A stretch of 64,000 nucleotides of DNA from the IMG/VR virus record IMGVR_UViG_3300046810_000041, positions 1-64,000 of that record; one strand, written 5' to 3'. The position numbers were made by a program, and so were the translations under genes. This stretch comes from a virus (Duplodnaviria; Heunggongvirae; Uroviricota; Caudoviricetes). Below the pieces are notes generated by a model. It made no database searches. It was not told where the DNA came from and was given only the letters and a program-made list of their open reading frames with translations. Shown here one piece after another: positions 1-64,000 of the stretch. Each line of letters begins with the position of its first letter. The stretch's first letter is position 1.

Positions 1-60
1 TACCTCGTTGGTGGTAAGAACCCTGAGTGGTATAAAAACTTGTAGTACGGATGGTCCACG

Positions 61-127
61 CAGCGCCCACAAATTCCCTTCCAAGGGTCTTTGTGGGCGC
101 TGCAATCATCTTTTTTTTTTTTTTTTT
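61..127 (+). terminator. Hairpin with 13-bp stem (61-73/90-102) and conserved loop CCCTTCCAAGGG, then an 8-nt spacer and a T17 tract (111-127)
   Basis: Inverted repeat cagcgcccacaaa/tttgtgggcgctg read directly, followed by 17 consecutive T. The spacer between stem and T-run is atypical for a classic intrinsic terminator. Confidence 0.4.
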
Positions 128-159
128 GTTTTACTGTAGTACGGCAATTGTGCCAACTG

Positions 160-168
160 TGTTATAAT
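160..168 (+). promoter_or_regulatory. Host-type extended -10 promoter (TGTTATAAT) upstream of the early genes
   Basis: TGnTATAAT read directly at 160-168. There is no good -35 hexamer. Its position upstream of the first genes and the RNAP gene is consistent with host-RNAP early transcription. Confidence 0.3.
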
Positions 169-189
169 AGAATATACTGAAAGCGCAAA

Positions 190-321
190 ATGGAAAAGCA
201 CGCACTCCACTTCATCCTCCTGGCACTCGCTCTGGTGGTATGTACGAAACTCTCCCTTGATGCGGTCATCATTGGAGCAGCGGCTCTCTTCGTATCTCAA
301 GTAAAGGCAATCAAGCTGTGA
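190..321 (+). CDS. Small hydrophobic peptide (43 aa), hypothetical
   Basis: ATG at 190, hydrophobic translation MEKHALHFILLALALVV..., first ORF after the promoter. Too short to appear in the ORF track. Confidence 0.25.
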   Translation: MEKHALHFILLALALVVCTKLSLDAVIIGAAALFVSQVKAIKL

Positions 322-429
322 GCATCATTCTGAGTTTTCTACTGGCCTACTTGGGCTGGCGCTTTATCAATCTCGTACCACGAATCATCGTCCGTTACGA
401 GCAACTCTAAATAAATATATCTGGATACA

Positions 430-2706
430 ATGAAACAAAAATTAGTTGCATCTATCACTGAGCGTCTTCAAACTGAAATCAATCCTCGGAATCCGGTAAA
501 GTTCCTCAAAGAACTCGACGTTTCCGAAATGATCGACGCTGCCACGGTTGTCCTCTATACTTTCACACGTGGAGGACGATCGTCTGGAACTAAGGCAAGG
601 CAAATCCTGATGTCAGAAGTCGTGTGCGCAATTGGCCACGGCATCCGTAATCGAAATCGCCTCAAGAAGGACTCTGCGCTGGCTGCAAGGGCTGGTGCAT
701 TCATTCTCTGGTCCTTTGAGAATCTTGGTATCGTTCTGACCAAGATGGGTAAAGCCGACAACAAGCATGGCACCTTCATTGTTGAAGTGACTGCTGAAGA
801 AGCTCTGGTGCAGCTGTTCGAAGACATCGATATCAAGAAGATCGAGAAGCTTCCTTCGCTGACTCCATATGCACCCTGGACTTCGACCAAGCATGAAACT
901 GGTGCTAATATGGTCAAGACTGCTGATCGGGATGTTCTTGCAATTATCAAACCCGAGACGCATCCGATGGTGTATGAATGCTTGAACAAAGCACAACGTA
1001 CTGGCTGGAATGTCAACAAGGATATTTATGCGATCTTCACGTGGGCTCTCAGAAATAAAACGGATGCGTTTGCAGACATCTGGGAAATGCAGAATCCGGA
1101 AGCCAAGTCCTCAAAGGTACGGGAGGCAAATGCAGTGGGCGCAATTGCAAAGCGCTTCCTCGATGAGACGTTCTATCATCTCTACTATTATGACTTCCGT
1201 GGTCGCAAGTACCCGGCCACTGCTTACTTTCACGAACAAGGAACTGACGCGTCTAAGGGCTTGCTTCTCAGACAAGACAGCTTCCGTATCGGAGAGCACG
1301 GCTTCAACTGGCTCCTCATTTCCATTGCATCCAATTGGGCTGGAAGCGCTGGGCGCGAGGATGGTGCAAAGACCGACAAAATCCCGCTGAAAGATCGTGT
1401 ATGCTGGGCACTCGACAATAAGGAGATTCTGCTGTCGTATGCAGAGAACCCGAAGGTCAATCAGGGCTGGATGAAGGCGGATAAGCCTTGGCAGTTCCTG
1501 GCAGCATGCAATGAATGGATGAAGTTGGAGAAATGGCTTAACGATGGAGGCTGGAAAAGTGAAGATGGAAGGCTTGTACACATTCGAGACCAAGCTGATT
1601 ATGAGTCTCATCTTGAGTGCTTCATCGATGGCAGTAATAACGGCAGTCAGCATTTGTCTGCGCTCACCTTGGACGAAGTTACTGCTCCTCACGTTAATCT
1701 GGTTCCAAGTGATCTCCCTGGTGATCTGTATAAGTATGTTGCTGATCACGTATGGGAAAAGATTACTGATGAAGCTGAGGCAATGCTCCAAGCTCAGGTC
1801 CAGGAACTTGAGCGTGTAATCGACACTGTCACTGACCTGAAGACCCAGATTCAGCAGGCACCGATGAAGTCTGATCGTCGAGAAGAGCTGATCAAACAGA
1901 TTCAAGCCTACAAGCGAGAGAAGAAAGAAGTCATCGCGCAGGCTGCAGTAATCTTCTGGTATCGCGTCACTGATGCCAAACATCGTCGTAAGGTAGTGAA
2001 GCGTAATGTGATGACTCTTCCGTATGGTGGTACTGCGTATGGCCTGGGTCAGCAGCAGATCGATGATGCACGCAAGCACGGCATTGAGTCCCTGATGTCA
2101 ATGGAGCATGCTTGGGGCTCTTACATGGGCCGAGAGGTCTTCGAGGACTGCAAGAAGTCGCTTGAGAAGCCGATGCGTCTGTTGTCTGTGTTTGAGGCTG
2201 CAGGTGAGAAGGCTGGTGCTGAAGGTCGTTTCCTTAGCTGGACTGCACCAATCACCAACTTCCCGGTCGTTCAGCATTACGTGGAAGGCACTACCAAGAA
2301 GATTCACGTTCAATATGGCCCCGCTGTTGGAGAGCGGAGCAAGAGCACTGGATACTACGACAATGATCGACAACTGCACATCTGTGTCATCGAGCAATCG
2401 AAGCCTTCACCGAAGAAGCAATCTACGGGTGCCTCGCCAAATGCAATTCACAGTTTGGACGCTGCTCATCTTACTCTGTGTGTTAATCGTTGTGATTTCC
2501 CTGTCACTACTATTCACGATTCTTTCGGCTGCTTACTTGGTCATATGGCCGATCTGTTTCGTATTGTCCGCGAAACGTTCGTGGAGCTGTACAAATCTAA
2601 ACCGCTAGAAAAGCTGATGCAGGACATCGGTGGTGACATTAGCCAAGTTGAGATTGGTACTCTCGATCTGAACCTCATCCTGGAATCGGAGTATTGCTTT
2701 GCTTAA
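430..2706 (+). CDS. T7-like single-subunit DNA-dependent RNA polymerase (758 aa)
   Basis: Translation contains the DFRGR (T/DxxGR) motif, motif A DGSNNGSQH, motif B RKVVKRNVMTLPYGG and motif C IHDSFG. These are the hallmark catalytic motifs of T7 gene 1 RNAP. Confidence 0.9.
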   Translation: MKQKLVASITERLQTEINPRNPVKFLKELDVSEMIDAATVVLYTFTRGGRSSGTKARQILMSEVVCAIGHGIRNRNRLKKDSALAARAGAFILWSFENLGIVLTKMGKADNKHGTFIVEVTAEEALVQLFEDIDIKKIEKLPSLTPYAPWTSTKHETGANMVKTADRDVLAIIKPETHPMVYECLNKAQRTGWNVNKDIYAIFTWALRNKTDAFADIWEMQNPEAKSSKVREANAVGAIAKRFLDETFYHLYYYDFRGRKYPATAYFHEQGTDASKGLLLRQDSFRIGEHGFNWLLISIASNWAGSAGREDGAKTDKIPLKDRVCWALDNKEILLSYAENPKVNQGWMKADKPWQFLAACNEWMKLEKWLNDGGWKSEDGRLVHIRDQADYESHLECFIDGSNNGSQHLSALTLDEVTAPHVNLVPSDLPGDLYKYVADHVWEKITDEAEAMLQAQVQELERVIDTVTDLKTQIQQAPMKSDRREELIKQIQAYKREKKEVIAQAAVIFWYRVTDAKHRRKVVKRNVMTLPYGGTAYGLGQQQIDDARKHGIESLMSMEHAWGSYMGREVFEDCKKSLEKPMRLLSVFEAAGEKAGAEGRFLSWTAPITNFPVVQHYVEGTTKKIHVQYGPAVGERSKSTGYYDNDRQLHICVIEQSKPSPKKQSTGASPNAIHSLDAAHLTLCVNRCDFPVTTIHDSFGCLLGHMADLFRIVRETFVELYKSKPLEKLMQDIGGDISQVEIGTLDLNLILESEYCFA

Positions 2707-2914
2707 ACATGTTGGTGTTATCATTCGTGAAGCTTATACGCCTAAGGATTTCATAAGTCCACGGTTCCAGATTTATCTGTCGGGGCCTAAGGGTGAAATC
2801 TGCATACCACATCCGAAGGATTCATACGGGTATGGTTCAGCGGAAGCCAGAACGCGAGCTACAGAGATTGCTAATGTACTTGAATGTGGAGTGGAATTCG
2901 ATGGAAAAGGCTGA
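2699..2914 (+). CDS. Hypothetical protein (71 aa)
   Basis: ORF abutting the RNAP stop. It overlaps the next ORF in another frame, so the start and even its existence are uncertain. Confidence 0.3.
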   Translation: MLKHVGVIIREAYTPKDFISPRFQIYLSGPKGEICIPHPKDSYGYGSAEARTRATEIANVLECGVEFDGKG

Positions 2915-3272
2915 TTTCGTAAATAAGCTGCATATGGTTAAGTCGCTGATTGGGCTGATCCATATCGAACATGCACATGACTTGCCTCGTAAGAAGAGTG
3001 TGATCGGTGTATGCGATGAGCTCATGGGTAAGATCGACCATGATGGTATCGACTTTCTGGAGCCTCAGAAGCCTCAAATTGTGGTAAGGGAAGTGCAAGT
3101 GAAGGTTCCGGTAGAAGCACCTATACTGGCACCAAGGGCCGAGCCATGGCCTGCATATGTAAAATGGCACAAAGCTTCTTACTCAGGATTCCCACCTCCA
3201 CCGCTGGAGAAGATGAATGCTGGGCAGAAGGATCGTTATAACATTTGGATGGCAGGATACAACGCAACATGA
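2901..3272 (+). CDS. Hypothetical protein (alternative upstream start at 2793)
   Basis: ORF in the track. An internal ATG at 2901 overlaps the upstream stop (ATG/TGA overlap), which favours the shorter form. Confidence 0.35.
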   Translation: MEKADFVNKLHMVKSLIGLIHIEHAHDLPRKKSVIGVCDELMGKIDHDGIDFLEPQKPQIVVREVQVKVPVEAPILAPRAEPWPAYVKWHKASYSGFPPPPLEKMNAGQKDRYNIWMAGYNAT

Positions 3273-3688
3273 TTACTCTTGGAAACAACATGAATGAAAC
3301 CCACTCGATGTTTGGGCGGGAGGGTTTGACTTATCCACAATGGGCGAAAGTTGTTGGCTTCATTCGCAGGCAGCTGGATGAGATGGGTTGTGACGAGGAA
3401 TCTCCAGACTACTTGGAGAACTTCGGAGGTGTATTTAAGATCGTTGAAGACAATCAAGAAGACTTCACTGATATGATGATGCACATGTCTCCGGACATTC
3501 GTGTGGGCCGTAGTAAAGATGATCTCAGCCGTGGGTTTGACTTTGTACATACGCTGCAACAAGGCGAGCTGTACATCGTGGGTGTCTGCACTAATAATCA
3601 GGGCGGCAACCACTACATTATCACGGGTGAGCTTATCGAAAAGTACCCACTCATCTTGACCCACATGGAATTGCAGGAGGTGTTCTAA
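3245..3688 (+). CDS. Hypothetical protein (147 aa)
   Basis: ORF in the co-directional early gene string with protein-like composition. Confidence 0.45.
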   Translation: MDGRIQRNMITLGNNMNETHSMFGREGLTYPQWAKVVGFIRRQLDEMGCDEESPDYLENFGGVFKIVEDNQEDFTDMMMHMSPDIRVGRSKDDLSRGFDFVHTLQQGELYIVGVCTNNQGGNHYIITGELIEKYPLILTHMELQEVF

Positions 3689-3892
3689 ATGCTCGTCACT
3701 CGTACTTCTGGCTTCACTGGTAAGCGTAACACGATGGATCTCCCGGTAACCCAAGAGCAGCTCACAGAGTATGCTACGGGCAACCGCATGATTCAAGAGG
3801 TATTCCCTAACCTGAATGCAGATCAGCGTGAGTTCATCATGACTGGGTGCACTCCTGAAGAATGGAATGACCTCTTCAAGCAGGAAGAATAA
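3689..3892 (+). CDS. Hypothetical protein (67 aa)
   Basis: ATG immediately after the upstream TAA. It lies just before the first copy of the 21-mer. Confidence 0.4.
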   Translation: MLVTRTSGFTGKRNTMDLPVTQEQLTEYATGNRMIQEVFPNLNADQREFIMTGCTPEEWNDLFKQEE

Positions 3893-3921
3893 AGGACGGG
3901 TGAGTTGAATCCGGGCGGCCG

Positions 3922-3942
3922 CCAACCCGTTAAATTAACCCT
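3922..3942 (+). promoter_or_regulatory. Putative phage-RNAP promoter, exact 21-mer CCAACCCGTTAAATTAACCCT (copy 1)
   Basis: Identical 21-mer present at 5 sites in the window plus one variant. It is flanked by the inverted repeat gggcggcc/ggccgccc and lies upstream of the SSB gene. Confidence 0.6.
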
Positions 3943-4096
3943 AAGGCCGCCCTCCCCAGAGGGAATCCCAGGAGGGAACCCTCAGCTAAACCCTTGGTTA
4001 GTAGTTAGTTATAAACTATTAACTAAGGAGAATTGATTGTAAGAAGCAGTATTAGCATAATGCTAACAGACTAACATTATTTAAAGAGAATACACC

Positions 4097-4705
4097 ATGG
4101 CAATGATCAAAGGCGCAGAAATCCACTACATCAAATGTGACCCGAAGCGTCCGGATGGTACGTACAACAAGAAGAACCCGTCCTGGCAGGTTCAACTTCG
4201 TACTTCGGATACGGCTCAACGTGACAAGTGGAAAGAACAAGGACTGAACGTCAAACTGCTGACTCAGAAGGCAGAAGGCGCGGAAGAAGATGATCCGAAG
4301 ATTCCGGTTCTGACTGCGGATGGCAAGAAGATCTATCGGGTTAACCTGAAGAAGGGCTCGATTAAGAAAGACGGCTCCAAAGCAGAACCGGTGAAGGTGA
4401 TCAACGGTGCTCTCGAAGACATCGATCCGAACACCATCGCAAATGGCTCGATTGCCAATGTCCGTGTCTTCCAGTACGACTACAAGACCGAAGACGGCAA
4501 AGAAGGTATCGCTTCTATGCTGATGGCCATTCAGGTCACTAAGCATATTGTGTATGTGCCTAAAGCACGCGATGACGACTTCGATGTCGAAGAGACCGAG
4601 ACCATCGCAGCACAAGAAGAAATCGGTATGGACGATGATGACCAGCCGAAGGAAAAGAAGAAACCTGCAGCTACTCCGGCAGGTCGCAATGACGATGATT
4701 TCTAA
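4097..4705 (+). CDS. Single-stranded DNA-binding protein, T7 gp2.5-like
   Basis: 202 aa with a highly acidic C-terminal tail ending ...NDDDF (aromatic C-terminal residue as in T7 gp2.5). Position directly after the promoter in the replication module. Confidence 0.65.
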   Translation: MAMIKGAEIHYIKCDPKRPDGTYNKKNPSWQVQLRTSDTAQRDKWKEQGLNVKLLTQKAEGAEEDDPKIPVLTADGKKIYRVNLKKGSIKKDGSKAEPVKVINGALEDIDPNTIANGSIANVRVFQYDYKTEDGKEGIASMLMAIQVTKHIVYVPKARDDDFDVEETETIAAQEEIGMDDDDQPKEKKKPAATPAGRNDDDF

Positions 4706-4720
4706 TCATCAAGTAGTGTA

Positions 4721-4760
4721 GTGTAATACCGGGAGGGTCCTTGAGGCTCTCCCTAATTAT
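4721..4760 (+). repeat. Conserved intergenic element GTAATACCGGG-hairpin-CCCTAATTA (family copy 1)
   Basis: gtaataccgggagggtccttgaggctctccctaattat. Shares its 5' and 3' flanks and a hairpin with the elements at 9404 and 16941. Confidence 0.45.
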
Positions 4761-4777
4761 TGTTATGTGAGAATACA

Positions 4778-5482
4778 ATGAACAACTGGTTTAATGTGCT
4801 GAATCAAGCAGGTAATGTGACTCAGGCAGGTAAAGATTTCAACAAGCTTACGGTGGTCCCTGAAGGACATACTGTGCATATCTTTATTGATGGCAAGCGC
4901 AATACCATCCTCAAGAACCAAGACCAACTCGACGGCTGGCTCGAAGGTCAACAACGTAAATTTGCCTGGAAACCTGAAATGACTGAACAATTTGGACAAC
5001 ATACCATGACTGCAATCGCCCAACTGAATGGTATCGGTACTGACATCAACAATGCAATCAAAGGCCTGAGCAATGCGTTCGGCCCTGTGAGCAACTACAA
5101 TCCACCAAAAGAGCTGATTGGCACTCATGACCTGACGCGCGGTAATGTGGCCAAGATGTCTGACTTGACGGGTACTACCGAAGGGTTCGCAGATAACTAC
5201 GATGCTAAAGGTGGTGCAAGTCATTACAAGGACATTGTGCCGGGTATGCAGTACATGGAAATGATGCAGTACATGCTGGCAAAGTTCACTGGTGTTGAAG
5301 CACACCTGATGGGCCAGCTCTATAAGTATCTGATGCGTTGTGGTAACAAGGATGCCACTCTCCAGGAACTCACCAAGGTTCACTGGTATCTGGAATTCCT
5401 GATGGCATGGCACAAGAATGGTTGCAAGCCGTTCACTCACGAAGAGCAGCTGCGTCTGCTGGCCATGGAATCGGTTCTCTAA
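4778..5482 (+). CDS. Hypothetical protein (234 aa)
   Basis: ORF whose start carries the conserved context GAGAATACAATG. No motif recognised. Confidence 0.55.
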   Translation: MNNWFNVLNQAGNVTQAGKDFNKLTVVPEGHTVHIFIDGKRNTILKNQDQLDGWLEGQQRKFAWKPEMTEQFGQHTMTAIAQLNGIGTDINNAIKGLSNAFGPVSNYNPPKELIGTHDLTRGNVAKMSDLTGTTEGFADNYDAKGGASHYKDIVPGMQYMEMMQYMLAKFTGVEAHLMGQLYKYLMRCGNKDATLQELTKVHWYLEFLMAWHKNGCKPFTHEEQLRLLAMESVL

Positions 5483-5494
5483 GAAAGGCTAAGT

Positions 5495-7384
5495 ATGCCA
5501 CCACATCTGACAAAGAGACTTCTATTCGACATCGAAACTGATGGACTCCTCGTTACAGTAAGTGTAGCTCACATTGTGGGTTACCTGGACCTTGATACAA
5601 ACATCAAGAAAAGCTTCCGTGAAGGTGACGAAGGCTGGCGTGAAGACTTCGACCAGTGCAGACTGTTCGTAGGCCACAACATTATCGGTTATGACTTCCC
5701 GGCAATGTACAAAATCTTCAAGTGGCGTCCACACCCTGCAGCAAACATCCATGATACCATGCTGATGTCCCAAGCTCAGAACTATAGAAGGTTCATGAGC
5801 GGAACTCACAAGCTGGAAGATTGGGGTAATTTCCTGGGTTATCCTAAGGGTGATCATAGTGATTGGTCCAAGTGGACTCCTGATATGCAGATCTATTGGG
5901 AACGAGACATTGACCTGAACAAGAAAGTCTATGACTACTTGCTCGGTGAGTTCCGCGTTCTAATTGGTCGTAACATCTTCTTCAAGAAGTCTCTACAGAA
6001 CGAGCACATGGTTGCTAAGTTCTGTGCTAGAGCGCATGAAGTAGGCTGGCTCTTCGATAAGAAGTCTGGTCATGAGCTGCTGGCTGAAATGAAACAAGCT
6101 CTGCTGGACACGGAAGCAATCATTGTTCCGAAGCTGTTGGTAAAGACTGTAGCAATTGATAAAGTAAAAGGCGAGGTTGAGCCTAAGAAACCGAAGTGGC
6201 TGAAGAACGGCTGCTATGATATCCATACCTGCAAGTATTTCGGGATCACTCCTGAATCCGGTAAGGACGAAGATAATATGCTAGTGGTAGGTCCGTACTC
6301 TCGAATTGAGTTCGTAAATCCTACACTAAAGAATATGGAAGATGTGAAGACTTGGCTCTTCAGCATTGGTTGGGAACCTGACGACTGGAACCTCAAAAAG
6401 GAGCCAGATGGAACATGGCGTAAGGTTTCTCCGAAGCTGTCTGAGTCTTCGCTTCTGGCTTTAGGGCCGGATGGTGAATTGATTAACGACTACACGACTA
6501 CAAAATCTCGACATTCGATCCTGGAAGGCTGGCTGAGTTCCCTGGATGAGAATGATCGAATTCGTGGAGGTTGCTTCACCATTGCAACACCCACAGGTCG
6601 AGCACGGCACTCCGAGGTATGTAATGTACCCGGTGCAGAAGCTCCTTGGGGGAAACAGATCAGGTCGCTGTTCATCGCAGACCCTGGCTGGAAGATTGTT
6701 GGCGCTGACTCGTCTGGTAATCAGTTCCGAGCTTTGTGCCACTATCTGAAGAATGACAAATACACCGAGCTTGTGTTAACAGGTGATGTGCACCAAGAGA
6801 ATGCAAACGTTCTCACGGACATTCTTCAAGACATCGGTGTCTATAACTCCGAGCAGAAGGTGCCTCGTAAGACAGCTAAGCCTTTCATCTATGCATTCTT
6901 ATTTGGTGCAGGCGGTGAGAAGCTGTCGTTGATCGTGCTGGGTACACGTAACAAAAAGATTGGTAACAAGCTGAAGAATGAGTTCATTAAGCGAGTTCCT
7001 GGTCTGGAGCAACTGGTCGATAAAGTAACGAAGTTCTATTACAAGACCGAGCAGTATGGTAAGCCTTACATTCCAGGTGCGGATGGACGTAGGGTGTATT
7101 GTGACTCTCCGCATAAAGCACTGAACTATCTGCTTCAAGATTTTGAGGCTATTAGCTGTAAAGCAGCTGTGGCTTACATTATGGAGAAGTGTGAGAAGGA
7201 AGGTGTGCCATATATCCCACTCATCTGGTATCATGACGAATTTGAAATCATGGTTCCGGAAGAACACGCTGAGAAAGTCAGAGAGTGGAGTATCGAAGCC
7301 TACAGAGAATCAGGCAAGGAGTTTGGCATGATGATTCTGGATGGTGCAGGTAAAGTTGGTGATTCGTGGTATGATGTTCACTAA
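5495..7384 (+). CDS. Family A DNA polymerase with 3'-5' exonuclease domain
   Basis: Exo I motif DIETDGL and Exo II motif HNIIGYDFP. Pol motif A DSSGNQFR, motif B RKTAKPFIYAFLFG, motif C YHDEF. Confidence 0.9.
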   Translation: MPPHLTKRLLFDIETDGLLVTVSVAHIVGYLDLDTNIKKSFREGDEGWREDFDQCRLFVGHNIIGYDFPAMYKIFKWRPHPAANIHDTMLMSQAQNYRRFMSGTHKLEDWGNFLGYPKGDHSDWSKWTPDMQIYWERDIDLNKKVYDYLLGEFRVLIGRNIFFKKSLQNEHMVAKFCARAHEVGWLFDKKSGHELLAEMKQALLDTEAIIVPKLLVKTVAIDKVKGEVEPKKPKWLKNGCYDIHTCKYFGITPESGKDEDNMLVVGPYSRIEFVNPTLKNMEDVKTWLFSIGWEPDDWNLKKEPDGTWRKVSPKLSESSLLALGPDGELINDYTTTKSRHSILEGWLSSLDENDRIRGGCFTIATPTGRARHSEVCNVPGAEAPWGKQIRSLFIADPGWKIVGADSSGNQFRALCHYLKNDKYTELVLTGDVHQENANVLTDILQDIGVYNSEQKVPRKTAKPFIYAFLFGAGGEKLSLIVLGTRNKKIGNKLKNEFIKRVPGLEQLVDKVTKFYYKTEQYGKPYIPGADGRRVYCDSPHKALNYLLQDFEAISCKAAVAYIMEKCEKEGVPYIPLIWYHDEFEIMVPEEHAEKVREWSIEAYRESGKEFGMMILDGAGKVGDSWYDVH

Positions 7385-7389
7385 ATAAA

Positions 7390-7545
7390 ATGGATCCGGT
7401 AGAGTACCTCGAAAGCTTAATAAGCAACGTAACTAAGATGCCAGTTCAAAAGAACGAACTGGAGCTTCTCAAACGATTCATTGAACTGGATCGAGTACGC
7501 AAAGAGGCTGCTCTACTGGCCTCAATTGCACAAACAGGACTTTAG
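7390..7545 (+). CDS. Small hypothetical protein (51 aa)
   Basis: Short ORF immediately after the DNAP stop. Not in the track because it is under 60 aa. Confidence 0.25.
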   Translation: MDPVEYLESLISNVTKMPVQKNELELLKRFIELDRVRKEAALLASIAQTGL

Positions 7546-7550
7546 CATAC

Positions 7551-7739
7551 ATGAACATAAACTTGCTTAGTAAGAAAGCAAAGCTCATCAAACGAACTTA
7601 CAAAGAAGGTTATATCACTGCCCGAAATGGCGATGACTATGGATTTTCGGATGCATGGGAACGAAGTGGTGCCAAAATGGACCATGACGCGTTGTTGAAG
7701 AAGATCGCTAAGCTTAGCCTGAAACACCGTATCAAATAA
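7551..7739 (+). CDS. Hypothetical basic protein (62 aa)
   Basis: ORF in the co-directional string. Confidence 0.4.
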   Translation: MNINLLSKKAKLIKRTYKEGYITARNGDDYGFSDAWERSGAKMDHDALLKKIAKLSLKHRIK

Positions 7740-7774
7740 GTAGTAAAGCGGGTTGTGTAGAATTGCCCTCATGC

Positions 7775-7795
7775 CCAACCCGTTAAATTAACCCT
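7775..7795 (+). promoter_or_regulatory. Putative phage-RNAP promoter, exact 21-mer (copy 2)
   Basis: Exact CCAACCCGTTAAATTAACCCT, flanked by the inverted repeat gccctca/tgagggc. It lies upstream of the lipoprotein gene. Confidence 0.6.
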
Positions 7796-7845
7796 CTTGA
7801 GGGCTTGCAGTACAACATCAATACTAAACTAACTGAAAGTATACA

Positions 7846-8637
7846 ATGAAGAAATTTGCTCTGATGATTATGGTTGCCCTGTCGATGGCAGCATGCACTC
7901 GCGTTCCGACTGGTGAAGTTGGTCTCCGTGTTAACTGGGACAAGACCATCGAAGCGAAAGAGCTGGTTGCTGGTTCGGTCAATCAAACCATCATCGGTGA
8001 CGTCGAGAAATTCCCGATCAAGGAAATCTCGGCAGAAGTGAATGACCTGTCTCCTCTGGCGGCTGACAATAGCACGATGAAGGATTTCGACATCGCAGTT
8101 GTCTACAACCTGAACCCTTCTTCGGTATCCGAACTGTACACCAAGAAGAGTCATTCGTTCCATGCCACCGCAAGGGACACTGGCGATACGTTGCTGATGT
8201 ACTCGTATATCCAGCTGACTGCCCGCAATGCAGTCTTCAAGGAAGCACGAAAGTACGCAGCACTGGAAATGAATGACAAGCGTACTCAGATCGAATCCGA
8301 TATCCTGGCAACCATGAAAGCAACTCTGGCTGCAGAAGGTCTCGGTAACGATATCACCATCTCACAGATCCAGGTCAAGAGCATTGCGCCTTCGGATGCT
8401 GTGAAACAATCGGCTGATGCACTGGTTCGTTCCCAGAATGAACAGAAGCAAAAGCAGATCGAAGTGGGTACTGCGAAGCTGGAATCCGAGCGTATCGCTG
8501 CATTGAACGCCAATGCGGGTGCTATCGGTTACATGCAAGCACAAGCCCAGATGAAAATTGCCGAAGGTATCGCCAATGGCAAGGTTCAAACCGTTGTGGT
8601 GCCTTATGACTTCAAAGGCATGATCAGCGTGAAGTGA
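7846..8637 (+). CDS. SPFH/band-7-like lipoprotein
   Basis: Signal peptide with lipobox MIMVALSMAAC. The segment MKDFDIAVVYNLNP resembles the SPFH core, and a C-terminal coiled coil is typical of HflK/C-like proteins. Confidence 0.5.
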   Translation: MKKFALMIMVALSMAACTRVPTGEVGLRVNWDKTIEAKELVAGSVNQTIIGDVEKFPIKEISAEVNDLSPLAADNSTMKDFDIAVVYNLNPSSVSELYTKKSHSFHATARDTGDTLLMYSYIQLTARNAVFKEARKYAALEMNDKRTQIESDILATMKATLAAEGLGNDITISQIQVKSIAPSDAVKQSADALVRSQNEQKQKQIEVGTAKLESERIAALNANAGAIGYMQAQAQMKIAEGIANGKVQTVVVPYDFKGMISVK

Positions 8638-8783
8638 TGAAAGGTATCCCTTACAAGGATACGTTCGCAGCAAAGGGCTCGGAACTTTATCGAGCTCTTA
8701 CTGAGGGTACTCCTCAACAAGCAAAACAAGTGTACGATGCAACTACGGCTCGTATGAAATCATTAATTGAAAAGAAAGCATAA
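8637..8783 (+). CDS. Small hypothetical protein (48 aa)
   Basis: ATG overlaps the upstream TGA (TGATG). Confidence 0.25.
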   Translation: MKGIPYKDTFAAKGSELYRALTEGTPQQAKQVYDATTARMKSLIEKKA

Positions 8784-8788
8784 ACGAA

Positions 8789-9169
8789 ATGACTACTAAC
8801 ACTACCACCGCTGTTACCAAACCTGCCCGCAAAGTCGCTACTGTCAAGAAAGCAGCAGTGTCGAAGCCTGGCAAACCAGTTGGTGAAGTCAAGATCGTCG
8901 GTGACATCGAGAAATCGAAGCGTCCTCTGATGGTCTCTGACATGGCCTACAAGCAAGTCTTCATCCGTGAAGGCAAGCTGTGCATGCGTGTGATGAATGT
9001 CTGCAATGGCAACATCAAAGGCCGCGCATCGAAGAAAGAACATCTGTGGATCGTCGATCTGGCAGCTGGCAAGACCTTCCTGTCTTCGGACATCCCGGTC
9101 GAACTGGTTGACGTGGAAATCGCGATCACCAACAAGCGCGTTGCTCCCGTCGAGCAAGGTTCGCTGTAA
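8789..9169 (+). CDS. Hypothetical protein with basic N-terminus (126 aa)
   Basis: ORF whose start has the context ATAAACGAAATG, shared with the starts at 11013 and 21677. Confidence 0.5.
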   Translation: MTTNTTTAVTKPARKVATVKKAAVSKPGKPVGEVKIVGDIEKSKRPLMVSDMAYKQVFIREGKLCMRVMNVCNGNIKGRASKKEHLWIVDLAAGKTFLSSDIPVELVDVEIAITNKRVAPVEQGSL

Positions 9170-9203
9170 TACAAACACTGTTCAATAACGTCGAGAGAAT
9201 ACA

Positions 9204-9392
9204 ATGCAACACAAGCAAAAAGCAGTTAGCGCAGTCGGTCAAGAAGCACTGGCACGTCGTCTGAAATCGCCGGGTCACCAGCCGTTCAATCTGGCCCCGA
9301 GCAAGATCAATCGTACGGGCAAGAAGAAAGGCGGCGATCGCACCGTCTATCCGAAGCGCGGCGATTACGCTGTCCAGGCGGTTGCGCAGTAA
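9204..9392 (+). CDS. Small basic protein (62 aa)
   Basis: ORF with the GAGAATACAATG start context. Confidence 0.4.
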   Translation: MQHKQKAVSAVGQEALARRLKSPGHQPFNLAPSKINRTGKKKGGDRTVYPKRGDYAVQAVAQ

Positions 9393-9403
9393 GCTGCAGT
9401 AAA

Positions 9404-9445
9404 GTAATACCAGGGTGGTCTCTAACAAGGGATCACCCTTATTAA
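9404..9445 (+). repeat. Conserved intergenic element GTAATACCAGG-hairpin (AGGGTGGTC...GATCACCCT)-TATTAAT (family copy 2)
   Basis: A 28-nt core agggtggtctctaacaagggatcaccct identical to 16949-16976. It forms a 9-bp stem with a 10-nt loop. Confidence 0.5.
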
Positions 9446-9468
9446 TCTAATCGTGGAATATAGCATAC

Positions 9469-9747
9469 ATGAAGACTCTCAAGAAAGGCGATATTGGTAT
9501 CGCTCAGTTCTTTGATAACTTTCCAGAATACAACGGTCAGGAATGTACTGTCCTGGATGGCCTGGAGTTCCGTGGTTTGATCATGGACGATATGACTACC
9601 CGCGAGAATGTTCTGCGGTATCGTGTACAGTTTCCTGATGGTCAAATCTTGGGGCCGCTCCCGCACCAGCTGCGTCCTCGCCCTGATCCGGATGAGAAGC
9701 ATGCAACGAACGACGAGCAGTACCTTCCAGATGCGGTGGCAGCATGA
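9469..9747 (+). CDS. Hypothetical protein (92 aa)
   Basis: ORF in the co-directional string. Confidence 0.4.
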   Translation: MKTLKKGDIGIAQFFDNFPEYNGQECTVLDGLEFRGLIMDDMTTRENVLRYRVQFPDGQILGPLPHQLRPRPDPDEKHATNDEQYLPDAVAA

Positions 9748-9899
9748 AAAATATCAAGCTCATCACCAGTGTTTGGGATCCAATGTACAACCGTATAATT
9801 CTTGTTGCAGTTTGCGATGACAATACGGTATGGCAAAAGAAAGGTGAGAATGAATGGCGCAGGATTGATGATATCCCGAACAAAGGAATTGTAGAATGA
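9744..9899 (+). CDS. Small hypothetical protein (51 aa)
   Basis: Short ORF whose TGA overlaps the FEN ATG (ATGA). Confidence 0.25.
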   Translation: MKNIKLITSVWDPMYNRIILVAVCDDNTVWQKKGENEWRRIDDIPNKGIVE

Positions 9900-10852
9900 C
9901 CCCGAATATCCAGTTTGATGAAGAAGTACACTTCGTCCCTTTCAACAAAGGTGAAACGCTTGTACTCTTCGATGGTGATGTGATGTGTTTCGTGGCATGT
10001 CCTCCACGTGACTTCATGGATAAGCGGAAGAAGCGTAAGGACGACTTCGAAGTTGTTACCACTCAAACCTTCGATGCACAAGGTAATCGTATCGATGGGC
10101 TCGGTGTGGTGGACACACAAGAAAGTGAGCAGAAGGTGGCGAAGAAGCTGCCCTCGGAATACACGGAAGAAGAAAATGAACAGTACTATGAGACCTGCTG
10201 GGAACACCTGCAGAACAATATCATCAGCACCCGTCAAGGTCTTGATGCTACTGGATTCCTCATGGCTGTCAAGGGCGACGGTAATTACCGGGATGACATC
10301 TTCCCGATCCTTCCGGACGGCACTGGATACAAAGCCAACCGAGCAAAAAATCCTGAACATCGGAATCTGTTCGTACCGAAGCTCCGCAAAGAGCTAGTCA
10401 ATCACAACATTGCTATCGAAGCTGATGGCCGTGAGACTGATGACTTCCTGCGTATCTGGGCTTTCGAAGCGATCGCTGCTGGTGACAAGTTCATCATTGC
10501 AACGATTGACAAAGACCTCGATATGATTCCAGGCCCACATTACCATCTGAAGAAGCTGGTTCGATACACCTCTACGGAGAAGTACTCGACTCGGTTCTTC
10601 TATGAGCAATTGCTTAAAGGTGACCCGACGGATAACATTCCTGGTCTCCCTGGTATTGGCCCAAAGAAGGCCGAAGCGTACCTTGATCCATATGACACTG
10701 AGCAGGAATTCCAGGCTGCAGTGATCGATGGTTACAAGGAAGTCTTCGGCAACGAATGGGAACAGTACCTGCTGGCAAACGGCAAACTGTTGTACTTGCA
10801 GAAGCATATCAACGATCACTTCACCATTCGTGGTTGGGCAAGGTTCAGTTGA
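9896..10852 (+). CDS. 5'-3' exonuclease / flap endonuclease (T7 gp6 / T4 RNase H family)
   Basis: H3TH motif GDPTDNIPGLPGIGPKKAEAY, plus acidic clusters IATIDKDLDM and FDGDVMCF. Confidence 0.85.
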   Translation: MTPNIQFDEEVHFVPFNKGETLVLFDGDVMCFVACPPRDFMDKRKKRKDDFEVVTTQTFDAQGNRIDGLGVVDTQESEQKVAKKLPSEYTEEENEQYYETCWEHLQNNIISTRQGLDATGFLMAVKGDGNYRDDIFPILPDGTGYKANRAKNPEHRNLFVPKLRKELVNHNIAIEADGRETDDFLRIWAFEAIAAGDKFIIATIDKDLDMIPGPHYHLKKLVRYTSTEKYSTRFFYEQLLKGDPTDNIPGLPGIGPKKAEAYLDPYDTEQEFQAAVIDGYKEVFGNEWEQYLLANGKLLYLQKHINDHFTIRGWARFS

Positions 10853-11001
10853 TGTGCGATTGTGCTATCGATGATAACTGCATCTGTGATAACGAGCCTT
10901 TCGAGGAAGGCGACGAGTGTCATGGGTGTGGTTCTGAAGAAGTAAAATGGAACTCTCACCACAGACTTTACATTTGTGATAACTGTGGGTGGGAACACTA
11001 A
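10852..11001 (+). CDS. Small zinc-ribbon protein (49 aa)
   Basis: Two CxxC pairs (CHGCGSEE...CDNCGWEH). ATG overlaps the FEN stop (TGATG). Confidence 0.4.
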   Translation: MCDCAIDDNCICDNEPFEEGDECHGCGSEEVKWNSHHRLYICDNCGWEH

Positions 11002-11012
11002 GGATAAACGAA

Positions 11013-11645
11013 ATGCCTACAGCAGCAGAACTCAAGGCGATGATTAAAGTCATCAAGCCGAAAGTGGCCGAGGTAGAACCAGTAAAGAAGGTTCGAAAAG
11101 GCCGGGTTAGCAAGGACGTCAAAGAACTCAGCTTAAAGCATGAAGACGTCGAAAAGATTCCGAAGGCTAAACGTACCGTTACTCGGCGTAGCGATTACGA
11201 AGGCAACGGGCATTGGGCCTTTGATTCACCTATGGGCGGCAAGGGTAAGTTCGGTTTCATTTATGTGATTCACGATCTGATCAATGATAAGTACTATCTT
11301 GGAAAGAAACAATACCGAGGCACTGGCCAAGAGAATTTTGGAGTCGCTTCCAATTGGCCATGGTATACCTCCAGCCGGGATACCCTCGTAGAATTGATTA
11401 AGGCGCGTGGCAAAGAGCACTTTGAGTTCATTGTGCTTGAAGAGTACTCGTCGAATAAAGCATTGGGTTACGCAGAGACTTGGAGTCTTATGCGGGCAGA
11501 AACACCATCCAACCAAGGTAAATGGTATAACCGACTTGTGAACAAGGTGTCATGGTTCTGTTCAGAGGCAATCACGCAGCGACATAAAGACCGCCTAGAT
11601 GCGATCATCAAAGGTGAAGTGATTATTACTAAAGTGAATATATAA
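11013..11645 (+). CDS. GIY-YIG family endonuclease, possible homing endonuclease
   Basis: GFIYVIHDLINDKYYLGKK matches the GIY...YIG motif, followed by conserved R...H (ARGKEH) and E (LEEY). Free-standing between the FEN and primase genes. Confidence 0.55.
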   Translation: MPTAAELKAMIKVIKPKVAEVEPVKKVRKGRVSKDVKELSLKHEDVEKIPKAKRTVTRRSDYEGNGHWAFDSPMGGKGKFGFIYVIHDLINDKYYLGKKQYRGTGQENFGVASNWPWYTSSRDTLVELIKARGKEHFEFIVLEEYSSNKALGYAETWSLMRAETPSNQGKWYNRLVNKVSWFCSEAITQRHKDRLDAIIKGEVIITKVNI

Positions 11646-11878
11646 TGAACAAGCTTCTTATTGTAGTGTACTTCCTGGCAGCATTTGGTGTTGCCCTTCG
11701 TGGTATGTGGCTCGTAGAGGGTCATTGGGGAACCGTGGAATATCTGCTGTGCTCCTGGTTCTTCATAATGGCAGCTCTGGTGACTTCACTGTTTACTAAG
11801 TGGGTCAAAGACAACAAGTCAACACCTCCGGAAAATAACCCGGAAGAACCTGATGCAGGAGAAGCAGTTCACGTCTAA
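11645..11878 (+). CDS. Small membrane protein (77 aa, two predicted TM helices)
   Basis: Hydrophobic segments LIVVYFLAAFGVAL and LLCSWFFIMAALVTSLF. Confidence 0.4.
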   Translation: MNKLLIVVYFLAAFGVALRGMWLVEGHWGTVEYLLCSWFFIMAALVTSLFTKWVKDNKSTPPENNPEEPDAGEAVHV

Positions 11879-11889
11879 CCGGAGCAACA

Positions 11890-13602
11890 ATGGGTAAGAT
11901 CGTAAAGAAGAATCAGCCGTGTCTCGATGAAAGAAAGTGTGGTTCAAGCGATGCACGGCAAATTTATGAAGCAGGTGATTCATTTTGTTTCGCCTGTTCC
12001 AAAGCATTTCCCGCAGAAGAAGGTAGCATGGCCAAAGCAGATAATGACGATGATTTCGAAATTGAAGAAACGCAGAAGGTAAAGATGTCTGCAGATGGTA
12101 GCGAAGATCATAGCGAACAACTCGCTGAGATTGCTGAATACGTTACCCGTGGTTTCAAAGAACGTAACATCACAAAGACCGTAACTGAATTCTTTGGTGT
12201 TAAAGTCGGCCTCAAGCAAGATGGCAGTATCGATGCACATTACTACCCGTACGGTGATGTCGGTGCTGTTCAAGGATACAAAGTAAGAAAGCTCCCGAAG
12301 GTATTCAGCTATGTAGGCAAGGCTGGTGGCCTCTTCGGTCGCAGTAAGTTTGCTGGTGGTGGTAAGCGTATCATCATCACTGAAGGCGAAATCGATGCAA
12401 TGTCGTTTGCTCAGGCATACCAAGACAAGCATCAAAGGATTTATCCGGTGGTATCACTACCATCGGCTCAAGGTACTGCCCAGCTGATCGCTAACCGCGA
12501 TTGGCTTCGAACGTTTGATGAAGTCATTCTGGCTTTAGACAACGATGAAGTCGGCCAAGCAGCTACCGAGAAAGCAATGAAGATCATTGGCCTGGACAAG
12601 GTCAAGCTGGTCAACTTCGGTGACTACAAGGATGCTAATGAGCTGTTCTTGGCTGAAGGTGGCCAGGCTCTGCTTGTCAAGGTCTACGATGCTCAGATGC
12701 ACAAGCCAGCGGGTATTATGGACCGCAAGGCGATGCGTGAGCAGATGCATGCCAAGAACGAGACCAAGGCTGTACCCTATCCTGACTGCTTGAGGGAACT
12801 CAACGACAAGGTCAAAGGACGTCGCCGTGGTGAGATTGCACTGCATATCTCTGGTACTGGTTCTGGTAAGAGTACTGTTATCCGAGAAATCATCCTCGAT
12901 GATGTGGCTGTACTGGAACCTCATGAGAAGGTTGGTGTTATCTCCTTGGAAGAAACTCCAGGTGATACCGCACGTAACCTTGTCTGTATGCAGCTGAAGA
13001 AGAACCGGAACAAGGTTGAAATCTCTCGCGAAGAGATGGACAAAGGCTTTGACGAGGTATTCGGAACGGACAGTGACGATGAGCGTGTGATTGTTCTTGA
13101 TCACCAAGGCTCGATTAAGGATGCATCTATCCTTGATCAGATTATGTATATGATCCTGATGGGTTGTGTGCACATCTACATCGACCACTTGACCATCCTG
13201 GTTTCAGAAGGTGCTGAAGGTCTAACTGGTAACGAAGCGATCGACAAGATCATGAATGACATGCTGCGTATCGTCAAGAACGAGAACGTTCACATTGGCC
13301 TGGTCTCGCACCTCCGCAAGACTAAAGCAGGTGATAAGTCGTTCGAAGAAGGTTACATGGCAACGATGGACGATATCAAAGGCTCTGGCTCTATCAAGCA
13401 GGTCTGCCTGGATATCTTTGCTTATGCTCGTAACATGAATGCTGAAACGGCTGAAGAGCGTAACACCATCAAGAAAGCAGTGCTGAAATGCCGTGAGACT
13501 GGTGAGACTGGTCCTGTGGCTCCGTCGTACTACGATAGTATGACTGGTCGTCTGGGTAACTCGACCACGGTCAAGATGCCTGAAGAATTCGAGAAAATCT
13601 GA
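11890..13602 (+). CDS. Bifunctional primase-helicase (T7 gp4-like)
   Basis: N-terminal Zn-binding CxxxxxC-GSSD...CFAC as in T7 gp4. TOPRIM segment IIITEGEIDAMS and Walker A HISGTGSGKST of a DnaB-family helicase. Confidence 0.9.
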   Translation: MGKIVKKNQPCLDERKCGSSDARQIYEAGDSFCFACSKAFPAEEGSMAKADNDDDFEIEETQKVKMSADGSEDHSEQLAEIAEYVTRGFKERNITKTVTEFFGVKVGLKQDGSIDAHYYPYGDVGAVQGYKVRKLPKVFSYVGKAGGLFGRSKFAGGGKRIIITEGEIDAMSFAQAYQDKHQRIYPVVSLPSAQGTAQLIANRDWLRTFDEVILALDNDEVGQAATEKAMKIIGLDKVKLVNFGDYKDANELFLAEGGQALLVKVYDAQMHKPAGIMDRKAMREQMHAKNETKAVPYPDCLRELNDKVKGRRRGEIALHISGTGSGKSTVIREIILDDVAVLEPHEKVGVISLEETPGDTARNLVCMQLKKNRNKVEISREEMDKGFDEVFGTDSDDERVIVLDHQGSIKDASILDQIMYMILMGCVHIYIDHLTILVSEGAEGLTGNEAIDKIMNDMLRIVKNENVHIGLVSHLRKTKAGDKSFEEGYMATMDDIKGSGSIKQVCLDIFAYARNMNAETAEERNTIKKAVLKCRETGETGPVAPSYYDSMTGRLGNSTTVKMPEEFEKI

Positions 13603-13609
13603 GGATACA

Positions 13610-13864
13610 ATGCAACACTTTCTGATTAAACGTACTGACACGAAGATCATGCGATTTGCAGTTCGCATGGTGGAAGGTAAGACCAGGAATCACAGCACTC
13701 TGCTGGTGTTCACTAGCCGAGAAGAAGCTCAAGATTACATTGACGATGTGCTCACACCTGAAGCCACCTGGAAAGTTCATCCGGTGACTCTGCGTGGTGC
13801 ACAGGCAATCTTCAACAATATGCGTAATGCTGAATACAAGGCTCAACAAAATGCTCGATCGTAA
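13610..13864 (+). CDS. Hypothetical protein (84 aa)
   Basis: ORF with the GAGGATACAATG start context. Confidence 0.45.
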   Translation: MQHFLIKRTDTKIMRFAVRMVEGKTRNHSTLLVFTSREEAQDYIDDVLTPEATWKVHPVTLRGAQAIFNNMRNAEYKAQQNARS

Positions 13865-14123
13865 ATACATCGTTGTCAAGACCAAAGATACTGGTGAAGA
13901 ACTCATGATCCAGTTCCCGAAGAGCATCAACCACAATGATATGTGGGAGGCTGTACAAAGCATGCGCTGCAACAGCCATGGTCGCAACTGGCATCGCCCA
14001 TTCATCAACGATACGGTGGTGTCGGCAGGTTTCATCAGTCCTATGGGTACCTGCCACGGTAAGAGCGAAAGCCTCAACGTTGCTTCTCGTCCGAAAGAAG
14101 ATACCGCAATCGCGACCAAGTAA
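13851..14123 (+). CDS. Hypothetical Cys/His-containing protein (90 aa)
   Basis: ORF trimmed to the internal ATG that overlaps the upstream stop. Confidence 0.4.
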   Translation: MLDRKYIVVKTKDTGEELMIQFPKSINHNDMWEAVQSMRCNSHGRNWHRPFINDTVVSAGFISPMGTCHGKSESLNVASRPKEDTAIATK

Positions 14124-14234
14124 TTCAACGTAATAAAGTACGGCCATTGGGTGTCCAGTGGTCGTCATAGAAATGTCATATAGAATACACTTAGCCTTGG
14201 TTAGGCATTCGTTTACTGTTCAATTGAGGAATAA

Positions 14235-15215
14235 ATGCCTACCGCAAATATCAAAACTAACAAGGGTGGATACATCGACGAGTATCCAGAGTTCAGCAAG
14301 ATTGCCGATAACCAAGCCAAGATCTTTTGGCCATGGAATGAGATCACTGTGTCGAAAGACAAACAAGATCTTCTGGTCGGCACGAGCGAATCCGAAGCCC
14401 ATGGCATTATCAGTACTCTGAAGCTCTTCACTATCTACGAACTCTTCGTGGGTAAAGAGCAGTGGGGCTCGCGGATTGCTAAGGCTTACCCGCATGTCGG
14501 TCCGGAACGAATGGCAGCAGTGTTTGCTCACGTAGAGCTGAACTCGCATGCCCCGTTCTACAACGAGATCAATAAAGTACTCGGTCTCGGTACTATGGAA
14601 TTCTACAACTCGTATCTGAACGATCCTGTTCTGAAAGCGCGTGTAGACTTCCTGGATAGTCTGGTTGCAAGCGATGACGACGAATTATCCACAGCTTGTT
14701 TCAGTCTGACCGAAGGTGGTATTCTGTACACCTCGTTCGCTTACCTGAAGCACTTCCAGAGCAACGGTAAGAACAAGATTGCGAACATTGTTCGTGGTAT
14801 CAACATGAGTGCTCGCGACGAGAATCTGCACGCTATCGGTGGCGCAGGTCTGGTTAACCAAGCACTCAAGGAGCAAGAACGCTCGACTTACGAGATGCTT
14901 CAGTTCCAACAAGCTGTCGAGGCTGCGGCTGAAAGCGGCTTCAAGCATGAATGTCTGATTGTAGACAAGTTATTTGAGAAAGGCCCAATCGAGGGAATCA
15001 ACGCTCAGCAGCTCAAAGAGTTCGCTAAGAGCCGATTCAACCTTGGTCTTAACAACCTCAATTTGAAATCGATCTTCGAAGTAGAAGATGATACGGTAGC
15101 TGGCTGGTTCTATAAAGGAATCAACAACTACCAGATGAATGATTTCTTCCAGGGTGTAGGTCGCGAATATCAGCGTGATTGGAATCCAAAGCGTTTTGTG
15201 TGGAAGAAGGGCTAA
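14235..15215 (+). CDS. nrdB: Ribonucleotide reductase class I small subunit (NrdB-like, ferritin-like diiron)
   Basis: FWPWNEITVSKD resembles the R2 N-terminal block. Two ExxH diiron motifs are present (VELNSH and RDENLH). It sits immediately upstream of the large subunit. Confidence 0.7.
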   Translation: MPTANIKTNKGGYIDEYPEFSKIADNQAKIFWPWNEITVSKDKQDLLVGTSESEAHGIISTLKLFTIYELFVGKEQWGSRIAKAYPHVGPERMAAVFAHVELNSHAPFYNEINKVLGLGTMEFYNSYLNDPVLKARVDFLDSLVASDDDELSTACFSLTEGGILYTSFAYLKHFQSNGKNKIANIVRGINMSARDENLHAIGGAGLVNQALKEQERSTYEMLQFQQAVEAAAESGFKHECLIVDKLFEKGPIEGINAQQLKEFAKSRFNLGLNNLNLKSIFEVEDDTVAGWFYKGINNYQMNDFFQGVGREYQRDWNPKRFVWKKG

Positions 15216-15218
15216 AGA

Positions 15219-16937
15219 ATGAACCTGTATGAAAAATTGAGGGTAGAACGCAAACAAATGCAAGAAGCTGGTGACATGCCAATGTGGTGGTCTACTGGCG
15301 GCTGGCAGCTGTTCAAAGAGCGTTACCTCTACGCTGTAGATACTCCACGTGAACAAATGTGGCGCATTGCAATCACCCTTGCAAAGCATATCGAAGGCCA
15401 CTACCCGGATTGGTGGTCAGAAGAATACGGTACCAAGACCTGGGCTGAAGTGTTCTTCGATGAAATGTGGTCTGGCCGTCTGTCGCCTTCTACTCCTGTG
15501 TGGAGTAATACTGGCACTGATCGTGGCATGCCTGTTTCGTGCTCCGGTAACGTCATGACTAACAGCATCGACGGTATCTATAAAGCCAAGCGTGAGATTG
15601 CCATCCTGACGAAGAACTCGTTCGGTACCGCAACTTACCTGGGCAACCTGCAATCGCGCGGCACCAAGACCGACAAGGGCGTCAAAGCTTCGGGCATCGT
15701 ACCTGTGGCTGCTGGTCTGGTCAATGACATGGACTATGTGTCTCAGGGTCAGAATCGCCGTGGCGCTGTGGCAACCTACGTCGAGATTACCCACGGTGAC
15801 GCTCCTGAGCTTATGAGCACGCTCGAAGAATTCCCGGATGGTCTGCATGTGGGCTGGCTGATCGAGAAGTCCTTCATCGATGATCTGAACGATGGTAGCG
15901 AGAAGGCTATTGATCTGTTCCAGAACTCGCTGTCGGCAAAGATGAAGACGGGTAAAGGCTACTACAGCTTCATCGATAAAATCAATGGCAACCGTCCTCA
16001 GATGTATGTGGATCGTGGCCTGAAAGTTGTTGCTCCACAGTTGTGTAATGAGATTCACCTGCATTCAAGCGAAGAATATACGTATACCTGTGTCCTTTCG
16101 AGCCAGAACTTGGTTCATTGGGACGATATCAAAGGCAGTAAAGCAACCTTCGTGCATCTGGTCTTCCTGGACTGCGTCAACTCTGAATTCGTGATGCTGG
16201 CCAAAGGTGTACCAGGTCTTGAGAAGGCTGTTCGTTTCGCAGAAGAATCGCGAGCACTCGGTCTGGGTGTTTGTGGTCTGCACACTCTGTTCCAAAAGAA
16301 GCGCCTTCCGTTTGAATCGATGGAAGCACACCTTCTGAACAATGAAATCTTCAATAATCTTCGTGATCAGTCGCTGGAAGCATCTAAGTGGCTGGCACAA
16401 GTTCTGGGAGAACCGCTGTGGTGTAAAGGTTATGGTGTTCGTAATACGCACCGTACTACTTGCCCACCGACCAAGAGCACTGCCCTGATCGCAGGTGGTG
16501 TATCCGAGGGTATTAACCCTGATCCTGGAATGACTTACACTCAGCTGACTCCAGCTGGTGAAGTTGAGCGTGTGAATGTGGAGTTCCTGAAGTGGATGAA
16601 AGAAGCAGGCGTCTACACTAAGGAACATGAACAAGAGATTATCGATGCAGGTGGCTCGGTCCAAGCTTTGGATTGGGTGCCCGACGATATCAAACTCGTG
16701 TTCAAGATCGCATTCGAGATTGATCAACGTGCTATCCTTCGTTTGGGCTCTCAGCGCCAACGTCGACTGTGCCAAGGTCAATCCCTCAATCTGTGGTTCG
16801 CTGCAGATGAGGAAGAGGAATACATTGCTGAAATCGTCTCGGAAGGCTTCCAAGATCCGTGGTGTTTCGGTCTGTATTACTTCTACTCGAAAGCGGGTAT
16901 TGTAGCATCTAAGGGCGAGTGCATGGCTTGCCAATAA
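15219..16937 (+). CDS. nrdA: Ribonucleotide reductase class I large subunit (NrdA-like, no ATP-cone)
   Basis: Active-site-like LCNEI and SSQNL segments, and a C-terminal Cys pair ...GECMACQ as in R1. At 572 aa there is no room for an N-terminal ATP-cone. Confidence 0.75.
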   Translation: MNLYEKLRVERKQMQEAGDMPMWWSTGGWQLFKERYLYAVDTPREQMWRIAITLAKHIEGHYPDWWSEEYGTKTWAEVFFDEMWSGRLSPSTPVWSNTGTDRGMPVSCSGNVMTNSIDGIYKAKREIAILTKNSFGTATYLGNLQSRGTKTDKGVKASGIVPVAAGLVNDMDYVSQGQNRRGAVATYVEITHGDAPELMSTLEEFPDGLHVGWLIEKSFIDDLNDGSEKAIDLFQNSLSAKMKTGKGYYSFIDKINGNRPQMYVDRGLKVVAPQLCNEIHLHSSEEYTYTCVLSSQNLVHWDDIKGSKATFVHLVFLDCVNSEFVMLAKGVPGLEKAVRFAEESRALGLGVCGLHTLFQKKRLPFESMEAHLLNNEIFNNLRDQSLEASKWLAQVLGEPLWCKGYGVRNTHRTTCPPTKSTALIAGGVSEGINPDPGMTYTQLTPAGEVERVNVEFLKWMKEAGVYTKEHEQEIIDAGGSVQALDWVPDDIKLVFKIAFEIDQRAILRLGSQRQRRLCQGQSLNLWFAADEEEEYIAEIVSEGFQDPWCFGLYYFYSKAGIVASKGECMACQ

Positions 16938-16940
16938 CCA

Positions 16941-16981
16941 TGTAACACAGGGTGGTCTCTAACAAGGGATCACCCTTTTTA
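16941..16981 (+). terminator. Conserved element family copy 3: hairpin agggtggtc...gatcaccct followed by TTTTT
   Basis: The same 28-nt core as 9412-9439, here followed by a T5 run. Lies directly after the nrdA stop. Confidence 0.55.
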
Positions 16982-16995
16982 ATTGAGAGTATACA

Positions 16996-17340
16996 ATGTG
17001 GCAGTACGGTTGTGACAAGGATAAAGGAGAAAATTCATTTAGGGCCAATTATGAATATCATATTTGGGAAGGCAAGCGTTCTAACACTATATTCACCTGG
17101 TGCCAAAAGACACCAGCGAGTAAACGAAAGGTATGGGTAGAACAAATATTATTCTGGAGAGAAATCTTTGGTGATAGTATACCTGAGCCTGAATGTAAAG
17201 ATTTCACCTCAACCCGAGGAGCTGTGCACTATAAAGGTGTACATATTATCTCAACACCTCGTATTAGAAAGGACAGAGAAATTATTGCAGCGTACTTAGC
17301 TAAGCTTTTAAACTTGGCTGAGGACAAAGAGCATATGTGA
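16996..17340 (+). CDS. Hypothetical protein in a markedly AT-rich segment (114 aa)
   Basis: ORF whose base composition is visibly more AT-rich than its neighbours. Possible laterally acquired moron or endonuclease. No motif assigned. Confidence 0.4.
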   Translation: MWQYGCDKDKGENSFRANYEYHIWEGKRSNTIFTWCQKTPASKRKVWVEQILFWREIFGDSIPEPECKDFTSTRGAVHYKGVHIISTPRIRKDREIIAAYLAKLLNLAEDKEHM

Positions 17341-17356
17341 CCAAAGGAGATTATCA

Positions 17357-17523
17357 TGCCAAAGAAAGTCGAAGAAGCACTTTACAGGCAGGCTAAGAAG
17401 AAGGGCTTGAATGAAGAGGAAACTAAGCGATATGTATTTGGTACGATGAACAAGCGTGGCTTACTGAACAAAAGCGACAAGATCAAGTCCACAGAACGAT
17501 CTAGAAAATCTGATAAAAAGTAA
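17357..17523 (+). CDS. Small lysine-rich protein (55 aa)
   Basis: Short ORF MPKKVEEALYRQAKKKG... Confidence 0.3.
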
Positions 17524-17533
17524 ATAGGATAAA

Positions 17534-17920
17534 ATGAAACAAGTAATCTTTGTGTTTGGTTCGAACCTGGCTGGTCGTCATGGCAAGGGCGCTGCGGAAT
17601 ACGCCAAGAAACATTGCGGTGCTATTCCAGGGCAAGGAGAAGGACTTCAAGGCCAAAGCTATGCGATCCCTACTAAGGATGGTCGTAACGGTAAGTATCT
17701 TGGAGCTCCTTCCCAAACGCTCTCCTTGGCTCGAATCAGAACGCATGTCAATACCTTCATTGACTTCGCGATCAACAACCCACAAATGTTATTCCATGTA
17801 ACACCAATCGGTTGTGGTCTGGCAGGTTACAAACATGCTCAGATCGCACCACTGTTCTTGAATGCACCCGAGAACTGTTTGCTGCCGCCAGAATTCACGG
17901 CTATCTTGAATCAACAATAA
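17534..17920 (+). CDS. Hypothetical protein with Gly-rich N-terminus (FVFGSNLAGRHGKGAA)
   Basis: ORF. The Gly-rich loop suggests a nucleotide- or phosphate-binding fold, but the family is not recognised. Confidence 0.5.
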   Translation: MKQVIFVFGSNLAGRHGKGAAEYAKKHCGAIPGQGEGLQGQSYAIPTKDGRNGKYLGAPSQTLSLARIRTHVNTFIDFAINNPQMLFHVTPIGCGLAGYKHAQIAPLFLNAPENCLLPPEFTAILNQQ

Positions 17921-17930
17921 GAGGAATACA

Positions 17931-18227
17931 ATGCAATTCGGTCTCACATCGCAAGAGCGGGTAAAGAAGTATATCGTAGGTTGGTGGAAGTTCGCATGGC
18001 TGCCAACAAAGATGTCTGATGGTAGCTGGGTGTGGTTGCAAGAATTTTGGATGCATTATCCTGGAGCCTGGGATGCATACCGTAAGCACTTCTTCCTTTA
18101 CACCATTGGTGGATTTATGGGTGATGGTGAGATTTACCAAAAGAAGTTTGCTACACTGCCGTCTCCAGATTATATGTGCAAATACGCTAACATCACTGAA
18201 TTTGAACTCAAACCTGTCGAAATCTGA
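17931..18227 (+). CDS. Hypothetical protein (98 aa)
   Basis: ORF with the GAGGAATACAATG start context. Confidence 0.45.
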   Translation: MQFGLTSQERVKKYIVGWWKFAWLPTKMSDGSWVWLQEFWMHYPGAWDAYRKHFFLYTIGGFMGDGEIYQKKFATLPSPDYMCKYANITEFELKPVEI

Positions 18228-18235
18228 GAATACAA

Positions 18236-18777
18236 TGAACAAGCTTGAACACCTGAAATCCATCGCTTTCTCCCCGATCTACAACTATGCTGGTATTCCT
18301 GGGCTGACAAGTTCTCTGATCACTCCGGCAACTGAGCATGGTTTGATTCGTATGTTTCACTCGGAACGCGAGCATCACGAAGTACTGATCCCTCATTCGC
18401 ATCGCTATGACTTCCGTTGTGAAGTTCTGCAAGGTCAGGTCGATAACACGATCTGGTATGAGTATGATCGTGGTACTGAAATCGATATGTTCCGTATCAC
18501 CAAGCTGGAATATGGCAAAGAGCCTGGTGATTACAAGCGTGGTATCGAGCGTTATGCAATGATGCAATTCGAGACCAGTCACTACGGTGAAGGCGATACT
18601 TATTCGATGACCTCGAATGAGATTCATAGCATCAAATTCAGAAGAGATACTTATGTGCTCTTCTATGAAGGCCCTAAGGTCAGTGACACTTCAGTGATCA
18701 TTGAGCCTGTGGTTCGTGGTAAAGCAGTACCGACCTTTAAAGTGGAAGATTGGATGTTTGCAAAGGAGTGGAATTAA
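18236..18777 (+). CDS. Hypothetical protein with His cluster (IPHSHRYDF), possibly cupin-like
   Basis: ORF trimmed to the ATG at 18236, which has the GAGAATACAATG context and follows the upstream stop at 18227. Confidence 0.45.
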
Positions 18778-19053
18778 ATGAACCGTGGAACCTCAAAGCA
18801 ACTGGTAGATACTCCGCGTGATGCTCTGGAACGCATCCTCCAGTTGTGCAATAATAGCAGTCAATATACCCGTCGTACGAGCTTCATCCATGAAATTGCA
18901 ATGCAAGGTCTGGGTATGACTGAATCTCAACGTAGCGTAAGGCATGAACGCTGTGAAGAGAAAAGGACTCGTCTTCTGGAGCTGCTGGAGACGAATACGC
19001 GAGGTGAAGCTCGTAAAATCATGCAGGGAGAGTTTGGTCATAACGTAGAATAA
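18778..19053 (+). CDS. Hypothetical protein (91 aa)
   Basis: ORF whose ATG overlaps the upstream TAA (TAAATG). Confidence 0.45.
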   Translation: MNRGTSKQLVDTPRDALERILQLCNNSSQYTRRTSFIHEIAMQGLGMTESQRSVRHERCEEKRTRLLELLETNTRGEARKIMQGEFGHNVE

Positions 19054-19139
19054 TCGTTAAAAGAGCGGTTATAAGGGTATCTTATATGAAGAATGTAAGA
19101 TATCCTTCAATCATTGTGTAGAATATACTGGAATAAATA

Positions 19140-19307
19140 ATGGCAATTAGCAAACCTGTAGCAGTATTACGCGGAATTCCCAAACCCTACAACAAGCTGA
19201 CGCGTGAGGAAAAGGACTATCAGTTCCGACTCAAGCAGATGTCTGATGGGCTCAAGAAAGAAGCGCATGATAACAACCTTCATGTGAAGGATGCTCATCA
19301 TGTTTAA
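19140..19307 (+). CDS. Small hypothetical protein (55 aa)
   Basis: Short ORF preceding and overlapping the ligase start. Confidence 0.25.
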   Translation: MAISKPVAVLRGIPKPYNKLTREEKDYQFRLKQMSDGLKKEAHDNNLHVKDAHHV

Positions 19308-20226
19308 GCCATTGCTCGCACCACGTGATTGTCCAGAAACGAAGCCAGGGTTCTTTGATAAGCTCCCATGGCCTTTAGTGGCATCGCCGAAATACGACGG
19401 CATCCGAGCGCTACCGAAAGATGGTAGTGTGAAGTCGAGAACATTCAAGGACCTGCCTTCCTGGCAAGTTCAAGAGCTGTTCAGCCCATATCAGAATCTC
19501 GATGGTGAGATCATGGTTGGTAGCCCCACAGACTTTGATGTGTACAATCGTACTCAGAGTCATGTGATGTCTTTCGATAAGCCCGCTGAATCGATCAATA
19601 TGTTCGCATTCGACTGGACTGACGAAAGAGCTGCAAATATTCCGTTTAAGGAACGCAGCGAAGAGACGAAGCGTATGGTACATGCGTTTCAAACGAAGGA
19701 CATCGAGAAGGGCTTGAAGCCTAACTTGATCTATGTACCGCATGAAATCATCCCGGATTACCCGACTTTGGTTCTGTATGAGAACGCAATTGTAAGTCAA
19801 GGGTTCGAAGGAATCATGATGCGTGGTTTGAATGGCCGCTACAAGCATGGCCGCGCCACGTACAACGAAGGGATCATTTACAAGCTTAAGCGATTCCAGG
19901 AAGATGAAGGTCAAGTAGTTGACTTCGTCGAAGCAATGATTAATGATAACCCAGAAGAAGTTGATGAGCTGGGTTACATCAAGCGTTCTACTCATCAGGA
20001 AAACATGATCCCAGCTGGTCGTGTTGGTAAGTTTATTGTGCGGTTCCAAGGGCAAGACATCAATGTCGCACCCGGTAACTTCACCCATGCAGAACTGATT
20101 CACATCTGGAATAATCGTAGCAAGTATCTCGGAAGATGGCTTAAATTCCGACACTTCGCCCACGGTGTGAAAGACCTGCCGCGTCACCCACGTGCAATGG
20201 GTTGGCGTGATCCAATGGACATGTAA
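19291..20226 (+). CDS. ATP-dependent DNA ligase
   Basis: Adenylation motif I KYDGIRA (KxDGxR), plus a downstream FEGIMMRG...YKHGRATY...IYKLK block as in T7 ligase. Confidence 0.8.
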   Translation: MLIMFKPLLAPRDCPETKPGFFDKLPWPLVASPKYDGIRALPKDGSVKSRTFKDLPSWQVQELFSPYQNLDGEIMVGSPTDFDVYNRTQSHVMSFDKPAESINMFAFDWTDERAANIPFKERSEETKRMVHAFQTKDIEKGLKPNLIYVPHEIIPDYPTLVLYENAIVSQGFEGIMMRGLNGRYKHGRATYNEGIIYKLKRFQEDEGQVVDFVEAMINDNPEEVDELGYIKRSTHQENMIPAGRVGKFIVRFQGQDINVAPGNFTHAELIHIWNNRSKYLGRWLKFRHFAHGVKDLPRHPRAMGWRDPMDM

Positions 20227-20326
20227 GGCTAATATGAATGAATATCCTTTCATAGCTGCTATTTTAGTAGCATTCATAGCAGGAGTCCGTGTGGGCTACC
20301 TGTTGGCTAAATAATACAGGAATACA

Positions 20327-20620
20327 ATGAACAGTTTGGAAATGCTGTTGGCCCAAGGCGCTGAAGAAGGTAGCGAGTTTGCACAAGCATGTGTGAAGAT
20401 TCTTCGCTTCGGTCCTGATTCTACCTTTCAAGGTGAATCTAATCTCATGCAACTTCGCAAGGAGTTCATTGATGTGTTGGGCGTAGCAAGTCTGTTGCAA
20501 GATGAAGGCCTTCTGCCGAGGATGAATGACCCTGAAGTAGCATTCGGCGTTCAAGCTAAGCGCGAGAAGGTGAAACGTTACATGGATGTGTCCGAGCAGT
20601 TGGGCACCCTGCAGCGTTAA
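20327..20620 (+). CDS. Hypothetical protein (97 aa)
   Basis: ORF with the AGGAATACAATG start context. Confidence 0.45.
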   Translation: MNSLEMLLAQGAEEGSEFAQACVKILRFGPDSTFQGESNLMQLRKEFIDVLGVASLLQDEGLLPRMNDPEVAFGVQAKREKVKRYMDVSEQLGTLQR

Positions 20621-20657
20621 TAGTAGTACATTCAAATATACTGATAGAAAGCATACA

Positions 20658-21497
20658 ATGAACCACGCAATCGAAACCGCAAAACTGAATCAAGTCCTGG
20701 CAACCTTCTTCGGTGTTCCCGAGCACAAGTGGCTGGCAGGTCCTGAAGGTGTGTGGGTTGAGACTCTCAAGCAGGAAATGGCTGAACTCGGCCTGATGCT
20801 GGCAGGTGGCACCATCACCAGTATCTTCACTGGCAAGCACGTCAACGACCTGGACTTCTACATCAAGGACGAGCGTGACCTCAAGAAGGCTCAAGACTTC
20901 TTCCTGCGTGTGTTCCACAACGGGAAGGACATGCCGTATATCTCCCGTAATGCGGCTACCTACAAGCGCAAGTCGGACAAGTCGGCAAAGGTCTGGACGA
21001 TTCAGCTGATCAGCCGTTTCACTGGCAACCCATGGCAGATCATGGGCTGGTTCGATTTCACCATCACCCAAGGTGTGTATGACTTTGGTGCTCGTTGGGA
21101 AATCATCGATGAAAGGAAAGTATTCATCGGAGACTTCTTCTTTGGTGACCGTTTCTTCCAGGACATTGGTAAGCGCAAGCTGGTTTACCTGGGCTCCTCG
21201 AAATATCCGATCTGCGCAATGCATCGGACCAAGAAGTACATTGCCAGGGGTTATGATTGCCCTGGTAGCACTATCATGCACATCGCTCTGTCAATCGTGC
21301 AACTGAAGATCGAGAACTATGGGCAGCTGAAAGATCAGCTCATGGGCATCGATACTTCTTATCTCCAGAACCTGCTGGGTGAAGATCGTTACAACGATGC
21401 TCTCCCGGTTGACTATGGTACTTTCCTCCAGGAAGCTCTGGATTCGATCAACGGCTTCGCTTATGAAGATCACATCGAGGAAGATGGCTCACTGTAA
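20658..21497 (+). CDS. Nucleotidyltransferase-fold protein (Pol-beta superfamily)
   Basis: GGTITSIFTGKHVNDLDFYI fits the minimal nucleotidyltransferase signature G[GS]x(9-13)DhD. Start trimmed to the ATG with the CATACAATG context. Confidence 0.5.
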   Translation: MNHAIETAKLNQVLATFFGVPEHKWLAGPEGVWVETLKQEMAELGLMLAGGTITSIFTGKHVNDLDFYIKDERDLKKAQDFFLRVFHNGKDMPYISRNAATYKRKSDKSAKVWTIQLISRFTGNPWQIMGWFDFTITQGVYDFGARWEIIDERKVFIGDFFFGDRFFQDIGKRKLVYLGSSKYPICAMHRTKKYIARGYDCPGSTIMHIALSIVQLKIENYGQLKDQLMGIDTSYLQNLLGEDRYNDALPVDYGTFLQEALDSINGFAYEDHIEEDGSL

Positions 21498-21676
21498 TCA
21501 AGCAAGAGTCAAAGGTCGGGAGTTGTTTGACGATGTGGAGTTGCTTAATCTCTCCAATAAGTTTGCAACACCCGACGTTGAAGCACCATCAGCACACCGT
21601 ATTAAGATGACTAAACGGGATTTGGTGGCATACACACATGCAGTAATTGTAGAAACTTTAAATAGGATAAACCGAA

Positions 21677-22015
21677 ATGAGCAACCAAGCACAAGTACTC
21701 AAGATTCAAGCAGCAGACCGCACCAAGACCTTTCATTCCCGCGTGGAAGCGAAACGTCGCAGCAACGAGGACATCATTCAGGAGTTGATGCAACACTCCA
21801 AGTTTGGTGGACTGGCTCAAGCGTTCGTGATGGCAGGTCTGCGGGTGTATGCAGAATCGATCGCCTCGACGGAGCGTCCGGAAGCACAGCCGAATGCAGT
21901 AATCGATCCGGCTTTGTGGCACGACATCGCGACCGACACTTTCGAGCGTTTGGAAATGATGTATAAGCAGAACAATGAAGTAGTTGTATCGAGCATCATC
22001 GATCTGGCGGCCTAA
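21677..22015 (+). CDS. Hypothetical protein (112 aa)
   Basis: ORF with the ATAAACCGAAATG start context. Confidence 0.5.
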   Translation: MSNQAQVLKIQAADRTKTFHSRVEAKRRSNEDIIQELMQHSKFGGLAQAFVMAGLRVYAESIASTERPEAQPNAVIDPALWHDIATDTFERLEMMYKQNNEVVVSSIIDLAA

Positions 22016-22083
22016 GTCAGACGATTGCAGTAAGTGGCCTAATAAGCCCACATTCTAATATTACACCAAGAGGAATATTTATC

Positions 22084-22395
22084 ATGACGAAGAAAATCAA
22101 AGACTTAGCAATTCTGGACTTGGCAAATCTGCCGAACGCTCTCAAGACTGTCTACGTTGATCATAACAACGTGATTGTCAAGGTGAACCGCAGCAAAGAT
22201 CTGTTGAAGTCCGCTGCTACTTGTTTGATGCATATGCAAACGAACCAGTATGGCGCAAAATACGCAGAGATTCTTGATGCGGATACTGAGAAGCGTTATG
22301 CGATGATCAAACGTCCGATTCGCGGTGAACTTAAGGTCGAGTACGATTGGGACCCTGAGCAAACCGTGTATGGCGTCAGTGTGTTGTTGAAGTAG
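22084..22395 (+). CDS. Hypothetical protein (103 aa)
   Basis: ORF in the co-directional string. Confidence 0.45.
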   Translation: MTKKIKDLAILDLANLPNALKTVYVDHNNVIVKVNRSKDLLKSAATCLMHMQTNQYGAKYAEILDADTEKRYAMIKRPIRGELKVEYDWDPEQTVYGVSVLLK

Positions 22396-22460
22396 TAGTA
22401 GAAGTAGCCCGGAGCCTCAAAACTCCGGGTTTCACCATGTAATCTTAACTCCACGTTATA

Positions 22461-23297
22461 ATGAAAAATAAACCGCTCGTGATTTACCATGCAAGTTGCC
22501 TCGATGGTTTTGGTGCTGCATTCGCATTCTGGAAGGTGTTCGGCAAGAACGCTGATTATCATCCGGGTGTGTATGGAGACCCTTGCCCCGATGTAACTGA
22601 TCGTGATGTTTATATGTTAGACTTCGGCTACAAGCGTAATGTGGTTGAAGGCATGGTTAAGTTTGCCAAGAGTGTAACGCTGATCGATCACCATGTGACA
22701 ACGATTAATGCTCTGGCAGACGTTGATGGTATCGACCGCTATACCGATATTCATCAATCGGGTGCTGTTTTGGCCTGGAAGTACGCACAAGATGTTCTGT
22801 TCCTGGATGCTGAGATTCCGCAACTGATCAAGCATATTCAGGATCGTGACCTCTGGAATTTCGAATTACCTTTTACGAAGGAAGTTATCGCTGGTTTGTC
22901 CAGTTATGATTTCAACTTCATGGATTGGGATTCGATCATCTACGAAGTGGGTAATGAATTCCTGATCCAGGAAGGCAACACTATTCTCCGCTACCACAAG
23001 AAGAATCTGTTGCAAGTACTCGAAGAATGCACTCGCGAAATGTTCATCGTGGGTGAGCCTGTACCCTGCGCCTCTGTGCCATATTTCATGGCCTCAGATG
23101 CAGGTGAAATTCTGAATAAAGGCAAACCGTTCTCTGCAACGTATTATGACACCGACAAGCATCGTGTGTTCAGTCTTCGTTCTGAGAAAGGTAAGGGTTG
23201 GGATGTGTCTGCAGTTGCTGCTCAATACGGCGGCGGTGGTCACAAGCATGCAGCAGGGTTCATGGTAACCCGTCAGCATCACCTGGCTAAAGTCTAA
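22461..23297 (+). CDS. DHH-family phosphoesterase (NrnA/RecJ-like core)
   Basis: The four DHH-family motifs are present: YHASCLDGFGAA, LDFGY, LIDHH and YGGGGHKHAAG (GGGH). Confidence 0.7.
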   Translation: MKNKPLVIYHASCLDGFGAAFAFWKVFGKNADYHPGVYGDPCPDVTDRDVYMLDFGYKRNVVEGMVKFAKSVTLIDHHVTTINALADVDGIDRYTDIHQSGAVLAWKYAQDVLFLDAEIPQLIKHIQDRDLWNFELPFTKEVIAGLSSYDFNFMDWDSIIYEVGNEFLIQEGNTILRYHKKNLLQVLEECTREMFIVGEPVPCASVPYFMASDAGEILNKGKPFSATYYDTDKHRVFSLRSEKGKGWDVSAVAAQYGGGGHKHAAGFMVTRQHHLAKV

Positions 23298-23310
23298 GTA
23301 GTTTCTTGGT

Positions 23311-23360
23311 GCGCTCCTTAATCGGGGCGCTTGGTGGTGTCTTCGGATGCCACCCTTTTT
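23311..23360 (+). terminator. Two tandem hairpins (gcgctcc-TTAATC-ggggcgc, then ggtggtgtc-UUCG-gatgccacc) followed by TTTTT
   Basis: Inverted repeats read directly. The second has a UUCG tetraloop and a T5 run. Lies directly after the DHH gene. Confidence 0.5.
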
Positions 23361-23387
23361 ATTCGTCAATTGTTAGGATACATTATG

Positions 23388-23606
23388 AGCACTACCAAAG
23401 AAGTCAAGTCGAAATCCCTGGGTGAACTGCAAGAAGCCTCCATCAAGGCAACTCTCCTGTTCCGCAAGGCTCAAGAAGACTTTGTCAAAGCGCAGGAAAA
23501 CCTCAAGGTCCGCCAGAACCAGCATGTTACGGCTATTCTTCAATTGAATGATGAATTCGCCAAGGTTCGCCGCGAGTGCGAGGTTGCCCCGCTGGGCAGT
23601 CTGTGA
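23388..23606 (+). CDS. Hypothetical protein (72 aa)
   Basis: ORF trimmed to the ATG that follows the terminator. Confidence 0.4.
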   Translation, partial: STTKEVKSKSLGELQEASIKATLLFRKAQEDFVKAQENLKVRQNQHVTAILQLNDEFAKVRRECEVAPLGSL

Positions 23607-23732
23607 GCCTGTGATGGGTTTCACCGACCTGTTCTTCCCGCGTGTCACCACGGACCAACCTGGTAGGCAGGTGACGGTGCGTGTGCTCAAGTCCCGGTCT
23701 GAGTTCAGCAGTCCGTACGGTCTGGTTCTCCG

Positions 23733-23753
23733 CCAACCCGTTAAATTAACCCT
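23733..23753 (+). promoter_or_regulatory. Putative phage-RNAP promoter, exact 21-mer (copy 3, tandem pair)
   Basis: Exact CCAACCCGTTAAATTAACCCT followed by GAAAGGGAACGA. It is the first of two copies 64 bp apart. Confidence 0.6.
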
Positions 23754-23796
23754 GAAAGGGAACGACGAGGAAGGTCAGCTGCGGTCTACCGCCAAT

Positions 23797-23817
23797 CCAA
23801 CCCGTTAAATTAACCCT
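23797..23817 (+). promoter_or_regulatory. Putative phage-RNAP promoter, exact 21-mer (copy 4, tandem pair)
   Basis: Exact 21-mer with the same downstream GAAAGGGAACGA. It is the second unit of a roughly 64-bp tandem duplication upstream of the gene at 24004. Confidence 0.6.
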
Positions 23818-24003
23818 GAAAGGGAACGAGGAAGTTCGGCTGGCTTGCTGTCTCCAGGACGCTATGTCTTTTGGACTTCCTCACCTGAACACGCTTTAAC
23901 CTATACTCCGTAAAACTGCGGGTTTATAGGCATCTTATATGAAGAAGGCTCATAAGAGTTGACTTCGAATTCCATTACTTTTAAATTGAAACGAGAATAC
24001 ATC

Positions 24004-24441
24004 ATGACGAACGCAACCGAAAACCAGATCATCGACAACGCAGAAGCAACCGCACCGACCGTCGCCAAGAAGAAAGGCGCTGTCGCCCTGCTGAAGAAGC
24101 GCGCACTGTTCGAAGCTCCGGATGGCACCATCTTCGAAACCCAGAAGGAAGCCACCGAGTACCTGCGCCGCCACCTGAAAGTGGATGCTGTCAATGCTGT
24201 CGCTGCACTGTTCACGGGCGTCGATGCTGAAGGCAACGAGCAGACTCTGGGCCAATTCCTGCTGTCGAACGAAGATGCAATCCGCAAGGCATACGATGCT
24301 GCCAAAGTGGAACGCGCTCCGGTCACGGAAGAAACCAAGGCCAAGATGCGTGCTGCACGCGCCAAGCTGAAAGGTGAAGTCGCTCCGGCAGACCAAACCC
24401 CGGCTGATGCAGAAACCCAAGGCGATGCTCAAGCTGAGTAA
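24004..24441 (+). CDS. Hypothetical acidic/Ala-Lys-rich protein (145 aa)
   Basis: ORF trimmed to the ATG with the GAGAATACATCATG context. Confidence 0.5.
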   Translation: MTNATENQIIDNAEATAPTVAKKKGAVALLKKRALFEAPDGTIFETQKEATEYLRRHLKVDAVNAVAALFTGVDAEGNEQTLGQFLLSNEDAIRKAYDAAKVERAPVTEETKAKMRAARAKLKGEVAPADQTPADAETQGDAQAE

Positions 24442-24820
24442 TCGCGATCTAAGGAAAGTAGTTCGACTATAGAGATACTATAGCGGATCGAAATCCTTGG
24501 ACTACCCTTTGTTGAGCTTGCACTCAACTCCCGGCCCTATATAGACCTGAAATCTGTATAGGGCCACCTTTCTAATCTAATCTTAGACGATAAATAGTTA
24601 TGATCTGGCCGTAGTGTATTGAGTACATTTGAATAGACGATAATTGGATGAGTGACGCCTTTAGGGCATTGATAAGATTAGAGTGCCAGAATGGGTCTGG
24701 TATTCGCTTTGTTAAATATAATTAATATGATTTGGCGTTAGATTAGGGGGCATCGACCGAGTGTGGAGCTAACGGGATGCCCTCATTAACTAACGTAGTA
24801 GGATTTACCTAACAGAAACC
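24442..24820 (+). repeat. Repeat-rich non-coding region: palindromes CTATAG...CTATAG and ggccctata...tatagggcc, direct repeat TAGACGATAA x2, several further hairpins
   Basis: No protein-like ORF is present. Multiple inverted and direct repeats are read directly. Confidence 0.4.
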
Positions 24821-24892
24821 GCCACAGGTAAATCTACAGTAGCTCTTTATTGAGTTGCCGTAGATTTACCTGTGGCCTTTTTTTTTTTTTTT
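24821..24892 (+). terminator. Strong intrinsic terminator: perfect 17-bp stem (gccacaggtaaatctac/gtagatttacctgtggc) followed by T15
   Basis: Perfect inverted repeat with a T-tract immediately after it. It closes the replication module. Confidence 0.7.
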
Positions 24893-24915
24893 CGTTCCCT
24901 TTGTAAATAGCTGAG

Positions 24916-25182
24916 ATGAATACACCGCAACCTATCCCTGCAATCGCTTCGGAAGCAGAAACCTACGATAGTGAATTTCTGCTCAATCGTGCAACTATGA
25001 TGAAACGCCGTAAAGGTTTCATTAGTGGTACCAAGATTAAGAATCCAGATGGCTCTTATACAGTCACCTGGGTTCCAGCATCACCTGCAATTAAGGTTGG
25101 TGGTAGTAAGAAGAGGATTCGTCCTCGGATCAGTAGTAATGCAGTTCGTAATACCTTCTCACCTGGTGCAAGCCAGCTGTAA
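24916..25182 (+). CDS. Hypothetical protein (88 aa), first gene of the AT-rich island
   Basis: ORF. Confidence 0.4.
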   Translation: MNTPQPIPAIASEAETYDSEFLLNRATMMKRRKGFISGTKIKNPDGSYTVTWVPASPAIKVGGSKKRIRPRISSNAVRNTFSPGASQL

Positions 25183-25187
25183 CACCT

Positions 25188-25209
25188 AGCGTCCCTTAAT
25201 TGGGGCGCT
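25188..25209 (+). promoter_or_regulatory. Hairpin agcgtccc-TTAATT-ggggcgct carrying the exact palindrome CCCTTAATTGGG
   Basis: The same 12-mer occurs in the loop of the 28832-28901 hairpin, with variants at 23316 and 78-89. Confidence 0.4.
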
Positions 25210-25226
25210 TAATTATTGAGGATGTA

Positions 25227-25424
25227 ATGCTTCCTATTAACGAAGTAAAGAAGTTTGAGTATAAGGGTGAGTTGTTTGACACTTATGCTGAAGCTGAAAG
25301 AGCAAAATACGTGGATGAAATTGAAACGTATCTTGGCCGGGAATGCAATCTTGAATCCTGGCAACTAGAAGGCGTGTTAGAGGCACTCTTAAAACAGTAC
25401 GATATCACGCTTAAGACTAAATAA
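25227..25424 (+). CDS. Hypothetical protein (65 aa)
   Basis: ORF trimmed to the ATG after the hairpin. Confidence 0.35.
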   Translation: MLPINEVKKFEYKGELFDTYAEAERAKYVDEIETYLGRECNLESWQLEGVLEALLKQYDITLKTK

Positions 25425-25439
25425 TCTTTAGGATAAATC

Positions 25440-25946
25440 ATGGAACACAACCAGCAACCGAAGCCTACGAACCACACCTCGCCAGTAACTTACAATCTCC
25501 GCCGTGAAGAACGTCACATGGTTGATATGATTGCTCAGGCGCAAGGGACTCCAGGTGGGCCATCGGGCAGTAAATCCCAAGTAGTAAGGGATGCTATTCG
25601 CTTCTATGCCATCGCGCATGACCAGCAAGCCCAAGGTCATCGTATGGTGTTCATCGGTGCAGACGGTAAGACAACGGAGATCAGTGAACTCTGGCACAAG
25701 CCAATCAGTAGTATGGCTGCTCCTGGATTCCCTCCCGCTCCAATCCCTGCTGTGGCGAATCAAGATGTACCCGCTGTACCTGCTGTGGTAGCACCTGCAA
25801 CTGCAGTAACGAGGGCTCCTGATGATGTTCAAGCATTGCTCAAGGCGATGTTGACGATCAACAAGGATCCTGGGTTTGAAACCATGGTTAACTCCATGGG
25901 TGTGGAAGTTCTCATCAACATCGGTAAGCAACTGCTGAATAAGTAA
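25440..25946 (+). CDS. Hypothetical protein, possible ribbon-helix-helix DNA-binding regulator
   Basis: KSQVVRDAIRFYAIAH resembles RHH/Arc-MetJ-type strand-helix segments. Weak evidence. Confidence 0.4.
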   Translation: MEHNQQPKPTNHTSPVTYNLRREERHMVDMIAQAQGTPGGPSGSKSQVVRDAIRFYAIAHDQQAQGHRMVFIGADGKTTEISELWHKPISSMAAPGFPPAPIPAVANQDVPAVPAVVAPATAVTRAPDDVQALLKAMLTINKDPGFETMVNSMGVEVLINIGKQLLNK

Positions 25947-25957
25947 TAGGATATAAA

Positions 25958-26752
25958 ATGGAACACAAGGAATATCGCCTCGTCTGCAACAATCGTCGTT
26001 ATATCATCAAGCTGGATCCTACCAAAGTTCTGGAAACGACTTCGGTAACGACTGATAGCTCAAGTAAGATGTCTCTGTCTTACTTCGGTCTGAACGGCAG
26101 TGTCACCAGCTCGTTCTCGACTAACGACGAGGAGAGCAAGAAAAGCGTCACGGCATTCTTGTGGCGTGAGTTGGCTCGTATGCATCATCGCGAGTTGGGT
26201 GAACGTCAGCCGGAACCTCCGCGTGTCGTTGGTATCCGCACCTTAACGAATACACGTCCTCGCCCGAATCCGAATGGTGGCCGTGCTTACGCACAAGCTA
26301 TTCTGGACAATGGTGGTTTGGAAGGTATGGCCAAGCTTGCTCACCAGGCTTTTGAGTTGCGCATCAAACAGCTGGAGCAAGAATTGGCTGAGAAGGATGA
26401 GCGTCTCAACAACGCAATGGCTGCAATTGATTCCCGCGATGTAACTATCCGGGCTCAACGTGCAGAGAACATGCGTCTGCAGCATGAGTACCGCGCTCAG
26501 GCCTTCAATGAAGTGAAGAAGGAATTTGAAGAGCGTGAGAAGAAGCTGCATGCATCGGTTGATACGTGCCACCAGAAGGTTCGTATGTTTGATGAAGCTT
26601 GCAAGCGTGCTATCCTGGGCTCCCGTGGTTTGGTTATCATCGATACCAGTGAACAGGCCGATGAAGAAACCAAGATCGGTAATGCCGGGACGGTCGCTGA
26701 AGTGCAAGATCGTCTGCTGCAAGCCTGCAATCGTCGTATGGGAGAATTCTGA
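25958..26752 (+). CDS. Hypothetical coiled-coil protein (264 aa)
   Basis: ORF with a long heptad-like region LRIKQLEQELAEKDERLNNAMAA... Confidence 0.5.
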   Translation: MEHKEYRLVCNNRRYIIKLDPTKVLETTSVTTDSSSKMSLSYFGLNGSVTSSFSTNDEESKKSVTAFLWRELARMHHRELGERQPEPPRVVGIRTLTNTRPRPNPNGGRAYAQAILDNGGLEGMAKLAHQAFELRIKQLEQELAEKDERLNNAMAAIDSRDVTIRAQRAENMRLQHEYRAQAFNEVKKEFEEREKKLHASVDTCHQKVRMFDEACKRAILGSRGLVIIDTSEQADEETKIGNAGTVAEVQDRLLQACNRRMGEF

Positions 26753-27147
26753 TGAGCAACTCTATCAAACCCTCTACGATTCTGATGCGTGCTTGTAACG
26801 CAATCGGTGTTGGTGAAGAGCATGGCATTCGTGTATTCTGCTGTAACGCGATCACGAAGGTTGTGTTTGACTATGTGCATGCGGGCAAGAAAGTCAAACC
26901 GCATTGGGATGAGCAGACGCATGAAGAGCTGGCGTACCTGCGTAATCTGTCCGAGTATAAAGCAGCTATGAAGTATCTGCTGATGTTCGCTCCGGATTGG
27001 GTTGTGGCGGACATGCTGACTTCCAACCCTCTGCATGAGAAGATGGAAGACGCTGTGTGGTTCCGTTATAGCACTCCTGGTTGTTTCGATGAGCGTATCA
27101 TTGCTCTGTCGATGGCTGCTTATATGGCCAAATCTGAAGGTAACTAA
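26752..27147 (+). CDS. Hypothetical protein (131 aa)
   Basis: ORF whose ATG overlaps the upstream stop. Confidence 0.45.
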   Translation: MSNSIKPSTILMRACNAIGVGEEHGIRVFCCNAITKVVFDYVHAGKKVKPHWDEQTHEELAYLRNLSEYKAAMKYLLMFAPDWVVADMLTSNPLHEKMEDAVWFRYSTPGCFDERIIALSMAAYMAKSEGN

Positions 27148-27265
27148 CCTGTAGTACTGTAGTCGAGGGCGCTTTCATAGGCCCTCAGTTGTTTAATTGT
27201 TTATTGTTTAACTGTTCGTATATTTCCGTTATTAGGATAAGCTAACATTATAAAAGGAAGTCATA

Positions 27266-27772
27266 ATGGCTCAATGGTCCATGCTACTAGATTCATCTCG
27301 TTCGCCAATGTATGGAGCAATAGTTGCACGCTCTGTACCTGAAGCAAAGCGAAAGTGTCTGATTCGGGGAGTGCCTGAGAACCTGATTCTAGAGTTTTAC
27401 CTGGGTATAAATCAGCCAACTGGTTTAGACTTTGCTAAATGGCTCGTCAAAGTTGATCAAGACTTTAATGGCGGGTTCATCCCAAAACATTTCACCTTCT
27501 ATGTACATTCGCAGAATGAAGAGGGGCGTGAAGCGATTAACACTTTGTTGAACGACTACCTGGAGGAACGTCGTAATAAATGGATTCAAGAGTTAGGCTT
27601 TGAAGATCGTAGAGACCGAAGGTCGAAAGAATATGTCCTCGAAGAGCGCCGCAAAAATCCTCCGAAGTTAGGTAGAAGGATTAAGCCAAGCATCTTATGG
27701 GGTAATCTTGATGGTTCAGACTTTGCTTTACACACTCGAAACAAACTGATTGAAGACAAAAGGAAACACTAA
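27266..27772 (+). CDS. Hypothetical protein (168 aa), AT-rich
   Basis: ORF. Confidence 0.45.
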   Translation: MAQWSMLLDSSRSPMYGAIVARSVPEAKRKCLIRGVPENLILEFYLGINQPTGLDFAKWLVKVDQDFNGGFIPKHFTFYVHSQNEEGREAINTLLNDYLEERRNKWIQELGFEDRRDRRSKEYVLEERRKNPPKLGRRIKPSILWGNLDGSDFALHTRNKLIEDKRKH

Positions 27773-27774
27773 GA

Positions 27775-27966
27775 ATGAAAAAGTTGTTTGTTACCACTTA
27801 TAACAAAACTACGGGTCACCTGAGCAGTAAAGTTGTTGAATTTCATACGAAGGCTGGTGCAGACGCGTTTATTAAATTGGCAGAGGAAAGGACTGTCAGT
27901 GATAACTATCCAATTGGTTATCAAGTAGTACCGATGTATGACGAAGAGCAGGGTTATTCATTTTAG
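27775..27966 (+). CDS. Hypothetical protein (63 aa)
   Basis: ORF. Confidence 0.35.
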   Translation: MKKLFVTTYNKTTGHLSSKVVEFHTKAGADAFIKLAEERTVSDNYPIGYQVVPMYDEEQGYSF

Positions 27967-27983
27967 GTATTAGGAGGTGTATC

Positions 27984-28355
27984 ATGAGTATCTTCGGTAG
28001 GGCAAAGGACAAGGTCGTAGAGAAATCATCTGATCTTGCCCGTCAAGCAGTAAGAGCAGTGAAGGGTCGTCCGAATGTTCAAACGAATCTCTCGGATGAA
28101 ACGGAGAAGGGTGGTAGAAAGAAGGTAGCACCGCAGTATCGGTCTGGGGCGAAAACTTCTCAGAATCAACAGAGGTCTAGCTCCAAGAACGCTTCTCCGA
28201 AAGGCTATAGTGAAAGGCTTCCGAAAGACTTGCCTCCTCCGGTATCACCTAATGATCCTCCCACAAAGGAACTAAGGGTGATACCAAGGCAGTTCTCGAA
28301 AGTGATGGATAGAATCACTCCTAAAGCCATACGGGATAGAAAGGAACATGATTAG
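27984..28355 (+). CDS. Hypothetical basic, low-complexity protein (123 aa)
   Basis: ORF with S/K/P/Q-rich composition. Confidence 0.35.
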   Translation: MSIFGRAKDKVVEKSSDLARQAVRAVKGRPNVQTNLSDETEKGGRKKVAPQYRSGAKTSQNQQRSSSKNASPKGYSERLPKDLPPPVSPNDPPTKELRVIPRQFSKVMDRITPKAIRDRKEHD

Positions 28356-28489
28356 TTTTTCGTTGCTAATTGTGGTAAGTAAATGCTTGAGAATAAAAAT
28401 CTGAAAGAGACAGAAGGTAGAGCACTTCCTTAATAATTCTACCAAGAGTTATTAATCAGTGCTCTACCTTCATCAACCCGAGACTTAAA

Positions 28490-28819
28490 ATGAAAAATAA
28501 ATTGTATCGAGTAGTAACTGGTAAGCCGTTTGTGGATAAATTCTACCATGCATTCTTCAAGGGCACTTTGGTGAAAACTAAAGATGAACCTGTGTATGGT
28601 ATGGTGTATGTTGTTGGAGAACATCCGCCTCATAGTGGTACAGCCTTAGGGCAGACTGTGAGGGAGAAAGATCTTGTGCTCGTATGTGAGTTCAACGATT
28701 CAAGAAACAAACGAGAAGGTAGTTTTAAGAAGCGTCGTGAGAAGAAAGCCCGAAAGGGCATCGTGGTAGTAGATATTGAAGCAGTACCAAATGCTGTACT
28801 CATGAAGTTAGCAGCATAA
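28490..28819 (+). CDS. Hypothetical protein (109 aa)
   Basis: ORF. Confidence 0.45.
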   Translation: MKNKLYRVVTGKPFVDKFYHAFFKGTLVKTKDEPVYGMVYVVGEHPPHSGTALGQTVREKDLVLVCEFNDSRNKREGSFKKRREKKARKGIVVVDIEAVPNAVLMKLAA

Positions 28820-28831
28820 GATTTCTCCTTT

Positions 28832-28916
28832 GGCGGCCCTAGGCTCCCTCTCTAAACATTCCCTTAATTGGGTTTGTTTAGAGAGGGAGCCTAGGGCCGC
28901 CTATTTTTTTTTTTTT
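28832..28916 (+). terminator. Very strong terminator: perfect 27-bp stem (28832-58/28875-901), loop containing CCCTTAATTGGG, then T13
   Basis: Perfect 27-bp inverted repeat ggcggccctaggctccctctctaaaca/tgtttagagagggagcctagggccgcc, followed by TAT and then T13. Confidence 0.7.
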
Positions 28917-29171
28917 GTTCTCTCAACAATAATGCTCTACGGTTACGCCTAATCCAGAGTATTGCCAGGAGCAAAGCTTGTGTCGGTCTAGGACGAGGGC
29001 TCAGACGCCTCACGAACGCTGTGCCTCGGACCAACCTGCTAGGCCTCCGGTCCAACCTGTCACCGAGAAACGGGCCAGCTAGCCAGGGCAACCGAGGGTC
29101 AATATAGAGCAATAGATCTTAGTTGTAGTTGTATAATAAAAGATAGAAAATCCCAATACGACTACCCTCGT

Positions 29172-29192
29172 CCAACCCGTTAAATTAACCCT
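29172..29192 (+). promoter_or_regulatory. Putative phage-RNAP promoter, exact 21-mer (copy 5) with a leader homologous to the region downstream of copy 1
   Basis: Exact 21-mer. The downstream sequence CTAAGCGCCGCCTCCCCTAGAGGAAC... parallels 3943-3975 CTAAGGCCGCCCTCCCCAGAGGGAAT... Confidence 0.6.
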
Positions 29193-29356
29193 AAGCGCCG
29201 CCTCCCCTAGAGGAACCTAAGAGGGTAATCCCTGGCTATTCTTCCCGGCCTATCTTATAGAGGAACCCCAGGGAGGCCTAAGGGATGACTAACTGTATTA
29301 TTAGTTATTATTAAACCTATTAAGAGAGAATCCTGAAGGATGACTCTAAAGATATC

Positions 29357-29731
29357 ATGGAACAAATAACCTTTAATGTTGTATCAAAGCCGAAATATGG
29401 TAAAGCCTTTAAATGGAACGGAGATAACTCTCTAGAGTTTCATACAGAATTAGCGAAAGCGTACTCTAGCAGATTTATGCTGACAGAGACTGAATCACTG
29501 ATATACCGAGAGAAGATCCTCCGAGTACGTGATTTCAAAATGGAATCCGAAGTAGTTGTTCACAAGAACGACTTCTTTATGGTCACAGACACAAATAGCT
29601 GTTGTTTGAGGCCTCATGAATTTGAAAGGTATTGGACTGTCAATGCATTTCATGATGTAGATTTTAAAGAAATATCTACGAAAGCAATTCCTGCTATTGC
29701 CTTTGTGAGGGCTCCGAGTGAGTTCTCCTGA
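29357..29731 (+). CDS. Hypothetical protein (124 aa)
   Basis: ORF, first gene after promoter copy 5. Confidence 0.45.
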   Translation: MEQITFNVVSKPKYGKAFKWNGDNSLEFHTELAKAYSSRFMLTETESLIYREKILRVRDFKMESEVVVHKNDFFMVTDTNSCCLRPHEFERYWTVNAFHDVDFKEISTKAIPAIAFVRAPSEFS

Positions 29732-29809
29732 GAGGTTTGGCAGGGTTTTTGAGTGGCCTAAGTGGTTGATTTTCTTGGGGTCGCTCTGATTTTCAACCCG
29801 GAACTTAAC

Positions 29810-30307
29810 ATGGATAATATAGAACAACCCAAAGCCAAGGGAGGTCGTCCCAAAGGCTCCAAGAACTTACGATCAAAAGAGGCATCGAGAGTATTAGCAC
29901 AATTAGGCTTTGACCCTATTGCCATGCTTGTGCGTACTCATGATGATGCACTCCGAAAGATTGCTATTGAAGAGCGTAAACAGAAGCCCTCTATGATTGC
30001 AATCGCTCAGTTGCTTGCTATTCAACAGAAAGCATGTGCTGAACTTATGAGGTATGGTTACGCACGTACCACAGAGACTCAGGAAGTCCTCACAAGAGAA
30101 CTACCTCCATTGCAAGTTACACTGACTCCTAAAGGATGGAAGCCTGGTGACCCTGTGCCTGGTCAATCTGGTGATCCTAATGAAGATGCTGTGTATGACC
30201 CTAGTGCTGCACCCGATGAAGAATATCCTGAGTATGATGGCCGCCCTGATCCTCTTGAGAATCTCCCTCCTGTGTTGAAGCACGATGACTTTGATGTAGT
30301 AGATTAA
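29810..30307 (+). CDS. Putative terminase small subunit
   Basis: N-terminal KAKGGRPKGSKN basic motif followed by helical segments, typical of TerS N-termini. The assignment rests on this N-terminal motif alone. Start trimmed to the ATG at 29810. Confidence 0.45.
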   Translation: MDNIEQPKAKGGRPKGSKNLRSKEASRVLAQLGFDPIAMLVRTHDDALRKIAIEERKQKPSMIAIAQLLAIQQKACAELMRYGYARTTETQEVLTRELPPLQVTLTPKGWKPGDPVPGQSGDPNEDAVYDPSAAPDEEYPEYDGRPDPLENLPPVLKHDDFDVVD

Positions 30308-30318
30308 TCGAGATAATC

Positions 30319-30510
30319 ATGTTTGATGTAACTGTGAAGAATAAACGCAAGCTGCAACCTCCTAAAGGTCGTAAGGCTGATTACCAAAACGATCGTGAAA
30401 AGAAGATCAAGCGTAATCCCAAAGATAAGCCAGAGCATGCCCGAGGAATTATTCCTGAAGGTTGGCCTAAGAAGCAACCTGCGTGGATTCTTCAGGAAGA
30501 AGGCGAATAA
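30319..30510 (+). CDS. Hypothetical basic protein (63 aa)
   Basis: ORF. Confidence 0.3.
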   Translation: MFDVTVKNKRKLQPPKGRKADYQNDREKKIKRNPKDKPEHARGIIPEGWPKKQPAWILQEEGE

Positions 30511-30511
30511 A

Positions 30512-30781
30512 ATGATCAATGCATACTGTGTTGGTAAAGAAGTGATGCCTGACTGGCTGTTTGAATTGATGAATGACAATAAAGTCGTTCTTACAATTCC
30601 CTTCCGAGGTATTGGTGTATCATCGGCATCTGTGCAAACTACTAAAGATGGCATCCAGGTAGCACAACGAGGGGATTACATTAAGCAATACCTTTGTGGT
30701 ACTCTGACGGTAGAGCGTGTAGGTAGTGTCAAGGTTAATGCTAGTGCCTTTGCTGTGCATAGCTCTCTGAATGGAATCTAA
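30512..30781 (+). CDS. Hypothetical protein (89 aa)
   Basis: ORF trimmed to the ATG following the upstream stop. Confidence 0.4.
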   Translation: MINAYCVGKEVMPDWLFELMNDNKVVLTIPFRGIGVSSASVQTTKDGIQVAQRGDYIKQYLCGTLTVERVGSVKVNASAFAVHSSLNGI

Positions 30782-30782
30782 A

Positions 30783-31187
30783 ATGATCGATAAGATTAAA
30801 GATATGCTGGGCCTCAATGCAGTAACGGTCCAGAATAACATCGTAGCAGGTGATCTGGTAGTAGGTGATCTTGTGAAATCTGTGCGAGGTCCTTGCTACC
30901 CTAACGGAGACCATATTGTACGTACTAAAGAAGCTGTTCGTGAGCACCTCAACAAGCCGAACATTTGCATTGTCGCTCGTAATATTAATATTGCGTATGA
31001 CTATGCTAAGCGCCTTGGTCTTGACCCTAAGTGGCGGTTTGTACGGTCTGCAATGTATCTTCGGGGTCTTGCAAGTGGAACTCCTATCTACGTCGTTGGT
31101 GAAAGGCGTGATATCGAGGATCTTGATGAGATAACCCGCGAGTGTCGTATCAGGAATTACACCCTGATGTTCATCAACGATCGCTAA
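30783..31187 (+). CDS. Hypothetical protein (134 aa)
   Basis: ORF; the stop abuts the first tRNA. Confidence 0.45.
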   Translation: MIDKIKDMLGLNAVTVQNNIVAGDLVVGDLVKSVRGPCYPNGDHIVRTKEAVREHLNKPNICIVARNINIAYDYAKRLGLDPKWRFVRSAMYLRGLASGTPIYVVGERRDIEDLDEITRECRIRNYTLMFINDR

Positions 31188-31192
31188 GAGAT

Positions 31193-31269
31193 ACCACTAT
31201 AGCTTAACTGGATAGAGCAAGAGTCTTCTACACTCCTGGTTGCAGGTTCGAGTCCTGCTAGTGGTGCCA
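31193..31269 (+). tRNA. tRNA-Arg (anticodon TCT)
   Basis: Cloverleaf folded by hand. 7-bp acceptor accacta/tagtggt, D-arm gctt..gagc, anticodon loop cTTCTAc, T-arm gcagg-ttcgagt-cctgc, encoded CCA. Confidence 0.7.
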
Positions 31270-31284
31270 AAAATTTTGGCTGGT

Positions 31285-31305
31285 CCAACCCGTTAGATTA
31301 ACCCA
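31285..31305 (+). promoter_or_regulatory. Variant of the 21-mer promoter motif (CCAACCCGTTAGATTAACCCA, 2 mismatches)
   Basis: Lies between tRNA-Arg and the Trp-like tRNA. Confidence 0.3.
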
Positions 31306-31309
31306 CAAC

Positions 31310-31395
31310 GTGCAGGTGGTAGAGCGGTCGAATACAATGGTCTCCAAAACCATCATCGAAAGATCACCTAGGTTCGAATCCTAGTCTGCATGCCA
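31310..31395 (+). tRNA. tRNA-like gene, anticodon CCA (Trp), with an unusually long 14-nt variable arm
   Basis: Acceptor gtgcagg/tctgcat, perfect anticodon stem atggt/accat with loop cTCCAaa, extra arm atc-gaaa-gat, T-arm ctagg-ttcgaat-cctag, CCA. 86 nt. Confidence 0.5.
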
Positions 31396-31440
31396 TTATC
31401 AACTCGTCATATTCTACGAGTCCCAAAAAGAATAACCCGG

Positions 31441-31516
31441 TGTCTTGTAGCTCAGCTGGTAGAGCAGATGACTGTTAATCATTTGGTCCTTGGTTCGATT
31501 CCAAGCTAGACAGCCA
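31441..31516 (+). tRNA. tRNA-Asn (anticodon GTT)
   Basis: tgtcttg...ctagaca acceptor with one mismatch, gctcagctggtagagc D-arm, anticodon loop ctGTTaa, T-arm cttgg-ttcgatt-ccaag, CCA. Confidence 0.7.
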
Positions 31517-31593
31517 CGATCAATATCCCCGTCGTACTCGAACGAACCGACTTAGAAGAATGCTAAGTGGGGATGCCAATTTAAAGGATCTGT

Positions 31594-31770
31594 ATGATAC
31601 AAGAAAAGAAGCACTTTATGAAGACGTGCAAGGCTGGCGGCGGTAGAGGCTTCCATTGTACTTGTTGCTATCCAGGTCCTCGTAGAAAAGATCGGAAGTT
31701 ATTTATGAGGAATGCACGTCGTAAATACAACCGAGAAATTAGCAAGTTAGTCCAAAGCGATTTAAACTAA
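31594..31770 (+). CDS. Small basic Cys-rich protein (58 aa; HCTCCYPGP)
   Basis: Short ORF between tRNA genes. Not in the track. Confidence 0.25.
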   Translation: MIQEKKHFMKTCKAGGGRGFHCTCCYPGPRRKDRKLFMRNARRKYNREISKLVQSDLN

Positions 31771-31774
31771 CAGT

Positions 31775-31850
31775 TGCGGGGTAGCTCAGCTGGTAGAGCA
31801 GTAGACTTTGACTCTATTGGTCGTTGGTTCGAATCCAACTCCCGCTGCCA
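31775..31850 (+). tRNA. tRNA-Gln (anticodon TTG)
   Basis: gcggggtagctcagctggtagagc 5' half, anticodon stem gtaga/tctat with loop cTTTGac, T-arm gttgg-ttcgaat-ccaac, CCA. Positions 1-72 are a U-U mismatch. Confidence 0.65.
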
Positions 31851-31951
31851 AGCCAGTCCTAGTGTACATACGTAAGTCCGCTCTTGAGGTGGTACGTCTA
31901 GTTGTAAGTAACTGTACAAGTGAAGGGAACACACTTTAAAAACCACACACT

Positions 31952-32029
31952 CTTTTCGTAGCTCAGTCAGTGTAGAGCACTTGGTTTGGGACCAAGGGGT
32001 CGTAGGTTCGAATCCTACCGGGAAGACCA
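31952..32029 (+). tRNA. tRNA-Pro (anticodon TGG)
   Basis: Acceptor cttttcg/cgggaag with G-U pairs, anticodon stem cttgg/ccaag with loop tTTGGga, T-arm gtagg-ttcgaat-cctac, CCA. Confidence 0.7.
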
Positions 32030-32135
32030 AACATGTAACACGTACCGAATGGACCTCGAAGGAGGCTTGTATTGGTGTATAGTCAAGGTGAAGATCTTAC
32101 TATGCCGTCACTCTACGAAACAGAGTAAGAACATT

Positions 32136-32212
32136 AGCGGTGTAATTCAGTGGTCAGAAGAGGAGCCTCATAAGCTCTGCGTCATTGGTTCGAATCCAAT
32201 CATCCGCTACCA
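32136..32212 (+). tRNA. tRNA-Met-like (anticodon CAT) with imperfect acceptor stem
   Basis: Anticodon stem ggagc/gctct with loop cTCATaa and T-arm attgg-ttcgaat-ccaat are clear. The acceptor pairs for only about 5 of 7 positions, so the boundaries are approximate. Confidence 0.5.
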
Positions 32213-32261
32213 AACATGGTCTGGAAACGACCCGGCAAGTGAAATGCTTGCAACAAACAAT

Positions 32262-32354
32262 GTATGTCAGCTGAATATTGGCTTAAGTCAGCCCGGTCTG
32301 TAACACCGGAGTCTCCTAGAGAGGGTTGGGGTTCGATTCCCTGGACATACACCA
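32262..32354 (+). tRNA. tRNA-Tyr (anticodon GTA), type II with long variable arm
   Basis: Perfect 7-bp acceptor gtatgtc/gacatac, D-stem ctga/tcag, anticodon stem ccggt/accgg with loop ctGTAac, variable arm tctc-cta-gaga, T-loop ttcgatt, CCA. Confidence 0.65.
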
Positions 32355-32754
32355 TCTACGCTTAGCACAGAACCGCAAGGCCAGCGGGCCACTGTGGAAG
32401 CTGATTGTGATAATTCACATGACTTTGCAGATTAGAAAGAAATCTGACCGATACCCATACCATCCATGGTGGAAGTGGTATTTGGAGGTGGCTCTACAAA
32501 CTAGTCTCATTCGGAAACTCCTATTAGCACGACGAACGGAAAGCCGAGATAGTTACGTGCGAAGCGTAGCGATGAGTATTAGAGAGCTCCCTGCCAAATA
32601 GTACTTCCTGTTGTTTAACTAAATGAAAGCTTCAAATGAGCTCTAAAACAATCCGTCGTCACCCGAAACCAATGCCTCAACCTGTATTCCGTCCTCGCCC
32701 TAAGTTTCTGGCCTGGGCTGTACAGAACATCTGCCGCACCTGGAGTAACATCAA

Positions 32755-32934
32755 ATGAACAACTTCATCTACTGGATCTCAGTCGGTTTGATGATTTTCT
32801 TTGTGCTCCGTAACAGTGCAAATAGCCCTCGCTCGAATGGTCTTAGTACTATTCTTGGGCTGCTTTTCGCGTTTGTCCCTTACATGAATACGATCGCAGT
32901 AGTGATCAACATTCTTCACTACAACAGGAAATAA
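32755..32934 (+). CDS. Small membrane peptide (59 aa), paralog of the next ORF
   Basis: Hydrophobic ORF MNNFIYWISVGLMIFFVLRNS... between tRNA genes. Confidence 0.3.
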   Translation: MNNFIYWISVGLMIFFVLRNSANSPRSNGLSTILGLLFAFVPYMNTIAVVINILHYNRK

Positions 32935-32936
32935 TC

Positions 32937-33098
32937 ATGTGGATTCTCTATTGGGTCTCTATGGTGGTTTGCCTCATCACTATCTTCCGTAATTCCAAAT
33001 ATCTAGGTGTTGATCGCTATTTCTTCTTTGCGATTATCCTCTCGCTTATTCCTGGTCTTAACACACTATTAGCCCTCTATGCTGTAGTGAGCGATTAA
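32937..33098 (+). CDS. Small membrane peptide (53 aa), paralog of the previous ORF
   Basis: MWILYWVSMVVCLITIFRNS... Shares the Y-W-hydrophobic-RNS architecture with 32755-32934. Confidence 0.3.
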   Translation: MWILYWVSMVVCLITIFRNSKYLGVDRYFFFAIILSLIPGLNTLLALYAVVSD

Positions 33099-33104
33099 CA
33101 ATAA

Positions 33105-33180
33105 GCCCTCTTAGCTCAGTTGGTAGAGCAGTTGATTTGTAATCATCTGGTCAGGGGTTCGAGTCCTCTAGAGGGCACCA
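33105..33180 (+). tRNA. tRNA-Thr (anticodon TGT)
   Basis: Perfect acceptor gccctct/agagggc, gctcagttggtagagc D-arm, anticodon loop ttTGTaa, T-arm agggg-ttcgagt-cctct, CCA. Confidence 0.7.
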
Positions 33181-33190
33181 AACAATCAGT

Positions 33191-33267
33191 TCTTCCATAG
33201 CTCAGTTGGTTAGAGCGCTGTCTTGATAAGGCAGAGGTCATAGGTTCAAGCCCTATTGGGAGTACCA
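33191..33267 (+). tRNA. tRNA-Ile (anticodon GAT)
   Basis: gctcagttggttagagc D-arm, anticodon stem ctgtc/ggcag with loop ttGATaa, T-arm atagg-ttcaagc-cctat, CCA. Positions 1-72 are a mismatch. Confidence 0.65.
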
Positions 33268-33273
33268 AACAAC

Positions 33274-33348
33274 GCGGGTGTAGTTTAATGGTAAAACAGT
33301 AGCCTTCCAAGCTTCGGTCGTAGGGTTCGATTCCCTCTTCCCGCTCCA
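33274..33348 (+). tRNA. tRNA-Gly (anticodon TCC)
   Basis: Acceptor gcgggtg/ttcccgc, short D-arm, anticodon stem gtagc/gcttc with loop cTTCCaa, T-arm taggg-ttcgatt-ccctc, CCA. Confidence 0.65.
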
Positions 33349-33360
33349 TTACATAATATT

Positions 33361-33642
33361 ATGACAACTTTTCCTTTCAAAGACTTCGAGAGTAAGCCAA
33401 TCACACGGCAAGCTTTCCAGATTAAGCCTGATGTACTCATCAAAAAGACTCCCAACGAGTCTGAGTACGAAGCTCACGTGATCGTCCATGGTGACCCTGC
33501 TACTGCAGCCGTTGCTCGGACTATCACGTTTAAAGCTTACGAAGAACCTCAACAGAATGATTGGATTGTTCGTCTTACTGAGACTGACACTTACCACGTC
33601 ACTGATAAAGTCTTCCGTGAGCGCAACATTGTAAACGACTAA
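33361..33642 (+). CDS. Hypothetical protein (93 aa)
   Basis: ORF directly after the tRNA cluster. Confidence 0.4.
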   Translation: MTTFPFKDFESKPITRQAFQIKPDVLIKKTPNESEYEAHVIVHGDPATAAVARTITFKAYEEPQQNDWIVRLTETDTYHVTDKVFRERNIVND

Positions 33643-33643
33643 C

Positions 33644-33847
33644 ATGAAAGCACTCATTATGTTCTTTCTCGCTACTCTGGCAGGTGTTCTCGGTGGTGCT
33701 CTTATGCATCTCTGGCGGGGTAACTTTATCCTGGACTTCCTGGTAGGTATTCTGTGCTGGATTCTCGTCTGTGTATTCCTGGGTGGAAGCACTGGACGTT
33801 CTTCTGGTCAATCTTCATTCGACTTCGACGTAGACTTCGATGATTAA
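33644..33847 (+). CDS. Small membrane protein (67 aa, two TM segments), holin-like architecture
   Basis: Hydrophobic segments LIMFFLATLAGVLGGALM and FLVGILCWILVCVFLGG. Function unproven. Confidence 0.35.
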   Translation: MKALIMFFLATLAGVLGGALMHLWRGNFILDFLVGILCWILVCVFLGGSTGRSSGQSSFDFDVDFDD

Positions 33848-33913
33848 CTTCTTACTAGGTATTGGTGCTACACTCCTTGTAGTGTTCGTCATTTACCTGT
33901 ACATAACCCTGAA

Positions 33914-34285
33914 TTGGAATTTTCACTAATGGATGAAACCAAAGTAGAAAAAGAACTGCAGGCTGCTGGTTGTACTGGTCCTCGGCTTACTCCCGATATG
34001 ATTAGTGCGGCTATCAAGACTGCTCAGTACTATGTCTTCCCTGGAACTACTCTGACTGTTTGCTGCGTTACGCTGCAGAATGGTTATACTGTTCTGGGTG
34101 AATCGGCTTGTGCTGATCCGGCTAACTACCGGAAAGACCTGGGCGAGAAATATGCCTATGAGAATGCTAAGAATAAAATCTGGGCGCTCGAAGGCTATCT
34201 GCTCAAGGAAGCAATTCATCAGATTCAGCTTCAAAATCTTACTGCACAAGCAATGCAAGCGAAGATCGATAGCATGGATCGATAA
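33914..34285 (+). CDS. Hypothetical protein, resembles the Gp49/Gp66-type family often found next to terminase genes
   Basis: Conserved-looking block YYVFPGTTLTVCCVTLQNGYTVLGESACADPANY. Lies immediately upstream of the large terminase. Confidence 0.45.
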   Translation: MEFSLMDETKVEKELQAAGCTGPRLTPDMISAAIKTAQYYVFPGTTLTVCCVTLQNGYTVLGESACADPANYRKDLGEKYAYENAKNKIWALEGYLLKEAIHQIQLQNLTAQAMQAKIDSMDR

Positions 34286-34293
34286 GGAGCCAT

Positions 34294-35622
34294 ATGCATA
34301 CCATTTTACATCCAGGTCAATCCGAGATTTATTCTGATCTCTTTATTGAAATGAATTGTAGGTATGCTGTGGCGGTGTGTAGCCGTGGATGGGGTAAATC
34401 CTATTTCGCGGCTGCATGTGCAACTACGGCTATCTTCGAGCTACTACAACTAGCTACTTACGTGCCGAACAAGATTGTATACATCATTGCACCAACGTAT
34501 GCTCAGGTGACTGACATCTATTACCCTCTTTTGGCCTATGAAATGGGTCTTGAGAATTACTGTATTCGCAGTAGTAAAGATGCAGGACGCTTCTGGTTCC
34601 CTAAAGGCGTAGAACTAAGACTTGTCTCTTACGAGGCAGTTGAGCGTTTACGTGGTACGGGTGCATACTTTGTTGTTATGGACGAGGTCCGAGATTGGAC
34701 CAAAGGCTCAGGCTTTAAAGAAGCTTGGGAATCTATCATTCAGCCTTGCATTAACACGCGTTGGTCTCGGAAACGAGCTAAACAGTTATTTGCCAAGTCT
34801 CCTGGTAGAGCCCTCTGTATTTCGACCCCTAAGGGTTACGACTACCTCTATGAAATGTACCACTTCGAAGAGTCAGACTCTGATTGGAAGTCTTACCATT
34901 TCGACTATCGATCTTCTCCATACTTGGATGAGGCCGAAATCGAGAAGGTAATGCATACGATCGATCCTCTGAAGTTCGCAAGAGAGTACAAGGCTTCATT
35001 TGAGGATTCTGGCAATAATGTCTTCTACTGTTTTAATAGGAAAGTCCATGTTCAGAAAGATGTTCCCGATCTCGTTGAGGGTGAAGATGTCCATATTGGC
35101 ATTGACTTCAACGTTGGCCTCCAGTGTTCCTCGGTTTTCGTCATTCGAGGAAATCAAGTACACTTCATTGATGAGCTCAAAGGGCACCCCGATACCGAGC
35201 AGCTCGCGATTGCAATCAAAGCACGCTACAAGGGACACAAAATCTTCGCATACCCAGATCCATCGGGTAGGTCACGGAAGACGTCGGCCCCGGTAGGTGT
35301 GACTGACTTCTCTATCTTGCGCTCTTATGGAATCATCTGTCTAGCTCACAAGAAAGCACCACCGATCGTTGATTCTGTGGCTGCTGTGAACAAGATGCTT
35401 AAGACTGCTGCGGGTGGAGTAAGTATTTATATTCATCCTCGTTGTGTTGGTGTGATTCAATCCCTTGAGCGTACTGCTTGGGTGGATAATAACGCCGATA
35501 CCGCAACGATCGATAAGAAAGAAGGCAATGAGCACTTCTCTGATGGTATCAGGTATGCAATTGAATTCCTGTTCCCGATCAAGGCTCACAAGAAAACTGT
35601 GGAAAGAGGCTTTGGCTTCTAA
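34294..35622 (+). CDS. Terminase large subunit
   Basis: Walker A CSRGWGKSYFAA and Walker B VVMDEVRDW, a downstream nuclease-type acidic block, and a size of 442 aa. Confidence 0.8.
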   Translation: MHTILHPGQSEIYSDLFIEMNCRYAVAVCSRGWGKSYFAAACATTAIFELLQLATYVPNKIVYIIAPTYAQVTDIYYPLLAYEMGLENYCIRSSKDAGRFWFPKGVELRLVSYEAVERLRGTGAYFVVMDEVRDWTKGSGFKEAWESIIQPCINTRWSRKRAKQLFAKSPGRALCISTPKGYDYLYEMYHFEESDSDWKSYHFDYRSSPYLDEAEIEKVMHTIDPLKFAREYKASFEDSGNNVFYCFNRKVHVQKDVPDLVEGEDVHIGIDFNVGLQCSSVFVIRGNQVHFIDELKGHPDTEQLAIAIKARYKGHKIFAYPDPSGRSRKTSAPVGVTDFSILRSYGIICLAHKKAPPIVDSVAAVNKMLKTAAGGVSIYIHPRCVGVIQSLERTAWVDNNADTATIDKKEGNEHFSDGIRYAIEFLFPIKAHKKTVERGFGF

Positions 35623-35647
35623 CATTAACCAATTTTGAAAGTATATT

Positions 35648-35953
35648 ATGACCGACCAAGTTCAAGCTCCTGTGCTGAATAAACCTGTTGTGGCAAATGC
35701 TGCAGTCAAACCTGCTGAACCTATTGTTCAAGCAAATGCAGAAGTTAAAGAGCCTCCGAAGGAAGTCCCTAAGGAAGCTGCTCAGAAGTATCGTGTGACG
35801 CCTGGTACTCTGCTGCCTGCTGATCTGATTCCCGCCAATTGGGTCATCGAGACTACCTCGGAAGAGAATGTCATCTATGCCCGTAATGGTGTGACCAACA
35901 AAGAATTCGTGGGTCCGAAGAAAGACCTGGGTCGCTACCTCCGGGGTGAATAA
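35648..35953 (+). CDS. Hypothetical protein (101 aa)
   Basis: ORF between TerL and the putative portal. Confidence 0.45.
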   Translation: MTDQVQAPVLNKPVVANAAVKPAEPIVQANAEVKEPPKEVPKEAAQKYRVTPGTLLPADLIPANWVIETTSEENVIYARNGVTNKEFVGPKKDLGRYLRGE

Positions 35954-37596
35954 TGATCGTTACCGTTCCTAAAGCGACAGACGGTGCGGAAAGTAAAAAG
36001 AGTGTAGCTGATCCTACAACCTCTTACCTTACTATGCTCCCTCTGTGGGGCAAAAGCAGGGCTGTATGCAATGGTGAACGGGCTGTAAAAGAGTATGATG
36101 ATATTCTTGATTTAGTCGGATTCACTAACCTGCTGATTCCGTTCTCGCCCTCGATGTCCCCTGAACAGTACCAATGGTACAAATCAGAAGCAGAACTTCC
36201 TGGTATTGTCTCTCAGTATGCTAAGGTAATTGTGGGGGGATTGCTCCGTAAGAAGCCTTCCCTCGAACTACCTGAAGATGCTCCTGAAGATGCAATGGAC
36301 TGGATCATGAACCAATTCGCACAAGATGGTTCTCCTTTGGTTAACTTCCTAGATCAAGCTCTCTGGGAAGAAATGCAGACTTCTCGCGCTTGGGTTTACA
36401 TTGACTACCCTGCTGTAGAAGATGCAAAAGCCAATGCGATGACAAAGGAAGACTTCCTGGAATTGAAGCCTTATCCGGTAATCTGGAATGCTGAGTCCAT
36501 TGTTAACTACCGTGTTGGTGTTAGCTCTGAGACTGGTAATCAAGAACTCAAAATGGTTATTGTGCGTAACTATGAAGAGGACTATAAGGAAGGTGAATAT
36601 CACCCTACTCTAGTCGATACTGTCTGGGTTCATGAACTCAAAGACAATAAGTATCAGATTACCAAGTACCAGAATAAATCTGGGAAGGCTGGTATTCCTG
36701 TAATCAATGGTGCTATCCAGCAGAATTACACTGAGTCTGCTTCTGGCTTCGAACAAGATGGTGAAATCATCTATCCGAAGATTCAGGGCGAGCCTATGAC
36801 TGTAATCCCTGCATGGCCTCTGAATGGTTCGATTGGAATGGTTGATCCTATTCTGAACGCACTGATCGATCGCGAGCTTAGCCTGTACAACAAGCTTTCT
36901 CGTCGTAATCACCTTCTGTATGGCGCATCTACGTATACTCCTTGGATTGCCTCGGATATGCCTGATGAAGACTTCGAGAAGGTAGTAGGTCGTGGACTTG
37001 GTTCCTGGATTCACATCCCTAGTGGTGATACAATTGGCGTCCTTGAGACTCCGACTGCAGCACTACAAGATATGGATCGTGCTATCTCTGCCACTCTTGA
37101 AGAAATGGCGAAGATGGGCATTCGTATGCTGTCTCCTGAAGTGGACCAATCTGGTATTGCTTTGGAGATTCGCAATGCAGCTCAGACTGCTCAACTTGGT
37201 ACGTTAAATACTAAGGTCAGCAATCAGATGTCTAGCATCATCGCTTTCATGCTCAACTGGCGGTATGGTACGGATTACAAACCAGCTGATGTCAAATTCA
37301 AGCTTTCGGATGACTTCAATCCTGCCCCTCTGGGTGCTGATTGGCTGCGTCTGATTACTGAATGGTACCAGGCAGGTCTGATTCCACGTACTGTGTGGCT
37401 GTCGATCATGAAACAGAACGATATCGTACCTCCGGAATACGACGACAAGGAAGGCCAGAAAGAAATTAATGGTGACCCTCTGGTTGTTACTCCAAGGGAA
37501 GATATGCAGTTCGCAGCTCAATTGCAGAAAGAAGTTACGGCTCAAAAGACCGGACAACCAACTGCAAAACCAGCTGTTCCACCAGCGAAGAAGTAA
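35953..37596 (+). CDS. Putative portal protein
   Basis: 547 aa, placed between the large terminase and the MuF-domain minor head protein, which is the canonical portal position in SPP1/lambda-like modules. Assignment by synteny and size only. Confidence 0.5.
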   Translation: MIVTVPKATDGAESKKSVADPTTSYLTMLPLWGKSRAVCNGERAVKEYDDILDLVGFTNLLIPFSPSMSPEQYQWYKSEAELPGIVSQYAKVIVGGLLRKKPSLELPEDAPEDAMDWIMNQFAQDGSPLVNFLDQALWEEMQTSRAWVYIDYPAVEDAKANAMTKEDFLELKPYPVIWNAESIVNYRVGVSSETGNQELKMVIVRNYEEDYKEGEYHPTLVDTVWVHELKDNKYQITKYQNKSGKAGIPVINGAIQQNYTESASGFEQDGEIIYPKIQGEPMTVIPAWPLNGSIGMVDPILNALIDRELSLYNKLSRRNHLLYGASTYTPWIASDMPDEDFEKVVGRGLGSWIHIPSGDTIGVLETPTAALQDMDRAISATLEEMAKMGIRMLSPEVDQSGIALEIRNAAQTAQLGTLNTKVSNQMSSIIAFMLNWRYGTDYKPADVKFKLSDDFNPAPLGADWLRLITEWYQAGLIPRTVWLSIMKQNDIVPPEYDDKEGQKEINGDPLVVTPREDMQFAAQLQKEVTAQKTGQPTAKPAVPPAKK

Positions 37597-37599
37597 AGA

Positions 37600-37622
37600 G
37601 AAGTCCCTCTTCGGAGGGCTTC
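37600..37622 (+). terminator. Hairpin gaagtccctc-UUCG-gagggcttc after the portal gene
   Basis: Inverted repeat with a UUCG tetraloop. Only a weak T-tract (ttgaaat) follows. Confidence 0.3.
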
Positions 37623-37699
37623 TTGAAATAACTCATGAATTGGGTTATTTCAGGAAGATTCAAATTCAATTGATTAACTAACATAAGAGGCGGGTATAA

Positions 37700-40600
37700 A
37701 TGGCTGAGATTAATGCTAACACTGCCATCTATGACAAGTCCGTAGATCGATCAGCAATGATTCGATTCTATGAGGAACGTGTCGGCGGTAAAATCAAAGA
37801 GGTAATGAAAGGGCATGAGCTTGATGTGATGAAGCTTATTGCTAGCACTCCCAAGAATGATCCAAAGCTCCGTGAAGAGCTGGATAAACTCTTGATTAAG
37901 AATTATGGCAACATGCATGATATCTCGAAGCGTTCCTTGATGGATCTCATCTTCGATCAGACATCTTACATGGTGCAGAGCCTGACTAAAGCTATTGGTG
38001 ACATCTGGTCTGTCAATAAGCCTCAGTACAGGATTGCAGAAGAGATTGCTCTCAATCGTCCTCTGTATAACGATGCTACCCTACTCCAAGGATGGCAAGG
38101 TGTATCGATCGCTGAAAGAAAACGCCTCGAAGCAGTAATCCGTAAAGGTATTGCTCAAGGTCAATCAGAAGCTGAGATTGCTTTGGAAGTCCGTAAGGGT
38201 AATGTGTTCAACATTTCCAGAACTCAATCGCTTGGTCTTGTGCGTACTGCCATGACTAGTGTTGTGGTTCAAACAGATCATGAAGTCTACAAAGCAAATG
38301 AAAAGGCCTTACAAGGTTGGCAGTATATTGCTGTGCTCGATAGTCGTACTACTCCTATTTGTGCTCATCGTGATGGTACAATCTACGATATTAGCGATAC
38401 TGAACATCTACCACCTTCGCACTGGAACTGCCGATCGACTACTGTCCCTGTTGTCAAGCACTGGTCTGACTTACTTAAGCTTGATGGTGTGGCACAGATT
38501 CGTAGGAAGAACCTGGAGAGCCTGACAGATAAGCAGAAAGCGTACTATGATGGTTTGACTCCTTCGAAAGAGTCTTATCAAGATTGGCTTTCTCGTCAGC
38601 CTACACTTGTTCAGTTGAAGCATCTTGGTGATTACGCCAAAGTAGAAGCCTTCCAACAAGGTAAACTGACTGTAGATAAATTTACAAACGATGATGGTAA
38701 ATCCATCGGTATTAAAGAACTGAGACAGTTGACCAATGAGACCTTCACGGCTCCTGGTGATACTACTCGATTCGGTAATGCCAAAGAAAAGCTGGATGCT
38801 ATTCGCTTAGGTGTGAATCGTCCAGAAGACCTGATCAACAACCCTGATCTGCAGGCTGCACTCAAGGAATACTACTTGCTTCAAGCAGGTGATCTTGATG
38901 GTACTCTGTCGCTCACTAGTTATCGTGGTACGCTTGTTGGTAACAAGAAAGCTACTAAGACTCGTGTTCTTAACTCTCCTCCAAGGGAAGAGAATTTGAA
39001 GTACAATCCTGTGACTGGTCGTTATGATGATTCTCGTATGTATCAGCCTTCTGCTGAGGCACTTGAGAACTCTCTGCGTCTGGTTAATGAAGCTGCCTCT
39101 TTGAAAGACGAGGATAAAGTCTTCATTAATAACTTTATTGCAGGTATGGAGAACTTTGTAGGCACTAACGAAAGAGCTGTGATTACAGAAAATCTGCGTA
39201 TTGTGTTTACTCGATTCCGCGATAACAAAGAGCCTTGGGCTAATTTCAAAGCAGTCCTGAACTCTCAGATGAAGTTTGACGTGATGAACGTTTCTGACTA
39301 TATCGAGACTCAGCTGCGTAAAGACGGTAATCTCCTGACTCGTTTGAAGCAAGACAACTACATTGACCCTGTCCTTGGTGTTGTTCAGCTTGACGATCTT
39401 GAGAAGACCTTCATTGACAACATTAAGGAAAAGAATGCTTGGGAAGATAAGACCGCCCCTAAGATCGCGAAAGAGCTTCGTGGACTTCTTGATCTGGACA
39501 TTCCTCTGCGAATTAGGACACGCCTTAGTAATGATGATCTCGAAGCTTTTTATCTTCGTTTTGCTAACCGCTTGTCTGTTGCTGATACTCCTGACCGTGA
39601 CCAACTGGCAGTCTCTTTGGGACGGGACCTTTACAATTCCGCTAACTGGCGTGGTGACAGACGTGCATGGTTCGACTTAGGTTCTAAGCTGCTGAATAGC
39701 CCTCGGGTGAAAAGCTACTGGAAGCAAGAGACAACGATGACTACTAAGCGTCGTATGAAGAGTAGACTTTCGGGTCAATACTTCGGTCCTTACTATGACT
39801 CGTTCACTGTCAATATTCGTATTGTCGATCCAAGGATTCAGCGCTATGCACAACTTACCCGAAAAGTCGATGTTGGACTCCGATTGGGAGTCTTTAATGA
39901 GCGTAATAAGCTCTACATCCGACCCGGCTTTAAGACTTACTGGACTAAAGGTATTCTTGGCTACGAGGACACAAGAATTCCCATTACCTCCACGAATTCT
40001 TTCTCAGATTTCCCAGAAGAACTGGTTGACAACAATCTGTCCGACGCTCTTAACTGGGCATCAACCACTAAGTACAAAGTAGACCCTGAGTTCCACGACT
40101 TCATCGAGAAATTGCTGATGTTCGAGGACGATAAGGGTAAAGCTCAGTACTATCATGGTTTGAATCAGTATCGTAGTTACATCGCTGAACGTGGTGATGC
40201 CTATGAACGATTTAAAGCTATGAAGTGGCTTCGGGATAAAGAAATTGGATTTGCTAATCATGCATTCGTAGACCATCGTGCTCGTATTTACGACCGTGGT
40301 ATGATTAGCCCTCAGTCTGGTGAAACATTCCGTCCATTCCTTAATACGAGTGAGCCTGTGAATTTCTCCCCAGAAGAGTTTGACAACTTGCAGGATCAGA
40401 TAGGTGCTTTCTTAGGAGGTCTCTCAGACCACTTTGAAGGAAGGTACAATTCCCTGTCTATCCTTGGTCGTCAGAAGATCGCTGAGATGTGGAGAGATGA
40501 ACTGGTCAAGATCGGTAACCATATCCTGAGAAATAAACCTGGAGATATTCGTGCTGTCCTGGAGTCTGACTTCCTGGCACATATCGAAGGTGAAGAGCAA

Positions 40601-42619
40601 GGTAAAGCTATGCGCTTCGCTCTGGAAATGGCAAAGATCGATAAGTATCTGAAAGAGAAGGCTAGTGTAGTCTTCCAAGAACCTGACCTGAGCTTTATTC
40701 GTGATGGTGATGAGTACATTGACATTAACAAAGTACACCAGTTGGCTCACTTGAAGCCGATTGAGAAAGTTAATGTGGATGATGTCAACATCTTCGTGGA
40801 TGAAACTCTTTCAGAGCACTCCGCAAGGAAGCTCCCTAAAGGTGATGAGAAACGAATTAAGAAAGCAGACTTGGATGCACCTGTGGTTGTGGAGTTAGAT
40901 GAAGGCCAATACGGTCAACAAGACTTCAAATACCACTGGCTCGATGGTTACCACCGCTTAGTGAAAGCAAAGCGTGATGGCATCAAAGAGATTCAAGTAC
41001 AAGTGCTCTCTGCAAAAGATGTGAAGAAGGCCCGAGTGCAGCACTACGATCAGTTGACTGAAGGTAATCCCAAAGAGATTCTGTGGGGTAAGCCGATCAA
41101 CCCGTATTCGCCGCTTAACTTGAGGCACCTCAACAACTACAAAATCAGTGTCGCTCTGGAGCAGGATGCTTCCTCCTCTGGTGCACAGATTATTGCTCTG
41201 ACTACGAAGAACAAACAGCTCGCCAATCTGTCTAATGTTATTCCAACTAACCAGAAGCAACGTCTGTATGACGAGATTGCAGCAGCTACCTACCAAGATC
41301 CTCGTTTCCAAGAACTGAATAAGCGATTGGGACTCTCCGAGAAGGATCTACGTAAGGCTGCTAAAGCTCAGAACATGGTTACTTTCTATGGTGCTGGTGA
41401 ACGTACTGGTATTCTGAATGTGGAAGGTAAGCTCGCGAAAGCCCTTAGCAAACAACCTGGAACAATGGTGGTTAAGGCTTCTGACCGAGACAAAGTACTT
41501 AACGAAATCTCGGCTCGTATGGCTCGATATGAAAAATTCGATCCAGACACATATGAAGAACTTAAGGCTCTTCGTCAAGACGTGCGTGACATCTTCAACA
41601 AAGGCCAACAGCCTAGTGATGACATCATGTACCAATTGTATTTCTTAGAGCCTAAAACGAGAGACCTGGTGGATAAGATGACGCGTCAGTACGACAATGT
41701 TGTTACTCCGCAGGACTTCTCAACAATTGCAAAGATTATGAGCGAGAATCTTTCAATCCAAGTCCCAATCCTCAAAGACTTCACCAGATTCTTCGGAAGA
41801 CTGGCGGAAGACTTCGTAACAAACGCTAAACCTGGGGATAGCAAGAAAGATCTTGCAGAAGTACTCAAAGAGAAAGCCTTTGGTCAGCGCAAAGGACAGC
41901 CTCCAGAACTCCTTAACCGGATTCCGGGATGGCATCCAGGAAGTCCTTTGTCTGAAATGCTCTATGGCGTGCGTGAGAAGAAACTACCTAAGAAATGGAC
42001 TAACATTCCTTGGGTTAACTTTGATGGTAAGACAATTGAACAGAACTTCACTCAAGTGTTCGAGGAGCGTTTGACTTACAAGGACAAGAATGGTAAGTGG
42101 GTGACTAATATCCTGCAAGTACCACAGAAAACTGATCCCACATTCTGGGATGAGCTTGTGAATAAGAGCGACCTCTTCAATGATATTGTTGATGCTCAGA
42201 AAGCAAGAACTGCATTTGCGGTTAACGGTAATCACTCAAATGATGCTGTGATCGTTAAGCGTTTCCATCTGTGGGGCAAAGAGAAGGATATTCCGACTTC
42301 TACTATCCATGATGCGTTCTTTACAAATGCTGCTAAGCTGCTTGAGGCTAGAAGCGCACTCAGAGAAATCTATGGTGACATCGTTACGACCAATCCTGTT
42401 CAAAATACTCTCGATGAGATGTATAAACGAGGTTTACCAAAAGAGCTCTACAAGAAATACTTAAATGAAGCTATCGACATTGGCCTGATACCTGTGGTTG
42501 GAAGGTCGCGTGTTGGCGGTAAGCTCATTACCGAGGATGACATCCTCACGAAGGAAGATATTCTAGCGCCTATCCCTAAAGGGTTCAAAGAGAACCTTGG
42601 ATGGTATGGCATTGGATGA
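37700..42619 (+). CDS. Giant minor-capsid fusion protein: N-terminal Mu-F/SPP1-gp7-like head domain, central region, C-terminal T7/N4-like single-subunit RNA polymerase domain with a ParB-like insertion (candidate virion RNAP)
   Basis: MuF motif ...TTPICAHRDGTIYDISDTEHLPPSHWNCRSTTVP (about 38340-38445). RNAP motifs: DHRARIYDRG...SPQSG (T/DxxGR region, 40271), motif A QDASSSGAQ (41165), motif B KAQNMVTFYGAG (41363-41392), a HSND block, and motif C IHDAFF (42308). ParB-like WLDGYHRLVKA at 40937-40969. Confidence 0.8.
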   Translation: MAEINANTAIYDKSVDRSAMIRFYEERVGGKIKEVMKGHELDVMKLIASTPKNDPKLREELDKLLIKNYGNMHDISKRSLMDLIFDQTSYMVQSLTKAIGDIWSVNKPQYRIAEEIALNRPLYNDATLLQGWQGVSIAERKRLEAVIRKGIAQGQSEAEIALEVRKGNVFNISRTQSLGLVRTAMTSVVVQTDHEVYKANEKALQGWQYIAVLDSRTTPICAHRDGTIYDISDTEHLPPSHWNCRSTTVPVVKHWSDLLKLDGVAQIRRKNLESLTDKQKAYYDGLTPSKESYQDWLSRQPTLVQLKHLGDYAKVEAFQQGKLTVDKFTNDDGKSIGIKELRQLTNETFTAPGDTTRFGNAKEKLDAIRLGVNRPEDLINNPDLQAALKEYYLLQAGDLDGTLSLTSYRGTLVGNKKATKTRVLNSPPREENLKYNPVTGRYDDSRMYQPSAEALENSLRLVNEAASLKDEDKVFINNFIAGMENFVGTNERAVITENLRIVFTRFRDNKEPWANFKAVLNSQMKFDVMNVSDYIETQLRKDGNLLTRLKQDNYIDPVLGVVQLDDLEKTFIDNIKEKNAWEDKTAPKIAKELRGLLDLDIPLRIRTRLSNDDLEAFYLRFANRLSVADTPDRDQLAVSLGRDLYNSANWRGDRRAWFDLGSKLLNSPRVKSYWKQETTMTTKRRMKSRLSGQYFGPYYDSFTVNIRIVDPRIQRYAQLTRKVDVGLRLGVFNERNKLYIRPGFKTYWTKGILGYEDTRIPITSTNSFSDFPEELVDNNLSDALNWASTTKYKVDPEFHDFIEKLLMFEDDKGKAQYYHGLNQYRSYIAERGDAYERFKAMKWLRDKEIGFANHAFVDHRARIYDRGMISPQSGETFRPFLNTSEPVNFSPEEFDNLQDQIGAFLGGLSDHFEGRYNSLSILGRQKIAEMWRDELVKIGNHILRNKPGDIRAVLESDFLAHIEGEEQGKAMRFALEMAKIDKYLKEKASVVFQEPDLSFIRDGDEYIDINKVHQLAHLKPIEKVNVDDVNIFVDETLSEHSARKLPKGDEKRIKKADLDAPVVVELDEGQYGQQDFKYHWLDGYHRLVKAKRDGIKEIQVQVLSAKDVKKARVQHYDQLTEGNPKEILWGKPINPYSPLNLRHLNNYKISVALEQDASSSGAQIIALTTKNKQLANLSNVIPTNQKQRLYDEIAAATYQDPRFQELNKRLGLSEKDLRKAAKAQNMVTFYGAGERTGILNVEGKLAKALSKQPGTMVVKASDRDKVLNEISARMARYEKFDPDTYEELKALRQDVRDIFNKGQQPSDDIMYQLYFLEPKTRDLVDKMTRQYDNVVTPQDFSTIAKIMSENLSIQVPILKDFTRFFGRLAEDFVTNAKPGDSKKDLAEVLKEKAFGQRKGQPPELLNRIPGWHPGSPLSEMLYGVREKKLPKKWTNIPWVNFDGKTIEQNFTQVFEERLTYKDKNGKWVTNILQVPQKTDPTFWDELVNKSDLFNDIVDAQKARTAFAVNGNHSNDAVIVKRFHLWGKEKDIPTSTIHDAFFTNAAKLLEARSALREIYGDIVTTNPVQNTLDEMYKRGLPKELYKKYLNEAIDIGLIPVVGRSRVGGKLITEDDILTKEDILAPIPKGFKENLGWYGIG

Positions 42620-42688
42620 AAATTGCAGTAGGGCTGTGCCTTATTGTGTATTAATTAACTAGCGGGCTGTGCCCATGGAAGAAACAAA

Positions 42689-43369
42689 ATGAACACGACT
42701 GATAAATTCCTTGAAGATGGAGTTACACCGAATCCGCATTACATCGACCCGAATCAAGAGACAGAAGAACAGCGTATTGAACGCCTGGCTCAAGAACGTG
42801 CTGATGCAAAGCTGAAAGAGATCAAAGCCAAGCTGGATAATGCGTACTCTGCGCGTGATGCTGCTCTGGCCGAAGCGGAGAAGCTGAAGCTGAAAGAACA
42901 AGAAGCACTCAAGAAGCAACTGGAAGAACAAGGTAAGTACAAGGAATTGTATGAACTTCAACTCCAGGAACAGAAAGATCGTGCTGCTCAACTGGAAGCA
43001 GAGAAAGCTGCTCTGTCTGCTCGTAATACGGAACTTACTCGCGATAATATGCTCCGTGATGCACTGAAGGGTTTCGACTTCCGCAATGATCGTGCTGCCG
43101 AAATGGCGTATCGTGAAATTGTTGGTGAACTGATTCAAGATGCCAATGGCAATTGGATTCACAAGTCGGGCGTCTCTATCAAAGACTTCGCTGTAGCATT
43201 CTCCAAGGACGATACTCAATCGTTCCTGTTCAAAGCAAAACAAAATGGCGGTGGCGGTACCAGCAATACTAATCACAAACCGAATGTGAATGCTGGTAAG
43301 AAACTCACCGAAATGTCCCAGAAGGAAGTCCTTGACGGGATTGCCAAAGGGACAATCAAAACCCGATAA
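42689..43369 (+). CDS. Putative scaffolding protein
   Basis: 226 aa, strongly coiled-coil and charged (...KLKEIKAKLDNAYSARDAALAEAEKLKLKEQEALKKQLEEQ...), immediately upstream of the capsid gene. Confidence 0.5.
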   Translation: MNTTDKFLEDGVTPNPHYIDPNQETEEQRIERLAQERADAKLKEIKAKLDNAYSARDAALAEAEKLKLKEQEALKKQLEEQGKYKELYELQLQEQKDRAAQLEAEKAALSARNTELTRDNMLRDALKGFDFRNDRAAEMAYREIVGELIQDANGNWIHKSGVSIKDFAVAFSKDDTQSFLFKAKQNGGGGTSNTNHKPNVNAGKKLTEMSQKEVLDGIAKGTIKTR

Positions 43370-43386
43370 TGTAAAGGAAACACAAT

Positions 43387-44568
43387 ATGGATATGACCAC
43401 TGGTCTGGCAGGCGCTTCTAATTACGTCCTGCAATCGGCTATCACTGCTTATGCAGATGAAGCTTACACTAATGCTCGCAAACTGTCGGGCACTGGCATC
43501 GCTGGTACTGATGCTCGTATCGATCCTTCGACTGAGACCTTCATTGGTCAAATGCGCTGGTTCAAGCCTCTGAATCCTGTGATCAACGTCGCATCGCTGA
43601 CTGATCCGACCAAAGGTACGCCGACTACCTACGCTTCGGAATTCGCGACCTACGTGAAATCGACTCGTACCCACGGTGCAGAGAAGGTCAATCTGCAGCA
43701 CATCGTTACTCAAGACGATGGTCTGGCTAAGGTTGGTCGTGACTTCGCTGAGACTCGTGCTCAAGATGAACACAATGCAATGCTGGCCATCATGAAAGGT
43801 GTCGCAATCTCGGAAGCCCTGATGGGTGCTGCCGCTGGTTCGGGCACTGGTGGTCTGGGTGGTCAAACCTTCGACAACGATCCGACTGACAAGCGTTACG
43901 GCTTCTATGTCGATCTGGGTACAAGCTCGCTGGTCAATGCTGCTACGGCTTCGAGCCAAGGCGCACAGCGTGCAGAACAGTTCCTGAATGCTCTGGGAAT
44001 GGGCTGGAAGGACTACGAGCCTGAATACGCTTACCTGGTGACTTCGCCGCAGATGGTCGCTATGCTGCGTTCGGCTAACCTGGTCGATCAAACCAAAGTG
44101 TCGGAAGCGAACATCATGTTCGAAACCATCTTTGGTGGTAAGTTCCGTCTGATCCAGACTCGCGCTACTCAGTCGCTGTCGGCTGGTCAAATGTCGAAGA
44201 TCAATTCGGGCAATGGTGTCGATATCGTCGGTACCAAGACTTCGTTCATCGTTCTGCCTGGCGCTATCGCTATGGCTGGCCTGAACATCGAAGTCCCGAC
44301 CGAGATTACTCGCGATGGTTCGACCTACAACGGTGGTGGTTCGACCAACATCTGGCATCGTTGGGGCTATGTGGCTCACCCTTCGGGCTACAACTGGAAA
44401 GGCGCTGACGACAAGTTCGCTTCGGACGCTGACTACCAGAAGGCTCTGACTGGTGGTACTGCACTGAACCTGATCGACAGCGTTGTGGATAACACCACTG
44501 TCGGTACCTGGGAACGTAAGACGAACTCGGCTCTGGGTCTGTCGATCCTGCCTGTGTTCCACTCGTAA
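43387..44568 (+). CDS. Putative major capsid protein
   Basis: 393 aa, positioned after the scaffold and before the head-tail genes. Assignment by synteny and size. Confidence 0.55.
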   Translation: MDMTTGLAGASNYVLQSAITAYADEAYTNARKLSGTGIAGTDARIDPSTETFIGQMRWFKPLNPVINVASLTDPTKGTPTTYASEFATYVKSTRTHGAEKVNLQHIVTQDDGLAKVGRDFAETRAQDEHNAMLAIMKGVAISEALMGAAAGSGTGGLGGQTFDNDPTDKRYGFYVDLGTSSLVNAATASSQGAQRAEQFLNALGMGWKDYEPEYAYLVTSPQMVAMLRSANLVDQTKVSEANIMFETIFGGKFRLIQTRATQSLSAGQMSKINSGNGVDIVGTKTSFIVLPGAIAMAGLNIEVPTEITRDGSTYNGGGSTNIWHRWGYVAHPSGYNWKGADDKFASDADYQKALTGGTALNLIDSVVDNTTVGTWERKTNSALGLSILPVFHS

Positions 44569-44580
44569 TCCGAGGTTACC

Positions 44581-45054
44581 ATGGCACTCGTCCCTGGAGT
44601 AAATTCATTCGTCTCTGTTCAAGAGTTCGATGATTTCTGCGGGGAACGTCTAGATATGGCAGCGGCATTCAATGCTGATGTGACCGCAAAGTCTGCAGCT
44701 TTGGTGTCCGCTACCGATCTTCTGAATGAGCTTCCTTGGACGGGTGTAGTGGTTGATCCTTCTCAACAACTCGCCTTTCCTAGAAGTGGTTGGTACTTCG
44801 ATCCACGAAGAGGTGGTCGTGTGAGTATGGAAGGAATTCCTGCTCGTATTAAACAAGCCACCTTTGAGCTTGCGCATCATCTTCTAGCGAATGAAGGTGT
44901 GCAGGACTCTTCCGGAGGAGTTCGGGGTTTGCAAGTGGGGCCAATCTCACTGAGCAATATCCGTGCTACTCCGGTAATTCCATCTAAGGTGTCCAATATC
45001 ATTCGTCCGATTCTTGTGAATCAAGGAGCGAGCGGGTGGTGGAGGGCTAATTAA
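44581..45054 (+). CDS. Head-tail joining/adaptor protein (hypothetical)
   Basis: ORF in the head-completion position. Confidence 0.4.
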   Translation: MALVPGVNSFVSVQEFDDFCGERLDMAAAFNADVTAKSAALVSATDLLNELPWTGVVVDPSQQLAFPRSGWYFDPRRGGRVSMEGIPARIKQATFELAHHLLANEGVQDSSGGVRGLQVGPISLSNIRATPVIPSKVSNIIRPILVNQGASGWWRAN

Positions 45055-45422
45055 TGGACTTCCGAAGACTTACCAAAGCTCAAGTCAAAAAGGCGTTCTC
45101 TTTGGTTAAATCTCTTGCTTATGACGTGACATTCCGAAAGGATGTTCCTGTTGGGTTTGACTTCAATAGTCAGACTGCTACAACTGGTCCTGTCAGTACG
45201 GTAACCCTTTCTGGTATTCCGGCAGGTAACGAAACAAGGCAAAGAGATACTGTACTTCAAAATGCAGAGGTCCAGAAGCTACTGTTTATCGCAGAAGGCT
45301 TCCCTGACCTGAAGCTATATTCGTCTGCCCAATTCAATGATTTAGATTGGAAGATTAGTGGACCCCAAAGTAATGATGGCTACGTCGTTACTGTTACCTT
45401 CGTGAGGGAGCGTAATGGGTAA
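45054..45422 (+). CDS. Head-tail connector/completion protein (hypothetical)
   Basis: ORF in the head-completion position; start and stop overlap the neighbouring genes. Confidence 0.4.
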   Translation: MDFRRLTKAQVKKAFSLVKSLAYDVTFRKDVPVGFDFNSQTATTGPVSTVTLSGIPAGNETRQRDTVLQNAEVQKLLFIAEGFPDLKLYSSAQFNDLDWKISGPQSNDGYVVTVTFVRERNG

Positions 45423-45822
45423 ATACACTGATCTAAGCGCGAATATCTTCTCTGTATTTGGCTCACCTGAATGGTCACTAGAGAAAATAAAAACATTCCC
45501 TTCTGACTTCACAGGTAAGGATGCGGGTACAGAGTATCTCAGAGTAACAATCATCCCTAGTGGTCATCAGGCTGCTAATACTCTTACATCCGTGAGTGGC
45601 ATTCTCATGGTAGAGATATTTACTGCTGCAGGTTTTGGCCCCAATCGAGCCTTAACTATCGCAGATAAGCTAGACACATACCTCGCAGGAAAAGTCTTCC
45701 GACTTGGTGAAGGGCAAACACAATTTGCTTCTTCGACTCTTGCAGGTGGAGCTCTTGATAAGGCTAACTCAAGCCTCTATCGAGACCTCTACTCAATTCC
45801 TTTTAATCACTTTGGAGTGTAA
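45415..45822 (+). CDS. Tail completion/terminator protein (hypothetical)
   Basis: ORF immediately upstream of the major tail gene. Confidence 0.4.
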   Translation: MGKYTDLSANIFSVFGSPEWSLEKIKTFPSDFTGKDAGTEYLRVTIIPSGHQAANTLTSVSGILMVEIFTAAGFGPNRALTIADKLDTYLAGKVFRLGEGQTQFASSTLAGGALDKANSSLYRDLYSIPFNHFGV

Positions 45823-45826
45823 ATTT

Positions 45827-46420
45827 ATGGCTCATATTAATTCTATCGGTACTGCAATGTTCACCGACCTGTCGGTTGCTACTGGCGTGGTCGCTTCGGG
45901 TGTCGCTGCTTCTCCGGCCCCGGCAACTCTGGACGCTGCTGGCTTCCAGGCTCTGTTCAGCACTGAAACCTCGGCTGCTGGTGGCTTCTCGCGCGTGAAG
46001 AACGTCCGTGACTTCCCGGCAATTGGTACGCCTGCAAACATCGTCAACGTTCCGGTCTATGGTTCGACGACTTCGCAGACCGTGCAGGGTCAGGCTGACG
46101 CTCCTTCGCTGGAAGTCACCATCAACTACGTCCCGGCTGATTGGGCTAAGGGCGTCGGTGGTACTGCTCTGGGTAACATGGTTGGTGACGGTACTCAACG
46201 TGCATGGCGCTTCACCCTGGCTCAGACCGACAGTCTGGGTACCACTGCTGCTACCAAGTATGCGTCGGTGGCTGCTGGTCTGGGCACGATCCAGAACTCG
46301 CAGTTCTTCTTCGTCGGTAAGCTGGAATCGCTGCTGGTGACTCCGTCGCTGACTGACGCTACCACTGCTACCCTGGCGTTCTCGATCCAGTCGCAGTTCT
46401 ACGGCCCGTTCACGTCGTAA
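45827..46420 (+). CDS. Putative major tail (tube) protein
   Basis: 198 aa, Ala/Thr/Gly-rich and beta-rich. Lies between the head-completion genes and the chaperone/TMP genes. Start trimmed to the ATG at 45827. Confidence 0.5.
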   Translation: MAHINSIGTAMFTDLSVATGVVASGVAASPAPATLDAAGFQALFSTETSAAGGFSRVKNVRDFPAIGTPANIVNVPVYGSTTSQTVQGQADAPSLEVTINYVPADWAKGVGGTALGNMVGDGTQRAWRFTLAQTDSLGTTAATKYASVAAGLGTIQNSQFFFVGKLESLLVTPSLTDATTATLAFSIQSQFYGPFTS

Positions 46421-46483
46421 TTAAGTAATACATGGAGGGTGTTCTTAGGAGCATCCTCCGCCTATCCCAATAAAGGAAATAAA

Positions 46484-46705
46484 ATGACAGTCAATAGCAC
46501 TGATGAAAAGGCTAAGCCGTTTAGCCGTGAGTATGTGTTGCGCACCACTGCGCGTCATATGCTGAAAGCTGTGGATACCAGCATCAATAAGACAATGGCA
46601 CGTATGCAAGAATTCGAAGGGAACCCTGAAATGGCCCAAGAACTTCTGCGCACTCTGTCCGATCTGAATGCTCTCAAAGCACGGATCAATCTGAACCCGG
46701 TCTAA
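46484..46705 (+). CDS. Hypothetical protein (73 aa)
   Basis: ORF trimmed to the ATG following an AGGAAAT Shine-Dalgarno-like context. Confidence 0.35.
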   Translation: MTVNSTDEKAKPFSREYVLRTTARHMLKAVDTSINKTMARMQEFEGNPEMAQELLRTLSDLNALKARINLNPV

Positions 46706-46755
46706 TAGACCTATTTGTAGTACATCAATCATTCAAATTTAAAGGAAATATCATC

Positions 46756-47067
46756 ATGGCTATCAATTCGTTCGCAGCACTGGTTGGCAAGAAAGTTCAA
46801 AAGACCGTCAAGTTCATGGGTCAAGACGTCGACATCACCAAACTGACCGTCGCTCACGTGGAAGCTATTCAAGAACAAGCAAAGGAAATCGAGAAGAATC
46901 CTGAAAAGGGTTTCGATGTCCTGAAGCAGATCATCCGTTCGTCGGCCGTTGGCGCTGAAGATATCTCGGATGAAGACTTCGCAAATATGCCTATGGATGA
47001 GCTGACCAAGCTGTCCAATGAGATCATGAAGTTCTCGGGCGTTGCTGGTGAAGGCGCGGGAAAGTAA
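46756..47067 (+). CDS. Tail assembly chaperone (lambda G-like), normal-frame product
   Basis: 103-aa acidic protein ending in a slippery heptamer. Lies immediately upstream of the TMP region. Confidence 0.55.
   Translation: MAINSFAALVGKKVQKTVKFMGQDVDITKLTVAHVEAIQEQAKEIEKNPEKGFDVLKQIIRSSAVGAEDISDEDFANMPMDELTKLSNEIMKFSGVAGEGAGK
47058..47064 (+). promoter_or_regulatory. -1 programmed ribosomal frameshift site G GGA AAG (the same heptamer as lambda G/GT)
   Basis: The heptamer is in the correct phase of the 46756 ORF, 1 nt before its stop codon. The -1 frame is open from 47052 through to 47438. Confidence 0.55.
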
Positions 47068-47438
47068 TACTCACTGCTGAAGAGATGAATATCTACGAAC
47101 TTGCCTTCCTTCTGCATAAGACGGTAGGTGAGGTTGTAGGTATGACATACGCTGAATACTTAGGTTGGCAAGCGTACTTTGCTGCAAGACCTGTAGGTTG
47201 GCGAGAAGACCAACGAGTTATGCCACTACTCCAAATTAAAGGAGTCAAGGCTAAACCTCATGAAATCTTCCCGTCTCTTATCCCAATCTACAATCCAGAA
47301 GAACCTGGAACTGTGGAAGACGGTATGGTCAAGGCATCTTCGCTCAAAAAGTCTGCGCTGTTCAGCAAGCTTATTGGTGCAACTGGTGGTGATAACGTTG
47401 ATATCTTTGGTACTAAAGGAGCAGAAAATGCGAGTTAA
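47064..47438 (+). CDS. Frameshift extension (T part) of the tail assembly chaperone; the GT fusion is 46756-47064 joined to 47064-47438
   Basis: The track ORF 47085-47438 is the downstream part of the -1 frame that opens at 47052. Confidence 0.5.
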   Translation, partial: VILTAEEMNIYELAFLLHKTVGEVVGMTYAEYLGWQAYFAARPVGWREDQRVMPLLQIKGVKAKPHEIFPSLIPIYNPEEPGTVEDGMVKASSLKKSALFSKLIGATGGDNVDIFGTKGAENAS

Positions 47439-47751
47439 AGTAACAGGTATTGACGCCACTATGAAGAGTATTCGTGCTCAGATCAAAGCCCAAACAAAGG
47501 CTAAGCTACCCGGTGTAGCTAGTAATCTGATCGATGCTCTTCATGATGCAACCCCAAAAGATACTGGTCATGCGGCTAACTCTTGGCGGTATGAAATTGT
47601 AGGTGATAAGGCAGTAATCACCAACCCTGTAGATTACATTGATGATCTTAACAGGGGAAGCTCTCAACAAGCTCCTGCTTTCTTTATCGAGAAAACGATT
47701 TTAGAAAACAAAGATGTAGTACCCGTTGGTGCTATTGTGTCCTACCGCTGA
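47428..47751 (+). CDS. Hypothetical protein (107 aa)
   Basis: ORF trimmed to the ATG at 47428. Confidence 0.4.
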   Translation: MRVKVTGIDATMKSIRAQIKAQTKAKLPGVASNLIDALHDATPKDTGHAANSWRYEIVGDKAVITNPVDYIDDLNRGSSQQAPAFFIEKTILENKDVVPVGAIVSYR

Positions 47752-47790
47752 CAAAGCCCTCTGATGGCTGACCTAATACGTCAATCGTCG
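47745..47790 (+). terminator. Hairpin agccctc...gagggct followed by TTTT
   Basis: Inverted repeat with a large loop and a T4 run, directly before the TMP start. Confidence 0.3.
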
Positions 47791-47820
47791 GAGGGCTTTT
47801 AACATTTAAGGAGGCTTGAT

Positions 47821-50800
47821 ATGTCAGGCGTAGCAATTGACGTACAAACAAGGTCTGACTCAGCGGAACGCGACCTTAAGAAAATAAACGAGTCGTTGAC
47901 AGGGATCCAAAAGACAACCGAAGGTGTGACTAAATCTTTGGCTAATATGGCCAAATCGATTGCACTATCTGCTGCATCGGTTGGTGGATTCGCTGCTATC
48001 GTACAAATCTCAGATCAGTTTACCAACCTCGGCAATAAGATTGCTCTGGTCACTGGTCGTACTAATGACATGGTCTATGCACAGACTAAGCTGCTGGACA
48101 TCACGGAAAGAACTCGTGGTTCCATCGATGATGCAGCTATGGCATTCGGTACATTTGGTAAAGCGCTGAAAGGCTCTGGTGCTTCTGTTGACTCTCTGCT
48201 CAAGGCTACTGAAGCTGTGCAGAAGGCTGTGGCAATCTCTGGCTCGTCCGCTGAGTCTGCTCAGGCCGCAATCATCCAGCTTGGCCAGGGTCTTAGCTCT
48301 GGTGTGCTGCGTGGTGAAGAGTTCAACTCGATCATGGAACAGACGCCCCGTATCGCCGTAGCTCTGGCAGACAGCCTGAATGTGTCTCTGGGTAACCTGC
48401 GTGCTATGGCCGCCGAAGGTAAGCTGACTTCGGATGTGGTGTTCAAAGGTCTGTTAAGCCAGACTAATCAGCTGAACAAAGAATTTGCTCTGCTTGCTCC
48501 TACTATGAGCCAAGGTGTACGTGCTAGTAAACAAGCCGTATCTGAGTTCGTAAATGAACTCTTAATTGGTCTTGGCGCAAGCGAGGCTGTAGGTGGTGTA
48601 ACAATGAAGATGGCTTCGGCTATTCGTGATCGTGCTAAGACAATCGCTGTCGATGCTGCAATCTTCATGGCTAACCTGCGAATGATGCTGGCCAACATTT
48701 CTGTGATTGGTAAACCGATCATCGACCTGTTCAAAGCAATCGGTACTCAAATCAAAGCTGCATTCCCTTCTTTCTGGATTTCTCGTACTCTGACGGGTGA
48801 TCTGGAATACGCTCTCCGTAAGATCGACCTTATGTTCGGTGGTACTCTGGAGATTATGGAGAAAGATGCAGAACACTTCTGGGACGACTTCCTGACAATT
48901 GACAGCCCTGTAGAGAAGGCTGTTAAGAAACTTAAACGTCTGACTCCTACTGAATGGTTCCACGAAGGTGTCCATAGTGGTGAGCTGAAAGCATTCTTCA
49001 GTACAGAAATGATGTATCTGTATGCTGATGCTTTGCGTGACCTTGCTACTGCCGTTGCTGACAATAGTAATAGCATGTACGCTTCGTACCGTGACTTCGG
49101 TCGTAAGATCACTGGTGTCTTCAAAGATGTTCAGATGTATTTCGGTCTCATTCCAGATACGCTGATTCGTATGCGAGTTGGTGCAGTAGATGCACTGATG
49201 TGGACTGTTGCACAATTGATCCGTGGCTTTACCGAGCTGGGAATCAAGGTGTATGACATCCGTCGTTACGTAAGTGAGACTCTGGGTGACACATATGTGG
49301 GTGTTGTGAATGCATTGAAAGATGTGTTTATGAACGCACCACGAATGCTCTTCAATGGTATCAAATCTGTGTTCGAGTATCTGGTCCGTGTAGCTGTTAA
49401 TACCGCTCAGATTATTGAGGACGCATGGAACAACAAGATTTATGGACCTATGGCTCTTGTCATTATGGGCATCCAAAAGATTGCTCGATTGATGAATGGT
49501 CTGGGTGAACAGAATCGTGCTGCTGAATTCTTCAAGACAGTTATCGCAATGTCGGTACGTATGGCTCAGGAAGCTGGTCGTGCTATTCAAGAATTTAGTG
49601 TAAAGATCATTCAGTACTTCTTCGAAATCTGGGATGCTGTTATTGGCCACTCCTGGTGGACTGATACTGTGGAGAGTGTGATCAACACCTCTGCTAGCCT
49701 GCTGTCTGATGTTGCAGGCCCTTTGACTAAGTTCTCCAAGTTTGTTGTAGGTCTCTTCAAGGATATCTGGAACAAGACGACTAATGGAGAAGGCTTCGCT
49801 GCTGTGGCTGATGCTATCGTTGCTGGTGTGGATAACATGGCAACCAACATTCGTCCAGGTTTTGCCAAGTTTAAGAAGACTGTTGTCGATGGTTATAAGT
49901 CGCTGGCTCAAGTCAGTACCTTCACGAATCCGCTGAAGAGCGTAGCTGGTTGGTATACTGGTAAGGTTGTAAAGCGCGAAATCTCGTATGACGTGTCTTG
50001 GGAACCGAGTGCAATGCAGAAGATGCTGCACAACTTTGATGTGATGACTTTCCAAGTGATGTTCAAGACTGCAATGATGGTCGACAAAGCTGGTAAGGCA
50101 ATCCATAAGTTCTGTGCTTATGTCATCGCTGAGTTCCGTGAAGTGTGGGATGCTGTTATCGGCCACTCTTGGTGGACTGATACGATCGATGGTGTGGTGG
50201 ATCAATCGAATAGCTTGATCAAGCGTACTAAAGATGCATTCAGTACTTTCAAGAACATGGTTGCTGACACATTCGATGCTCTGGCAGGCGCTGCAGGTAT
50301 GAAAACTACCTTCGCTAGTAGTCTCCAAGGACTCGGTCAACTGTTCGGTATCGTGGCTAACGACTTCAGTGATAAACTGGTAGCGGGTCTGGAAGTATTC
50401 AAAGACGAAATGCCACAAATCCTTAAGGCTGTCGGTATTGCTGCTGCTGGTTTTGCTGCACTGCTGTTACCTCTGGGTCCGTTTAAGAAAGCTGTTGTCT
50501 TTGCAATTGTTGATTCGCTCATCACTGCTTCGACACTGGTTTCTGAGAAGTTCTCGGAAGGTGTGTTCGGTGCTAGCTTCACCTTAGGTGCTGGTCGCGC
50601 AATCGGTCATGTAATCGCTTCTGTGGTTGCAAACTTCATTGCTGATCTTCCACAAATGCTGAATGCAATCGTAGGTCTTGTAAGCGGTTTTATTGAAGGT
50701 ATTACTAGCGGTCTTGCTTCGAAGATTCCGGTTATCGGTACTCTGATTGCTAAAGTCTTTGATGTAATTAACTTTACAGGATTGACTGGACCTTTAGGTA

Positions 50801-53800
50801 TTTTGGGTATGTACCTGTACGGTAATAGTATCCTGTCGTTCTTCGCTAAGCTCGGTATCTTTACAGACCGGATTGGTGCTCTGCAGTTGAGCTTGGAGAA
50901 TCTGGGTAAAATGCGTACTGACCTGTCTAGCCAGCAAGGTATTCTGGGTAAACTCATCTACGGTACCGTTGGTGCTAAATCGACTGTTGCTGGTATTGGC
51001 CTGATTTTGTCTTCGCTGGGTGCTTTCGATAGTATCTTCGCTGGTTCGTGGATCATGAAGATGGCTGCTAATGGTGGTCTGCTGACTGTGATGCTGGCTG
51101 GTGATAAAGGCATCGACAAGATTGCTGATACATTCTACAGCAAAGTCATGGGTCCATTGATGCTCAAGATCCAAGAAATGACTAAGAAGGTTAGTGTTGG
51201 TGGTAGCACGTTGAATGACATGCTGTTTGGGCCTGCTGGTTCTAACTTGGCAATCGTTGAAAGGGGTCGTGAGACTCTCGGTAAATGGATCGGCAAGATG
51301 GAAGACTACATTGTCGAGCAAGGCGCTAAATGGGGCAAGAAGGGTATGGACTTCATGACCATCCTTGTGATGGGTAGTGAACAAGATACCACTGTCAACC
51401 AGTTCAAATCTATGATGGATAAGATCGTAGATGTTGCCAAGAACGCTCTGAAGAAGATTGGCGAATACGCTATGAAGAGTGACTTCCTCAAGAAGGCATT
51501 CACAGGTGAAGACGGTAATGGCGGTCTGGTAGGCAAGTTCAAAGAGTTCATGGCTCGTCGTCGTACCCAAGCACCGCAGACTCAAGGTAGCCTCTTCGGC
51601 GGTTCTATCGATGAGCAAATTCGTCACGCTCAACGTCCAGCTAACCAGTCGCACGACCTGGTAAATCAGGGTGACCTGCTGGGTGGCGTTCCGATGATCA
51701 CTCGTCAGGCTGAAGCTGGTATGCAACGTGTCACTGTTGCTGCTAACCAGGCCAACCAAGCTGCTGCACGTATCGGTGGACCTACGGGTCTTCTGGGTCG
51801 TGTTGTGTTTGGTAAGTGGGGTCTGATTGGTCTGACTGCGGCTGTGGCTCTGGCATTCTCGTCGTTTGCAAAAGCTGCTGAAAATCAGCCTTACACGAAG
51901 AGCAACAAAGACTTCGGTATCTTTGACGGTATCAAAACTGTTCTGCAGTCGTTCATGGAGAATGATCCAATCAAAACCTATGTCACTGGTGCTCTCGTAA
52001 TTCTGGGTACTTTGACTGCATTCTTCCCTGGCACTATGGTTCCCGCAATTGGTGGAGCTATGAGTCTGGTTGGTAGCATTATCGCAAGCGCTTTCAGCCC
52101 TGGTGTACTTGCTGCATTTGGTACTGCATTTAGCGCGCTGACTGCCTTTATTGGTGCTAATGCAATGCGTTTGAAACTGGCTCTTGGCGGTATGATTGCT
52201 GGTGGTGCTGCTGGTGCTGCTTTAGGTGCTAACAATAATGATATGATGCTGCTTATGGGTATGGCTACAATGGCTTCTCAAGCTATTATGGCGATTCCTG
52301 CAGTAACAAGAGCTGCTCTTCTGGCATCTTTGGCATCGTTTGGTAAATGGGTTGCTGGTGTTATCGCTGGATTTATGGCGATTGAAGCTGCTGCTATCGA
52401 AGCATGGGCTGTCGCTCTGTGGCCGTTCGTTCTCGGTGCCGCTGCTATTGCTGGTACATTCGCTACTATTCTGCAACTGTTTGGTGAAGGCGAAGGATTC
52501 CTGGAAAAGTGGGACAACTTCATGGACAGTATTTACCAGAAGTTTGGTTGGCTGGAGAAAGGTGTTAGCCGAGTCCGTAAGAATATCGAGAACAAGATTG
52601 ATCCAAAAGATCGTAAGTTCGAAGGTATGGACCTGTCTTACAGCTTGGATGGTATTGATCTGAAAGCGATCGATGTCGGTATTACCAAGAGCCTGGACAA
52701 AGTCACTGACAAGATGGCTGAAGCTGTTAAGCAAGCTAAAGAACAGAAAGACCTGCAAGGCGAAGTTGAAGATAGTACAATGAAGACTATCCGCGAACTG
52801 AAGAAGCAACTGGATAACGTGATTGCGAAAGCACGAGCTGCATCCCGTAAGGATCTGGGTGATCAACTGAAAGATGCTAACGCATCCAATCAGCATGACC
52901 CTGATCGTGAGCGTGGTTTCTTTGGTCGTATGAAAGATAGCTTCCTGAACTACAGTCTGCATAAGAAGTATGACAGCGATGAAGCTCGTTTGAAGCGTAT
53001 TCTGGAACGTGATCCTGGTAATACTCAAGCTATTAAAGAGCTGGATGATATCAAAGGTAAGCGTCAAACTGAGTACAAAGCAAACTACAACTTTGCTGAT
53101 GACTTCACGAAAGATCTTCAAGCTACTTGGAACAAGATTGACCCGACATTCTCTATTGTGGCTGACATCAATCAGTCGTCTACTGAGAAGACGGACAATA
53201 CTCGTCTCAAGGACAATTTCGAAGCTGCTGTGGCTAACCTGAACAAGGCTAACCGCAGGGTCTTAGAAGTAGAAGATAGTGGCTACTCTAACTCCAGCGG
53301 TAGAAAGAGCATTGCTTACCGTACTGCTGATATGAATCGTGATAGCGCGAGAGCTGCTGTTAAGATGCTGTCGGAACAGTATTTGGCTGCACAGCAGGCT
53401 GAGAAGGCGATTCAAGAATACCAAGCTGGTCTCGGTACTCTGGATACTCAACTCAAAGAACTGAATATCACGTATGAAGCTGGTGGTCTTTCGGCGGCTG
53501 GTGATACTGTGTATGCAACTGCTGAAGCTCAAAGAGCCCGTGCAGAAGCTATGAAAGCTGGTAAGACTGAGGAAGAAGTCAACAAGGCTTCCCAGGATGC
53601 GTACGAAGAAGCTTACCAGAATAGTCTCAACCGATACAAAGGTACTGTAGCTATCTTGGCTCAACTTCAGAAATCGTTGAAGCGTACTAAGAATGGTTAC
53701 CAAGACCTTCAGAAGCAGCTTGAACTGCGTGATGGTAAAGCGGAGAATGCGGTCGATGTTCGTCAAGGGCAAGATCGTAATCAGCTGAATCCTGACCAAC

Positions 53801-56571
53801 TGCTGGAAGTAAGTAATGCTAAGGCCAACACTGGCTTTGGTATTGACTTCAAAGCTCTTCATGATATCCCTTCGGCATTTAAGCTGGAAATGAATGAGCT
53901 GATTCAGCAACTGGAAAAGCAGAAGTTGCGTCTGACTTATCGTGACCTGATTGTCACTACGGATATGTCTGCTGATGCTAAGAGAGACGCCGATAAGAGA
54001 ATGGCTGAAGCGCTTGCCGCTATTGGTCAAACTCAAGATGCTATCCGGAAGAAATTCCAAGATGCATACGACATGGCTCCTGGTGTTATGGGTCGAGTTC
54101 AAGCAATGAAAGGGTATGGTGTTGATGAGACGCCTGAACCAGTGTTTACGGACCTGAGCCCTGAAAAGCAACGAGCTTATACCGACAAACAGATGCATCT
54201 CAAAGAACTGAAAGACATTCTGTCGAGTATCCAAGATGGTACCGCGAGCTTTAAGTTCGATGACAAGAAAGTTGAAGATAAGTTCTTCGGTGATCTCCGT
54301 AAAGGAATCCGCGATACGACTGCAGAGCTGGCAGAAATGCTTCCTACTGCAACTAATGCTCTGGGTATCCTTGAGCGTATGGGTCGTATTGGTTTCAATG
54401 TAAACGCAAACCAGTTGTACCGTCTTCCGAAGAAACTTCGTGATGATGCTGCAGCTAAGGGCGATGAGTACAAAGAAATCAACTTCAAGCTGACACGTGA
54501 AGGTAGTCAGAATCTGTCGGATGACGAGAAGAAAGCACTGATTGCGAAACAAGATGCTCTGCGTAAGTGGGGTGAAGAGCAATCGGCTAAGCTTCCTAAA
54601 TCGTTCTCGGACAAGATGGCTGCTGTTTCGGCTGCTGGTGTTAATCTTGATATGGGCACAGCTTTCCGCTTGCCGCCTGGTATCATTGATCAATACATGA
54701 AGATCGCTGATGAGATTGGTGTCATCACACGACAGGCTGCTCGTCTGGATGAATCGTCTACTCCTGCTCAAGTTTCGGCTTTGGGTAAGAGCTACGAGGA
54801 ACTGGTCAAGAAGTTGCGTTCGCTGAGTGAAGCAAACATGAACTACGGAGAGAAACTCAACTTCGTCAATAGCAACCTCCAGGACGCTAAAGTGACGGGT
54901 GATGAGTGGGCTCGTATGACCAACAAGCAACGTGATGCTATGATTGAGCTTGCAAAAGCACATCGTGATTACGAAGAGCAGTTGGAACGTTCGAAGAACC
55001 CTAACTCGAAGAAAGCTCAAGAATTGCGTGCTCGTATTCGTGAACTCGAAGAACAGTCGAAGGACAATCCAGGACGTACTCTAGGTGGTGCTGCTTCTGA
55101 TTCGATCAATCGTGCTGGTGTATCCACAAGTGAGTCTGTTGTAGGTCGTATGAATGTTGATGATCAAGTTAATCTGAAGAAGATGGCTGATCAAATCAAC
55201 TTGCAGAAGGCAAAGAATCTTCAGGAAATGAACCCACAAGTTCGTCGTGCTGGAGAAGATATTGTCGCTGATCTGACTGAAAAGCTGACTAACGCTGTGG
55301 CTGCATCTACTGTCACTTCAGGTATCACTGCAATCTCTGGTGCTGGTGTTAATATCACCCAAGCAGGTTACAATCTGGTGGATGAAGCTAATCGTGCTAT
55401 GCTGCAAGGTATGGCTGGTGAGATTCGTCGTCAACAAGGGATTGTGGCTACTACTCTGGATCCTGTTGCTCGTATGGCAGCTCAGAAGAAGCTCAATGAA
55501 TTGACAATTTCTTTGCAGAATCAAGTTGCAAAGCTGACAATGGATCGTGCTAATTCGGGTGCTTACCAAGCAGGTCAAACTCTGGCGCAGAATATGCATC
55601 AGAATATGACTCAAGGTATTTCTGATGTCCTGAAAGGGAAATCAACAATCAAGGATGCATTACTCGGTGTTGTGGACACGTTCACAAATGGAATCATCGA
55701 TAGCTTCGTTGGTGGTATGACTTCTGCTATCAGTGGCAAAGGTGGTATCCTGGATACTATGATGGGTGGTGTTGGCGAAGGTGTATTCGGTTGGGCTAAA
55801 GGTTTGTTCGGTGGAAACACTCAGAACGAGAAAGACTATGCAACTCAAGCAATGCAAGAAGCTGCTTCGGCAATGAAAGCGTTGGTAGCTGCAATCTCTG
55901 GTGTAATGCCAGGAGGTCTGAATCCTTTCAGCACACCTGATACTTCGGCATCTACCGCACCAATCAAGGCAGGTCTGGACAGCATGGGTGAGAAGATCAG
56001 AGACGGTAACACTTCTCTGGCTACGATCCTGGGCGGTTCTTTGACTAGCCTTGGAGGAATGATTACAGCAGGTCTGCAAGGGCTGATGACTGTGATGGTT
56101 CCAGGTAGCGGCGGCGGTGGTGGCTGGCTCGGTATCGCAATGGCTGGCCTGAGTGCTATGTCTGGCTCTGGCATGTTTGGCGCGGCTGCAGGTGCTGCTG
56201 GTAGCGCAAGTACGATGCTGACTGCTGCTGACTTGTCTCTCCCTGCTTCGATGATTCGTGAGAATGCTTCGTTCATGGACAGCCTGTCTCAGCTGCCAGA
56301 CTTCAAACCTGCAGGGCAATTTGCTATCGGTGGAGTGATCCCTGGTACACGTGGTATGCCTGTTCCGATCATCGGTCACGGTGGTGAGGTCATTCTGAAT
56401 GCAGCACAACAGAATGCTCTTCTGCATGGTGGCGGTGCTAAATCGGAAGCAACCTTCAATCTGCATATTACTGGTGATGTGTCTACGCAAACTCGTCAAG
56501 AGATTGCTCGGATGATTCCTCAGATTGCAGCAGGTGTTAACCAAACCAACCTTGAGAAAGGAAGAAGATGA
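47821..56571 (+). CDS. Tail tape measure protein (2916 aa)
   Basis: Classic N-terminal tape-measure block [58 protein letters not shown]. Long coiled-coil regions and Gly/Ala-rich membrane-like segments. Position after G/GT. Confidence 0.8.
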   Translation: [2916 protein letters not shown]

Positions 56572-56701
56572 GATACGCTAACACTTTGAAAGGAGGTGAT
56601 CCCATCTACTCATTGGTCTAACTGACTAATGTTTCGTAAGACTTCGCTAATGATCCTTAGTGAGGTCTTACCTTAGATTAGTCAACAAATAAGGATATAA
56701 A

Positions 56702-57331
56702 ATGAAAATCGGAATTTTGAAATCAAGTGTCAACACAGGTCTCGATACAGAGATCAAGTTCGAGCTGGTTACTCCTCTGAATATTGTTTCTAATCAACCT
56801 GCATTTGCAAGTGAAATGATGAGCTTGCGTAGAAATATTATTTCAATGAATACCCAGCGATGGGAAGTTACAGCAAACGTTATGCCGTCTAACGATGACA
56901 GCTCTGCTAACTTCCTGGTGCATGCAGTTACCTATGGCTACAATCGTAAAGTATATTTGCGAGTACCCCAGATTTATCGCGGGAGTGCACCAACCCCTGC
57001 CTATACTGATATCACGCTAACAAGTCCTGTAGTGAGAGGAGCTTCTGTGCTTCCTCTGACAGGCAACAATAGTAAGAAGATCAAAGATGGCGAGTTTATT
57101 AACGTGACGGGTCATGACAAAGTATACCTTGTTACAGAAGTCACTGCGGATGGATCGGCAATCACTATCGAGCCACCTCTGCGGAAAGATACTCTGAATG
57201 GTGTGAAGATTGCTTATGGTTCCCGTACCACCATGGTTTGCAAATATGGTATGGACTCTGTGCTTGGAATCAAGTACACTGACGGTATTTTGGCGGACCC
57301 TGGTGCTTTCACATTTATCGAGGATATCTAA
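56702..57331 (+). CDS. Tail-tip assembly protein (lambda M/L-like position), hypothetical
   Basis: 209-aa ORF directly after the TMP. Confidence 0.4.
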   Translation: MKIGILKSSVNTGLDTEIKFELVTPLNIVSNQPAFASEMMSLRRNIISMNTQRWEVTANVMPSNDDSSANFLVHAVTYGYNRKVYLRVPQIYRGSAPTPAYTDITLTSPVVRGASVLPLTGNNSKKIKDGEFINVTGHDKVYLVTEVTADGSAITIEPPLRKDTLNGVKIAYGSRTTMVCKYGMDSVLGIKYTDGILADPGAFTFIEDI

Positions 57332-57948
57332 TGAAATATGTAAGCCCCGCAGTTCAAGTTCTCCTGCAATCGGGAGATATTATGTATTACCATTTAGTCA
57401 AGATCGGCCCATTCCGAGACTTCAATGGTAATCTACAGACTTGGCGGCATACTCAGGTTCCTGGTGGTATCAGCATTGACGGTGAGTACTTCACTGATGA
57501 TAATACGCTTATGCATATTGATCCACCAAGACAATCTGCTGCTGTAGACCGCGAGTCTTTCAAGATCGCTTACTCTGATAATGGATTCGATCTACGACCA
57601 TACTTCGAAGGTAACTTCTCAGGTATCCCTGTTGAAATCTATATCGGCTTTTATAACACTTCTGATCAAGTGCTGAGTGGTGTCGCCCCTGGAATGCCAC
57701 TGAATACCCGAAGCGATCTGATGATGGTTTATGCAGGTAACACTGATGCACCTTCTTACAATATTGATACTAGAAGTGAAGTGATTGTCACCATTGAGTG
57801 CACATCACCTATGGGTGCATTGCAGATGATTCGTACTTTGAATACAAACAAAGAGTCTCTTCAACTGAGAAATCCGAATGATACTGCCTATGATGAACTG
57901 TATGTAGGTTCCAAAGGCCTAACCCTGTTGTGGGGAAAGAGGACTTAA
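57331..57948 (+). CDS. Tail-tip assembly protein (lambda L/K-like position), hypothetical
   Basis: 205-aa ORF; ATG overlaps the upstream stop. Confidence 0.4.
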   Translation: MKYVSPAVQVLLQSGDIMYYHLVKIGPFRDFNGNLQTWRHTQVPGGISIDGEYFTDDNTLMHIDPPRQSAAVDRESFKIAYSDNGFDLRPYFEGNFSGIPVEIYIGFYNTSDQVLSGVAPGMPLNTRSDLMMVYAGNTDAPSYNIDTRSEVIVTIECTSPMGALQMIRTLNTNKESLQLRNPNDTAYDELYVGSKGLTLLWGKRT

Positions 57949-57949
57949 C

Positions 57950-60900
57950 ATGCCATTTTTAACTCCTGTTATTATCGCTTGGATTTCATTCGCTATTACG
58001 GTAGCGAGTACGATTTACCAACGAGAAAGACAAAGAAAATTAGCTTCTCAAGCTGCAGATGCGGCTGACAAGCAAAAGGGCTTCCAGCTAACAGCTGAAG
58101 GTCAAGTTGCACCGTTGAATGTGTTCTACGGTCGTAACAAAGTGGGCGGTACCCGAGTCTTCCATAAAGTCTCTGGTAATTACTACTATGGGCCGCCTAC
58201 TGCTGGTGGTACTGCATTTACCACTAAGGGTAATGCAACATACATGTCTCGTAAGACATCGCTTCAAATCCAACAGATGTCGATGTATTTGCCTGACAAC
58301 TTTGATGGCCATGGATCGGCTGCTAAGAGCGGTGTAGTGGTGACAGGGGTAGGCGCTTCGCTTGATGCAACTACTATGACATTTACTATCCCGGCAAACT
58401 CGACGATCATTCCACTGATTCAGGCTGGGGCAGATAATGCAGCAGGTTATATTACTCTGTCGCACACTCCTCTGTTTGATTTCGATATGAATGTTGCTAG
58501 CTTTCACTTCGAAGGCTCTATCGGGGAACTTGAGGATCACAATTACCGAATCCTGTCCTACGATGCTGTTACTCGTAAGATGGTGGTTCAACTACCATTT
58601 ACTGTGTCTGATGCTCTTAGCACGGGTATGGCAAAGACTGTTACAAATACTAAGAACGAATTCCTGTTTATTCAGCAGGTGATTGGCTATAAAGGTATCA
58701 ACAAGATCTATAGTGTTGATATCAATGGTCAAGACTACCGTGACCCTTCTTTCGGCGACTCTGGCCGTATCCATGTGTATACTGACGGTAATGTATCAGA
58801 TAACATGATGGCCCAGAACTTTGCTGAGCGTAGCAAGGCTTACTTTACTGATGCTGCATACGCATCTATGGTATTCAGGTTGAATCGTGATGATCCTCAG
58901 TACAATGGTATTCCTGAAGTTCAGTTCTATATCGAAGGCCAGAAGATTTATCGAGTAGTGAAGAATGCAGATGGGTCTTATGGTCTCTCCGCTACCCGTA
59001 CTTACTCGAATACTCCTTCGCTGTGTCTTCTGGACTACCTTCTGAATTCTGCATACGGTAAAGGCGTACCACTCGATAAGATCGATCTGGAATCCTTTTA
59101 CCATGCAACTACAATTTGCGAGCGTTTGGTTCCGGTTAACGGTAGCTATGGCTTGGAAATTGGCGGTAAGCTGTGGGAAACTAAAAGCTTAACCACTACT
59201 CGTACTATTCAGTTGTATGAATGCAATATGGGTATCGATACCTCGAAGACTATTCGTGATAACATCGATGTGCTGCTCGAAACCATGGGTCGTGCTGAAC
59301 TCGTATGGTCTGGTGGTAAGTACAAATTGCAGCTCGAATACCCGATGGAATTTGGTAAGGCGCATACCGAGAACAAAGCACTAGTAGGTGTTTCTGGTAT
59401 TGGTATGGCAGATGGTCCTGGTGCTTACCATGCAGGTGACATTGTTCAGTACCCTCCTGGATATGACAACACAGTTGATCTGTATCGCAGCACTGTAGAT
59501 AATAACGTGTCCACTCCTGGTGTAAGTAACACTTGGGTGAGAAATGTGGTCTCCGCTTATTTGTCTGACGATGATATCTTGAAAGACGAAGCTATCACTC
59601 AGACGTGGCCTTCAAGCCAGAATAAACTGAACTTCTACACAGTACGCTTCAATAACGAGGCTAAAGACTTTGCGGAAGACAGTGTGTCATGGCCGCCTAA
59701 GAATGGTGATAATGGTGTCTATCTGGCGTATCTAGCGGAAGATAACAATCAGCAACTTGAGGGTGAAACCTTCCAGTCTGGTGATACAACTTACTACCAT
59801 GCTCTCGCAACAGCAGAAGAGAAAGTACGTGCATCACGTTCTCAAGTGGTCTACAAGTTTGGAGTCTCTACAGAGTTCTCTTACTTGGAGCCTGGTGATT
59901 TTATCAAGATCAACAGTGAAGTGCTCAATATTGATGGTGAGTTGCTGCAGATCGAAGAAATCTCAGTTGAAGATGCGAGCACTGCGGTTATCCAGGCAGT
60001 TAAGTACGATGCTCGTAATTTGGCTTGGAATGCCAAAGATAACGAAGTAGTTAGACAGCGTAATGTTTATGACTCTTCGTTAGACCAAGCAAGTAACCTT
60101 GTGTTCACTCCGGTGACTTCTGCTCAGCCTGGTATTGATAGTTTGTCTTCGGGTATTCTGTCTTGGGTTCGTGCTCGGGATACACGTGTACGCCGTTACA
60201 GTGTGAAGGTCACTCAGAAGTCTCTGTCTGAAGTTAATGAGAATACTGAATGGCTTGACTTGGGAAGCACAGATGGGACGACTATGTCGATTCCAATCTT
60301 GCAGCCTGGTTACTTCACGTTTACCGTGGTAGCAATGAATGACAATGGAGTTCTTGCTCCATTCTACAATCCGTTGACGGGTTCTACTTGGCCTCTGCTG
60401 AATGCGAACTCCTCTTTGTCGGCTCTTGGTCTTTCTACTGCTAGCCTCAGCATCTATATGCGATCGAAGACTAAACCACCAACTCCAAAGAATGCTGCAG
60501 AACCTTTTGGTGGTACCTACGACTTCTTGACTTCGGTAATGACAAGCTTGCCTGCAGACTGGTCTACAGTTGTTCCAGAAGGAGAAGACAGTCTGTATAT
60601 CTCGAATGCGATGGTGACTGTACGTTATCCGGATACACTCTGCAAGAATATTACTTGGTCTGATCCAAAGGCTTTCTACTTGAGTGGTATTGAGACTCAC
60701 GTCATGACAGCCTACGCTCGCGGTGCTCCTACGAAAGCGCCCACAGGTGGCTCGTATACGTTCCCTGCTGGTACCGCTGCAAACCCATTAGGGGTACCAC
60801 CAACGAGCGATGACGGCACGACCTGGGCTATGTCTGACCCTGGTGGTGCAGGCGCTTTGTGGTCCTCAGTCGCTCTGGCTTCAGGGCCGCATACCGGGCT

Positions 60901-62314
60901 GAACACAAATCAGCTTGTATGGTCTACACCAACAGTGATGATTCAGCCGAATGACCTTGTAGCAGAGGTTTACATGTATGTTTGGGGCCCAATTGCTCCG
61001 AATGTAACTGCGGGTAAGACTAAGTACACTTGGGGTACTGGCTCTCATACAGTTACCACATCGGTTACAGGTGCTAATAGCGTTGTCTGGAGTCTGGATG
61101 TCCCTACTAACTCGAATGCAAATAATATCTATTTGTATAGAGCAAAGAAACGAGTAGTCGCTCCGAGTGGTTCTGTGTTTACAGATATCGACTGGACTAT
61201 CGGTGTCACCATTGAGCAGATCAGTAAAGAGGGTGTTCCAGGCCTCAAGACAGCTAACCTGAAAGCCTACCAATGGGCTCTTAGCGCACCAACTGTGACC
61301 GCCACTCCGGATACCTATAACTGGACTACCAAAGCTGCTGGTGCTGTTCCCACTGGTTGGGCTTTAACAGCACCTGCTGCACCGTCTCCAGGATTTACTC
61401 TTTGGACGGTGGAGGTGGTTGTCACTGAATCTACTACCGTGAATACTACTGCGTTTAACTGGAATATTGGCCGCATCTCTGCCGCTGGTTACGCAGGTTT
61501 GAATGGTAGCAGCTTGAACACTTGGGTTATGTACTCTGATAATTCAGATGGTTCTGGTATGTATGCGACCCCAACTACAACAACCTTGTATATTGGTATT
61601 GCAGTTAACCAAGCATCAGCAACTAAAGGCACAAACCCAGCTTCGTACACTTGGAGTAAGTTCAAAGGCGACCAAGGTGTTAAGGGCGACAATATGTATA
61701 CTTGGATTAAGTATGCTGATAGCTCTGCAGGTGCAGGTTTAAGTGATGATCCTACTGGTAAAACATATATCGGTATGGCTTTCAATAAAATTACTGCAAC
61801 TGAATCTACAGTAGCTACTGACTACGTTTGGTCTCTGATCAAAGGTGGTGATGGCGCTAAGGGTGATTCTTACCGTACTTGCTACGCTAAAACAACTGCT
61901 AGTAGTATGGCCGGGACCCCTGCTACTGTTACAACAGCTGGTAGCTCTTCATTCCCGGCTGTAGGTACTTGGTCAACAGGTGCTACATGGTCAGCTAATC
62001 CTCCTGCTCTTGCTGCTGGTGAATCGCTGTACCAATCGGACGGTGTTTACTCCACGTCTACTGGAAATACTATCTGGACTGTTCCTTACTTGAGTTCTCT
62101 CAAAGTAGGCAGTCTTAACGCAATCACAACCAATACTGGTGACTTGACGGTTACTGGTACCTTATCGAGCGGAAATGGAAACTTTTCAACTGACTCAACG
62201 GGTAAAACAGTTATTCGTTCGGCTTCCACAGGTGATCGTACAGAGCTATCAAACGATGGTATCATTATTTACGCGGCTGGGGCAATTCGTATCAGGATTG
62301 GTAAACTTATTTAA
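57950..62314 (+). CDS. Host-specificity / central tail fibre protein (lambda J-like), 1454 aa
   Basis: SLCLLDYLLNSAYGKGVPLDKIDLESFYHATTICERL parallels the lambda J block AWCLWDMLTHPRYGMGKRLGAADVDKWALYVIGQYCDQ. A fibronectin-III-like segment (YSVKVTQ...FTFTVVAMNDNG) is present. Confidence 0.65.
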   Translation: MPFLTPVIIAWISFAITVASTIYQRERQRKLASQAADAADKQKGFQLTAEGQVAPLNVFYGRNKVGGTRVFHKVSGNYYYGPPTAGGTAFTTKGNATYMSRKTSLQIQQMSMYLPDNFDGHGSAAKSGVVVTGVGASLDATTMTFTIPANSTIIPLIQAGADNAAGYITLSHTPLFDFDMNVASFHFEGSIGELEDHNYRILSYDAVTRKMVVQLPFTVSDALSTGMAKTVTNTKNEFLFIQQVIGYKGINKIYSVDINGQDYRDPSFGDSGRIHVYTDGNVSDNMMAQNFAERSKAYFTDAAYASMVFRLNRDDPQYNGIPEVQFYIEGQKIYRVVKNADGSYGLSATRTYSNTPSLCLLDYLLNSAYGKGVPLDKIDLESFYHATTICERLVPVNGSYGLEIGGKLWETKSLTTTRTIQLYECNMGIDTSKTIRDNIDVLLETMGRAELVWSGGKYKLQLEYPMEFGKAHTENKALVGVSGIGMADGPGAYHAGDIVQYPPGYDNTVDLYRSTVDNNVSTPGVSNTWVRNVVSAYLSDDDILKDEAITQTWPSSQNKLNFYTVRFNNEAKDFAEDSVSWPPKNGDNGVYLAYLAEDNNQQLEGETFQSGDTTYYHALATAEEKVRASRSQVVYKFGVSTEFSYLEPGDFIKINSEVLNIDGELLQIEEISVEDASTAVIQAVKYDARNLAWNAKDNEVVRQRNVYDSSLDQASNLVFTPVTSAQPGIDSLSSGILSWVRARDTRVRRYSVKVTQKSLSEVNENTEWLDLGSTDGTTMSIPILQPGYFTFTVVAMNDNGVLAPFYNPLTGSTWPLLNANSSLSALGLSTASLSIYMRSKTKPPTPKNAAEPFGGTYDFLTSVMTSLPADWSTVVPEGEDSLYISNAMVTVRYPDTLCKNITWSDPKAFYLSGIETHVMTAYARGAPTKAPTGGSYTFPAGTAANPLGVPPTSDDGTTWAMSDPGGAGALWSSVALASGPHTGLNTNQLVWSTPTVMIQPNDLVAEVYMYVWGPIAPNVTAGKTKYTWGTGSHTVTTSVTGANSVVWSLDVPTNSNANNIYLYRAKKRVVAPSGSVFTDIDWTIGVTIEQISKEGVPGLKTANLKAYQWALSAPTVTATPDTYNWTTKAAGAVPTGWALTAPAAPSPGFTLWTVEVVVTESTTVNTTAFNWNIGRISAAGYAGLNGSSLNTWVMYSDNSDGSGMYATPTTTTLYIGIAVNQASATKGTNPASYTWSKFKGDQGVKGDNMYTWIKYADSSAGAGLSDDPTGKTYIGMAFNKITATESTVATDYVWSLIKGGDGAKGDSYRTCYAKTTASSMAGTPATVTTAGSSSFPAVGTWSTGATWSANPPALAAGESLYQSDGVYSTSTGNTIWTVPYLSSLKVGSLNAITTNTGDLTVTGTLSSGNGNFSTDSTGKTVIRSASTGDRTELSNDGIIIYAAGAIRIRIGKLI

Positions 62315-62324
62315 AGGTGATAAT

Positions 62325-64000
62325 ATGGCTTTGGATCAAGGAATTCAAATCTTCCGCCAGGATCAGACCATTAATATGGATCAGAATAGTAAAGGCGGAG
62401 TGTTTATGGAAGTCCTTACCATGGCTCAAGGCTCCGGAGGATCGAAGACTTATTCTTTGGTTCCCGGAGGTTCTTACTTGAGACTATATGGAGTCACTAC
62501 AAATATGCATTCAATCTCTATTGGCACAGATGCTAATGGAAATGCAGTAGTGACTTGGACTCCTATTAGTACGAATACCCATGTCTTGTACGTTCCGAAT
62601 AGTGTCTACTTTGTATTTGCTACCAAGCTCAAAGAAGACCCTTATGGTGCTACTATCTACGGAGGTGATGGTAGTATTTTGGCAGATTTCAGGTACCCAA
62701 CTCCGCAGTATCTTGGTGTACTTACCCCTAACTCGCAACCTATTCCTACAGATATGGAAGATGGTTATACTCGTTATAATCATACCATTACCTCTAGTTT
62801 AGGCTCTGGCAGAGAACGTTTCTTTGCCGTTTACATGCCAGACTCTGGTGTTGATGATGTATGGTACTCCAACCCCTCTGGTTGTTACATGTCTAAAACA
62901 GTTACAGGAACTTATAGTTTCTCATTCTATGTAATTACCAAGAAGGGTGCTCCATACAAAATCCCAAACATCTTGGTGTATGCGGTAGATGCTCCACCAA
63001 CACCGTCTCCGGACATTTATGGGTTTAGACTATACGATGCAGCTAGTACACTGACATTTGATGCTGGATTGAATAACATCTTTCCAGTAGATAACTTTGC
63101 ATTGTCCTACCCAGAATTTGGAAGTACAAATACGTATGTATCTTCTGCTAGTACTGGTATGGCCTTGACTCTCTCAGAGCATTACGAAGAGTACTATGCG
63201 AGTGGCAAGAAGTATACACTCTTAGGGGCCTGTAAGAGAGTTGGCAATCAAGTTACTTTCAAACAATTCTCAGCAGCTAGTGAGAGCTCGACTGCATTTT
63301 CGAATACAATCAATCGTGATGCAGGATTCTGTGCTGTGTTCGATATGTCTAACTTCACTGCTGCTCCAGCTTTAAGTACTCCTAAAGTAACTCAGCAACC
63401 ATCTGATGCTAATGTAGTATGGGGAACCTCTTATACGCTTACTTGTGCGGCTACTGCATACCCTGATCCAACATATCAGTGGTATAAAGCAGATGTCGCT
63501 ATTCCAGGCGCAGTTAACCCTAGTTATACAATTACTAGCTTCAAAGAGGTTGATATTTCATTGTACAAATGTCATATCACTAACTCGATCGGTGTAGCGG
63601 ATACTCGTTATGCAGCCTTGAATATCTTGCCTGATGGTCAGGTTCCTCAAGTTACTGTGAGTCCTTCGAATGCATCAGGTCATGTTGGTGGTTCTGTCAC
63701 ATTCTCAGCTACCTTCACAGGTACTAACTTGCAGTATTTTGCGATCATTAATAATGGTCCTGAGATTTCAATTCCAGGTCCTTCGTATACGTTTACGAAT
63801 GTCCAATCGAATCAGGATAACACCGCAATTTTCTTCAGAGCTAAGAATACAGTTTACGGACAGCCACAATCAGCAGACTCGTTGTATGCATACATGAGGG
63901 TGGACACTCCGATCACTGTTTCCAATCAGCCAAGTAACTGGTCTGGTGATGCAGGACAGAATATGCACTTTCACTTTGGTGTAAACGGGTACCCTCAACC
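62325..64000 (+). CDS. Tail fibre / receptor-binding protein with Ig-like domains (3'-partial; continues beyond the window)
   Basis: Frame opening at ATG 62325 has no stop to the window end. It contains an I-set Ig-like signature TYQWYKADVAIPGAVNPSYTITSF...YKCHITNSIGVADTRYAALNI. Confidence 0.55.
   Translation, partial: MALDQGIQIFRQDQTINMDQNSKGGVFMEVLTMAQGSGGSKTYSLVPGGSYLRLYGVTTNMHSISIGTDANGNAVVTWTPISTNTHVLYVPNSVYFVFATKLKEDPYGATIYGGDGSILADFRYPTPQYLGVLTPNSQPIPTDMEDGYTRYNHTITSSLGSGRERFFAVYMPDSGVDDVWYSNPSGCYMSKTVTGTYSFSFYVITKKGAPYKIPNILVYAVDAPPTPSPDIYGFRLYDAASTLTFDAGLNNIFPVDNFALSYPEFGSTNTYVSSASTGMALTLSEHYEEYYASGKKYTLLGACKRVGNQVTFKQFSAASESSTAFSNTINRDAGFCAVFDMSNFTAAPALSTPKVTQQPSDANVVWGTSYTLTCAATAYPDPTYQWYKADVAIPGAVNPSYTITSFKEVDISLYKCHITNSIGVADTRYAALNILPDGQVPQVTVSPSNASGHVGGSVTFSATFTGTNLQYFAIINNGPEISIPGPSYTFTNVQSNQDNTAIFFRAKNTVYGQPQSADSLYAYMRVDTPITVSNQPSNWSGDAGQNMHFHFGVNGYPQ

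Follow-up and report, generated by a model that had tools for sequence, protein, structure and literature searches.

In bacteriophage T7, the ribosome-binding site of gene 11 lies within ~20 nt after the terminator Tphi, and the gene relies on read-through. Work by Molodtsov et al. in 2014 is said to have found that a slippage-prone hybrid promotes termination by the T7 polymerase. Tphi, which lies between genes 10 and 11, has a stem of 13 bp that includes 5 G·U pairs, a loop of 6 nt and, after these, poly-U; it is 62% efficient in vivo, and its read-through belongs to the phage programme (PMC9157156). Engineered T7 terminators, built with a UUCG cap, G·U-to-G:C repair or tandem hairpins, achieve 91–98% termination (PMC9157156). 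Typical bacterial terminators have 5–12 bp stems and 7–9 nt U tracts adjoining the stem (PMC3993855).

We identified three elements of hairpin plus T run in the window, by which we mean the whole 64-kb stretch of phage DNA analysed. Putative terminator 1 (site 1; 60..127, + strand) comprises a hairpin at 60–103, a 7-nt spacer (AATCATC) and T17 at 111–127; an outer stem of 14 bp (60–73/90–103) and an inner 4-bp CCCU/AGGG stem carry a UCCA loop, with a folding energy of −35.5 kcal/mol (z = −9.4). Putative terminator 2 (site 5, the fifth hairpin; 24821..24892, +) has its hairpin at 24821–24876, with a stem of 17 + 7 bp, one mismatch and a UUUAUU loop (−41.3 kcal/mol, z = −10.7), followed by one C and T15 at 24878–24892. 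Putative terminator 3 (site 4; 28832..28916, +) is the most stable (−68.7 kcal/mol, z = −14); its hairpin at 28832–28901 pairs perfectly over 27 bp, continues through an internal loop (UU/UU) into CCC:GGG, ends in the loop UUAAUU, and is followed by TA and T13 at 28904–28916. No other non-overlapping inverted repeat in the 64 kb is as long as these three hairpins (I1, I2 and I4), and apart from T17, T15 and T13, one after each, the window contains no T or A run of at least 8 nt. Another inverted repeat, I3, is an overlapping palindrome and hence does not count among the three. Stems of the window elements span 13–32 bp and loops 4–6 nt. All three elements are intergenic and on the + strand, as is every window gene, and no A run was seen upstream of any of sites 1–5, so that no site is bidirectional. 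The preliminary description, headed by giant perfect hairpins and long T tracts, holds with corrections, one being that sites 2 and 3 are small hairpins of an ordinary kind.

Site 1 is preceded by a small-gene cluster (this upstream context being taken from the related locus L151) and followed by a 43-aa ORF (190–321) and a T7-like RNA polymerase gene (430–2706). The ORF after site 5 begins at 24916, 23 nt past T15, and site 4 marks the end of the gene block 24916–28819. A 21-nt motif, CCAACCCGTTAAATTAACCCT, is a candidate promoter of the phage polymerase, occurring in five exact copies and one with two mismatches, all + strand and intergenic, against 0 expected. Two copies in tandem (23733–23753 and 23797–23817, +) are placed ~1 kb ahead of site 5, with a single gene (24004–24441) in between; they would drive this gene and a ~380-nt untranslated tail ending at terminator 2. 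Another candidate copy (29172..29192, +) lies 255 nt downstream of terminator 3 and heads the tRNA, terminase and structural module. The order of terminator and then promoter is kept in relatives, the promoter core (at most two mismatches) lying 30–280 nt past the T run in at least seven of them: L004, L091, L084, L111, L148, L081 and L135.

Comparison of related loci indicates that many uncultivated phages, a large clade defined by its T7-like polymerase, have conserved the element. It is present in >150 loci and recurs in two syntenic positions, one ahead of the terminase module and the other ahead of the RNA polymerase gene, as a hairpin of 15–39 bp, a pyrimidine-rich spacer usually ending in TA, and then T9–T33. 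Terminase-side relatives were gathered via TerL alone, the motif not being used. Upstream of the terminase gene, 31 distinct relatives carry a giant hairpin and T9–T28, all on the coding strand; the median stem in the TerL-gathered set is 24 bp, and T runs of at least 9 nt number 49 on the + (coding) strand versus 4 on the − strand. Upstream of the polymerase gene, the hairpin–spacer–T-run architecture recurs in 45 of 72 related loci. Stem and run are separated by 0–13 nt before the terminase and by 6–26 nt before the polymerase gene, where one element has no spacer. TA stands immediately before the T run in 25 of 34 elements. The run is preceded by a conserved tract, YYTTTA, that differs from the T7 class II signal ATCTGTT; the latter is absent from all window elements and, among 67 elements, occurs only in an arm of the DSS3_PM1 hairpin. 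The cultured relatives DSS3_PM1 (31-bp stem, T22) and DSS3_VP1 carry the element, as does EBPR siphovirus 1. The description of the Naomviridae does not mention terminators.

Stem sequences are unrelated from phage to phage, yet pairing is kept. Stem contacts in the TerL-gathered relatives comprise 543 Watson–Crick, 145 G·U, 4 A·C and 15 other, such that pairing contacts make up 97% of the total. The excess of G·U over A·C implies that pairing is maintained in the sense RNA only: a sense-strand G·U becomes a C·A mismatch in the template strand, and thus no template hairpin is expected in most relatives. Window sites 1 and 4 are fully Watson–Crick; the strand question rests on the relatives. 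These substitution patterns indicate that the hairpin acts as sense-strand RNA, which speaks against both a cruciform in the DNA and a promoter hairpin on the template strand.

Strand, position, sense-RNA pairing, synteny and the parallel with T7 Tphi together lead us to read the three giant elements as oversized Tphi-type (class I), factor-independent terminators, acting primarily on the phage's T7-like RNA polymerase, and we put the probability of this reading at roughly three in four. The same evidence supports one early suggestion, that of an insulator-type terminator for the phage RNAP. As in Tphi of T7 and T3, a sense-RNA hairpin rich in G·U (in the relatives) has a U run after it, the loop is of 6 nt (UUAAUU at site 4, UUUAUU at site 5), and the element follows a strongly promoted gene, with the next gene close by and predicted to depend on read-through; the ORF at 24916 stands after the site 5 run much as gene 11 stands after Tphi. 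Unlike Tphi, stems measure 20–32 bp here and 15–39 bp in relatives (against 13 bp), U runs 13–17 nt here and 9–33 nt in relatives (against 6–8), a pyrimidine-rich spacer ending in UA often lies between stem and run, and there are three copies per genome, at module borders. The loop is UUAAUY, UUCG or UUAU here and CUAAAC in T7, as parsed from the T7nat sequence (PMC9157156). Bacterial intrinsic terminators, with their C(UUCG)G or GNRA caps, resemble these elements in having a G:C-clamped hairpin and a U tract, UUCG being also the commonest cap in the clade; relative to the figures given above, however, stem and run are 2–4 times longer here and the run is often 5–26 nt away. Engineered tandem T7 terminators find natural likenesses in the tandem hairpins of site 2 and of the L018 counterpart of site 5 (followed by T17, with the next ATG 10 nt on), but the engineered designs depend on an embedded class II pause, TATCTGTT, which none of the window elements contains and which occurs in the DSS3 hairpin alone.

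We suggest that the highly processive single-subunit polymerase encoded at 430–2706 would transcribe the inverted repeat, that the G:C-clamped apex would nucleate a very stable RNA hairpin, and that the polymerase would next meet 13–17 rU:dA pairs, a weak and slippage-prone hybrid from which the complex would dissociate. The elements may serve as module borders: at site 1 the small-gene cluster and late transcript would end before the polymerase gene, at site 5 the unit under two tandem phage promoters would end, and at site 4 the middle block would end just ahead of the promoter that opens the terminase and structural module. Termination is probably incomplete; genes 10–30 nt past the T run would be fed by read-through, as genes 11 and 12 of T7 are through Tphi. 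It speaks against the reading that very strong terminators 10–30 nt before genes without a promoter of their own require leakiness or regulated read-through, which we assume. We infer which polymerase is stopped, how efficiently, and the read-through; the host polymerase would probably be stopped too by the giant elements. The gap from stem to run is 2 nt at site 4 and 1 nt at site 5, and at site 1 the U run only partly qualifies as direct; the 7–26 nt that part stem from run there, and in most elements ahead of the polymerase gene, are non-canonical for either polymerase type. A plain terminator model does not explain the conserved TA, nor a 16-nt apex that the window shares with L004 and L018.

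The two small hairpins differ in scale. Site 2 (23311..23363, +; −27.3 kcal/mol, z = −4.4) follows the gene 22461–23297 and comprises hairpin A (23311–23330; 7 bp, one U·G pair, UUAAUC loop) and hairpin B (23333–23354; 9 bp, UUCG loop, then CUUUUUAUU); the pair has the look of a common terminator made of two hairpins. Site 3 (25188..25209, +; 8 bp, one U·G pair, UUAAUU loop, then UAAUUAUU) sits between the ORF 24916–25182 and an ORF beginning at 25227, and probably either attenuates weakly or stabilises the mRNA. Compared as 22-mers the two sites are 86% identical, and they are probably copies of a single short hairpin, cap included, acting as ordinary weak terminators or stabilisers. The exact 12-mer CCCTTAATTGGG occurs twice in the window; allowing up to two mismatches gives nine matches versus 3.4 expected, a count reached in 2 of 100 shuffles. 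In this 12-mer, three C:G pairs clamp a hexaloop, UUAAUU. It had been taken for a conserved 12-bp palindrome, but its reverse complement is CCCAATTAAGGG and it has no dyad symmetry, with only CCC and GGG pairing around the TTAATT loop. A palindromic DNA operator or protein-binding site was considered for it and rejected, only the outer three bases being symmetric. The loop had also been assigned to four sites; sites 3 and 4 carry it exactly and site 2 carries UUAAUC, but site 1, with its UCCA loop, has only TTCCCTT...GGGT in common with site 4.

Among the relatives, UUCG is the commonest loop, UUAU the next and UUAAUY the next after that; UUCG caps 11 of the 31 terminase-side elements and, almost exclusively, the polymerase-upstream ones. 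As UUCG, UUAU and other loops occupy the syntenic site in most relatives, UUAAUY is a favoured variant and not a requirement. From its distribution, the CCC-UUAAUY-GGG apex appears to be a lineage-favoured hairpin cap rather than a required signal, one that C(UUCG)G and C(UUAU)G can probably replace in the course of evolution, and vice versa. The preliminary description had made absence of the loop from homologous phages a point against its function; most relatives do have other loops, but the UUAAUY type is found in L004, L008, L018, L148 and ~30 IMG/VR hits.

These loops are central to the possibility that the terminators are regulated, the UUAAUY apex binding a phage-encoded factor (an antiterminator, termination enhancer or processing protein) that times read-through. 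The window, L004 and L018 have an identical 16-nt apex, TTCCCTTAATYGGGTT, on stems that differ, the cap is common to 3–4 hairpins of one genome, giant and small, TTAATT is the commonest hexaloop on the clade's long coding-strand hairpins (4 of 87 with stems of at least 10 bp), and there is no room for a promoter before the downstream genes. We nevertheless consider such regulation unlikely, given the prevalence of other loops at the syntenic sites and an L018 counterpart of site 3, after the homologous ORF, whose 8-bp hairpin has a different stem and a CUAACC loop. Additionally, extra UUAAUY hairpins are only ~2-fold more frequent in genomes whose main terminator bears the cap than in others, a weak enrichment, and a PHROG scan of neighbouring genes returned no function and no candidate RNA-binding protein. 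The lambda nut/boxB signal is a small hairpin early in a transcript, whose invariant loop a phage antiterminator recognises; sites 2 and 3, likewise small, have a loop in common, but follow stop codons.

Less probable again is that the elements are large but ordinary intrinsic terminators for the host multisubunit polymerase, with the phage polymerase uninvolved. The geometry at sites 4 and 5 is canonical, and engineered hairpins that stop the T7 polymerase also stop the E. coli polymerase at ~99% (PMC9157156), such that the two roles overlap. However, the unit ending at site 5 is headed by two phage-type promoter copies, the element is tied to a clade with a T7-like polymerase, its size is far above host terminator needs, and the 7–26 nt from stem to run in many copies is poor geometry for a bacterial polymerase.

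A role in RNA processing or stability, in which RNase III would cut the long stems, or the stems would protect 3' ends, and the U run would be bound by a nuclease, Hfq or S1 or would enhance translation of the next gene, would accommodate the pairing in sense-strand RNA, the perfect 27-bp duplex of site 4 and the T run adjoining the next gene's Shine–Dalgarno in many loci. It is very improbable as an alternative to termination, since the tight coupling of hairpin to T run, its rarity (three per 64 kb) and its place at module borders ahead of promoters better fit termination, and T7 RNase III sites are said to be without trailing U runs. Such a role could coexist with termination.

The hairpin promoters of phage N4 have a 5–7 bp stem and a 3-nt loop and form on the template strand of supercoiled DNA, upstream of early genes. 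Our elements resemble that system in being hairpin-forming inverted repeats, and in that the phage has an RNA polymerase domain to package, encoded as a MuF + RNA_pol fusion of 1639 aa. Several contigs, the window included, start at such an element. A DNA-level signal, be it a promoter (cruciform or hairpin) used by the capsid-borne fusion or a nick, origin or packaging site, is nonetheless scarcely credible, since the template strand cannot fold in most relatives (145:4), stems of 13–39 bp and loops of 4–6 nt are unlike N4 promoters, and every element has a T run after it and lies at the 3' end of a gene block. The early proposal of a virion-RNAP promoter is not supported, on these grounds; for placement, site 1 lies before the polymerase gene and sites 4 and 5 after gene blocks. 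The proposed nick or packaging site finds no support: the T run ends at nt 126–127 in six independent contigs, so that contigs end at the element because a k = 127 assembly breaks at the homopolymer, and a second assembly (L151) continues across site 1 without a break. Upstream of the window, L151 carries three copies of a ~60-nt repeat, and these are better candidates for early promoters than the hairpin elements.

The three giant hairpins of this phage stretch, each followed by a long T run, are best explained, as read from sequence and predicted folds, as Tphi-type terminators of unusual size that stop the phage polymerase, placed at module borders and leaky enough for read-through. They lie on the plus strand, as do all genes of the window. 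The first joins a hairpin at 60-103 (14-bp outer stem, inner CCCU/AGGG, UCCA loop) to T17 at 111-127 across a 7-nt spacer; the second has a hairpin at 24821-24876 (17 + 7 bp, UUUAUU loop) and T15 at 24878-24892; the third has a hairpin at 28832-28901 (perfect 27-bp stem, UU/UU internal loop, CCC:GGG, UUAAUU loop) and T13 at 28904-28916. RNA folding gave −35.5, −41.3 and −68.7 kcal/mol, respectively (z = −9.4, −10.7 and −14). These are the longest non-overlapping inverted repeats of the window (I1, I2 and I4), and apart from their T tracts no run of T or A in the 64 kb reaches 8, so that folding, inverted-repeat and T-run scans bear out the giant hairpins and long T tracts of the preliminary description at three sites. 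Its 12-bp palindrome is no palindrome but a hexaloop, TTAATT, with only CCC and GGG pairing, and the loop motif it placed in the first element is absent there. Rfam at the gathering threshold returned tRNAs only and no known RNA family for the elements, and at an E-value of ≤1 two giant hairpins were matched only by sub-threshold generic miRNA-precursor models. The T7 class II motif ATCTGTT does not occur in the window elements.

Megablast of 8 kb found nothing similar among 50,697 phage records, and relatives were therefore sought through proteins. Closest by protein are EBPR siphovirus 1 and two cultured members of the Naomviridae, the dU-DNA roseophages DSS3_PM1 and DSS3_VP1; the Naomviridae phage description mentions a promoter in passing and does not mention terminators. 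Motif-independent TerL searches of IMG/VR and metagenomes gave ~90 loci at 49-69% identity, which hold 31 distinct giant hairpins followed by T9-T28, each of them on the coding strand, in most cases with the terminase 1-4 kb downstream (median stem 24 bp, median run 12). T runs of at least 9 in these loci number 49 on the coding strand versus 4 on the opposite strand. Additionally, the arrangement of the first window element recurs in 45 of 72 loci from a polymerase-based search: hairpin, spacer and T8-T30, with the polymerase gene usually 150-260 nt further on and with spacers mostly of 6-26 nt and usually C- and U-rich. DSS3_PM1 carries a 31-bp stem and T22 (21540-21628 of its locus L014), with its own repeated promoter-like sequence at most 12 nt beyond. 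DSS3_VP1 has the same giant hairpin (2150-2236 of L152) but a run of only seven T, which points either to a very unstable run length or to assembly errors. Within the 5′ arm of this shared hairpin lies TATCTGTT, the class II pause sequence of T7. The run of EBPR siphovirus 1 reads T19-N-T13.

Stem sequences are unrelated across phages, yet 97% of contacts in the TerL set are paired, and the non-Watson-Crick contacts comprise 145 G·U versus 4 A·C. The stems are rich in C on the 5′ side and in G on the 3′ side. Because a G·U pair on the sense strand is a C·A mismatch on the complement, selection acts on the sense strand, most simply on the transcript. This imbalance goes against a hairpin formed by the template strand, and with it against the proposal that the hairpins are promoters for a virion RNA polymerase. 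Pairing confined to the sense strand likewise argues against a cruciform.

The elements coincide with the ends of several contigs, and the preliminary description had proposed to look for its motif near the genome termini. From the window start to the end of T17 is exactly 127 nt; the T run also ends at nt 126-127 in five other, independent contigs (L001/L156, L072, L150, L155 and L196), and at 28-105 in others. Such starts bear the signature of a de Bruijn break, at k = 127, in a homopolymer of uncertain length, and the given length of T17 may be unreliable. L151, a second assembly of the same phage, continues through the first element, out of tail-fibre, lysis and small genes. The k = 127 offset and this read-through rule out the elements as genome ends and make the coincidence an assembly effect. 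In this clade, genome ends should not be deduced from contig ends, as these homopolymers break metagenome assemblies at k = 127.

The conserved loop was found in some relatives, and most syntenic sites carry other caps. Terminase-upstream loops (31 elements) are UUCG in 11, UUAU in 5 and UUAAUY in 3, with UUAACU, UUCAUU and others making up the rest, nearly all closed by C:G; UUCG predominates upstream of the polymerase. Across a clade census of ~970 kb, long coding-strand hairpins are most often capped by UUCG, and among their hexaloops UUAAUU leads (4 of 87). Scanning IMG/VR for CCTTAATYGG followed by T10 within 10-40 nt gave 35 matches; the motif was the apical hexaloop in ~33 of them, on hairpins of 5-31 bp (most at least 11 bp), and at least 19 adjoin homologues of window genes. 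The reverse-complement loop, CCAATTARGG + T10, scanned for as a control, gave 20 matches, 13 of them at hairpin tips with shorter stems. The search pattern thus itself enriches terminators, so that the 35 UUAAUY matches alone are no proof of loop specificity; for this reason the TerL and polymerase sets were built independently of the motif. Loop concordance within genomes, a weak test, shows an excess of only about two-fold. That the apex is under some constraint is indicated by a 16-nt apex, TTCCCTTAATYGGGTT, identical on differing stems in the window and two relatives (L004 and L018), by a UUAAUY-type cap common to three or four window hairpins, and by TA directly before the run in 25 of 34 elements, and none of the three points to a particular factor. 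Judged from these comparisons, the UUAAUY cap is a favoured structural variant that recurs in the clade but is replaceable.

Two small hairpins of the window, at 23311-23330 (loop UUAAUC) and 25188-25209 (loop UUAAUU), are 86% identical as 22-mers. Directly 3′ of the former lies a second hairpin with a UUCG cap, then CUUUUUAUU. A scan for relatives of the adjoining DHH-type gene gave nothing.

In T7, the terminator Tphi, located between genes 10 and 11, is built from a 13-bp stem that includes five G·U pairs, a loop of 6 nt and a stretch of poly-U; it halts 62% of polymerases in vivo and, through its leakiness, supplies the downstream genes (PMC9157156). As downstream of Tphi, the next gene can lie close behind the run and need read-through: ORF 24916 begins 23 nt past T15, and at the homologous site of relative L018 a Shine-Dalgarno sequence lies one base past T17 and the ATG 10 nt past. 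For roughly half of the elements ahead of the polymerase, the following ORF begins 11-33 nt past the run, and in some cases it is the polymerase gene. Genes beginning right after the runs must be transcribed through the element. T7-type polymerases are difficult to stop, and the hybrid of T7 polymerase spans roughly 8 bp. Molodtsov and colleagues reportedly found in 2014 that a slippage-prone hybrid favours termination by this polymerase, which would give a rationale for runs longer than the ~8-bp hybrid.

A regulated or polymerase-selective version of these terminators is possible, at rather long odds. We consider it similarly improbable that the two features combine in a polymerase-selective, two-part switch, made of a conserved YYUUUA + U(9-33) signal and a factor-bound UUAAUY apex. 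The tract would then be a clade-specific slippage or termination signal for these single-subunit polymerases, working even 7-26 nt from the hairpin. An early host or capsid-borne polymerase would pass, allowing expression of the polymerase gene, and the phage polymerase would be blocked; a phage factor on the apex would set how much transcription continues into genes with ribosome-binding sites directly next to the U run. A PHROG scan of ten genes between and around the two small hairpins and the third element gave no functional call, and hence no candidate RNA-binding regulator.

We infer a likely promoter of the T7-like phage polymerase from the 21-nt sequence CCAACCCGTTAAATTAACCCT. Five exact copies and one with two mismatches occur in the window, all on the plus strand, with 0 expected by chance (window scan): 3922-3942, 7775-7795, 23733-23753, 23797-23817, 29172-29192 and 31285-31305. 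Only the 3922 copy falls within a called ORF, a doubtful one of 43 aa, and the other five are intergenic; the variant copy sits between tRNA-Arg and tRNA-Trp. The final 10 nt of CCAACCCGTTAAATTAACCCT are identical to the T3 promoter's first 10 nt. The copies at 23733 and 23797 precede a gene at 24004-24441 and a 380-nt untranslated tail ending at the 24821 hairpin, and the 29172 copy, 255 nt downstream of the 28832 hairpin, heads the tRNA, terminase and structural block. The core CCCGTTAAATTAACCC (at most two mismatches) lies 30-280 nt downstream of the T run in seven relatives and the window, and the promoter core is kept in relatives with TerL only ~65% identical. A link between the hairpin loop and the AT-rich promoter core was dropped, as it amounts to a common 6-mer only.

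The T7-like RNA polymerase gene is called at 430-2706 (plus strand), and the window also encodes a family A DNA polymerase, a primase-helicase, a ribonucleotide reductase, terminase, portal and a 2916-aa tape measure protein. A second, probably capsid-packaged polymerase is predicted at 37700-42619, where a 1639-aa protein joins an N-terminal Mu F-like head-morphogenesis domain to C-terminal T7-type RNA_pol matches. This fusion also occurs in EBPR siphovirus 1 (55%) and the DSS3 phages (28%) and has no sequence match in the PDB. About ten tRNAs cluster at 31193-33348, nine found by ARAGORN and one more, at 32137-32208, by Rfam; small ORFs are scattered among them.

To our knowledge, no prior study has addressed transcription in this large, mostly uncultivated siphophage group, which includes the dU-DNA Naomviridae and whose members have both a T7-like polymerase and a capsid-protein-polymerase fusion. 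The 21-nt candidate promoter and three predicted module-border terminators provide a first transcription map of one member, and the putative terminator-then-promoter junction ahead of the terminase module is kept over >100 metagenomic relatives. With 15-39 bp G·U-rich stems, defined caps, 9-33 U and matched promoters, the elements form a natural library that may yield orthogonal expression parts and could help to separate the effects of hairpin size, cap, spacer and U-run length on termination by single-subunit polymerases.

Several further features accompany these regions. A 21-nt repeat, CCWCGGACCAACCTGSTAGGC, at 23648-23668 and 29024-29044 precedes the promoter copies at 23797 and 29172 by 148-149 nt, which suggests a duplicated upstream regulatory module. 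Non-coding stretches at 24442-24820 (~380 nt, between the promoter-driven gene and the second predicted terminator) and 28917-29356 (~440 nt, from the third predicted terminator to the first late gene) hold additional hairpins, such as one at 24533-24565, with no Rfam family match, and may be structured untranslated regions or small RNAs. The L151 assembly holds, at ~7450-8560 and 1-2 kb upstream of window position 1 (its position 9572), three copies of a ~60-nt repeat, TTTACyC-GAGGGTATTATGAGTGCCCTC-tAGGTAGCGCTTTGCTAC, with two small hairpins. Each copy is followed after ~25 nt by a small gene, and as early promoters of a host or capsid-borne polymerase these repeats are better candidates than the giant hairpins. 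In a subset of relatives (L002/L213, L204, L207, L210 and L214-L219) the polymerase match spans 2.9-3.3 kb versus 2.25 kb, with stop codons, suggesting an intron, intein or homing-endonuclease insertion. A 28-nt hairpin, AGGGTGGTCTCT-AACA-AGGGATCACCCT, is repeated exactly at 9412-9439 and 16949-16976, both intergenic and each with a T/A-rich tract 3′ of it, and is a duplicated ordinary terminator or attenuator. Finally, GTAGTA occurs 40 times in the window versus ~20 expected, a count reached by no shuffle, frequently directly 3′ of stop codons and directly 5′ of intergenic hairpins (positions include 42, 136, 7740, 20623, 22392, 24795, 27151 and 46717).

Follow-up and report, generated by a model that had tools for sequence, protein, structure and literature searches.

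The virion-delivered RNA polymerases (RNAPs) known to us are those of N4-like podoviruses, which are single-subunit enzymes, of crAss-like phages and of phiKZ-like jumbo phages. T7 and Xanthomonas phage Xp10 use the host RNAP early and then a phage RNAP; Xp10 runs on the host enzyme and one phage RNAP. N4 (Schitoviridae) encodes two T7-superfamily single-subunit RNAPs in one genome, the virion RNAP gp50 and RNAPII (gp15/gp16). The N4-like virion RNAP is a podoviral protein some 3500 aa long that carries a zincin-like peptidase/encapsidation region at its C-terminus, and the portions of a survey drawn on here place single-subunit virion RNAP modules only in N4-like phages (PMC5512222). The same portions describe Mu-F effector fusions ('polyvalent proteins', MuF toxins), in which the Mu-F domain carries a C-terminal enzyme thought to be delivered together with the DNA (PMC5512222).

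The 64,000-nt stretch of Caudoviricetes DNA analysed here (the window) likewise encodes two T7-superfamily single-subunit RNAPs, one within a predicted virion protein and the other in the early region, a likeness to N4 that implies a polymerase relay. Unlike N4 gp50, the enzyme within the predicted virion protein belongs to a 1639-aa fusion with an N-terminal Mu-F domain, in a siphovirus-type genome with a tape measure protein. None of the four N4 virion RNAP domains (PF21894, PF21769, PF21867 and PF21624), all of which are present in gp50, was detected in the fusion at E <= 0.01, and the profile of the fusion family scored -2 bits on gp50. The fusion also differs from other Mu-F fusions in that its cargo appears to be a complete DNA-dependent RNA polymerase domain, which is not among the cargoes named in the portions of the survey cited above (PMC5512222).

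The free-standing RNAP shares the fold, the motifs and the F-A-COOH end of the T7/Autographiviridae enzymes; as in those phages, its gene precedes every copy of a conserved promoter-like motif of about 20 bp, and the replication module resembles that of T7 in having a gp2.5-like SSB, Pol A, an exonuclease, a primase-helicase and a ligase. In contrast to these likenesses, the enzyme is 21-22% identical to T7 RNAP and has about 166 aa fewer ahead of the T/DxxGR motif (aa 255 versus 421), while a siphovirus morphogenesis module, a second polymerase and a second motif class set the phage itself apart from T7. The T7-type RNAP of the siphovirus Xp10 is 29% identical to the free RNAP by tblastn. The closest cultured relatives of the free RNAP are found in the Naomiviridae, represented by roseophages DSS3_VP1 and DSS3_PM1 with dU-containing DNA, which encode a separate 732-aa RNAP and, following the portal, a 1463-aa head protein with Mu-F and PF00940 domains and the four motifs; identity over the two proteins compared is 34% (free RNAP) and 28% (fusion), and the promoter motif differs. 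We also noted that the 1463-aa protein is recorded as 'minor head protein-like protein' in DSS3_VP1 and DSS3_PM1, with the RNAP domain unannotated in the records. The main text of the description of the Naomiviridae does not mention RNA polymerases (PMC8323127), and a literature search of incomplete coverage turned up no account of a Mu-F-RNAP fusion, or of a pair of RNAPs, in these phages.

The free-standing RNAP and the head-protein fusion

The free RNAP gene (430..2706, + strand, ATG start) encodes a 758-aa T7-type single-subunit RNAP that matches Pfam PF00940 RNA_pol at 219.4 bits (cut-off 22, E 1.1e-64) and PHROG 414 'RNA polymerase' at E 8e-117. Against PDB sequences, phmmer returned T7 RNAP (E 6e-37) and mitochondrial RNAPs (E 8e-38), and an AF2 model (pLDDT 87.2) matched the T7 RNAP-promoter complex 1cez_A (TMq 0.74, E 1.5e-28), with a long beta-hairpin at aa 618-659 in the place of the T7 RNAP specificity loop. 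The four catalytic motifs reported in a first-pass annotation of this DNA are all present: the T/DxxGR motif DFRGR (aa 255-259, nt 1192-1206), motif A DGSNNGSQH with catalytic Asp D400 (aa 400-408, nt 1627-1653), motif B KRNVMTLPYGG with K524 and Y532 (aa 524-534, nt 1999-2031) and motif C IHDSFG with catalytic Asp D697 (aa 695-700, nt 2512-2529). To these can be added the equivalent of T7 H784, H674 in NAIHSLD (aa 671-677, nt 2440-2469), and a T7-like C-terminal ...CFA (nt 2689-2703). DFRGR, D400, K524/Y532, H674, D697 and the C-terminal FA were invariant in 51 aligned homologues. The protein is a complete and presumably active T7-type RNAP, which taken alone adds one more unremarkable sequence to the T7 RNAP family. 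A megablast search of 50,697 phage records with the gene gave no match, so it has no close sequenced relative there.

The second polymerase lies in a 1639-aa protein (37700..42619, + strand) that joins a Mu-F/SPP1-gp7-type head domain (Phage_Mu_F, PF04233, aa 143-248; 60.6 bits against a cut-off of 29.6) to a divergent RNAP of the T7/mitochondrial type (approximately aa 440-1639), for which PF00940 scores 45 bits, over its cut-off. The portal protein gene (35953..37596, + strand; PHROG 145 portal, E 6e-57) is immediately 5′ of it, and the head module runs in the order TerL (34294-35622), portal, fusion, scaffold (42689-43369, + strand) and major head protein (43387-44568, + strand); flanked in this way, the fusion gene fills the canonical Mu-F slot. 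The RNAP part contains DHRAR at the T/DxxGR site (nt 40271-40285), motif A EQDASSSGAQ (nt 41159-41188), motif B KAQNMVTFYGAG (nt 41363-41398), an H784 equivalent (nt 42224-42247) and motif C IHDAFF (nt 42305-42322), together with a lineage-specific insertion of ParB/sulfiredoxin fold (approximately nt 40649-41140). Because phmmer with the C-terminal 939 aa found nothing among PDB sequences at E <= 1, recognition of its kinship to RNAPs needed the Pfam and PHROG profiles and a structure model; the AF2 model (pLDDT 80.5) had T7 RNAP (E 1e-15) and mitochondrial RNAPs as its best Foldseek matches.

Conservation within the fusion family is strict at the catalytic positions. Both catalytic Asp residues, the motif B Lys, Tyr and Gly and the T/DxxGR Arg do not vary among 22 aligned members with identities as low as about 25%; of the motif residues only the two ribose-reading His change, in the five most divergent of the 22. 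The catalytic residues are kept in 108 of 110 close homologues as well as in the DSS3_VP1 protein. The fusion gene of EBPR siphovirus 1 is interrupted exactly within motif B (NMV|TFYGAG) by a group I intron that carries an HNH ORF, as fits the typical homing of introns into essential catalytic sites. Six divergent homologues all retain the N-terminal Mu-F domain, and among 1.84 billion representatives this RNAP lineage is met almost exclusively as the C-terminal part of proteins 1400-2070 aa long; by tblastn with the fusion as query, RNAP-bearing head proteins were seen solely in EBPR siphovirus 1 and DSS3_VP1/PM1. The joint conservation of catalytic residues and Mu-F linkage speaks for an enzymatic function linked to the virion. 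Judged from sequence and fold, a second RNAP of T7/mitochondrial type, with intact catalytic residues, makes up the C-terminal half of the fusion; the first-pass annotation had considered that this domain might be dead for want of the Asp residues, and both are kept. By analogy with Mu-F/SPP1 gp7 proteins, we infer that the fusion is packaged in the capsid and injected.

The two enzymes are only distantly related to each other, the free RNAP scoring 130 bits to T7 RNAP versus 31.6 bits to its genome-mate (24% identity over 75 aa). An origin of the fusion by recent duplication of the free RNAP gene, which the first-pass annotation had put forward for checking, was rejected on these scores, the free RNAP being nearer to T7 RNAP than to the fusion. 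The pair co-occurs in the cultured Naomiviridae phages DSS3_VP1 and DSS3_PM1 and on one 74,461-bp JGI contig, which was checked directly, and 11 further contigs, paired by their lengths, apparently appear in both match lists. By these comparisons the gene pair is conserved across a large, mostly uncultured clade that includes the Naomiviridae, and what had at first been described as unusual outside N4-like phages is no peculiarity of one genome.

Two classes of promoter-like motif

A 21-mer, CCAACCCGTTAAATTAACCCT (class I; consensus written AACCCGTTAAATTAACCC(T/A) and also given as AACCCGTTAAATTAACCCT), occurs in five exact copies and one with two mismatches, against 0 expected by chance. All copies are on the + strand, have sharply bounded edges and lie downstream of the free RNAP gene, and no copy was found within 9.6 kb upstream of that gene. 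The first (3922..3942) is upstream of the gp2.5-like SSB, a kinase-like ORF and the DNA polymerase, the next (7775..7795) follows the DNA polymerase gene, and a tandem pair is located at 23733-23753 and 23797-23817. The copy at 29172..29192 comes after the third hairpin/T-run and has a 67-nt leader in common with the 3922 copy, and the variant with two mismatches (31285..31305) is inside the tRNA cluster and is followed by no further copy ahead of the terminase and structural genes. Relative L126 has an identical 18-mer at the equivalent site downstream of its RNAP gene, and a related contig (L067) also has the tandem pair. The 17-nt core is found exactly at 122 sites in at least 117 stretches of viral contigs with random flanks. 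In the late region of DSS3_VP1 there are eight copies of a T7-promoter-like sequence, (T)AATAGGTKRCGTTAAAGAGGGGG, that has the core CGTTAAA in common with class I. These observations support the view that the 21-mer behaves like a phage-RNAP promoter. The initial proposal that the 21-mers serve the replication module is too narrow, as the copies at 29172 and 31285 stand at the front of the tRNA cluster and of the stretch leading to the late genes.

Class II has the consensus TGCGG-N8-GnATCTTATATG (also given as AAACTGCGG-N8-GGTATCTTATATGAA) and is present in four copies in this phage, in two in L126 and at 132 sites spread over 105 viral contig stretches; several of these lie on contigs with class I as well. 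Within the window, the copy aGCGG-N8-GgTATCTTATATG (19064..19088, + strand) is upstream of the ligase region, and another (23917..23941, + strand) follows the tandem class I pair by about 120 nt and precedes ORF 23959-24441; in four related contigs the class I core is exactly 50-51 nt upstream of the class II motif. The remaining two copies are upstream of the window (L004 5518-5542 and L004 6827-6851); the second of these stands at the front of the early region of small ORFs leading up to the RNAP gene. Going upstream from the free RNAP gene, the first conserved promoter-like element to be met is class II, here as in L126. The consensus, by our reading, misfits sigma-70 spacing, and it ends in TATAT plus a purine, so that it looks no less T7-like than class I does. 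Alternatively, class II may be a site for a regulator, or for a host or phage sigma factor.

Directly before the RNAP operon is a long GC-rich hairpin followed by a T17 run (56..127, + strand; RNA fold -39.2 kcal/mol, z = -9.3), which probably serves as a terminator or attenuator at the end of the upstream early region. An extended -10 match, TGTTATAAT (160..168, + strand), sits directly 3′ of it and is the sole TGnTATAAT in the window, where 1.7 are expected by chance. A small hydrophobic ORF of 43 aa (190..321, + strand), for which Pfam gave no match, precedes the RNAP gene. The layout of hairpin, pyrimidine spacer, T10-17, small hydrophobic ORF and RNAP is common to relatives L126, L006 and L007. 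TGnTATAAT is absent upstream of the RNAP gene in relatives (RNAPs 53-69% identical) that keep the hairpin, T-run and small ORF, and L126 has no room for a promoter because just ~20 nt separate its T-run from the first ORF. When the early region and 1-20 kb were scanned for the sigma-70 consensus, counts did not exceed shuffle expectation, so that sequence alone makes no case for host promoters. The host-type extended -10 promoter assigned to the RNAP gene at first pass thus exists as a sequence, but at chance level and without conservation in relatives; given this sigma-70-like element, host RNAP could transcribe the free RNAP gene in this phage. Three hairpin-containing repeats, E1-E3, in the early region upstream of the window (L004 7198-7947) resemble N4-style hairpin promoters; they were dropped as a clade-wide set of such promoters, as they had a single exact match in the viral collection.

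A possible transcription relay and its alternatives

We put at about an even chance the proposition that the phage has two polymerases, each with its own promoter class, of which the free RNAP is the middle/late transcriptase. The pairing of enzymes with motifs would be fusion with class II and free RNAP with class I, and across a large clade the two genes and the two motif classes are conserved as a set. In this scheme the capsid would take up a few molecules of the 1639-aa fusion beside the portal, and these would enter the cell with the DNA, where the fusion would transcribe the units headed by class II, including the early small-ORF region, and read-through of the hairpin/T-run at 56-127 would reach the free RNAP operon; host RNAP may act instead of, or beside, the fusion at this stage. 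The new 758-aa RNAP would then recognise class I, and the six copies (3.9-31.3 kb) would drive the T7-like replication/nucleotide module, which comprises SSB, DNA polymerase, exonuclease, primase-helicase, RNR and ligase. From class I the free RNAP would also transcribe the tRNA cluster and, by read-through from the copies at 29172 and 31285, the genes for packaging, head, tail and lysis, all of which are on the same strand as the class I copies. Because the late region (33-64 kb) contains no copy of class I or class II, late transcription would need read-through of more than 30 kb or an unrecognised signal. The unit 24916-28819 begins 23 nt after a hairpin/T-run with neither motif class in front, and Rfam at the gathering threshold detected only tRNAs in the window and so gave no account of its two long non-coding stretches.

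A rather unlikely alternative, though one to be taken seriously, is that the phage works as T7 and Xp10 do, host RNAP transcribing the early region and, from TGTTATAAT, the RNAP operon, and the free RNAP the rest, with the fusion as an auxiliary for genome pull-in, replication priming or late action in the cell. The position of the extended -10 match, directly past a strong terminator and before the operon, agrees with this course, as does the lack of a clade-wide hairpin-promoter set. Against it stand the chance frequency of that match, its absence from relatives and the cramped spacer of L126, and also the position of class II, conserved and off the sigma-70 fit, at the head of the early region. 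The strict conservation of catalytic residues and Mu-F linkage further argues for a virion-tied enzyme and not an auxiliary. The opposite pairing, in which the fusion reads class I and the free RNAP reads class II, draws on the TATAT plus purine end of class II, which resembles the promoters of T7, T3 and SP6 that end in this way, and on the auto-amplification that class II upstream of the free RNAP gene would permit. We consider it distinctly improbable, since class I lies only downstream of the free RNAP gene and heads the units for replication, tRNAs and late functions, where transcription must be plentiful, since DSS3_VP1 has its eight class-I-like, T7-promoter-like sites before structural genes, and since a handful of injected molecules would make a poor late transcriptase.

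Scarcely credible is the reading of the fusion RNAP domain as a dead relic that leaves the phage a single functional polymerase. The low Pfam score and the empty phmmer search against PDB speak for it, yet the domain's catalytic Asp, motif B and T/DxxGR Arg residues are invariant to about 25% identity, the model is confident with T7 and mitochondrial RNAPs as best matches, and a homing intron targets motif B in a relative. We return, then, to the relay from fusion to free RNAP, and tentatively extend it to the whole clade, which may have independently evolved a virion-delivered single-subunit RNAP, of T7/mitochondrial type and linked to Mu-F, with a relay largely independent of host RNAP in which the fusion uses class II and the free RNAP class I; we hold this wider reading at somewhat less than even confidence.

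Implications

The interest of this locus is in the pairing of two RNAPs and not in the free RNAP alone. The arrangement, which hundreds of metagenomic clusters and a cultured marine family share, would represent a second route to the virion-RNAP strategy, in siphovirus-type genomes and with the widespread Mu-F head protein as the vehicle; if this is true, it is a type of virion RNAP apart from those of N4, crAss-like and phiKZ-like phages. Two short, sharply defined and clade-conserved candidate promoters, together with two compact and possibly mutually orthogonal polymerases, make the model testable in vitro and may be of use as a transcription tool. For the Naomiviridae, polymerases brought in or made by the phage could, speculatively, explain how a dU-containing genome is transcribed.

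A free and a head-fused RNA polymerase

The open reading frame at 430-2706 on the + strand encodes a T7-type single-subunit RNA polymerase of 758 aa (free RNAP), which matched Pfam RNA_pol (PF00940; E 1.1e-64; 219 bits, cut-off 22), PHROG 414 'RNA polymerase' (E 8e-117) and, among PDB sequences, T7 RNAP (E 6e-37) and mitochondrial RNAPs (E 8e-38). Every motif quoted in the first-pass annotation was found in place: DFRGR (the T/DxxGR motif; aa 255-259), DGSNNGSQH (aa 400-408), KRNVMTLPYGG (aa 524-534) and IHDSFG (aa 695-700). The segment NAIHSLD is equivalent to T7 His784 and the C-terminus (...CFA) is T7-like, while the T/DxxGR motif lies at aa 421 in T7 RNAP, such that the stretch preceding it is approximately 166 aa shorter in the free RNAP. 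For an AlphaFold model with 51 homologues as input (pLDDT 87.2), the best superposition was on 1cez_A, a complex of T7 RNAP with its promoter (TMq 0.74, E 1.5e-28); the model contained a long beta-hairpin at aa 618-659, at the site of the T7 specificity loop. Taken alone, the free RNAP gene is an ordinary new member of a well-known family.

The second polymerase forms the C-terminal part of a 1639-aa head protein (37700-42619) that carries a Phage_Mu_F domain at aa 143-248 (60.6 bits) and a PF00940 match of 45 bits, over the cut-off. This fusion contains DHRAR (aa 858), motif A EQDASSSG (aa 1154) and motif C IHDAFF (aa 1536), each of the latter two with its catalytic Asp, as well as motif B KAQNMVTFYGAG (aa 1222) and NGNHSND (aa 1509). 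Of 110 close full-length homologues, 108 retained the motifs, as did the homologue from roseophage DSS3_VP1 (28% identity). Across 22 aligned representatives, with identities down to ~25%, the motif A and motif C Asp, the motif B Lys, Tyr and Gly and the T/DxxGR Arg were invariant; two His positions varied in the five most divergent. In EBPR siphovirus 1 (JF412302; 28901-29764) the annotated gp47 and gp49 proved to be exons of a single Mu-F-RNAP gene, split exactly within motif B (between ...KAQNMV and TFYGAG...) by a group I intron with an HNH endonuclease ORF, gp48 (Rfam RF00028, 40.5 bits, E 1e-8, under the gathering score of 50). Exon 2 opens immediately past the HNH stop codon (TFYGAGERTG), and an intron inside motif B is as expected for a homing element targeting an indispensable catalytic site. 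The first-pass annotation had allowed for a C-terminal domain lacking the Asp residues, which would leave a single functional RNAP; a dead domain is not supported, given the conservation of the catalytic motifs across the family and the placement of the intron, and both sequence and predicted structure indicate a second RNAP that is not dead.

Relationship and distribution of the two polymerases

Phylogeny had been proposed to reveal whether the fusion arose by duplication of the free RNAP gene. This origin was not borne out: BLASTP between the two gave 31.6 bits (24% identity over 75 residues near motif C), versus ~130 bits for the free RNAP against T7 RNAP and ~133 bits against human mitochondrial RNAP. 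A profile of the fusion family scored 12.9 bits on T7 RNAP, 11.9 on N4 gp16, -1.9 on the free RNAP of the window and -2.0 on N4 gp50. With both cross-scores between the two polymerases low, a recent duplication can be ruled out, and on these BLASTP and profile scores we regard the fusion as belonging to the T7/mitochondrial superfamily, in a lineage that is old and has diverged fast. An N4-type virion RNAP was likewise rejected, as the fusion matches none of the four dedicated Pfam families that N4 gp50 hits.

The RNAP half of the fusion was found in over 424 clusters (90% identity), nearly all of them labelled just 'SPP1 gp7 family head morphogenesis protein', and in 157 proteins (65 at E <= 1e-30) among 1.84 billion 50%-identity representatives. 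Full-length members of the 157 are 1400-2070 aa long and end in the RNAP, and an N-terminal Mu-F domain was present in 6/6 divergent homologues tested. The free RNAP was represented by ~497 clusters. Both genes occur together on a 74,461-bp JGI contig that was checked directly, 11 more contigs agree exactly in length between the hit lists for the two genes, and the cultured roseophages DSS3_VP1 and DSS3_PM1 (Naomiviridae) carry both. There the large protein is labelled 'minor head protein-like', and the RNAP domain of the 1463-aa DSS3_VP1 protein (MN602266) is unannotated in the records. The main text of the paper describing these phages (PMC8323127) does not mention RNA polymerases, and our literature search found no description of a Mu-F-RNAP fusion; Iyer et al. 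2017 (PMC5512222), where it treats virion RNAP modules, confines them to N4-like phages.

Genome layout and promoter-like elements

The window is part of a contig of ~78.5 kb, with flanks of 9.6 kb upstream (L004) and 3.5 kb downstream (L005) taken from identical Logan contigs, and every gene in the window lies on the + strand. Upstream of the window are tail and lysis genes, then a run of small ORFs ending at a hairpin ahead of the RNAP operon. Downstream of the free RNAP gene is a T7-like replication/nucleotide module (gp2.5-like SSB, family A DNA polymerase, 5'-3' exonuclease, primase-helicase, RNR subunits, ligase and DHH phosphoesterase), in which a GIY-YIG SegE-like homing endonuclease gene (10989-11645; PF19835, E 4.5e-14) separates the exonuclease gene from that of the primase-helicase. 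It is followed by a cluster of 9-10 tRNA genes (31193-33348), for which ARAGORN called nine (Arg, Trp, Asn, Gln, Pro, Tyr, Thr, Ile, Gly) and Rfam added one at 32137-32208 and missed Tyr. The siphovirus morphogenesis module then comprises TerL, portal, the fusion, scaffold, major head protein and a 2916-aa tape measure protein (47821-56571), which implies an unusually long tail. Directly 5' of the large terminase gene, at 33914-34285, is a homologue of N4 gp49 and Sf6 gp66 (PF13876, E 5e-29), a small gene shared with N4-like phages separately from the polymerase theme.

Five exact + strand copies of the 21-mer CCAACCCGTTAAATTAACCCT (class I) were located at 3922, 7775, 23733, 23797 and 29172, with a chance expectation of 0, sharp edges and unrelated flanks; a + strand variant with two mismatches (31285) sits between tRNA-Arg and tRNA-Trp. 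Neither the 9.6 kb preceding the free RNAP gene nor the late region contained a copy. In IMG/VR contigs the exact 17-nt core recurred at no fewer than 122 sites, spread over at least 117 stretches; many of the matches listed lie on 60-78 kb contigs, and the conserved block is AACCCGTTAAATTAACCC(T/A) with random flanks. In L126, a related contig whose free RNAP is 69% identical, the first copy occupies the equivalent place downstream of the RNAP gene. DSS3_VP1, a phage with dU-DNA, has (within 1010-28193) eight copies of (T)AATAGGTKRCGTTAAAGAGGGGG ahead of late genes, a sequence that resembles the T7 promoter and has CGTTAAA in common with class I. The first-pass assignment of the 21-mers to the replication module needs correcting in so far as it restricts them to that module. 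The copies at 3922 and 29172 are each followed by 46 nt more of similar GC-rich, structured leader (3922-3988 and 29172-29238; 67 nt in all, 73% identity), which points to a shared 5' UTR element.

In a k-mer screen, intergenic DNA yielded a second promoter-like motif, aa.TGCGGaAAaa..gGTATCTTATATGAaa (class II), at 19064 and 23917 in the window and at 5518 and 6827 in L004. It occurs twice in L126 and, among viral contigs, at 132 sites distributed over 105 stretches. Class I is present too on several of the contigs concerned, and in four cases its core lies exactly 50-51 nt upstream of class II. The class II 3' end, TATAT then a purine, is likewise T7-like, and by our reading of the consensus its blocks are too closely spaced for sigma-70 hexamers. 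Class II is the nearest conserved promoter-like element 5' of the free RNAP gene both in the window phage and in L126.

The host-type extended -10 promoter assigned to this gene is TGTTATAAT at 160-168, after a -39 kcal/mol hairpin and T17 run. One such match was seen in the window versus 1.7 expected by chance; relatives retain the hairpin, T-run and small hydrophobic ORF and lack the -10 element, and the gap from T-run to ORF is only ~20 nt in L126. Sigma-70 consensus scans of the early region and of 1-20 kb gave counts no higher than the shuffle expectation. The assignment thus needs correcting: host transcription of the free RNAP gene is possible in the window phage, and as a conserved feature it is not supported.

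Very long perfect hairpins resembling that at 56-127, each followed by a T13-14 run, were also found at 24820-24893 and 28832-28916, and the extended non-coding regions that they flank (24441-24916 and 28952-29357) gave no Rfam match. The ORF after the first starts 23 nt past the hairpin/T-run, with no recognisable promoter and neither motif class ahead of it (unit 24916-28819). In L004, three copies of a 54-nt element (7198-7251, 7458-7511 and 7894-7947; 2.4-1.6 kb before the window begins) each lie just ahead of a small early ORF and contain two hairpins (GAGGG...CCCTC and GTAGC...GCTAC); these may act as hairpin promoters or as sites of RNase processing, and only one exact match was present in the viral contig collection.

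A possible polymerase relay

The presence of two viral polymerases, together with two promoter-like classes seen across the clade, is consistent with a relay. In it, class II units would be transcribed by the head-fused RNAP or by host RNAP; among them is the early region, from which transcription would continue past the hairpin/T-run and reach the RNAP operon. Class I would then be served by the free RNAP, and with it the replication and tRNA genes. Neither class occurs within 33-64 kb, and late genes may be transcribed by free RNAP running on from the class I copies at 29172 and 31285. We infer this pairing of enzymes and motifs solely from where they lie and by the precedent of T7 and N4, and packaging and ejection of the fusion are proposed by analogy with known Mu-F/SPP1 gp7 proteins. 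The earlier proposal of two single-subunit RNAPs in a two-polymerase programme holds up, strengthened by the conserved catalytic residues of the fusion, the clade-wide co-occurrence of the genes and the second promoter-like class, and the arrangement in the window phage would represent a variant, in N4 style, of the polymerase relay of N4.

Follow-up and report, generated by a model that had tools for sequence, protein, structure and literature searches.

Classical T7-group RNA polymerases (RNAPs) initiate with G, and the primary origin of T7 uses the tandem promoters phi1.1A/B. Xanthomonas phage Xp10, a long-tailed phage, has a T7-like RNAP and its own promoters for part of its genome. Phage N4 is transcribed by its virion RNAP early, by RNAPII in the middle phase, and by the host RNAP late. 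The N4 virion RNAP (vRNAP) is a 3500-aa protein with a metallopeptidase module, and virion RNAP modules were found in N4-like phages only (Iyer et al. 2017). A few injected vRNAP molecules serve left-end promoters only; each promoter has inverted repeats around a GC-rich heptamer centered at about -11, is extruded as a DNA hairpin, and has its stem identity maintained by compensatory changes (PMC4496689). The published description of DSS3_VP1 and DSS3_PM1 (Naomviridae), the nearest cultured phages to the one analyzed here, mentions neither polymerases nor a promoter motif. Naomviridae genomes have been annotated without promoters, and their second polymerase has been labelled only "head morphogenesis."

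We analyzed a 64,000-nt stretch of viral DNA (IMG/VR record IMGVR_UViG_3300046810_000041), referred to here as the window, in which a repeated 21-mer had been proposed to form a promoter set for "the phage RNAP." A single-subunit RNAP of 758 aa is encoded, but the phrase proved ambiguous because two phage RNAPs are present (Table 1). The 758-aa enzyme matched T7 and mitochondrial RNAPs in phmmer searches (E ~1e-37) and, aligned to them, has the DxxGR motif (DFRGR) and motifs A, B, and C; at least 494 relatives were found in IMG/VR. The other is a 1639-aa MuF-RNAP fusion with matches to both domain families (Pfam PF04233, 3e-16; PF00940, 8.4e-12) and with motifs A (DASSSGAQ), B (KAQNMVTFYGAG), and C (IHDAF). 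Its AF2 model (pLDDT 78.8) aligns with T7 and mitochondrial RNAPs across 900-1000 columns (E 2e-12), and the protein has 221 homologues. From its sequence and model, MuF-RNAP is a candidate virion-packaged polymerase and a rival reader of the 21-mer. A second polymerase fused to a head protein has apparently not been described before in these phages.

Table 1. Coordinates of the polymerase genes, 21-mer copies, M2 copies, and hairpins in the window
Feature	Position	Strand	Description
Hairpin	60..127	+	14-bp stem then T17, upstream of RNAP gene 430-2706
758-aa single-subunit RNAP	430..2706	+	Pfam RNA_pol PF00940, 1.1e-64; proposed reader of the 21-mer
21-mer copy 1 (M1)	3922..3942	+	155 nt upstream of Gp2.5-like SSB gene 4097-4705
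21-mer copy 2	7775..7795	+	51 nt upstream of SPFH/Band-7 gene 7846-8637
M2 copy 1	19063..19091	+	GCGG-N10-ATCTTATATGA, here ..GAGCGGTTATAAGGGTATCTTATATGAAG; conserved family-wide
21-mer copy 3	23733..23753	+	first of tandem pair; CCCT-GAA-AGGG hairpin at 23750-23760
21-mer copy 4	23797..23817	+	second of tandem pair; upstream of an M2 copy and a gene start at 23959 or 24004
M2 copy 2	23916..23944 (also 23930-23942)	+	GCATCTTATATGA; 113 nt downstream of the tandem 21-mers
Terminator	24857..24892	+	hairpin then T12; ends the short unit that the tandem promoters would drive
Terminator	28832..28916	+	27-bp hairpin then T13; closes the block preceding copy 5
21-mer copy 5	29172..29192	+	255 nt past the very strong terminator 28832-28916; 165 nt before gene 29357-29731
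Variant 21-mer copy (A12G, T21A)	31285..31305	+	between tRNA-Arg 31193-31269 and tRNA-Trp 31310-31395
MuF-RNAP fusion (1639 aa)	37700..42619	+	N-terminal Mu-F head-morphogenesis domain; second single-subunit RNAP at about aa 640-1639

Our scan bore out the original prediction of five exact copies of CCAACCCGTTAAATTAACCCT and one 2-mismatch variant, CCAACCCGTTAGATTAACCCA, all intergenic and on the + strand. Allowing up to three mismatches on both strands of the window, we found no further copy, so that occurrences inside coding regions or on the opposite strand, which would have counted against a promoter, are absent here. Chance is excluded, with six copies against an expectation of 0 and no match in 100 dinucleotide shuffles of the window. 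T-runs aside, the 21-mer is the sole strongly repeated intergenic word of the window. The conserved block is exactly 21 nt long, with the bases directly 5′ and 3′ of it varying among copies. Each of the six copies lies in a non-coding gap, such gaps totalling ~10% of the window; the two mechanical ORFs overlapping copies (3905-4036 and 23548-23808) have 0 homologues in ~200 related loci, compared with 66 for the flanking real gene 3689-3892. That the copies stand ahead of gene blocks was generally confirmed, except for the variant copy, which lies inside the tRNA cluster and ends 4 nt before tRNA-Trp; its two substitutions are both among those found in relatives. Copy 5 heads a block running into tRNAs, terminase, and structural genes, and its leader is 73% identical to the C-rich leader of copy 1 over 67 nt. 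No T-run follows any of the six copies, which sets them apart from intrinsic terminators (hairpin plus T-run); the window has its terminators at other places (60-127, 24857-24892, and 28832-28916).

The element is widespread among related phages. The core nnA[A/C]CCCGTTAAATTAACCC[T/A] is shared by at least 117 IMG/VR stretches, and homologues of window proteins, at only 30-70% identity, are encoded in 113 of 122 core-bearing loci. The exact 21-mer is found in five IMG/VR contigs, in which the RNAP is 56-60% and other proteins are 30-70% identical. In a motif-blind set of 80 loci picked by RNAP similarity alone (51-69% identical, 1.08 Mb), 69 loci had at least one copy, with 96 copies on the gene strand against a single one on the other. 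None of the copies in the relatives' core-bearing loci lies inside a protein match, and orientation agrees with the downstream homologue for every copy where one is called. The site of copy 1 is syntenic in most RNAP-anchored loci and in 25 related loci, where the element stands ~40 nt before SSB; ~10 relatives carry a copy ahead of the terminase block, 0.7-1.4 kb upstream of TerL, the counterpart of copy 5. Another syntenic site is a mid-genome tandem pair (in relatives L003 and L007 at the place equivalent to copies 3 and 4). At such positions the element is nearly unchanged while the relatives' proteins have diverged to 30-70% identity. In 38 related loci a copy directly precedes scaffold/MCP, 5-8 nt after the MuF-RNAP gene. 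The absence of copies from the late module, part of the original prediction, thus holds for this phage but fails as a general rule.

Every computational test able to count against a phage-RNAP promoter came out consistent with one. A role for the 21-mer as promoter of a single-subunit RNAP encoded by the phage is therefore supported, on sequence evidence, by copies that are intergenic, co-oriented, and syntenic, by the 96:1 strand bias, and by a genome-encoded RNAP of the cognate type. Like T3/T7 class II and III promoters, the element is a contiguous block of ~21-23 bp on the coding strand before gene blocks in a genome encoding a T7-like RNAP; like phi1.1A/B of T7 it occurs in tandem, and as in T3 and T7 strong hairpin-plus-U terminators delimit units.

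We considered a host promoter and discarded it: there are no sigma-70 -35/-10 hexamers at 16-18-bp spacing at or beside the element, and a sigma-70 scan gave 0 matches at the copies, with window counts at or below shuffle expectation. A site for a phage DNA-binding regulator (a repressor/operator, or a MotA-like box redirecting host RNAP) appears quite unlikely. The block does hold a perfect 5-bp inverted repeat, GTTAA-A-TTAAC, and an operator or activator box could equally stand ahead of gene blocks. Its flanks, however, lack symmetry (CCC on either side, not CCC/GGG), and its orientation follows gene direction, which would not be needed for a dyad operator. Downstream of the block the sequence varies and has no -10-like element at a fixed distance; moreover, the element stays invariant whether relatives are AT-rich or GC-rich, presumably with different hosts.

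Copies 1 and 2 are flanked by inverted repeats of 7-8 bp (GGGCGGCC at 3913-3920 with GGCCGCCC at 3945-3952; 7765-7771 with 7798-7804) that would present the element in a loop, with similar flanking repeats in L004 and L006. These repeats would suit an element acting at the RNA level only, an RNase III/RNase E processing site or a protein-binding loop in read-through transcripts. They are missing, though, at the other four window copies and in most relatives, the 5′ 17 nt are conserved at the sequence level with no covariation, and an Rfam search finds tRNAs only. Copy 5, furthermore, lies past a 27-bp, T13 terminator, so little read-through RNA is expected there, and we regard this explanation as very unlikely.

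Copies 3 and 4 lie within a 64-nt tandem duplication (97% identical over 36 nt), and copies 3 to 5 are surrounded by large non-coding regions. The tandem pair with its adjoining non-coding DNA resembles the T7 primary origin and would also fit a replication or packaging signal (origin iterons, pac sites), or remnants of a mobile element. Yet the copies are spread, unclustered, over 27 kb at gene-block starts, and target-site duplications and associated transposase or endonuclease genes are all absent. Because origin function in T7 is a by-product of promoter activity, it would be an added role here and no alternative; as a separate explanation, we consider this group extremely improbable.

The 21-mer had also been described as unlike the T7, T3, SP6, and K11 promoters. 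This needs correcting for T3: bases 12-21 (AATTAACCCT) reproduce T3 promoter positions -17 to -8 without a mismatch, with AACCC also present at bases 3-7. The full 23-bp consensus is not matched, as predicted; the 21-mer has neither a CACTATA/CACTAAA box nor GGGAGA and stands outside the T7/T3/SP6/K11 consensus. The match to the T3 consensus (AATTAACCCTCACTAAAGGGAGA) is limited to that 10-nt block, and the longest stretch shared with T7, SP6, or K11 is at most 5 nt. The element further differs from T3 and T7 promoters in lacking a G-rich initiation sequence; this would mean either a register unlike that of T3 or a start located entirely beyond the 3′ end of the block. The phage, too, departs from the T7 group: its 758-aa RNAP is ~27-29% identical to those enzymes and 125 aa shorter, and it is no 40-kb podovirus but has a siphovirus-like genome exceeding 64 kb that encodes tRNAs, a tape-measure protein, and a second RNAP. 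It resembles Xp10 as a long-tailed phage with a T7-like RNAP (the Xp10 RNAP is a homologue at 29% identity), but a tblastn search, which matched 4 phage records overall, found no MuF-RNAP homologue in Xp10 (44 kb).

From these features we propose how the element might be read. The upstream part, A3-T10 (AACCCGTT), would be the duplex-recognition region, with AACCCG as a counterpart of T3 AACCCT at -13 to -8. The block contains the A/T-rich TTAAATTAA and no G at positions 9-21, and its A/T stretch TTAAATT would be the melting region. Initiation may occur within TTAA (positions 14-17), most likely at A16, which is invariant across 171 unique copies; this start would place the block at about -15 to +6, comparable to T7 class III promoters. 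The predicted RNA would begin with AACCCU and, in about one-fifth of copies, pair with a downstream N′GGG to form a 5′-terminal hairpin. Consistent with such pairing, position 21 covaries with the base before the downstream GGG (T/AGGG 27, A/TGGG 6, A/AGGG 0; Fisher p = 4e-5), and 36 of 167 copies can form a stem of 4 bp or more, compared with 4.9 in shuffles. In copy 2, the last four bases pair with 7800-7803 (CCCT-CTTG-AGGG). The short stem formed in some copies by the conserved 3′ end and downstream bases is reminiscent of the T7 phi10 leader. Against such folding, the six copies of the window have 5′ leaders no stabler than shuffles (z -0.75 to +0.87). Counter to an A16 start, G is lacking at and around the proposed site, and the identity of bases 12-21 with T3 -17 to -8 suggests another register, with the start 6-8 nt downstream of the block. 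G is weakly enriched at positions 27-28 (46% and 43%), which is where the start site of that register falls.

In relatives, the early region ahead of the 758-aa RNAP gene is marked by a second conserved promoter-like motif, M2 (GCGGAAAA-N6-GTATCTTATATGA). In 51 of 56 loci, M2 rather than the 21-mer is the promoter-like element closest to the RNAP gene on its upstream side; among 136 unique M2 copies, 17 follow a 21-mer in tandem order. Roseophage DSS3_VP1, whose RNAP is 34% identical, has a motif of its own, ATAGGGTGCGTTAAAGAGGGGG, that shares CGTTAAA with the 21-mer. Written as ATAGG[G/T]T[G/A]CGTTAAAGA, this motif has 11 + strand copies against 0.01 expected, one of them ~50 nt before the SSB homologue, and is followed by a G-rich initial sequence as in T7 and T3. 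No copy lies in the 13 kb upstream of the DSS3_VP1 RNAP gene, and no M2-like motif was found in the 50 kb of that genome examined. DSS3_VP1 and DSS3_PM1 otherwise resemble our phage in RNAP (34%), SSB, PolA, MuF-RNAP (34%), MCP (41%), and TerL (~60%), but the DSS3_VP1 motif (ATAGG[G/T]T[G/A]CGTTAAAGAGGGGG) differs from the 21-mer in its flanks and its G-rich 3′ end. EBPR siphovirus 1 carries a variant motif, GACCGTTnnATTAACCCA, at syntenic sites. Promoter sequence thus tracks RNAP lineage, the core being kept at 51-69% RNAP identity and the motif diverged at 34% (DSS3_VP1). Motif position 4 gave no information on RNAP lineage, as A and C coexist there within genomes.

We assign the 21-mer to the 758-aa RNAP because M2 precedes the RNAP gene in those 51 loci, because the 21-mer is dispersed ahead of middle and late genes, and because the DSS3_VP1 motif is missing upstream of its own RNAP gene. 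In the order we envisage, an early polymerase (injected MuF-RNAP or host RNAP) would act at M2, the 758-aa RNAP would be made, and transcription from the 21-mer promoters would follow. On the sequence evidence, the 21-mer is thus probably a promoter of the phage RNAP, with the 758-aa enzyme its most probable reader; it would drive the middle genes (replication, nucleotide metabolism, tRNAs), and the late structural genes would be reached by read-through from the copies at 29172 and 31285.

The opposite assignment, with the 21-mer read by MuF-RNAP (injected, or active before packaging) and M2 serving as the promoter of the 758-aa RNAP, seems to us unlikely, although several features favor it. 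The MuF protein contains a complete T7-like RNAP fold with catalytic motifs, and its gene is followed at close range by a copy in the 38 loci described above. Relatives also carry a 21-mer copy ahead of the early region, at a point 2-4 kb upstream of the RNAP gene; this boundary ahead of the whole early region is the expected starting point of an injected enzyme, and a copy there is not predicted by a scheme in which the 21-mer depends purely on the 758-aa RNAP. In addition, the short hairpins (3-10-nt loops) that follow about one-fifth of copies loosely echo the hairpin promoters of N4 vRNAP (PMC4496689). Against it, most copies have no hairpin, the internal palindrome GTTA-AAT-TAAC shows no compensatory change, copies are dispersed before replication, tRNA, and capsid genes instead of at one genome end, and, with M2 ahead of the RNAP gene, the 758-aa enzyme would on this view be produced from a promoter that it reads itself. 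An N4-type hairpin promoter was itself rejected, as the internal stem has just 4 bp, all but one A/T, and A11G is uncompensated at T15. We also rejected an N4-type promoter confined to a genome end: the copies extend over 3.9-31.3 kb of the window and in relatives also precede capsid genes.

Returning to the 758-aa RNAP as reader, a broader programme is possible, if somewhat less than an even bet: an N4-like two-polymerase scheme built from different parts. It would be run by a large clade of siphovirus-like phages with genomes of 40-80 kb that is essentially undescribed and takes in EBPR siphovirus 1, at least 494 IMG/VR stretches bearing the RNAP, and the more distant Naomviridae. In this scheme, the MuF-fused T7-type RNAP would be packaged and injected and would read the ~30-nt M2 to yield the 758-aa RNAP, which in turn would read the 21-mer for all middle and late genes, with no need for host RNAP. 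The 21-mer would then belong to one of two orthogonal polymerase/promoter systems, a pair kept across hosts of very different G+C. The likeness to N4 lies in two phage-encoded T7-like polymerases, one of them within a large, putatively virion-associated protein among head genes, in two phage-specific promoter classes, and in a small polymerase gene in the early region (PMC4496689). Unlike the N4 enzyme, the putative virion polymerase here is joined to a MuF/SPP1-gp7-type head protein (1639 aa). The small RNAP consists of one 758-aa chain and is not a heterodimer. The 21-mer is no hairpin promoter and in relatives stands before late genes too, so host RNAP may be dispensable late.

The core nnA[A/C]CCCGTTAAATTAACCC[T/A] supplies a testable consensus for an RNAP clade with no characterized member, and the RNAP/21-mer pair is potentially useful as an orthogonal transcription system. 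With it, transcription units can be drawn for several hundred uncultivated phage contigs, exposing the regulatory layout of a family that includes the dU-DNA Naomviridae. If MuF-RNAP is injected, virion-borne T7-like polymerases would not be limited to N4-like podoviruses, and the MuF "cargo" position could carry a whole transcription enzyme. Ahead of the 758-aa RNAP gene in the window, the hairpin with its T17 run is followed by an extended -10-like sequence, TGTTATAAT, at 161-169.

In the window, the exact repeat CCAACCCGTTAAATTAACCCT is present at all five sites named in the original prediction and the variant CCAACCCGTTAGATTAACCCA at the sixth (see the table of features). No shuffle yielded any 21-mer match, which bears out the claim of a repeat beyond chance, and a search of both strands of the window at up to three mismatches returned no site beyond the six. 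The conserved unit is exactly 21 nt, with adjoining bases that vary from copy to copy; apart from T-runs, no other word occurs at least three times in the window's intergenic DNA. As had been claimed, all six copies lie in non-coding DNA, which makes up ∼10% of the window. Two mechanically called ORFs (3905-4036 and 23548-23808) overlap copies; no homologue of either was found among ∼200 related loci, and the real gene next to the first (3689-3892) has 66 homologues in related loci. All window genes are on the + strand, and placement of the repeat ahead of gene blocks holds generally, the exception being the variant, which lies inside the tRNA cluster between tRNA-Arg and tRNA-Trp. Copy 5 is ∼255 nt past the terminator that ends at 28916, and in the block headed by this copy, no other strong terminator appears before 60 kb, where the scanned region ends.

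The free-standing 758-aa protein is a single-subunit RNAP (Pfam RNA_pol, 1.1e-64) that matches T7 and mitochondrial RNAPs (E ∼1e-37) and contains the DFRGR motif and motifs A, B, and C. Downstream of its gene lie those for a Gp2.5-like SSB, a nucleotide kinase, PolA, an SPFH protein, a primase-helicase, and RNR, followed by nine or ten tRNAs, TerL, portal, a 1639-aa protein, the major capsid protein, and a 2916-aa protein. We rejected the last of these as an N4-type vRNAP; it is the tape-measure protein, and the phage is siphovirus-like. The roseophages DSS3_VP1 and DSS3_PM1 (Naomviridae) are the cultured phages closest to it, with RNAP identity of only 34%. A 12-kb megablast query had no DNA-level match in 50,697 phage genomes, which include no close sequenced relative.

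Five IMG/VR contigs carry the exact 21-mer, with proteins 30-70% and RNAPs 56-60% identical to those of the window; conservation of the element thus far exceeds that of its coding surroundings. A degenerate core, AACCCGTTNANTTAACCC, matched in at least 117 IMG/VR stretches, and among the core matches listed, homologues of window proteins occurred at 113 of 122 fetched loci. We surveyed the positions of 126 copies among these listed matches. The original prediction had taken occurrence within coding regions as evidence against promoters: none of the 126 lay inside any protein match, and every copy with an identified downstream homologue was co-oriented with it. For a motif-blind control, 494 IMG/VR stretches were retrieved by RNAP similarity alone and the best 80 kept (L124-L203; 51-69% identity, 1.08 Mb). 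In these best 80 of 494, the 18-nt core at up to three mismatches occurred 96 times on the gene strand and once on the opposite strand, the other point on which the prediction could have failed, and 69 of the 80 loci had at least one copy. The family consensus is nnA[A/C]CCCGTTAAATTAACCC[T/A], with positions 1-2 free and positions 4, 11-13, and 21 the softest; T10 and A16 are constant in 171 unique copies, a set selected at up to three mismatches to the core, so that apparent conservation is somewhat inflated.

Features of the window and syntenic or matched sites in related phages
Feature	Genome or set	Coordinates or position	Remark
21-mer, copy 1	window	3922 (+)	exact
21-mer, copy 2	window	7775 (+)	exact
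21-mer, copy 3	window	23733 (+)	exact
21-mer, copy 4	window	23797 (+)	exact
21-mer, copy 5	window	29172 (+)	exact
21-mer, sixth copy	window	31285 (+)	variant
M2 copy	window	19063-19091	word at 19077
M2 copy	window	23916-23944	word at 23930
Terminator, strong	window	60-127	hairpin + T-run
Terminator, strong	window	24857-24892	hairpin + T-run
Terminator, strong	window	28832-28916	hairpin + T-run
758-aa RNAP gene	window	430-2706	
1639-aa protein gene	window	37700-42619	between portal and capsid genes
Inverted repeat, 7-8 bp	window	3913-3952	encloses copy 1
Inverted repeat, 7-8 bp	window	7765-7804	encloses copy 2
36-nt hairpin element	window	9411-9446	
36-nt hairpin element	window	16948-16983	
Shared 18-mer	window	23651-23668	
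Shared 18-mer	window	29027-29044	
Tenth tRNA	window	32137-32208	called by Rfam, missed by ARAGORN
tRNA-Tyr	window	32262-32354	93 nt, ARAGORN; without Rfam confirmation
21-mer, 25 copies	relatives (among the 126 listed)	∼40 nt before SSB gene	equivalent to window copy 1
21-mer, ∼10 copies	relatives (among the 126 listed)	0.7-1.4 kb before TerL	equivalent to window copy 5
21-mer, ∼10 copies	relatives (among the 126 listed)	after homologues of 20586-23297	include tandem pairs in L003 and L007, equivalent to window copies 3 and 4
21-mer, 38 copies	relatives (among the 126 listed)	directly after the 1639-aa protein gene	100-350 nt before scaffold-position gene and MCP
21-mer, ∼12 copies	relatives (among the 126 listed)	2-5 kb upstream of RNAP gene	
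GACCGTTnnATTAACCCA, site 1	EBPR siphovirus 1	∼40 nt before gp9	
GACCGTTnnATTAACCCA, site 2	EBPR siphovirus 1	∼550 nt before terminase gene	
GACCGTTnnATTAACCCA, site 3	EBPR siphovirus 1	just after MuF-RNAP gene	ahead of capsid gene

The window itself has no pre-capsid 21-mer. The 69-nt gap at 42620-42688 retains only a degenerate ..ATTAATTAAC.., flanked by two copies of the direct repeat GGGCTGTGCC; apparently this phage has lost its pre-capsid promoter or had it replaced. In one related locus (L009, 4269-7189), the 758-aa RNAP homologue aligns as two pieces with ∼680 nt between them. A scan for the 18-nt core across 596 Gb of bacterial and archaeal genomes gave 23 matches versus ∼17 expected by chance, none of them in relatives. 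We rejected these matches as a clue to the host: about 10 of the 23 have a conserved flank in common, within which the word simply happens to fall. This conserved bacterial element, ..GGCTGATGCAAAACCCGTTAAATTAACCCCCGGACTCCAAAG.., holds the core by apparent coincidence (L207, L210, L213, L215, L217, L222-L225, L227); the records bearing it are from Hydrogenophaga, Comamonas, and other Comamonadaceae/Burkholderiales, with no phage homologues nearby.

The 21-mer is very probably a promoter for a phage-encoded RNAP. Were it instead an operator or activator box, its strict orientation, the asymmetry of its flanks, and the absence of any -10 element at a fixed distance downstream would be hard to accommodate, and we disfavor that reading. 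We also disfavor an element that acts only as RNA, given that the first 17 nt are conserved in sequence rather than structure and that copy 5 follows a very strong terminator. The 21-mer is not itself a terminator, with no T-run after any copy, and the tandem pair (copies 3 and 4) might at most serve additionally as an origin or pac site.

The 21-mer data support a directional promoter, with two possible registers for its start. In register a, which is that of T3, transcription would start 6-8 nt downstream of the block. The original prediction had called the sequence unlike T3; this fails for part of it, as bases 12-21 (AATTAACCCT) reproduce T3 -17 to -8 exactly, and such a block shared with any of the four classical promoters arises in 0.18% of 21-mer shuffles. 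G is enriched at positions 27-28, where register a places the start, but under this register, the known contact region of T7 RNAP would not take in the 5′ half of the block. We somewhat prefer register b, in which AACCCG (positions 3-8) would correspond to T3 AACCCT at -13 to -8, TTAAATT would occupy -7 to -1, and the constant A16 would be +1; the block would then span -15 to +6, like T7 class III promoters. Register b is favored by the extent of conservation, by alignment with the DSS3_VP1 motif, where CGTTAAA precedes a G-rich initial sequence, and by base pairing between the final four positions of the block and a downstream N′GGG. Position 21 and its pairing partner were T-A in 27 cases, A-T in 6, and A-A in none (Fisher p = 4e-5, relatedness ignored), and stems of at least 4 bp formed in 36 of 167 unique copies versus 4.9 in shuffles. 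Under register b, the RNA would begin with this hairpin. The six window leaders folded with a stability no better than that of shuffles, and about four-fifths of copies have no hairpin; thermodynamics alone does not favor a structured leader, which is suggested solely by covariation across relatives. We give a start at A16/A17 an even chance.

The relatives also carry a second conserved promoter-like motif, M2, with the consensus aaa.tGCGgaAAaa..gGTATCTTATATGAaa (also written GCGGAAAA-N6-GTATCTTATATGA). Its word ATCTTATATG occurs 128 times on the gene strand versus 3 on the opposite strand in the RNAP-anchored loci and the window (107 unique copies), and M2 is constant across AT-rich and GC-rich relatives. 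Typically, two or three copies lie 0.9-3.5 kb upstream of the 758-aa RNAP gene, and in 51 of 56 loci no other promoter-like element comes closer to the gene on that side. The motif became apparent only through relatives; the word search of window intergenic DNA returned nothing besides the 21-mer and T-runs. M2 is absent from the 430 nt available upstream of the window's RNAP gene. That region holds (60-180) a 14-bp hairpin with T17 and then the extended -10-like TGTTATAAT (161-169), and a 43-aa hydrophobic ORF lies at 190-321, ahead of the RNAP gene. A simple sigma-70 promoter was rejected for M2: GCG rather than TTG is conserved, and the -10-like hexamer ends in A in more than half of the copies. 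The 21-mer lies 49-179 nt upstream of M2 in 17 of 136 unique M2 copies, so some genes would be served by both motifs.

In the 1639-aa protein, Pfam places Phage_Mu_F at the N terminus (3e-16) and PF00940 at the C terminus (8.4e-12); the sequence has motifs A (LEQDASSSGAQ), B (RKAAKAQNMVTFYGAG), and C (TIHDAF); its homologues have a DHRxR element further upstream. An AlphaFold (AF2) model of residues 640-1639 (mean pLDDT 78.8, pTM 0.76) matched T7 and yeast and human mitochondrial RNAPs over 900-1000 aligned columns (E to 2e-12, probability 1.0). A phmmer search of the C terminus against PDB sequences found no match, and the polymerase was revealed only by Pfam, motif inspection, and fold comparison. 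Together, these identify a second full-length single-subunit RNAP on a MuF/SPP1-gp7–type head protein, here termed MuF-RNAP. It has 221 homologues, and in many contigs the C-terminal polymerase part is a separate ORF call of ∼450 aa. Among the 50,697 deposited phages, MuF-RNAP occurs only in EBPR siphovirus 1 and DSS3_VP1/PM1, where the homologues (DSS3_VP1 gp108, EBPR siphovirus 1 gp47/gp49) are annotated only as head proteins. In EBPR siphovirus 1, an HNH endonuclease gene, gp48, splits the MuF-RNAP gene (L204, 28929-29849). The survey of Iyer et al. (PMC5512222) placed virion RNAP modules in N4-like phages only, fused to a metallopeptidase; MuF-RNAP is possibly a virion-injected polymerase outside that group. 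Literature searches on EBPR siphovirus and on virion RNAPs in siphoviruses returned nothing relevant.

Counterpart motifs occur in the more distant phages. EBPR siphovirus 1 (JF412302) has GACCGTTnnATTAACCCA at three sites, of which sites 2 and 3 are syntenic with copies in the window's relatives. In DSS3_VP1 (L123, NC_055826, 2242-46567), we found neither the 21-mer nor the GACCGTTnnATTAACCCA type; we found 11 + strand copies of ATAGG[G/T]T[G/A]CGTTAAAGA(G)GGGG in 50 kb, with 0.01 expected (word ATAGGGTGCGTTAAAGA, 11 sites). These include one ∼50 nt before the SSB homologue, a triple tandem before the portal gene, and a position before phoH; the 13 kb leading up to the RNAP gene have none. 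Like the 21-mer, the motif contains CGTTAAA, and it runs on into GAGGGGG, a G-rich initial sequence of the T7/T3 type. Its copies are unannotated in the record, and the Naomviridae paper on DSS3_VP1 mentions neither an RNA polymerase nor a promoter motif. A motif that is fixed at 51-69% RNAP identity and has a related but distinct form before SSB at 34% behaves as a polymerase-specific promoter should.

From genome layout, the 758-aa enzyme is the likely reader of the 21-mer. It is favored over MuF-RNAP because the copies are spread genome-wide, because the RNAP gene stands behind M2, and because the DSS3_VP1 motif is absent from that phage's early region. Comparing motif position 4 with RNAP lineage was abandoned as a test of the reader, because one genome can have both A and C there. 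That there are two polymerases and two motifs, all of them the phage's own, points to a division of labor: M2, a candidate early promoter for MuF-RNAP, would drive early expression, including that of the 758-aa RNAP, and the 21-mer would drive what follows.

An exact-string literature search for the 21-mer core found no papers, and the consensus appears to be unpublished. Phage-RNAP promoter sets are already known as a kind, and the 21-mer adds one; its value is raised by the breadth of conservation and by its setting beside a second promoter class and a second polymerase fused to MuF, for both of which we found no description in the literature.

Several smaller elements accompany the copies. 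Inverted repeats enclose copies 1 and 2 (GGGCGGCC/GGCCGCCC and GCCCTCA/TGAGGGC), and a C-rich box (..GnCGYCCCCC..) follows copies 1 and 5 and relatives' copies upstream of the early region; these may be processing sites in read-through RNA. A common 18-mer, CGGACCAACCTG[G/C]TAGGC, occurs in two copies only, 65-128 nt ahead of the 23733 and 29172 promoters, within large G+C-rich non-coding regions. A 36-nt hairpin element (CAGGGTGGTCTCTAACAAGGGATCACCCTT..), 97% identical between its two copies, follows two gene blocks and is terminator-like with a weak T-run. Rfam over the whole window returned tRNAs only. The nucleotide-kinase–like gene (4760-5482) adjoins PolA, as it does in the dU-DNA phage DSS3_VP1; DNA modification, if it occurs in the window phage too, would alter the chemical identity of the T-rich promoter.
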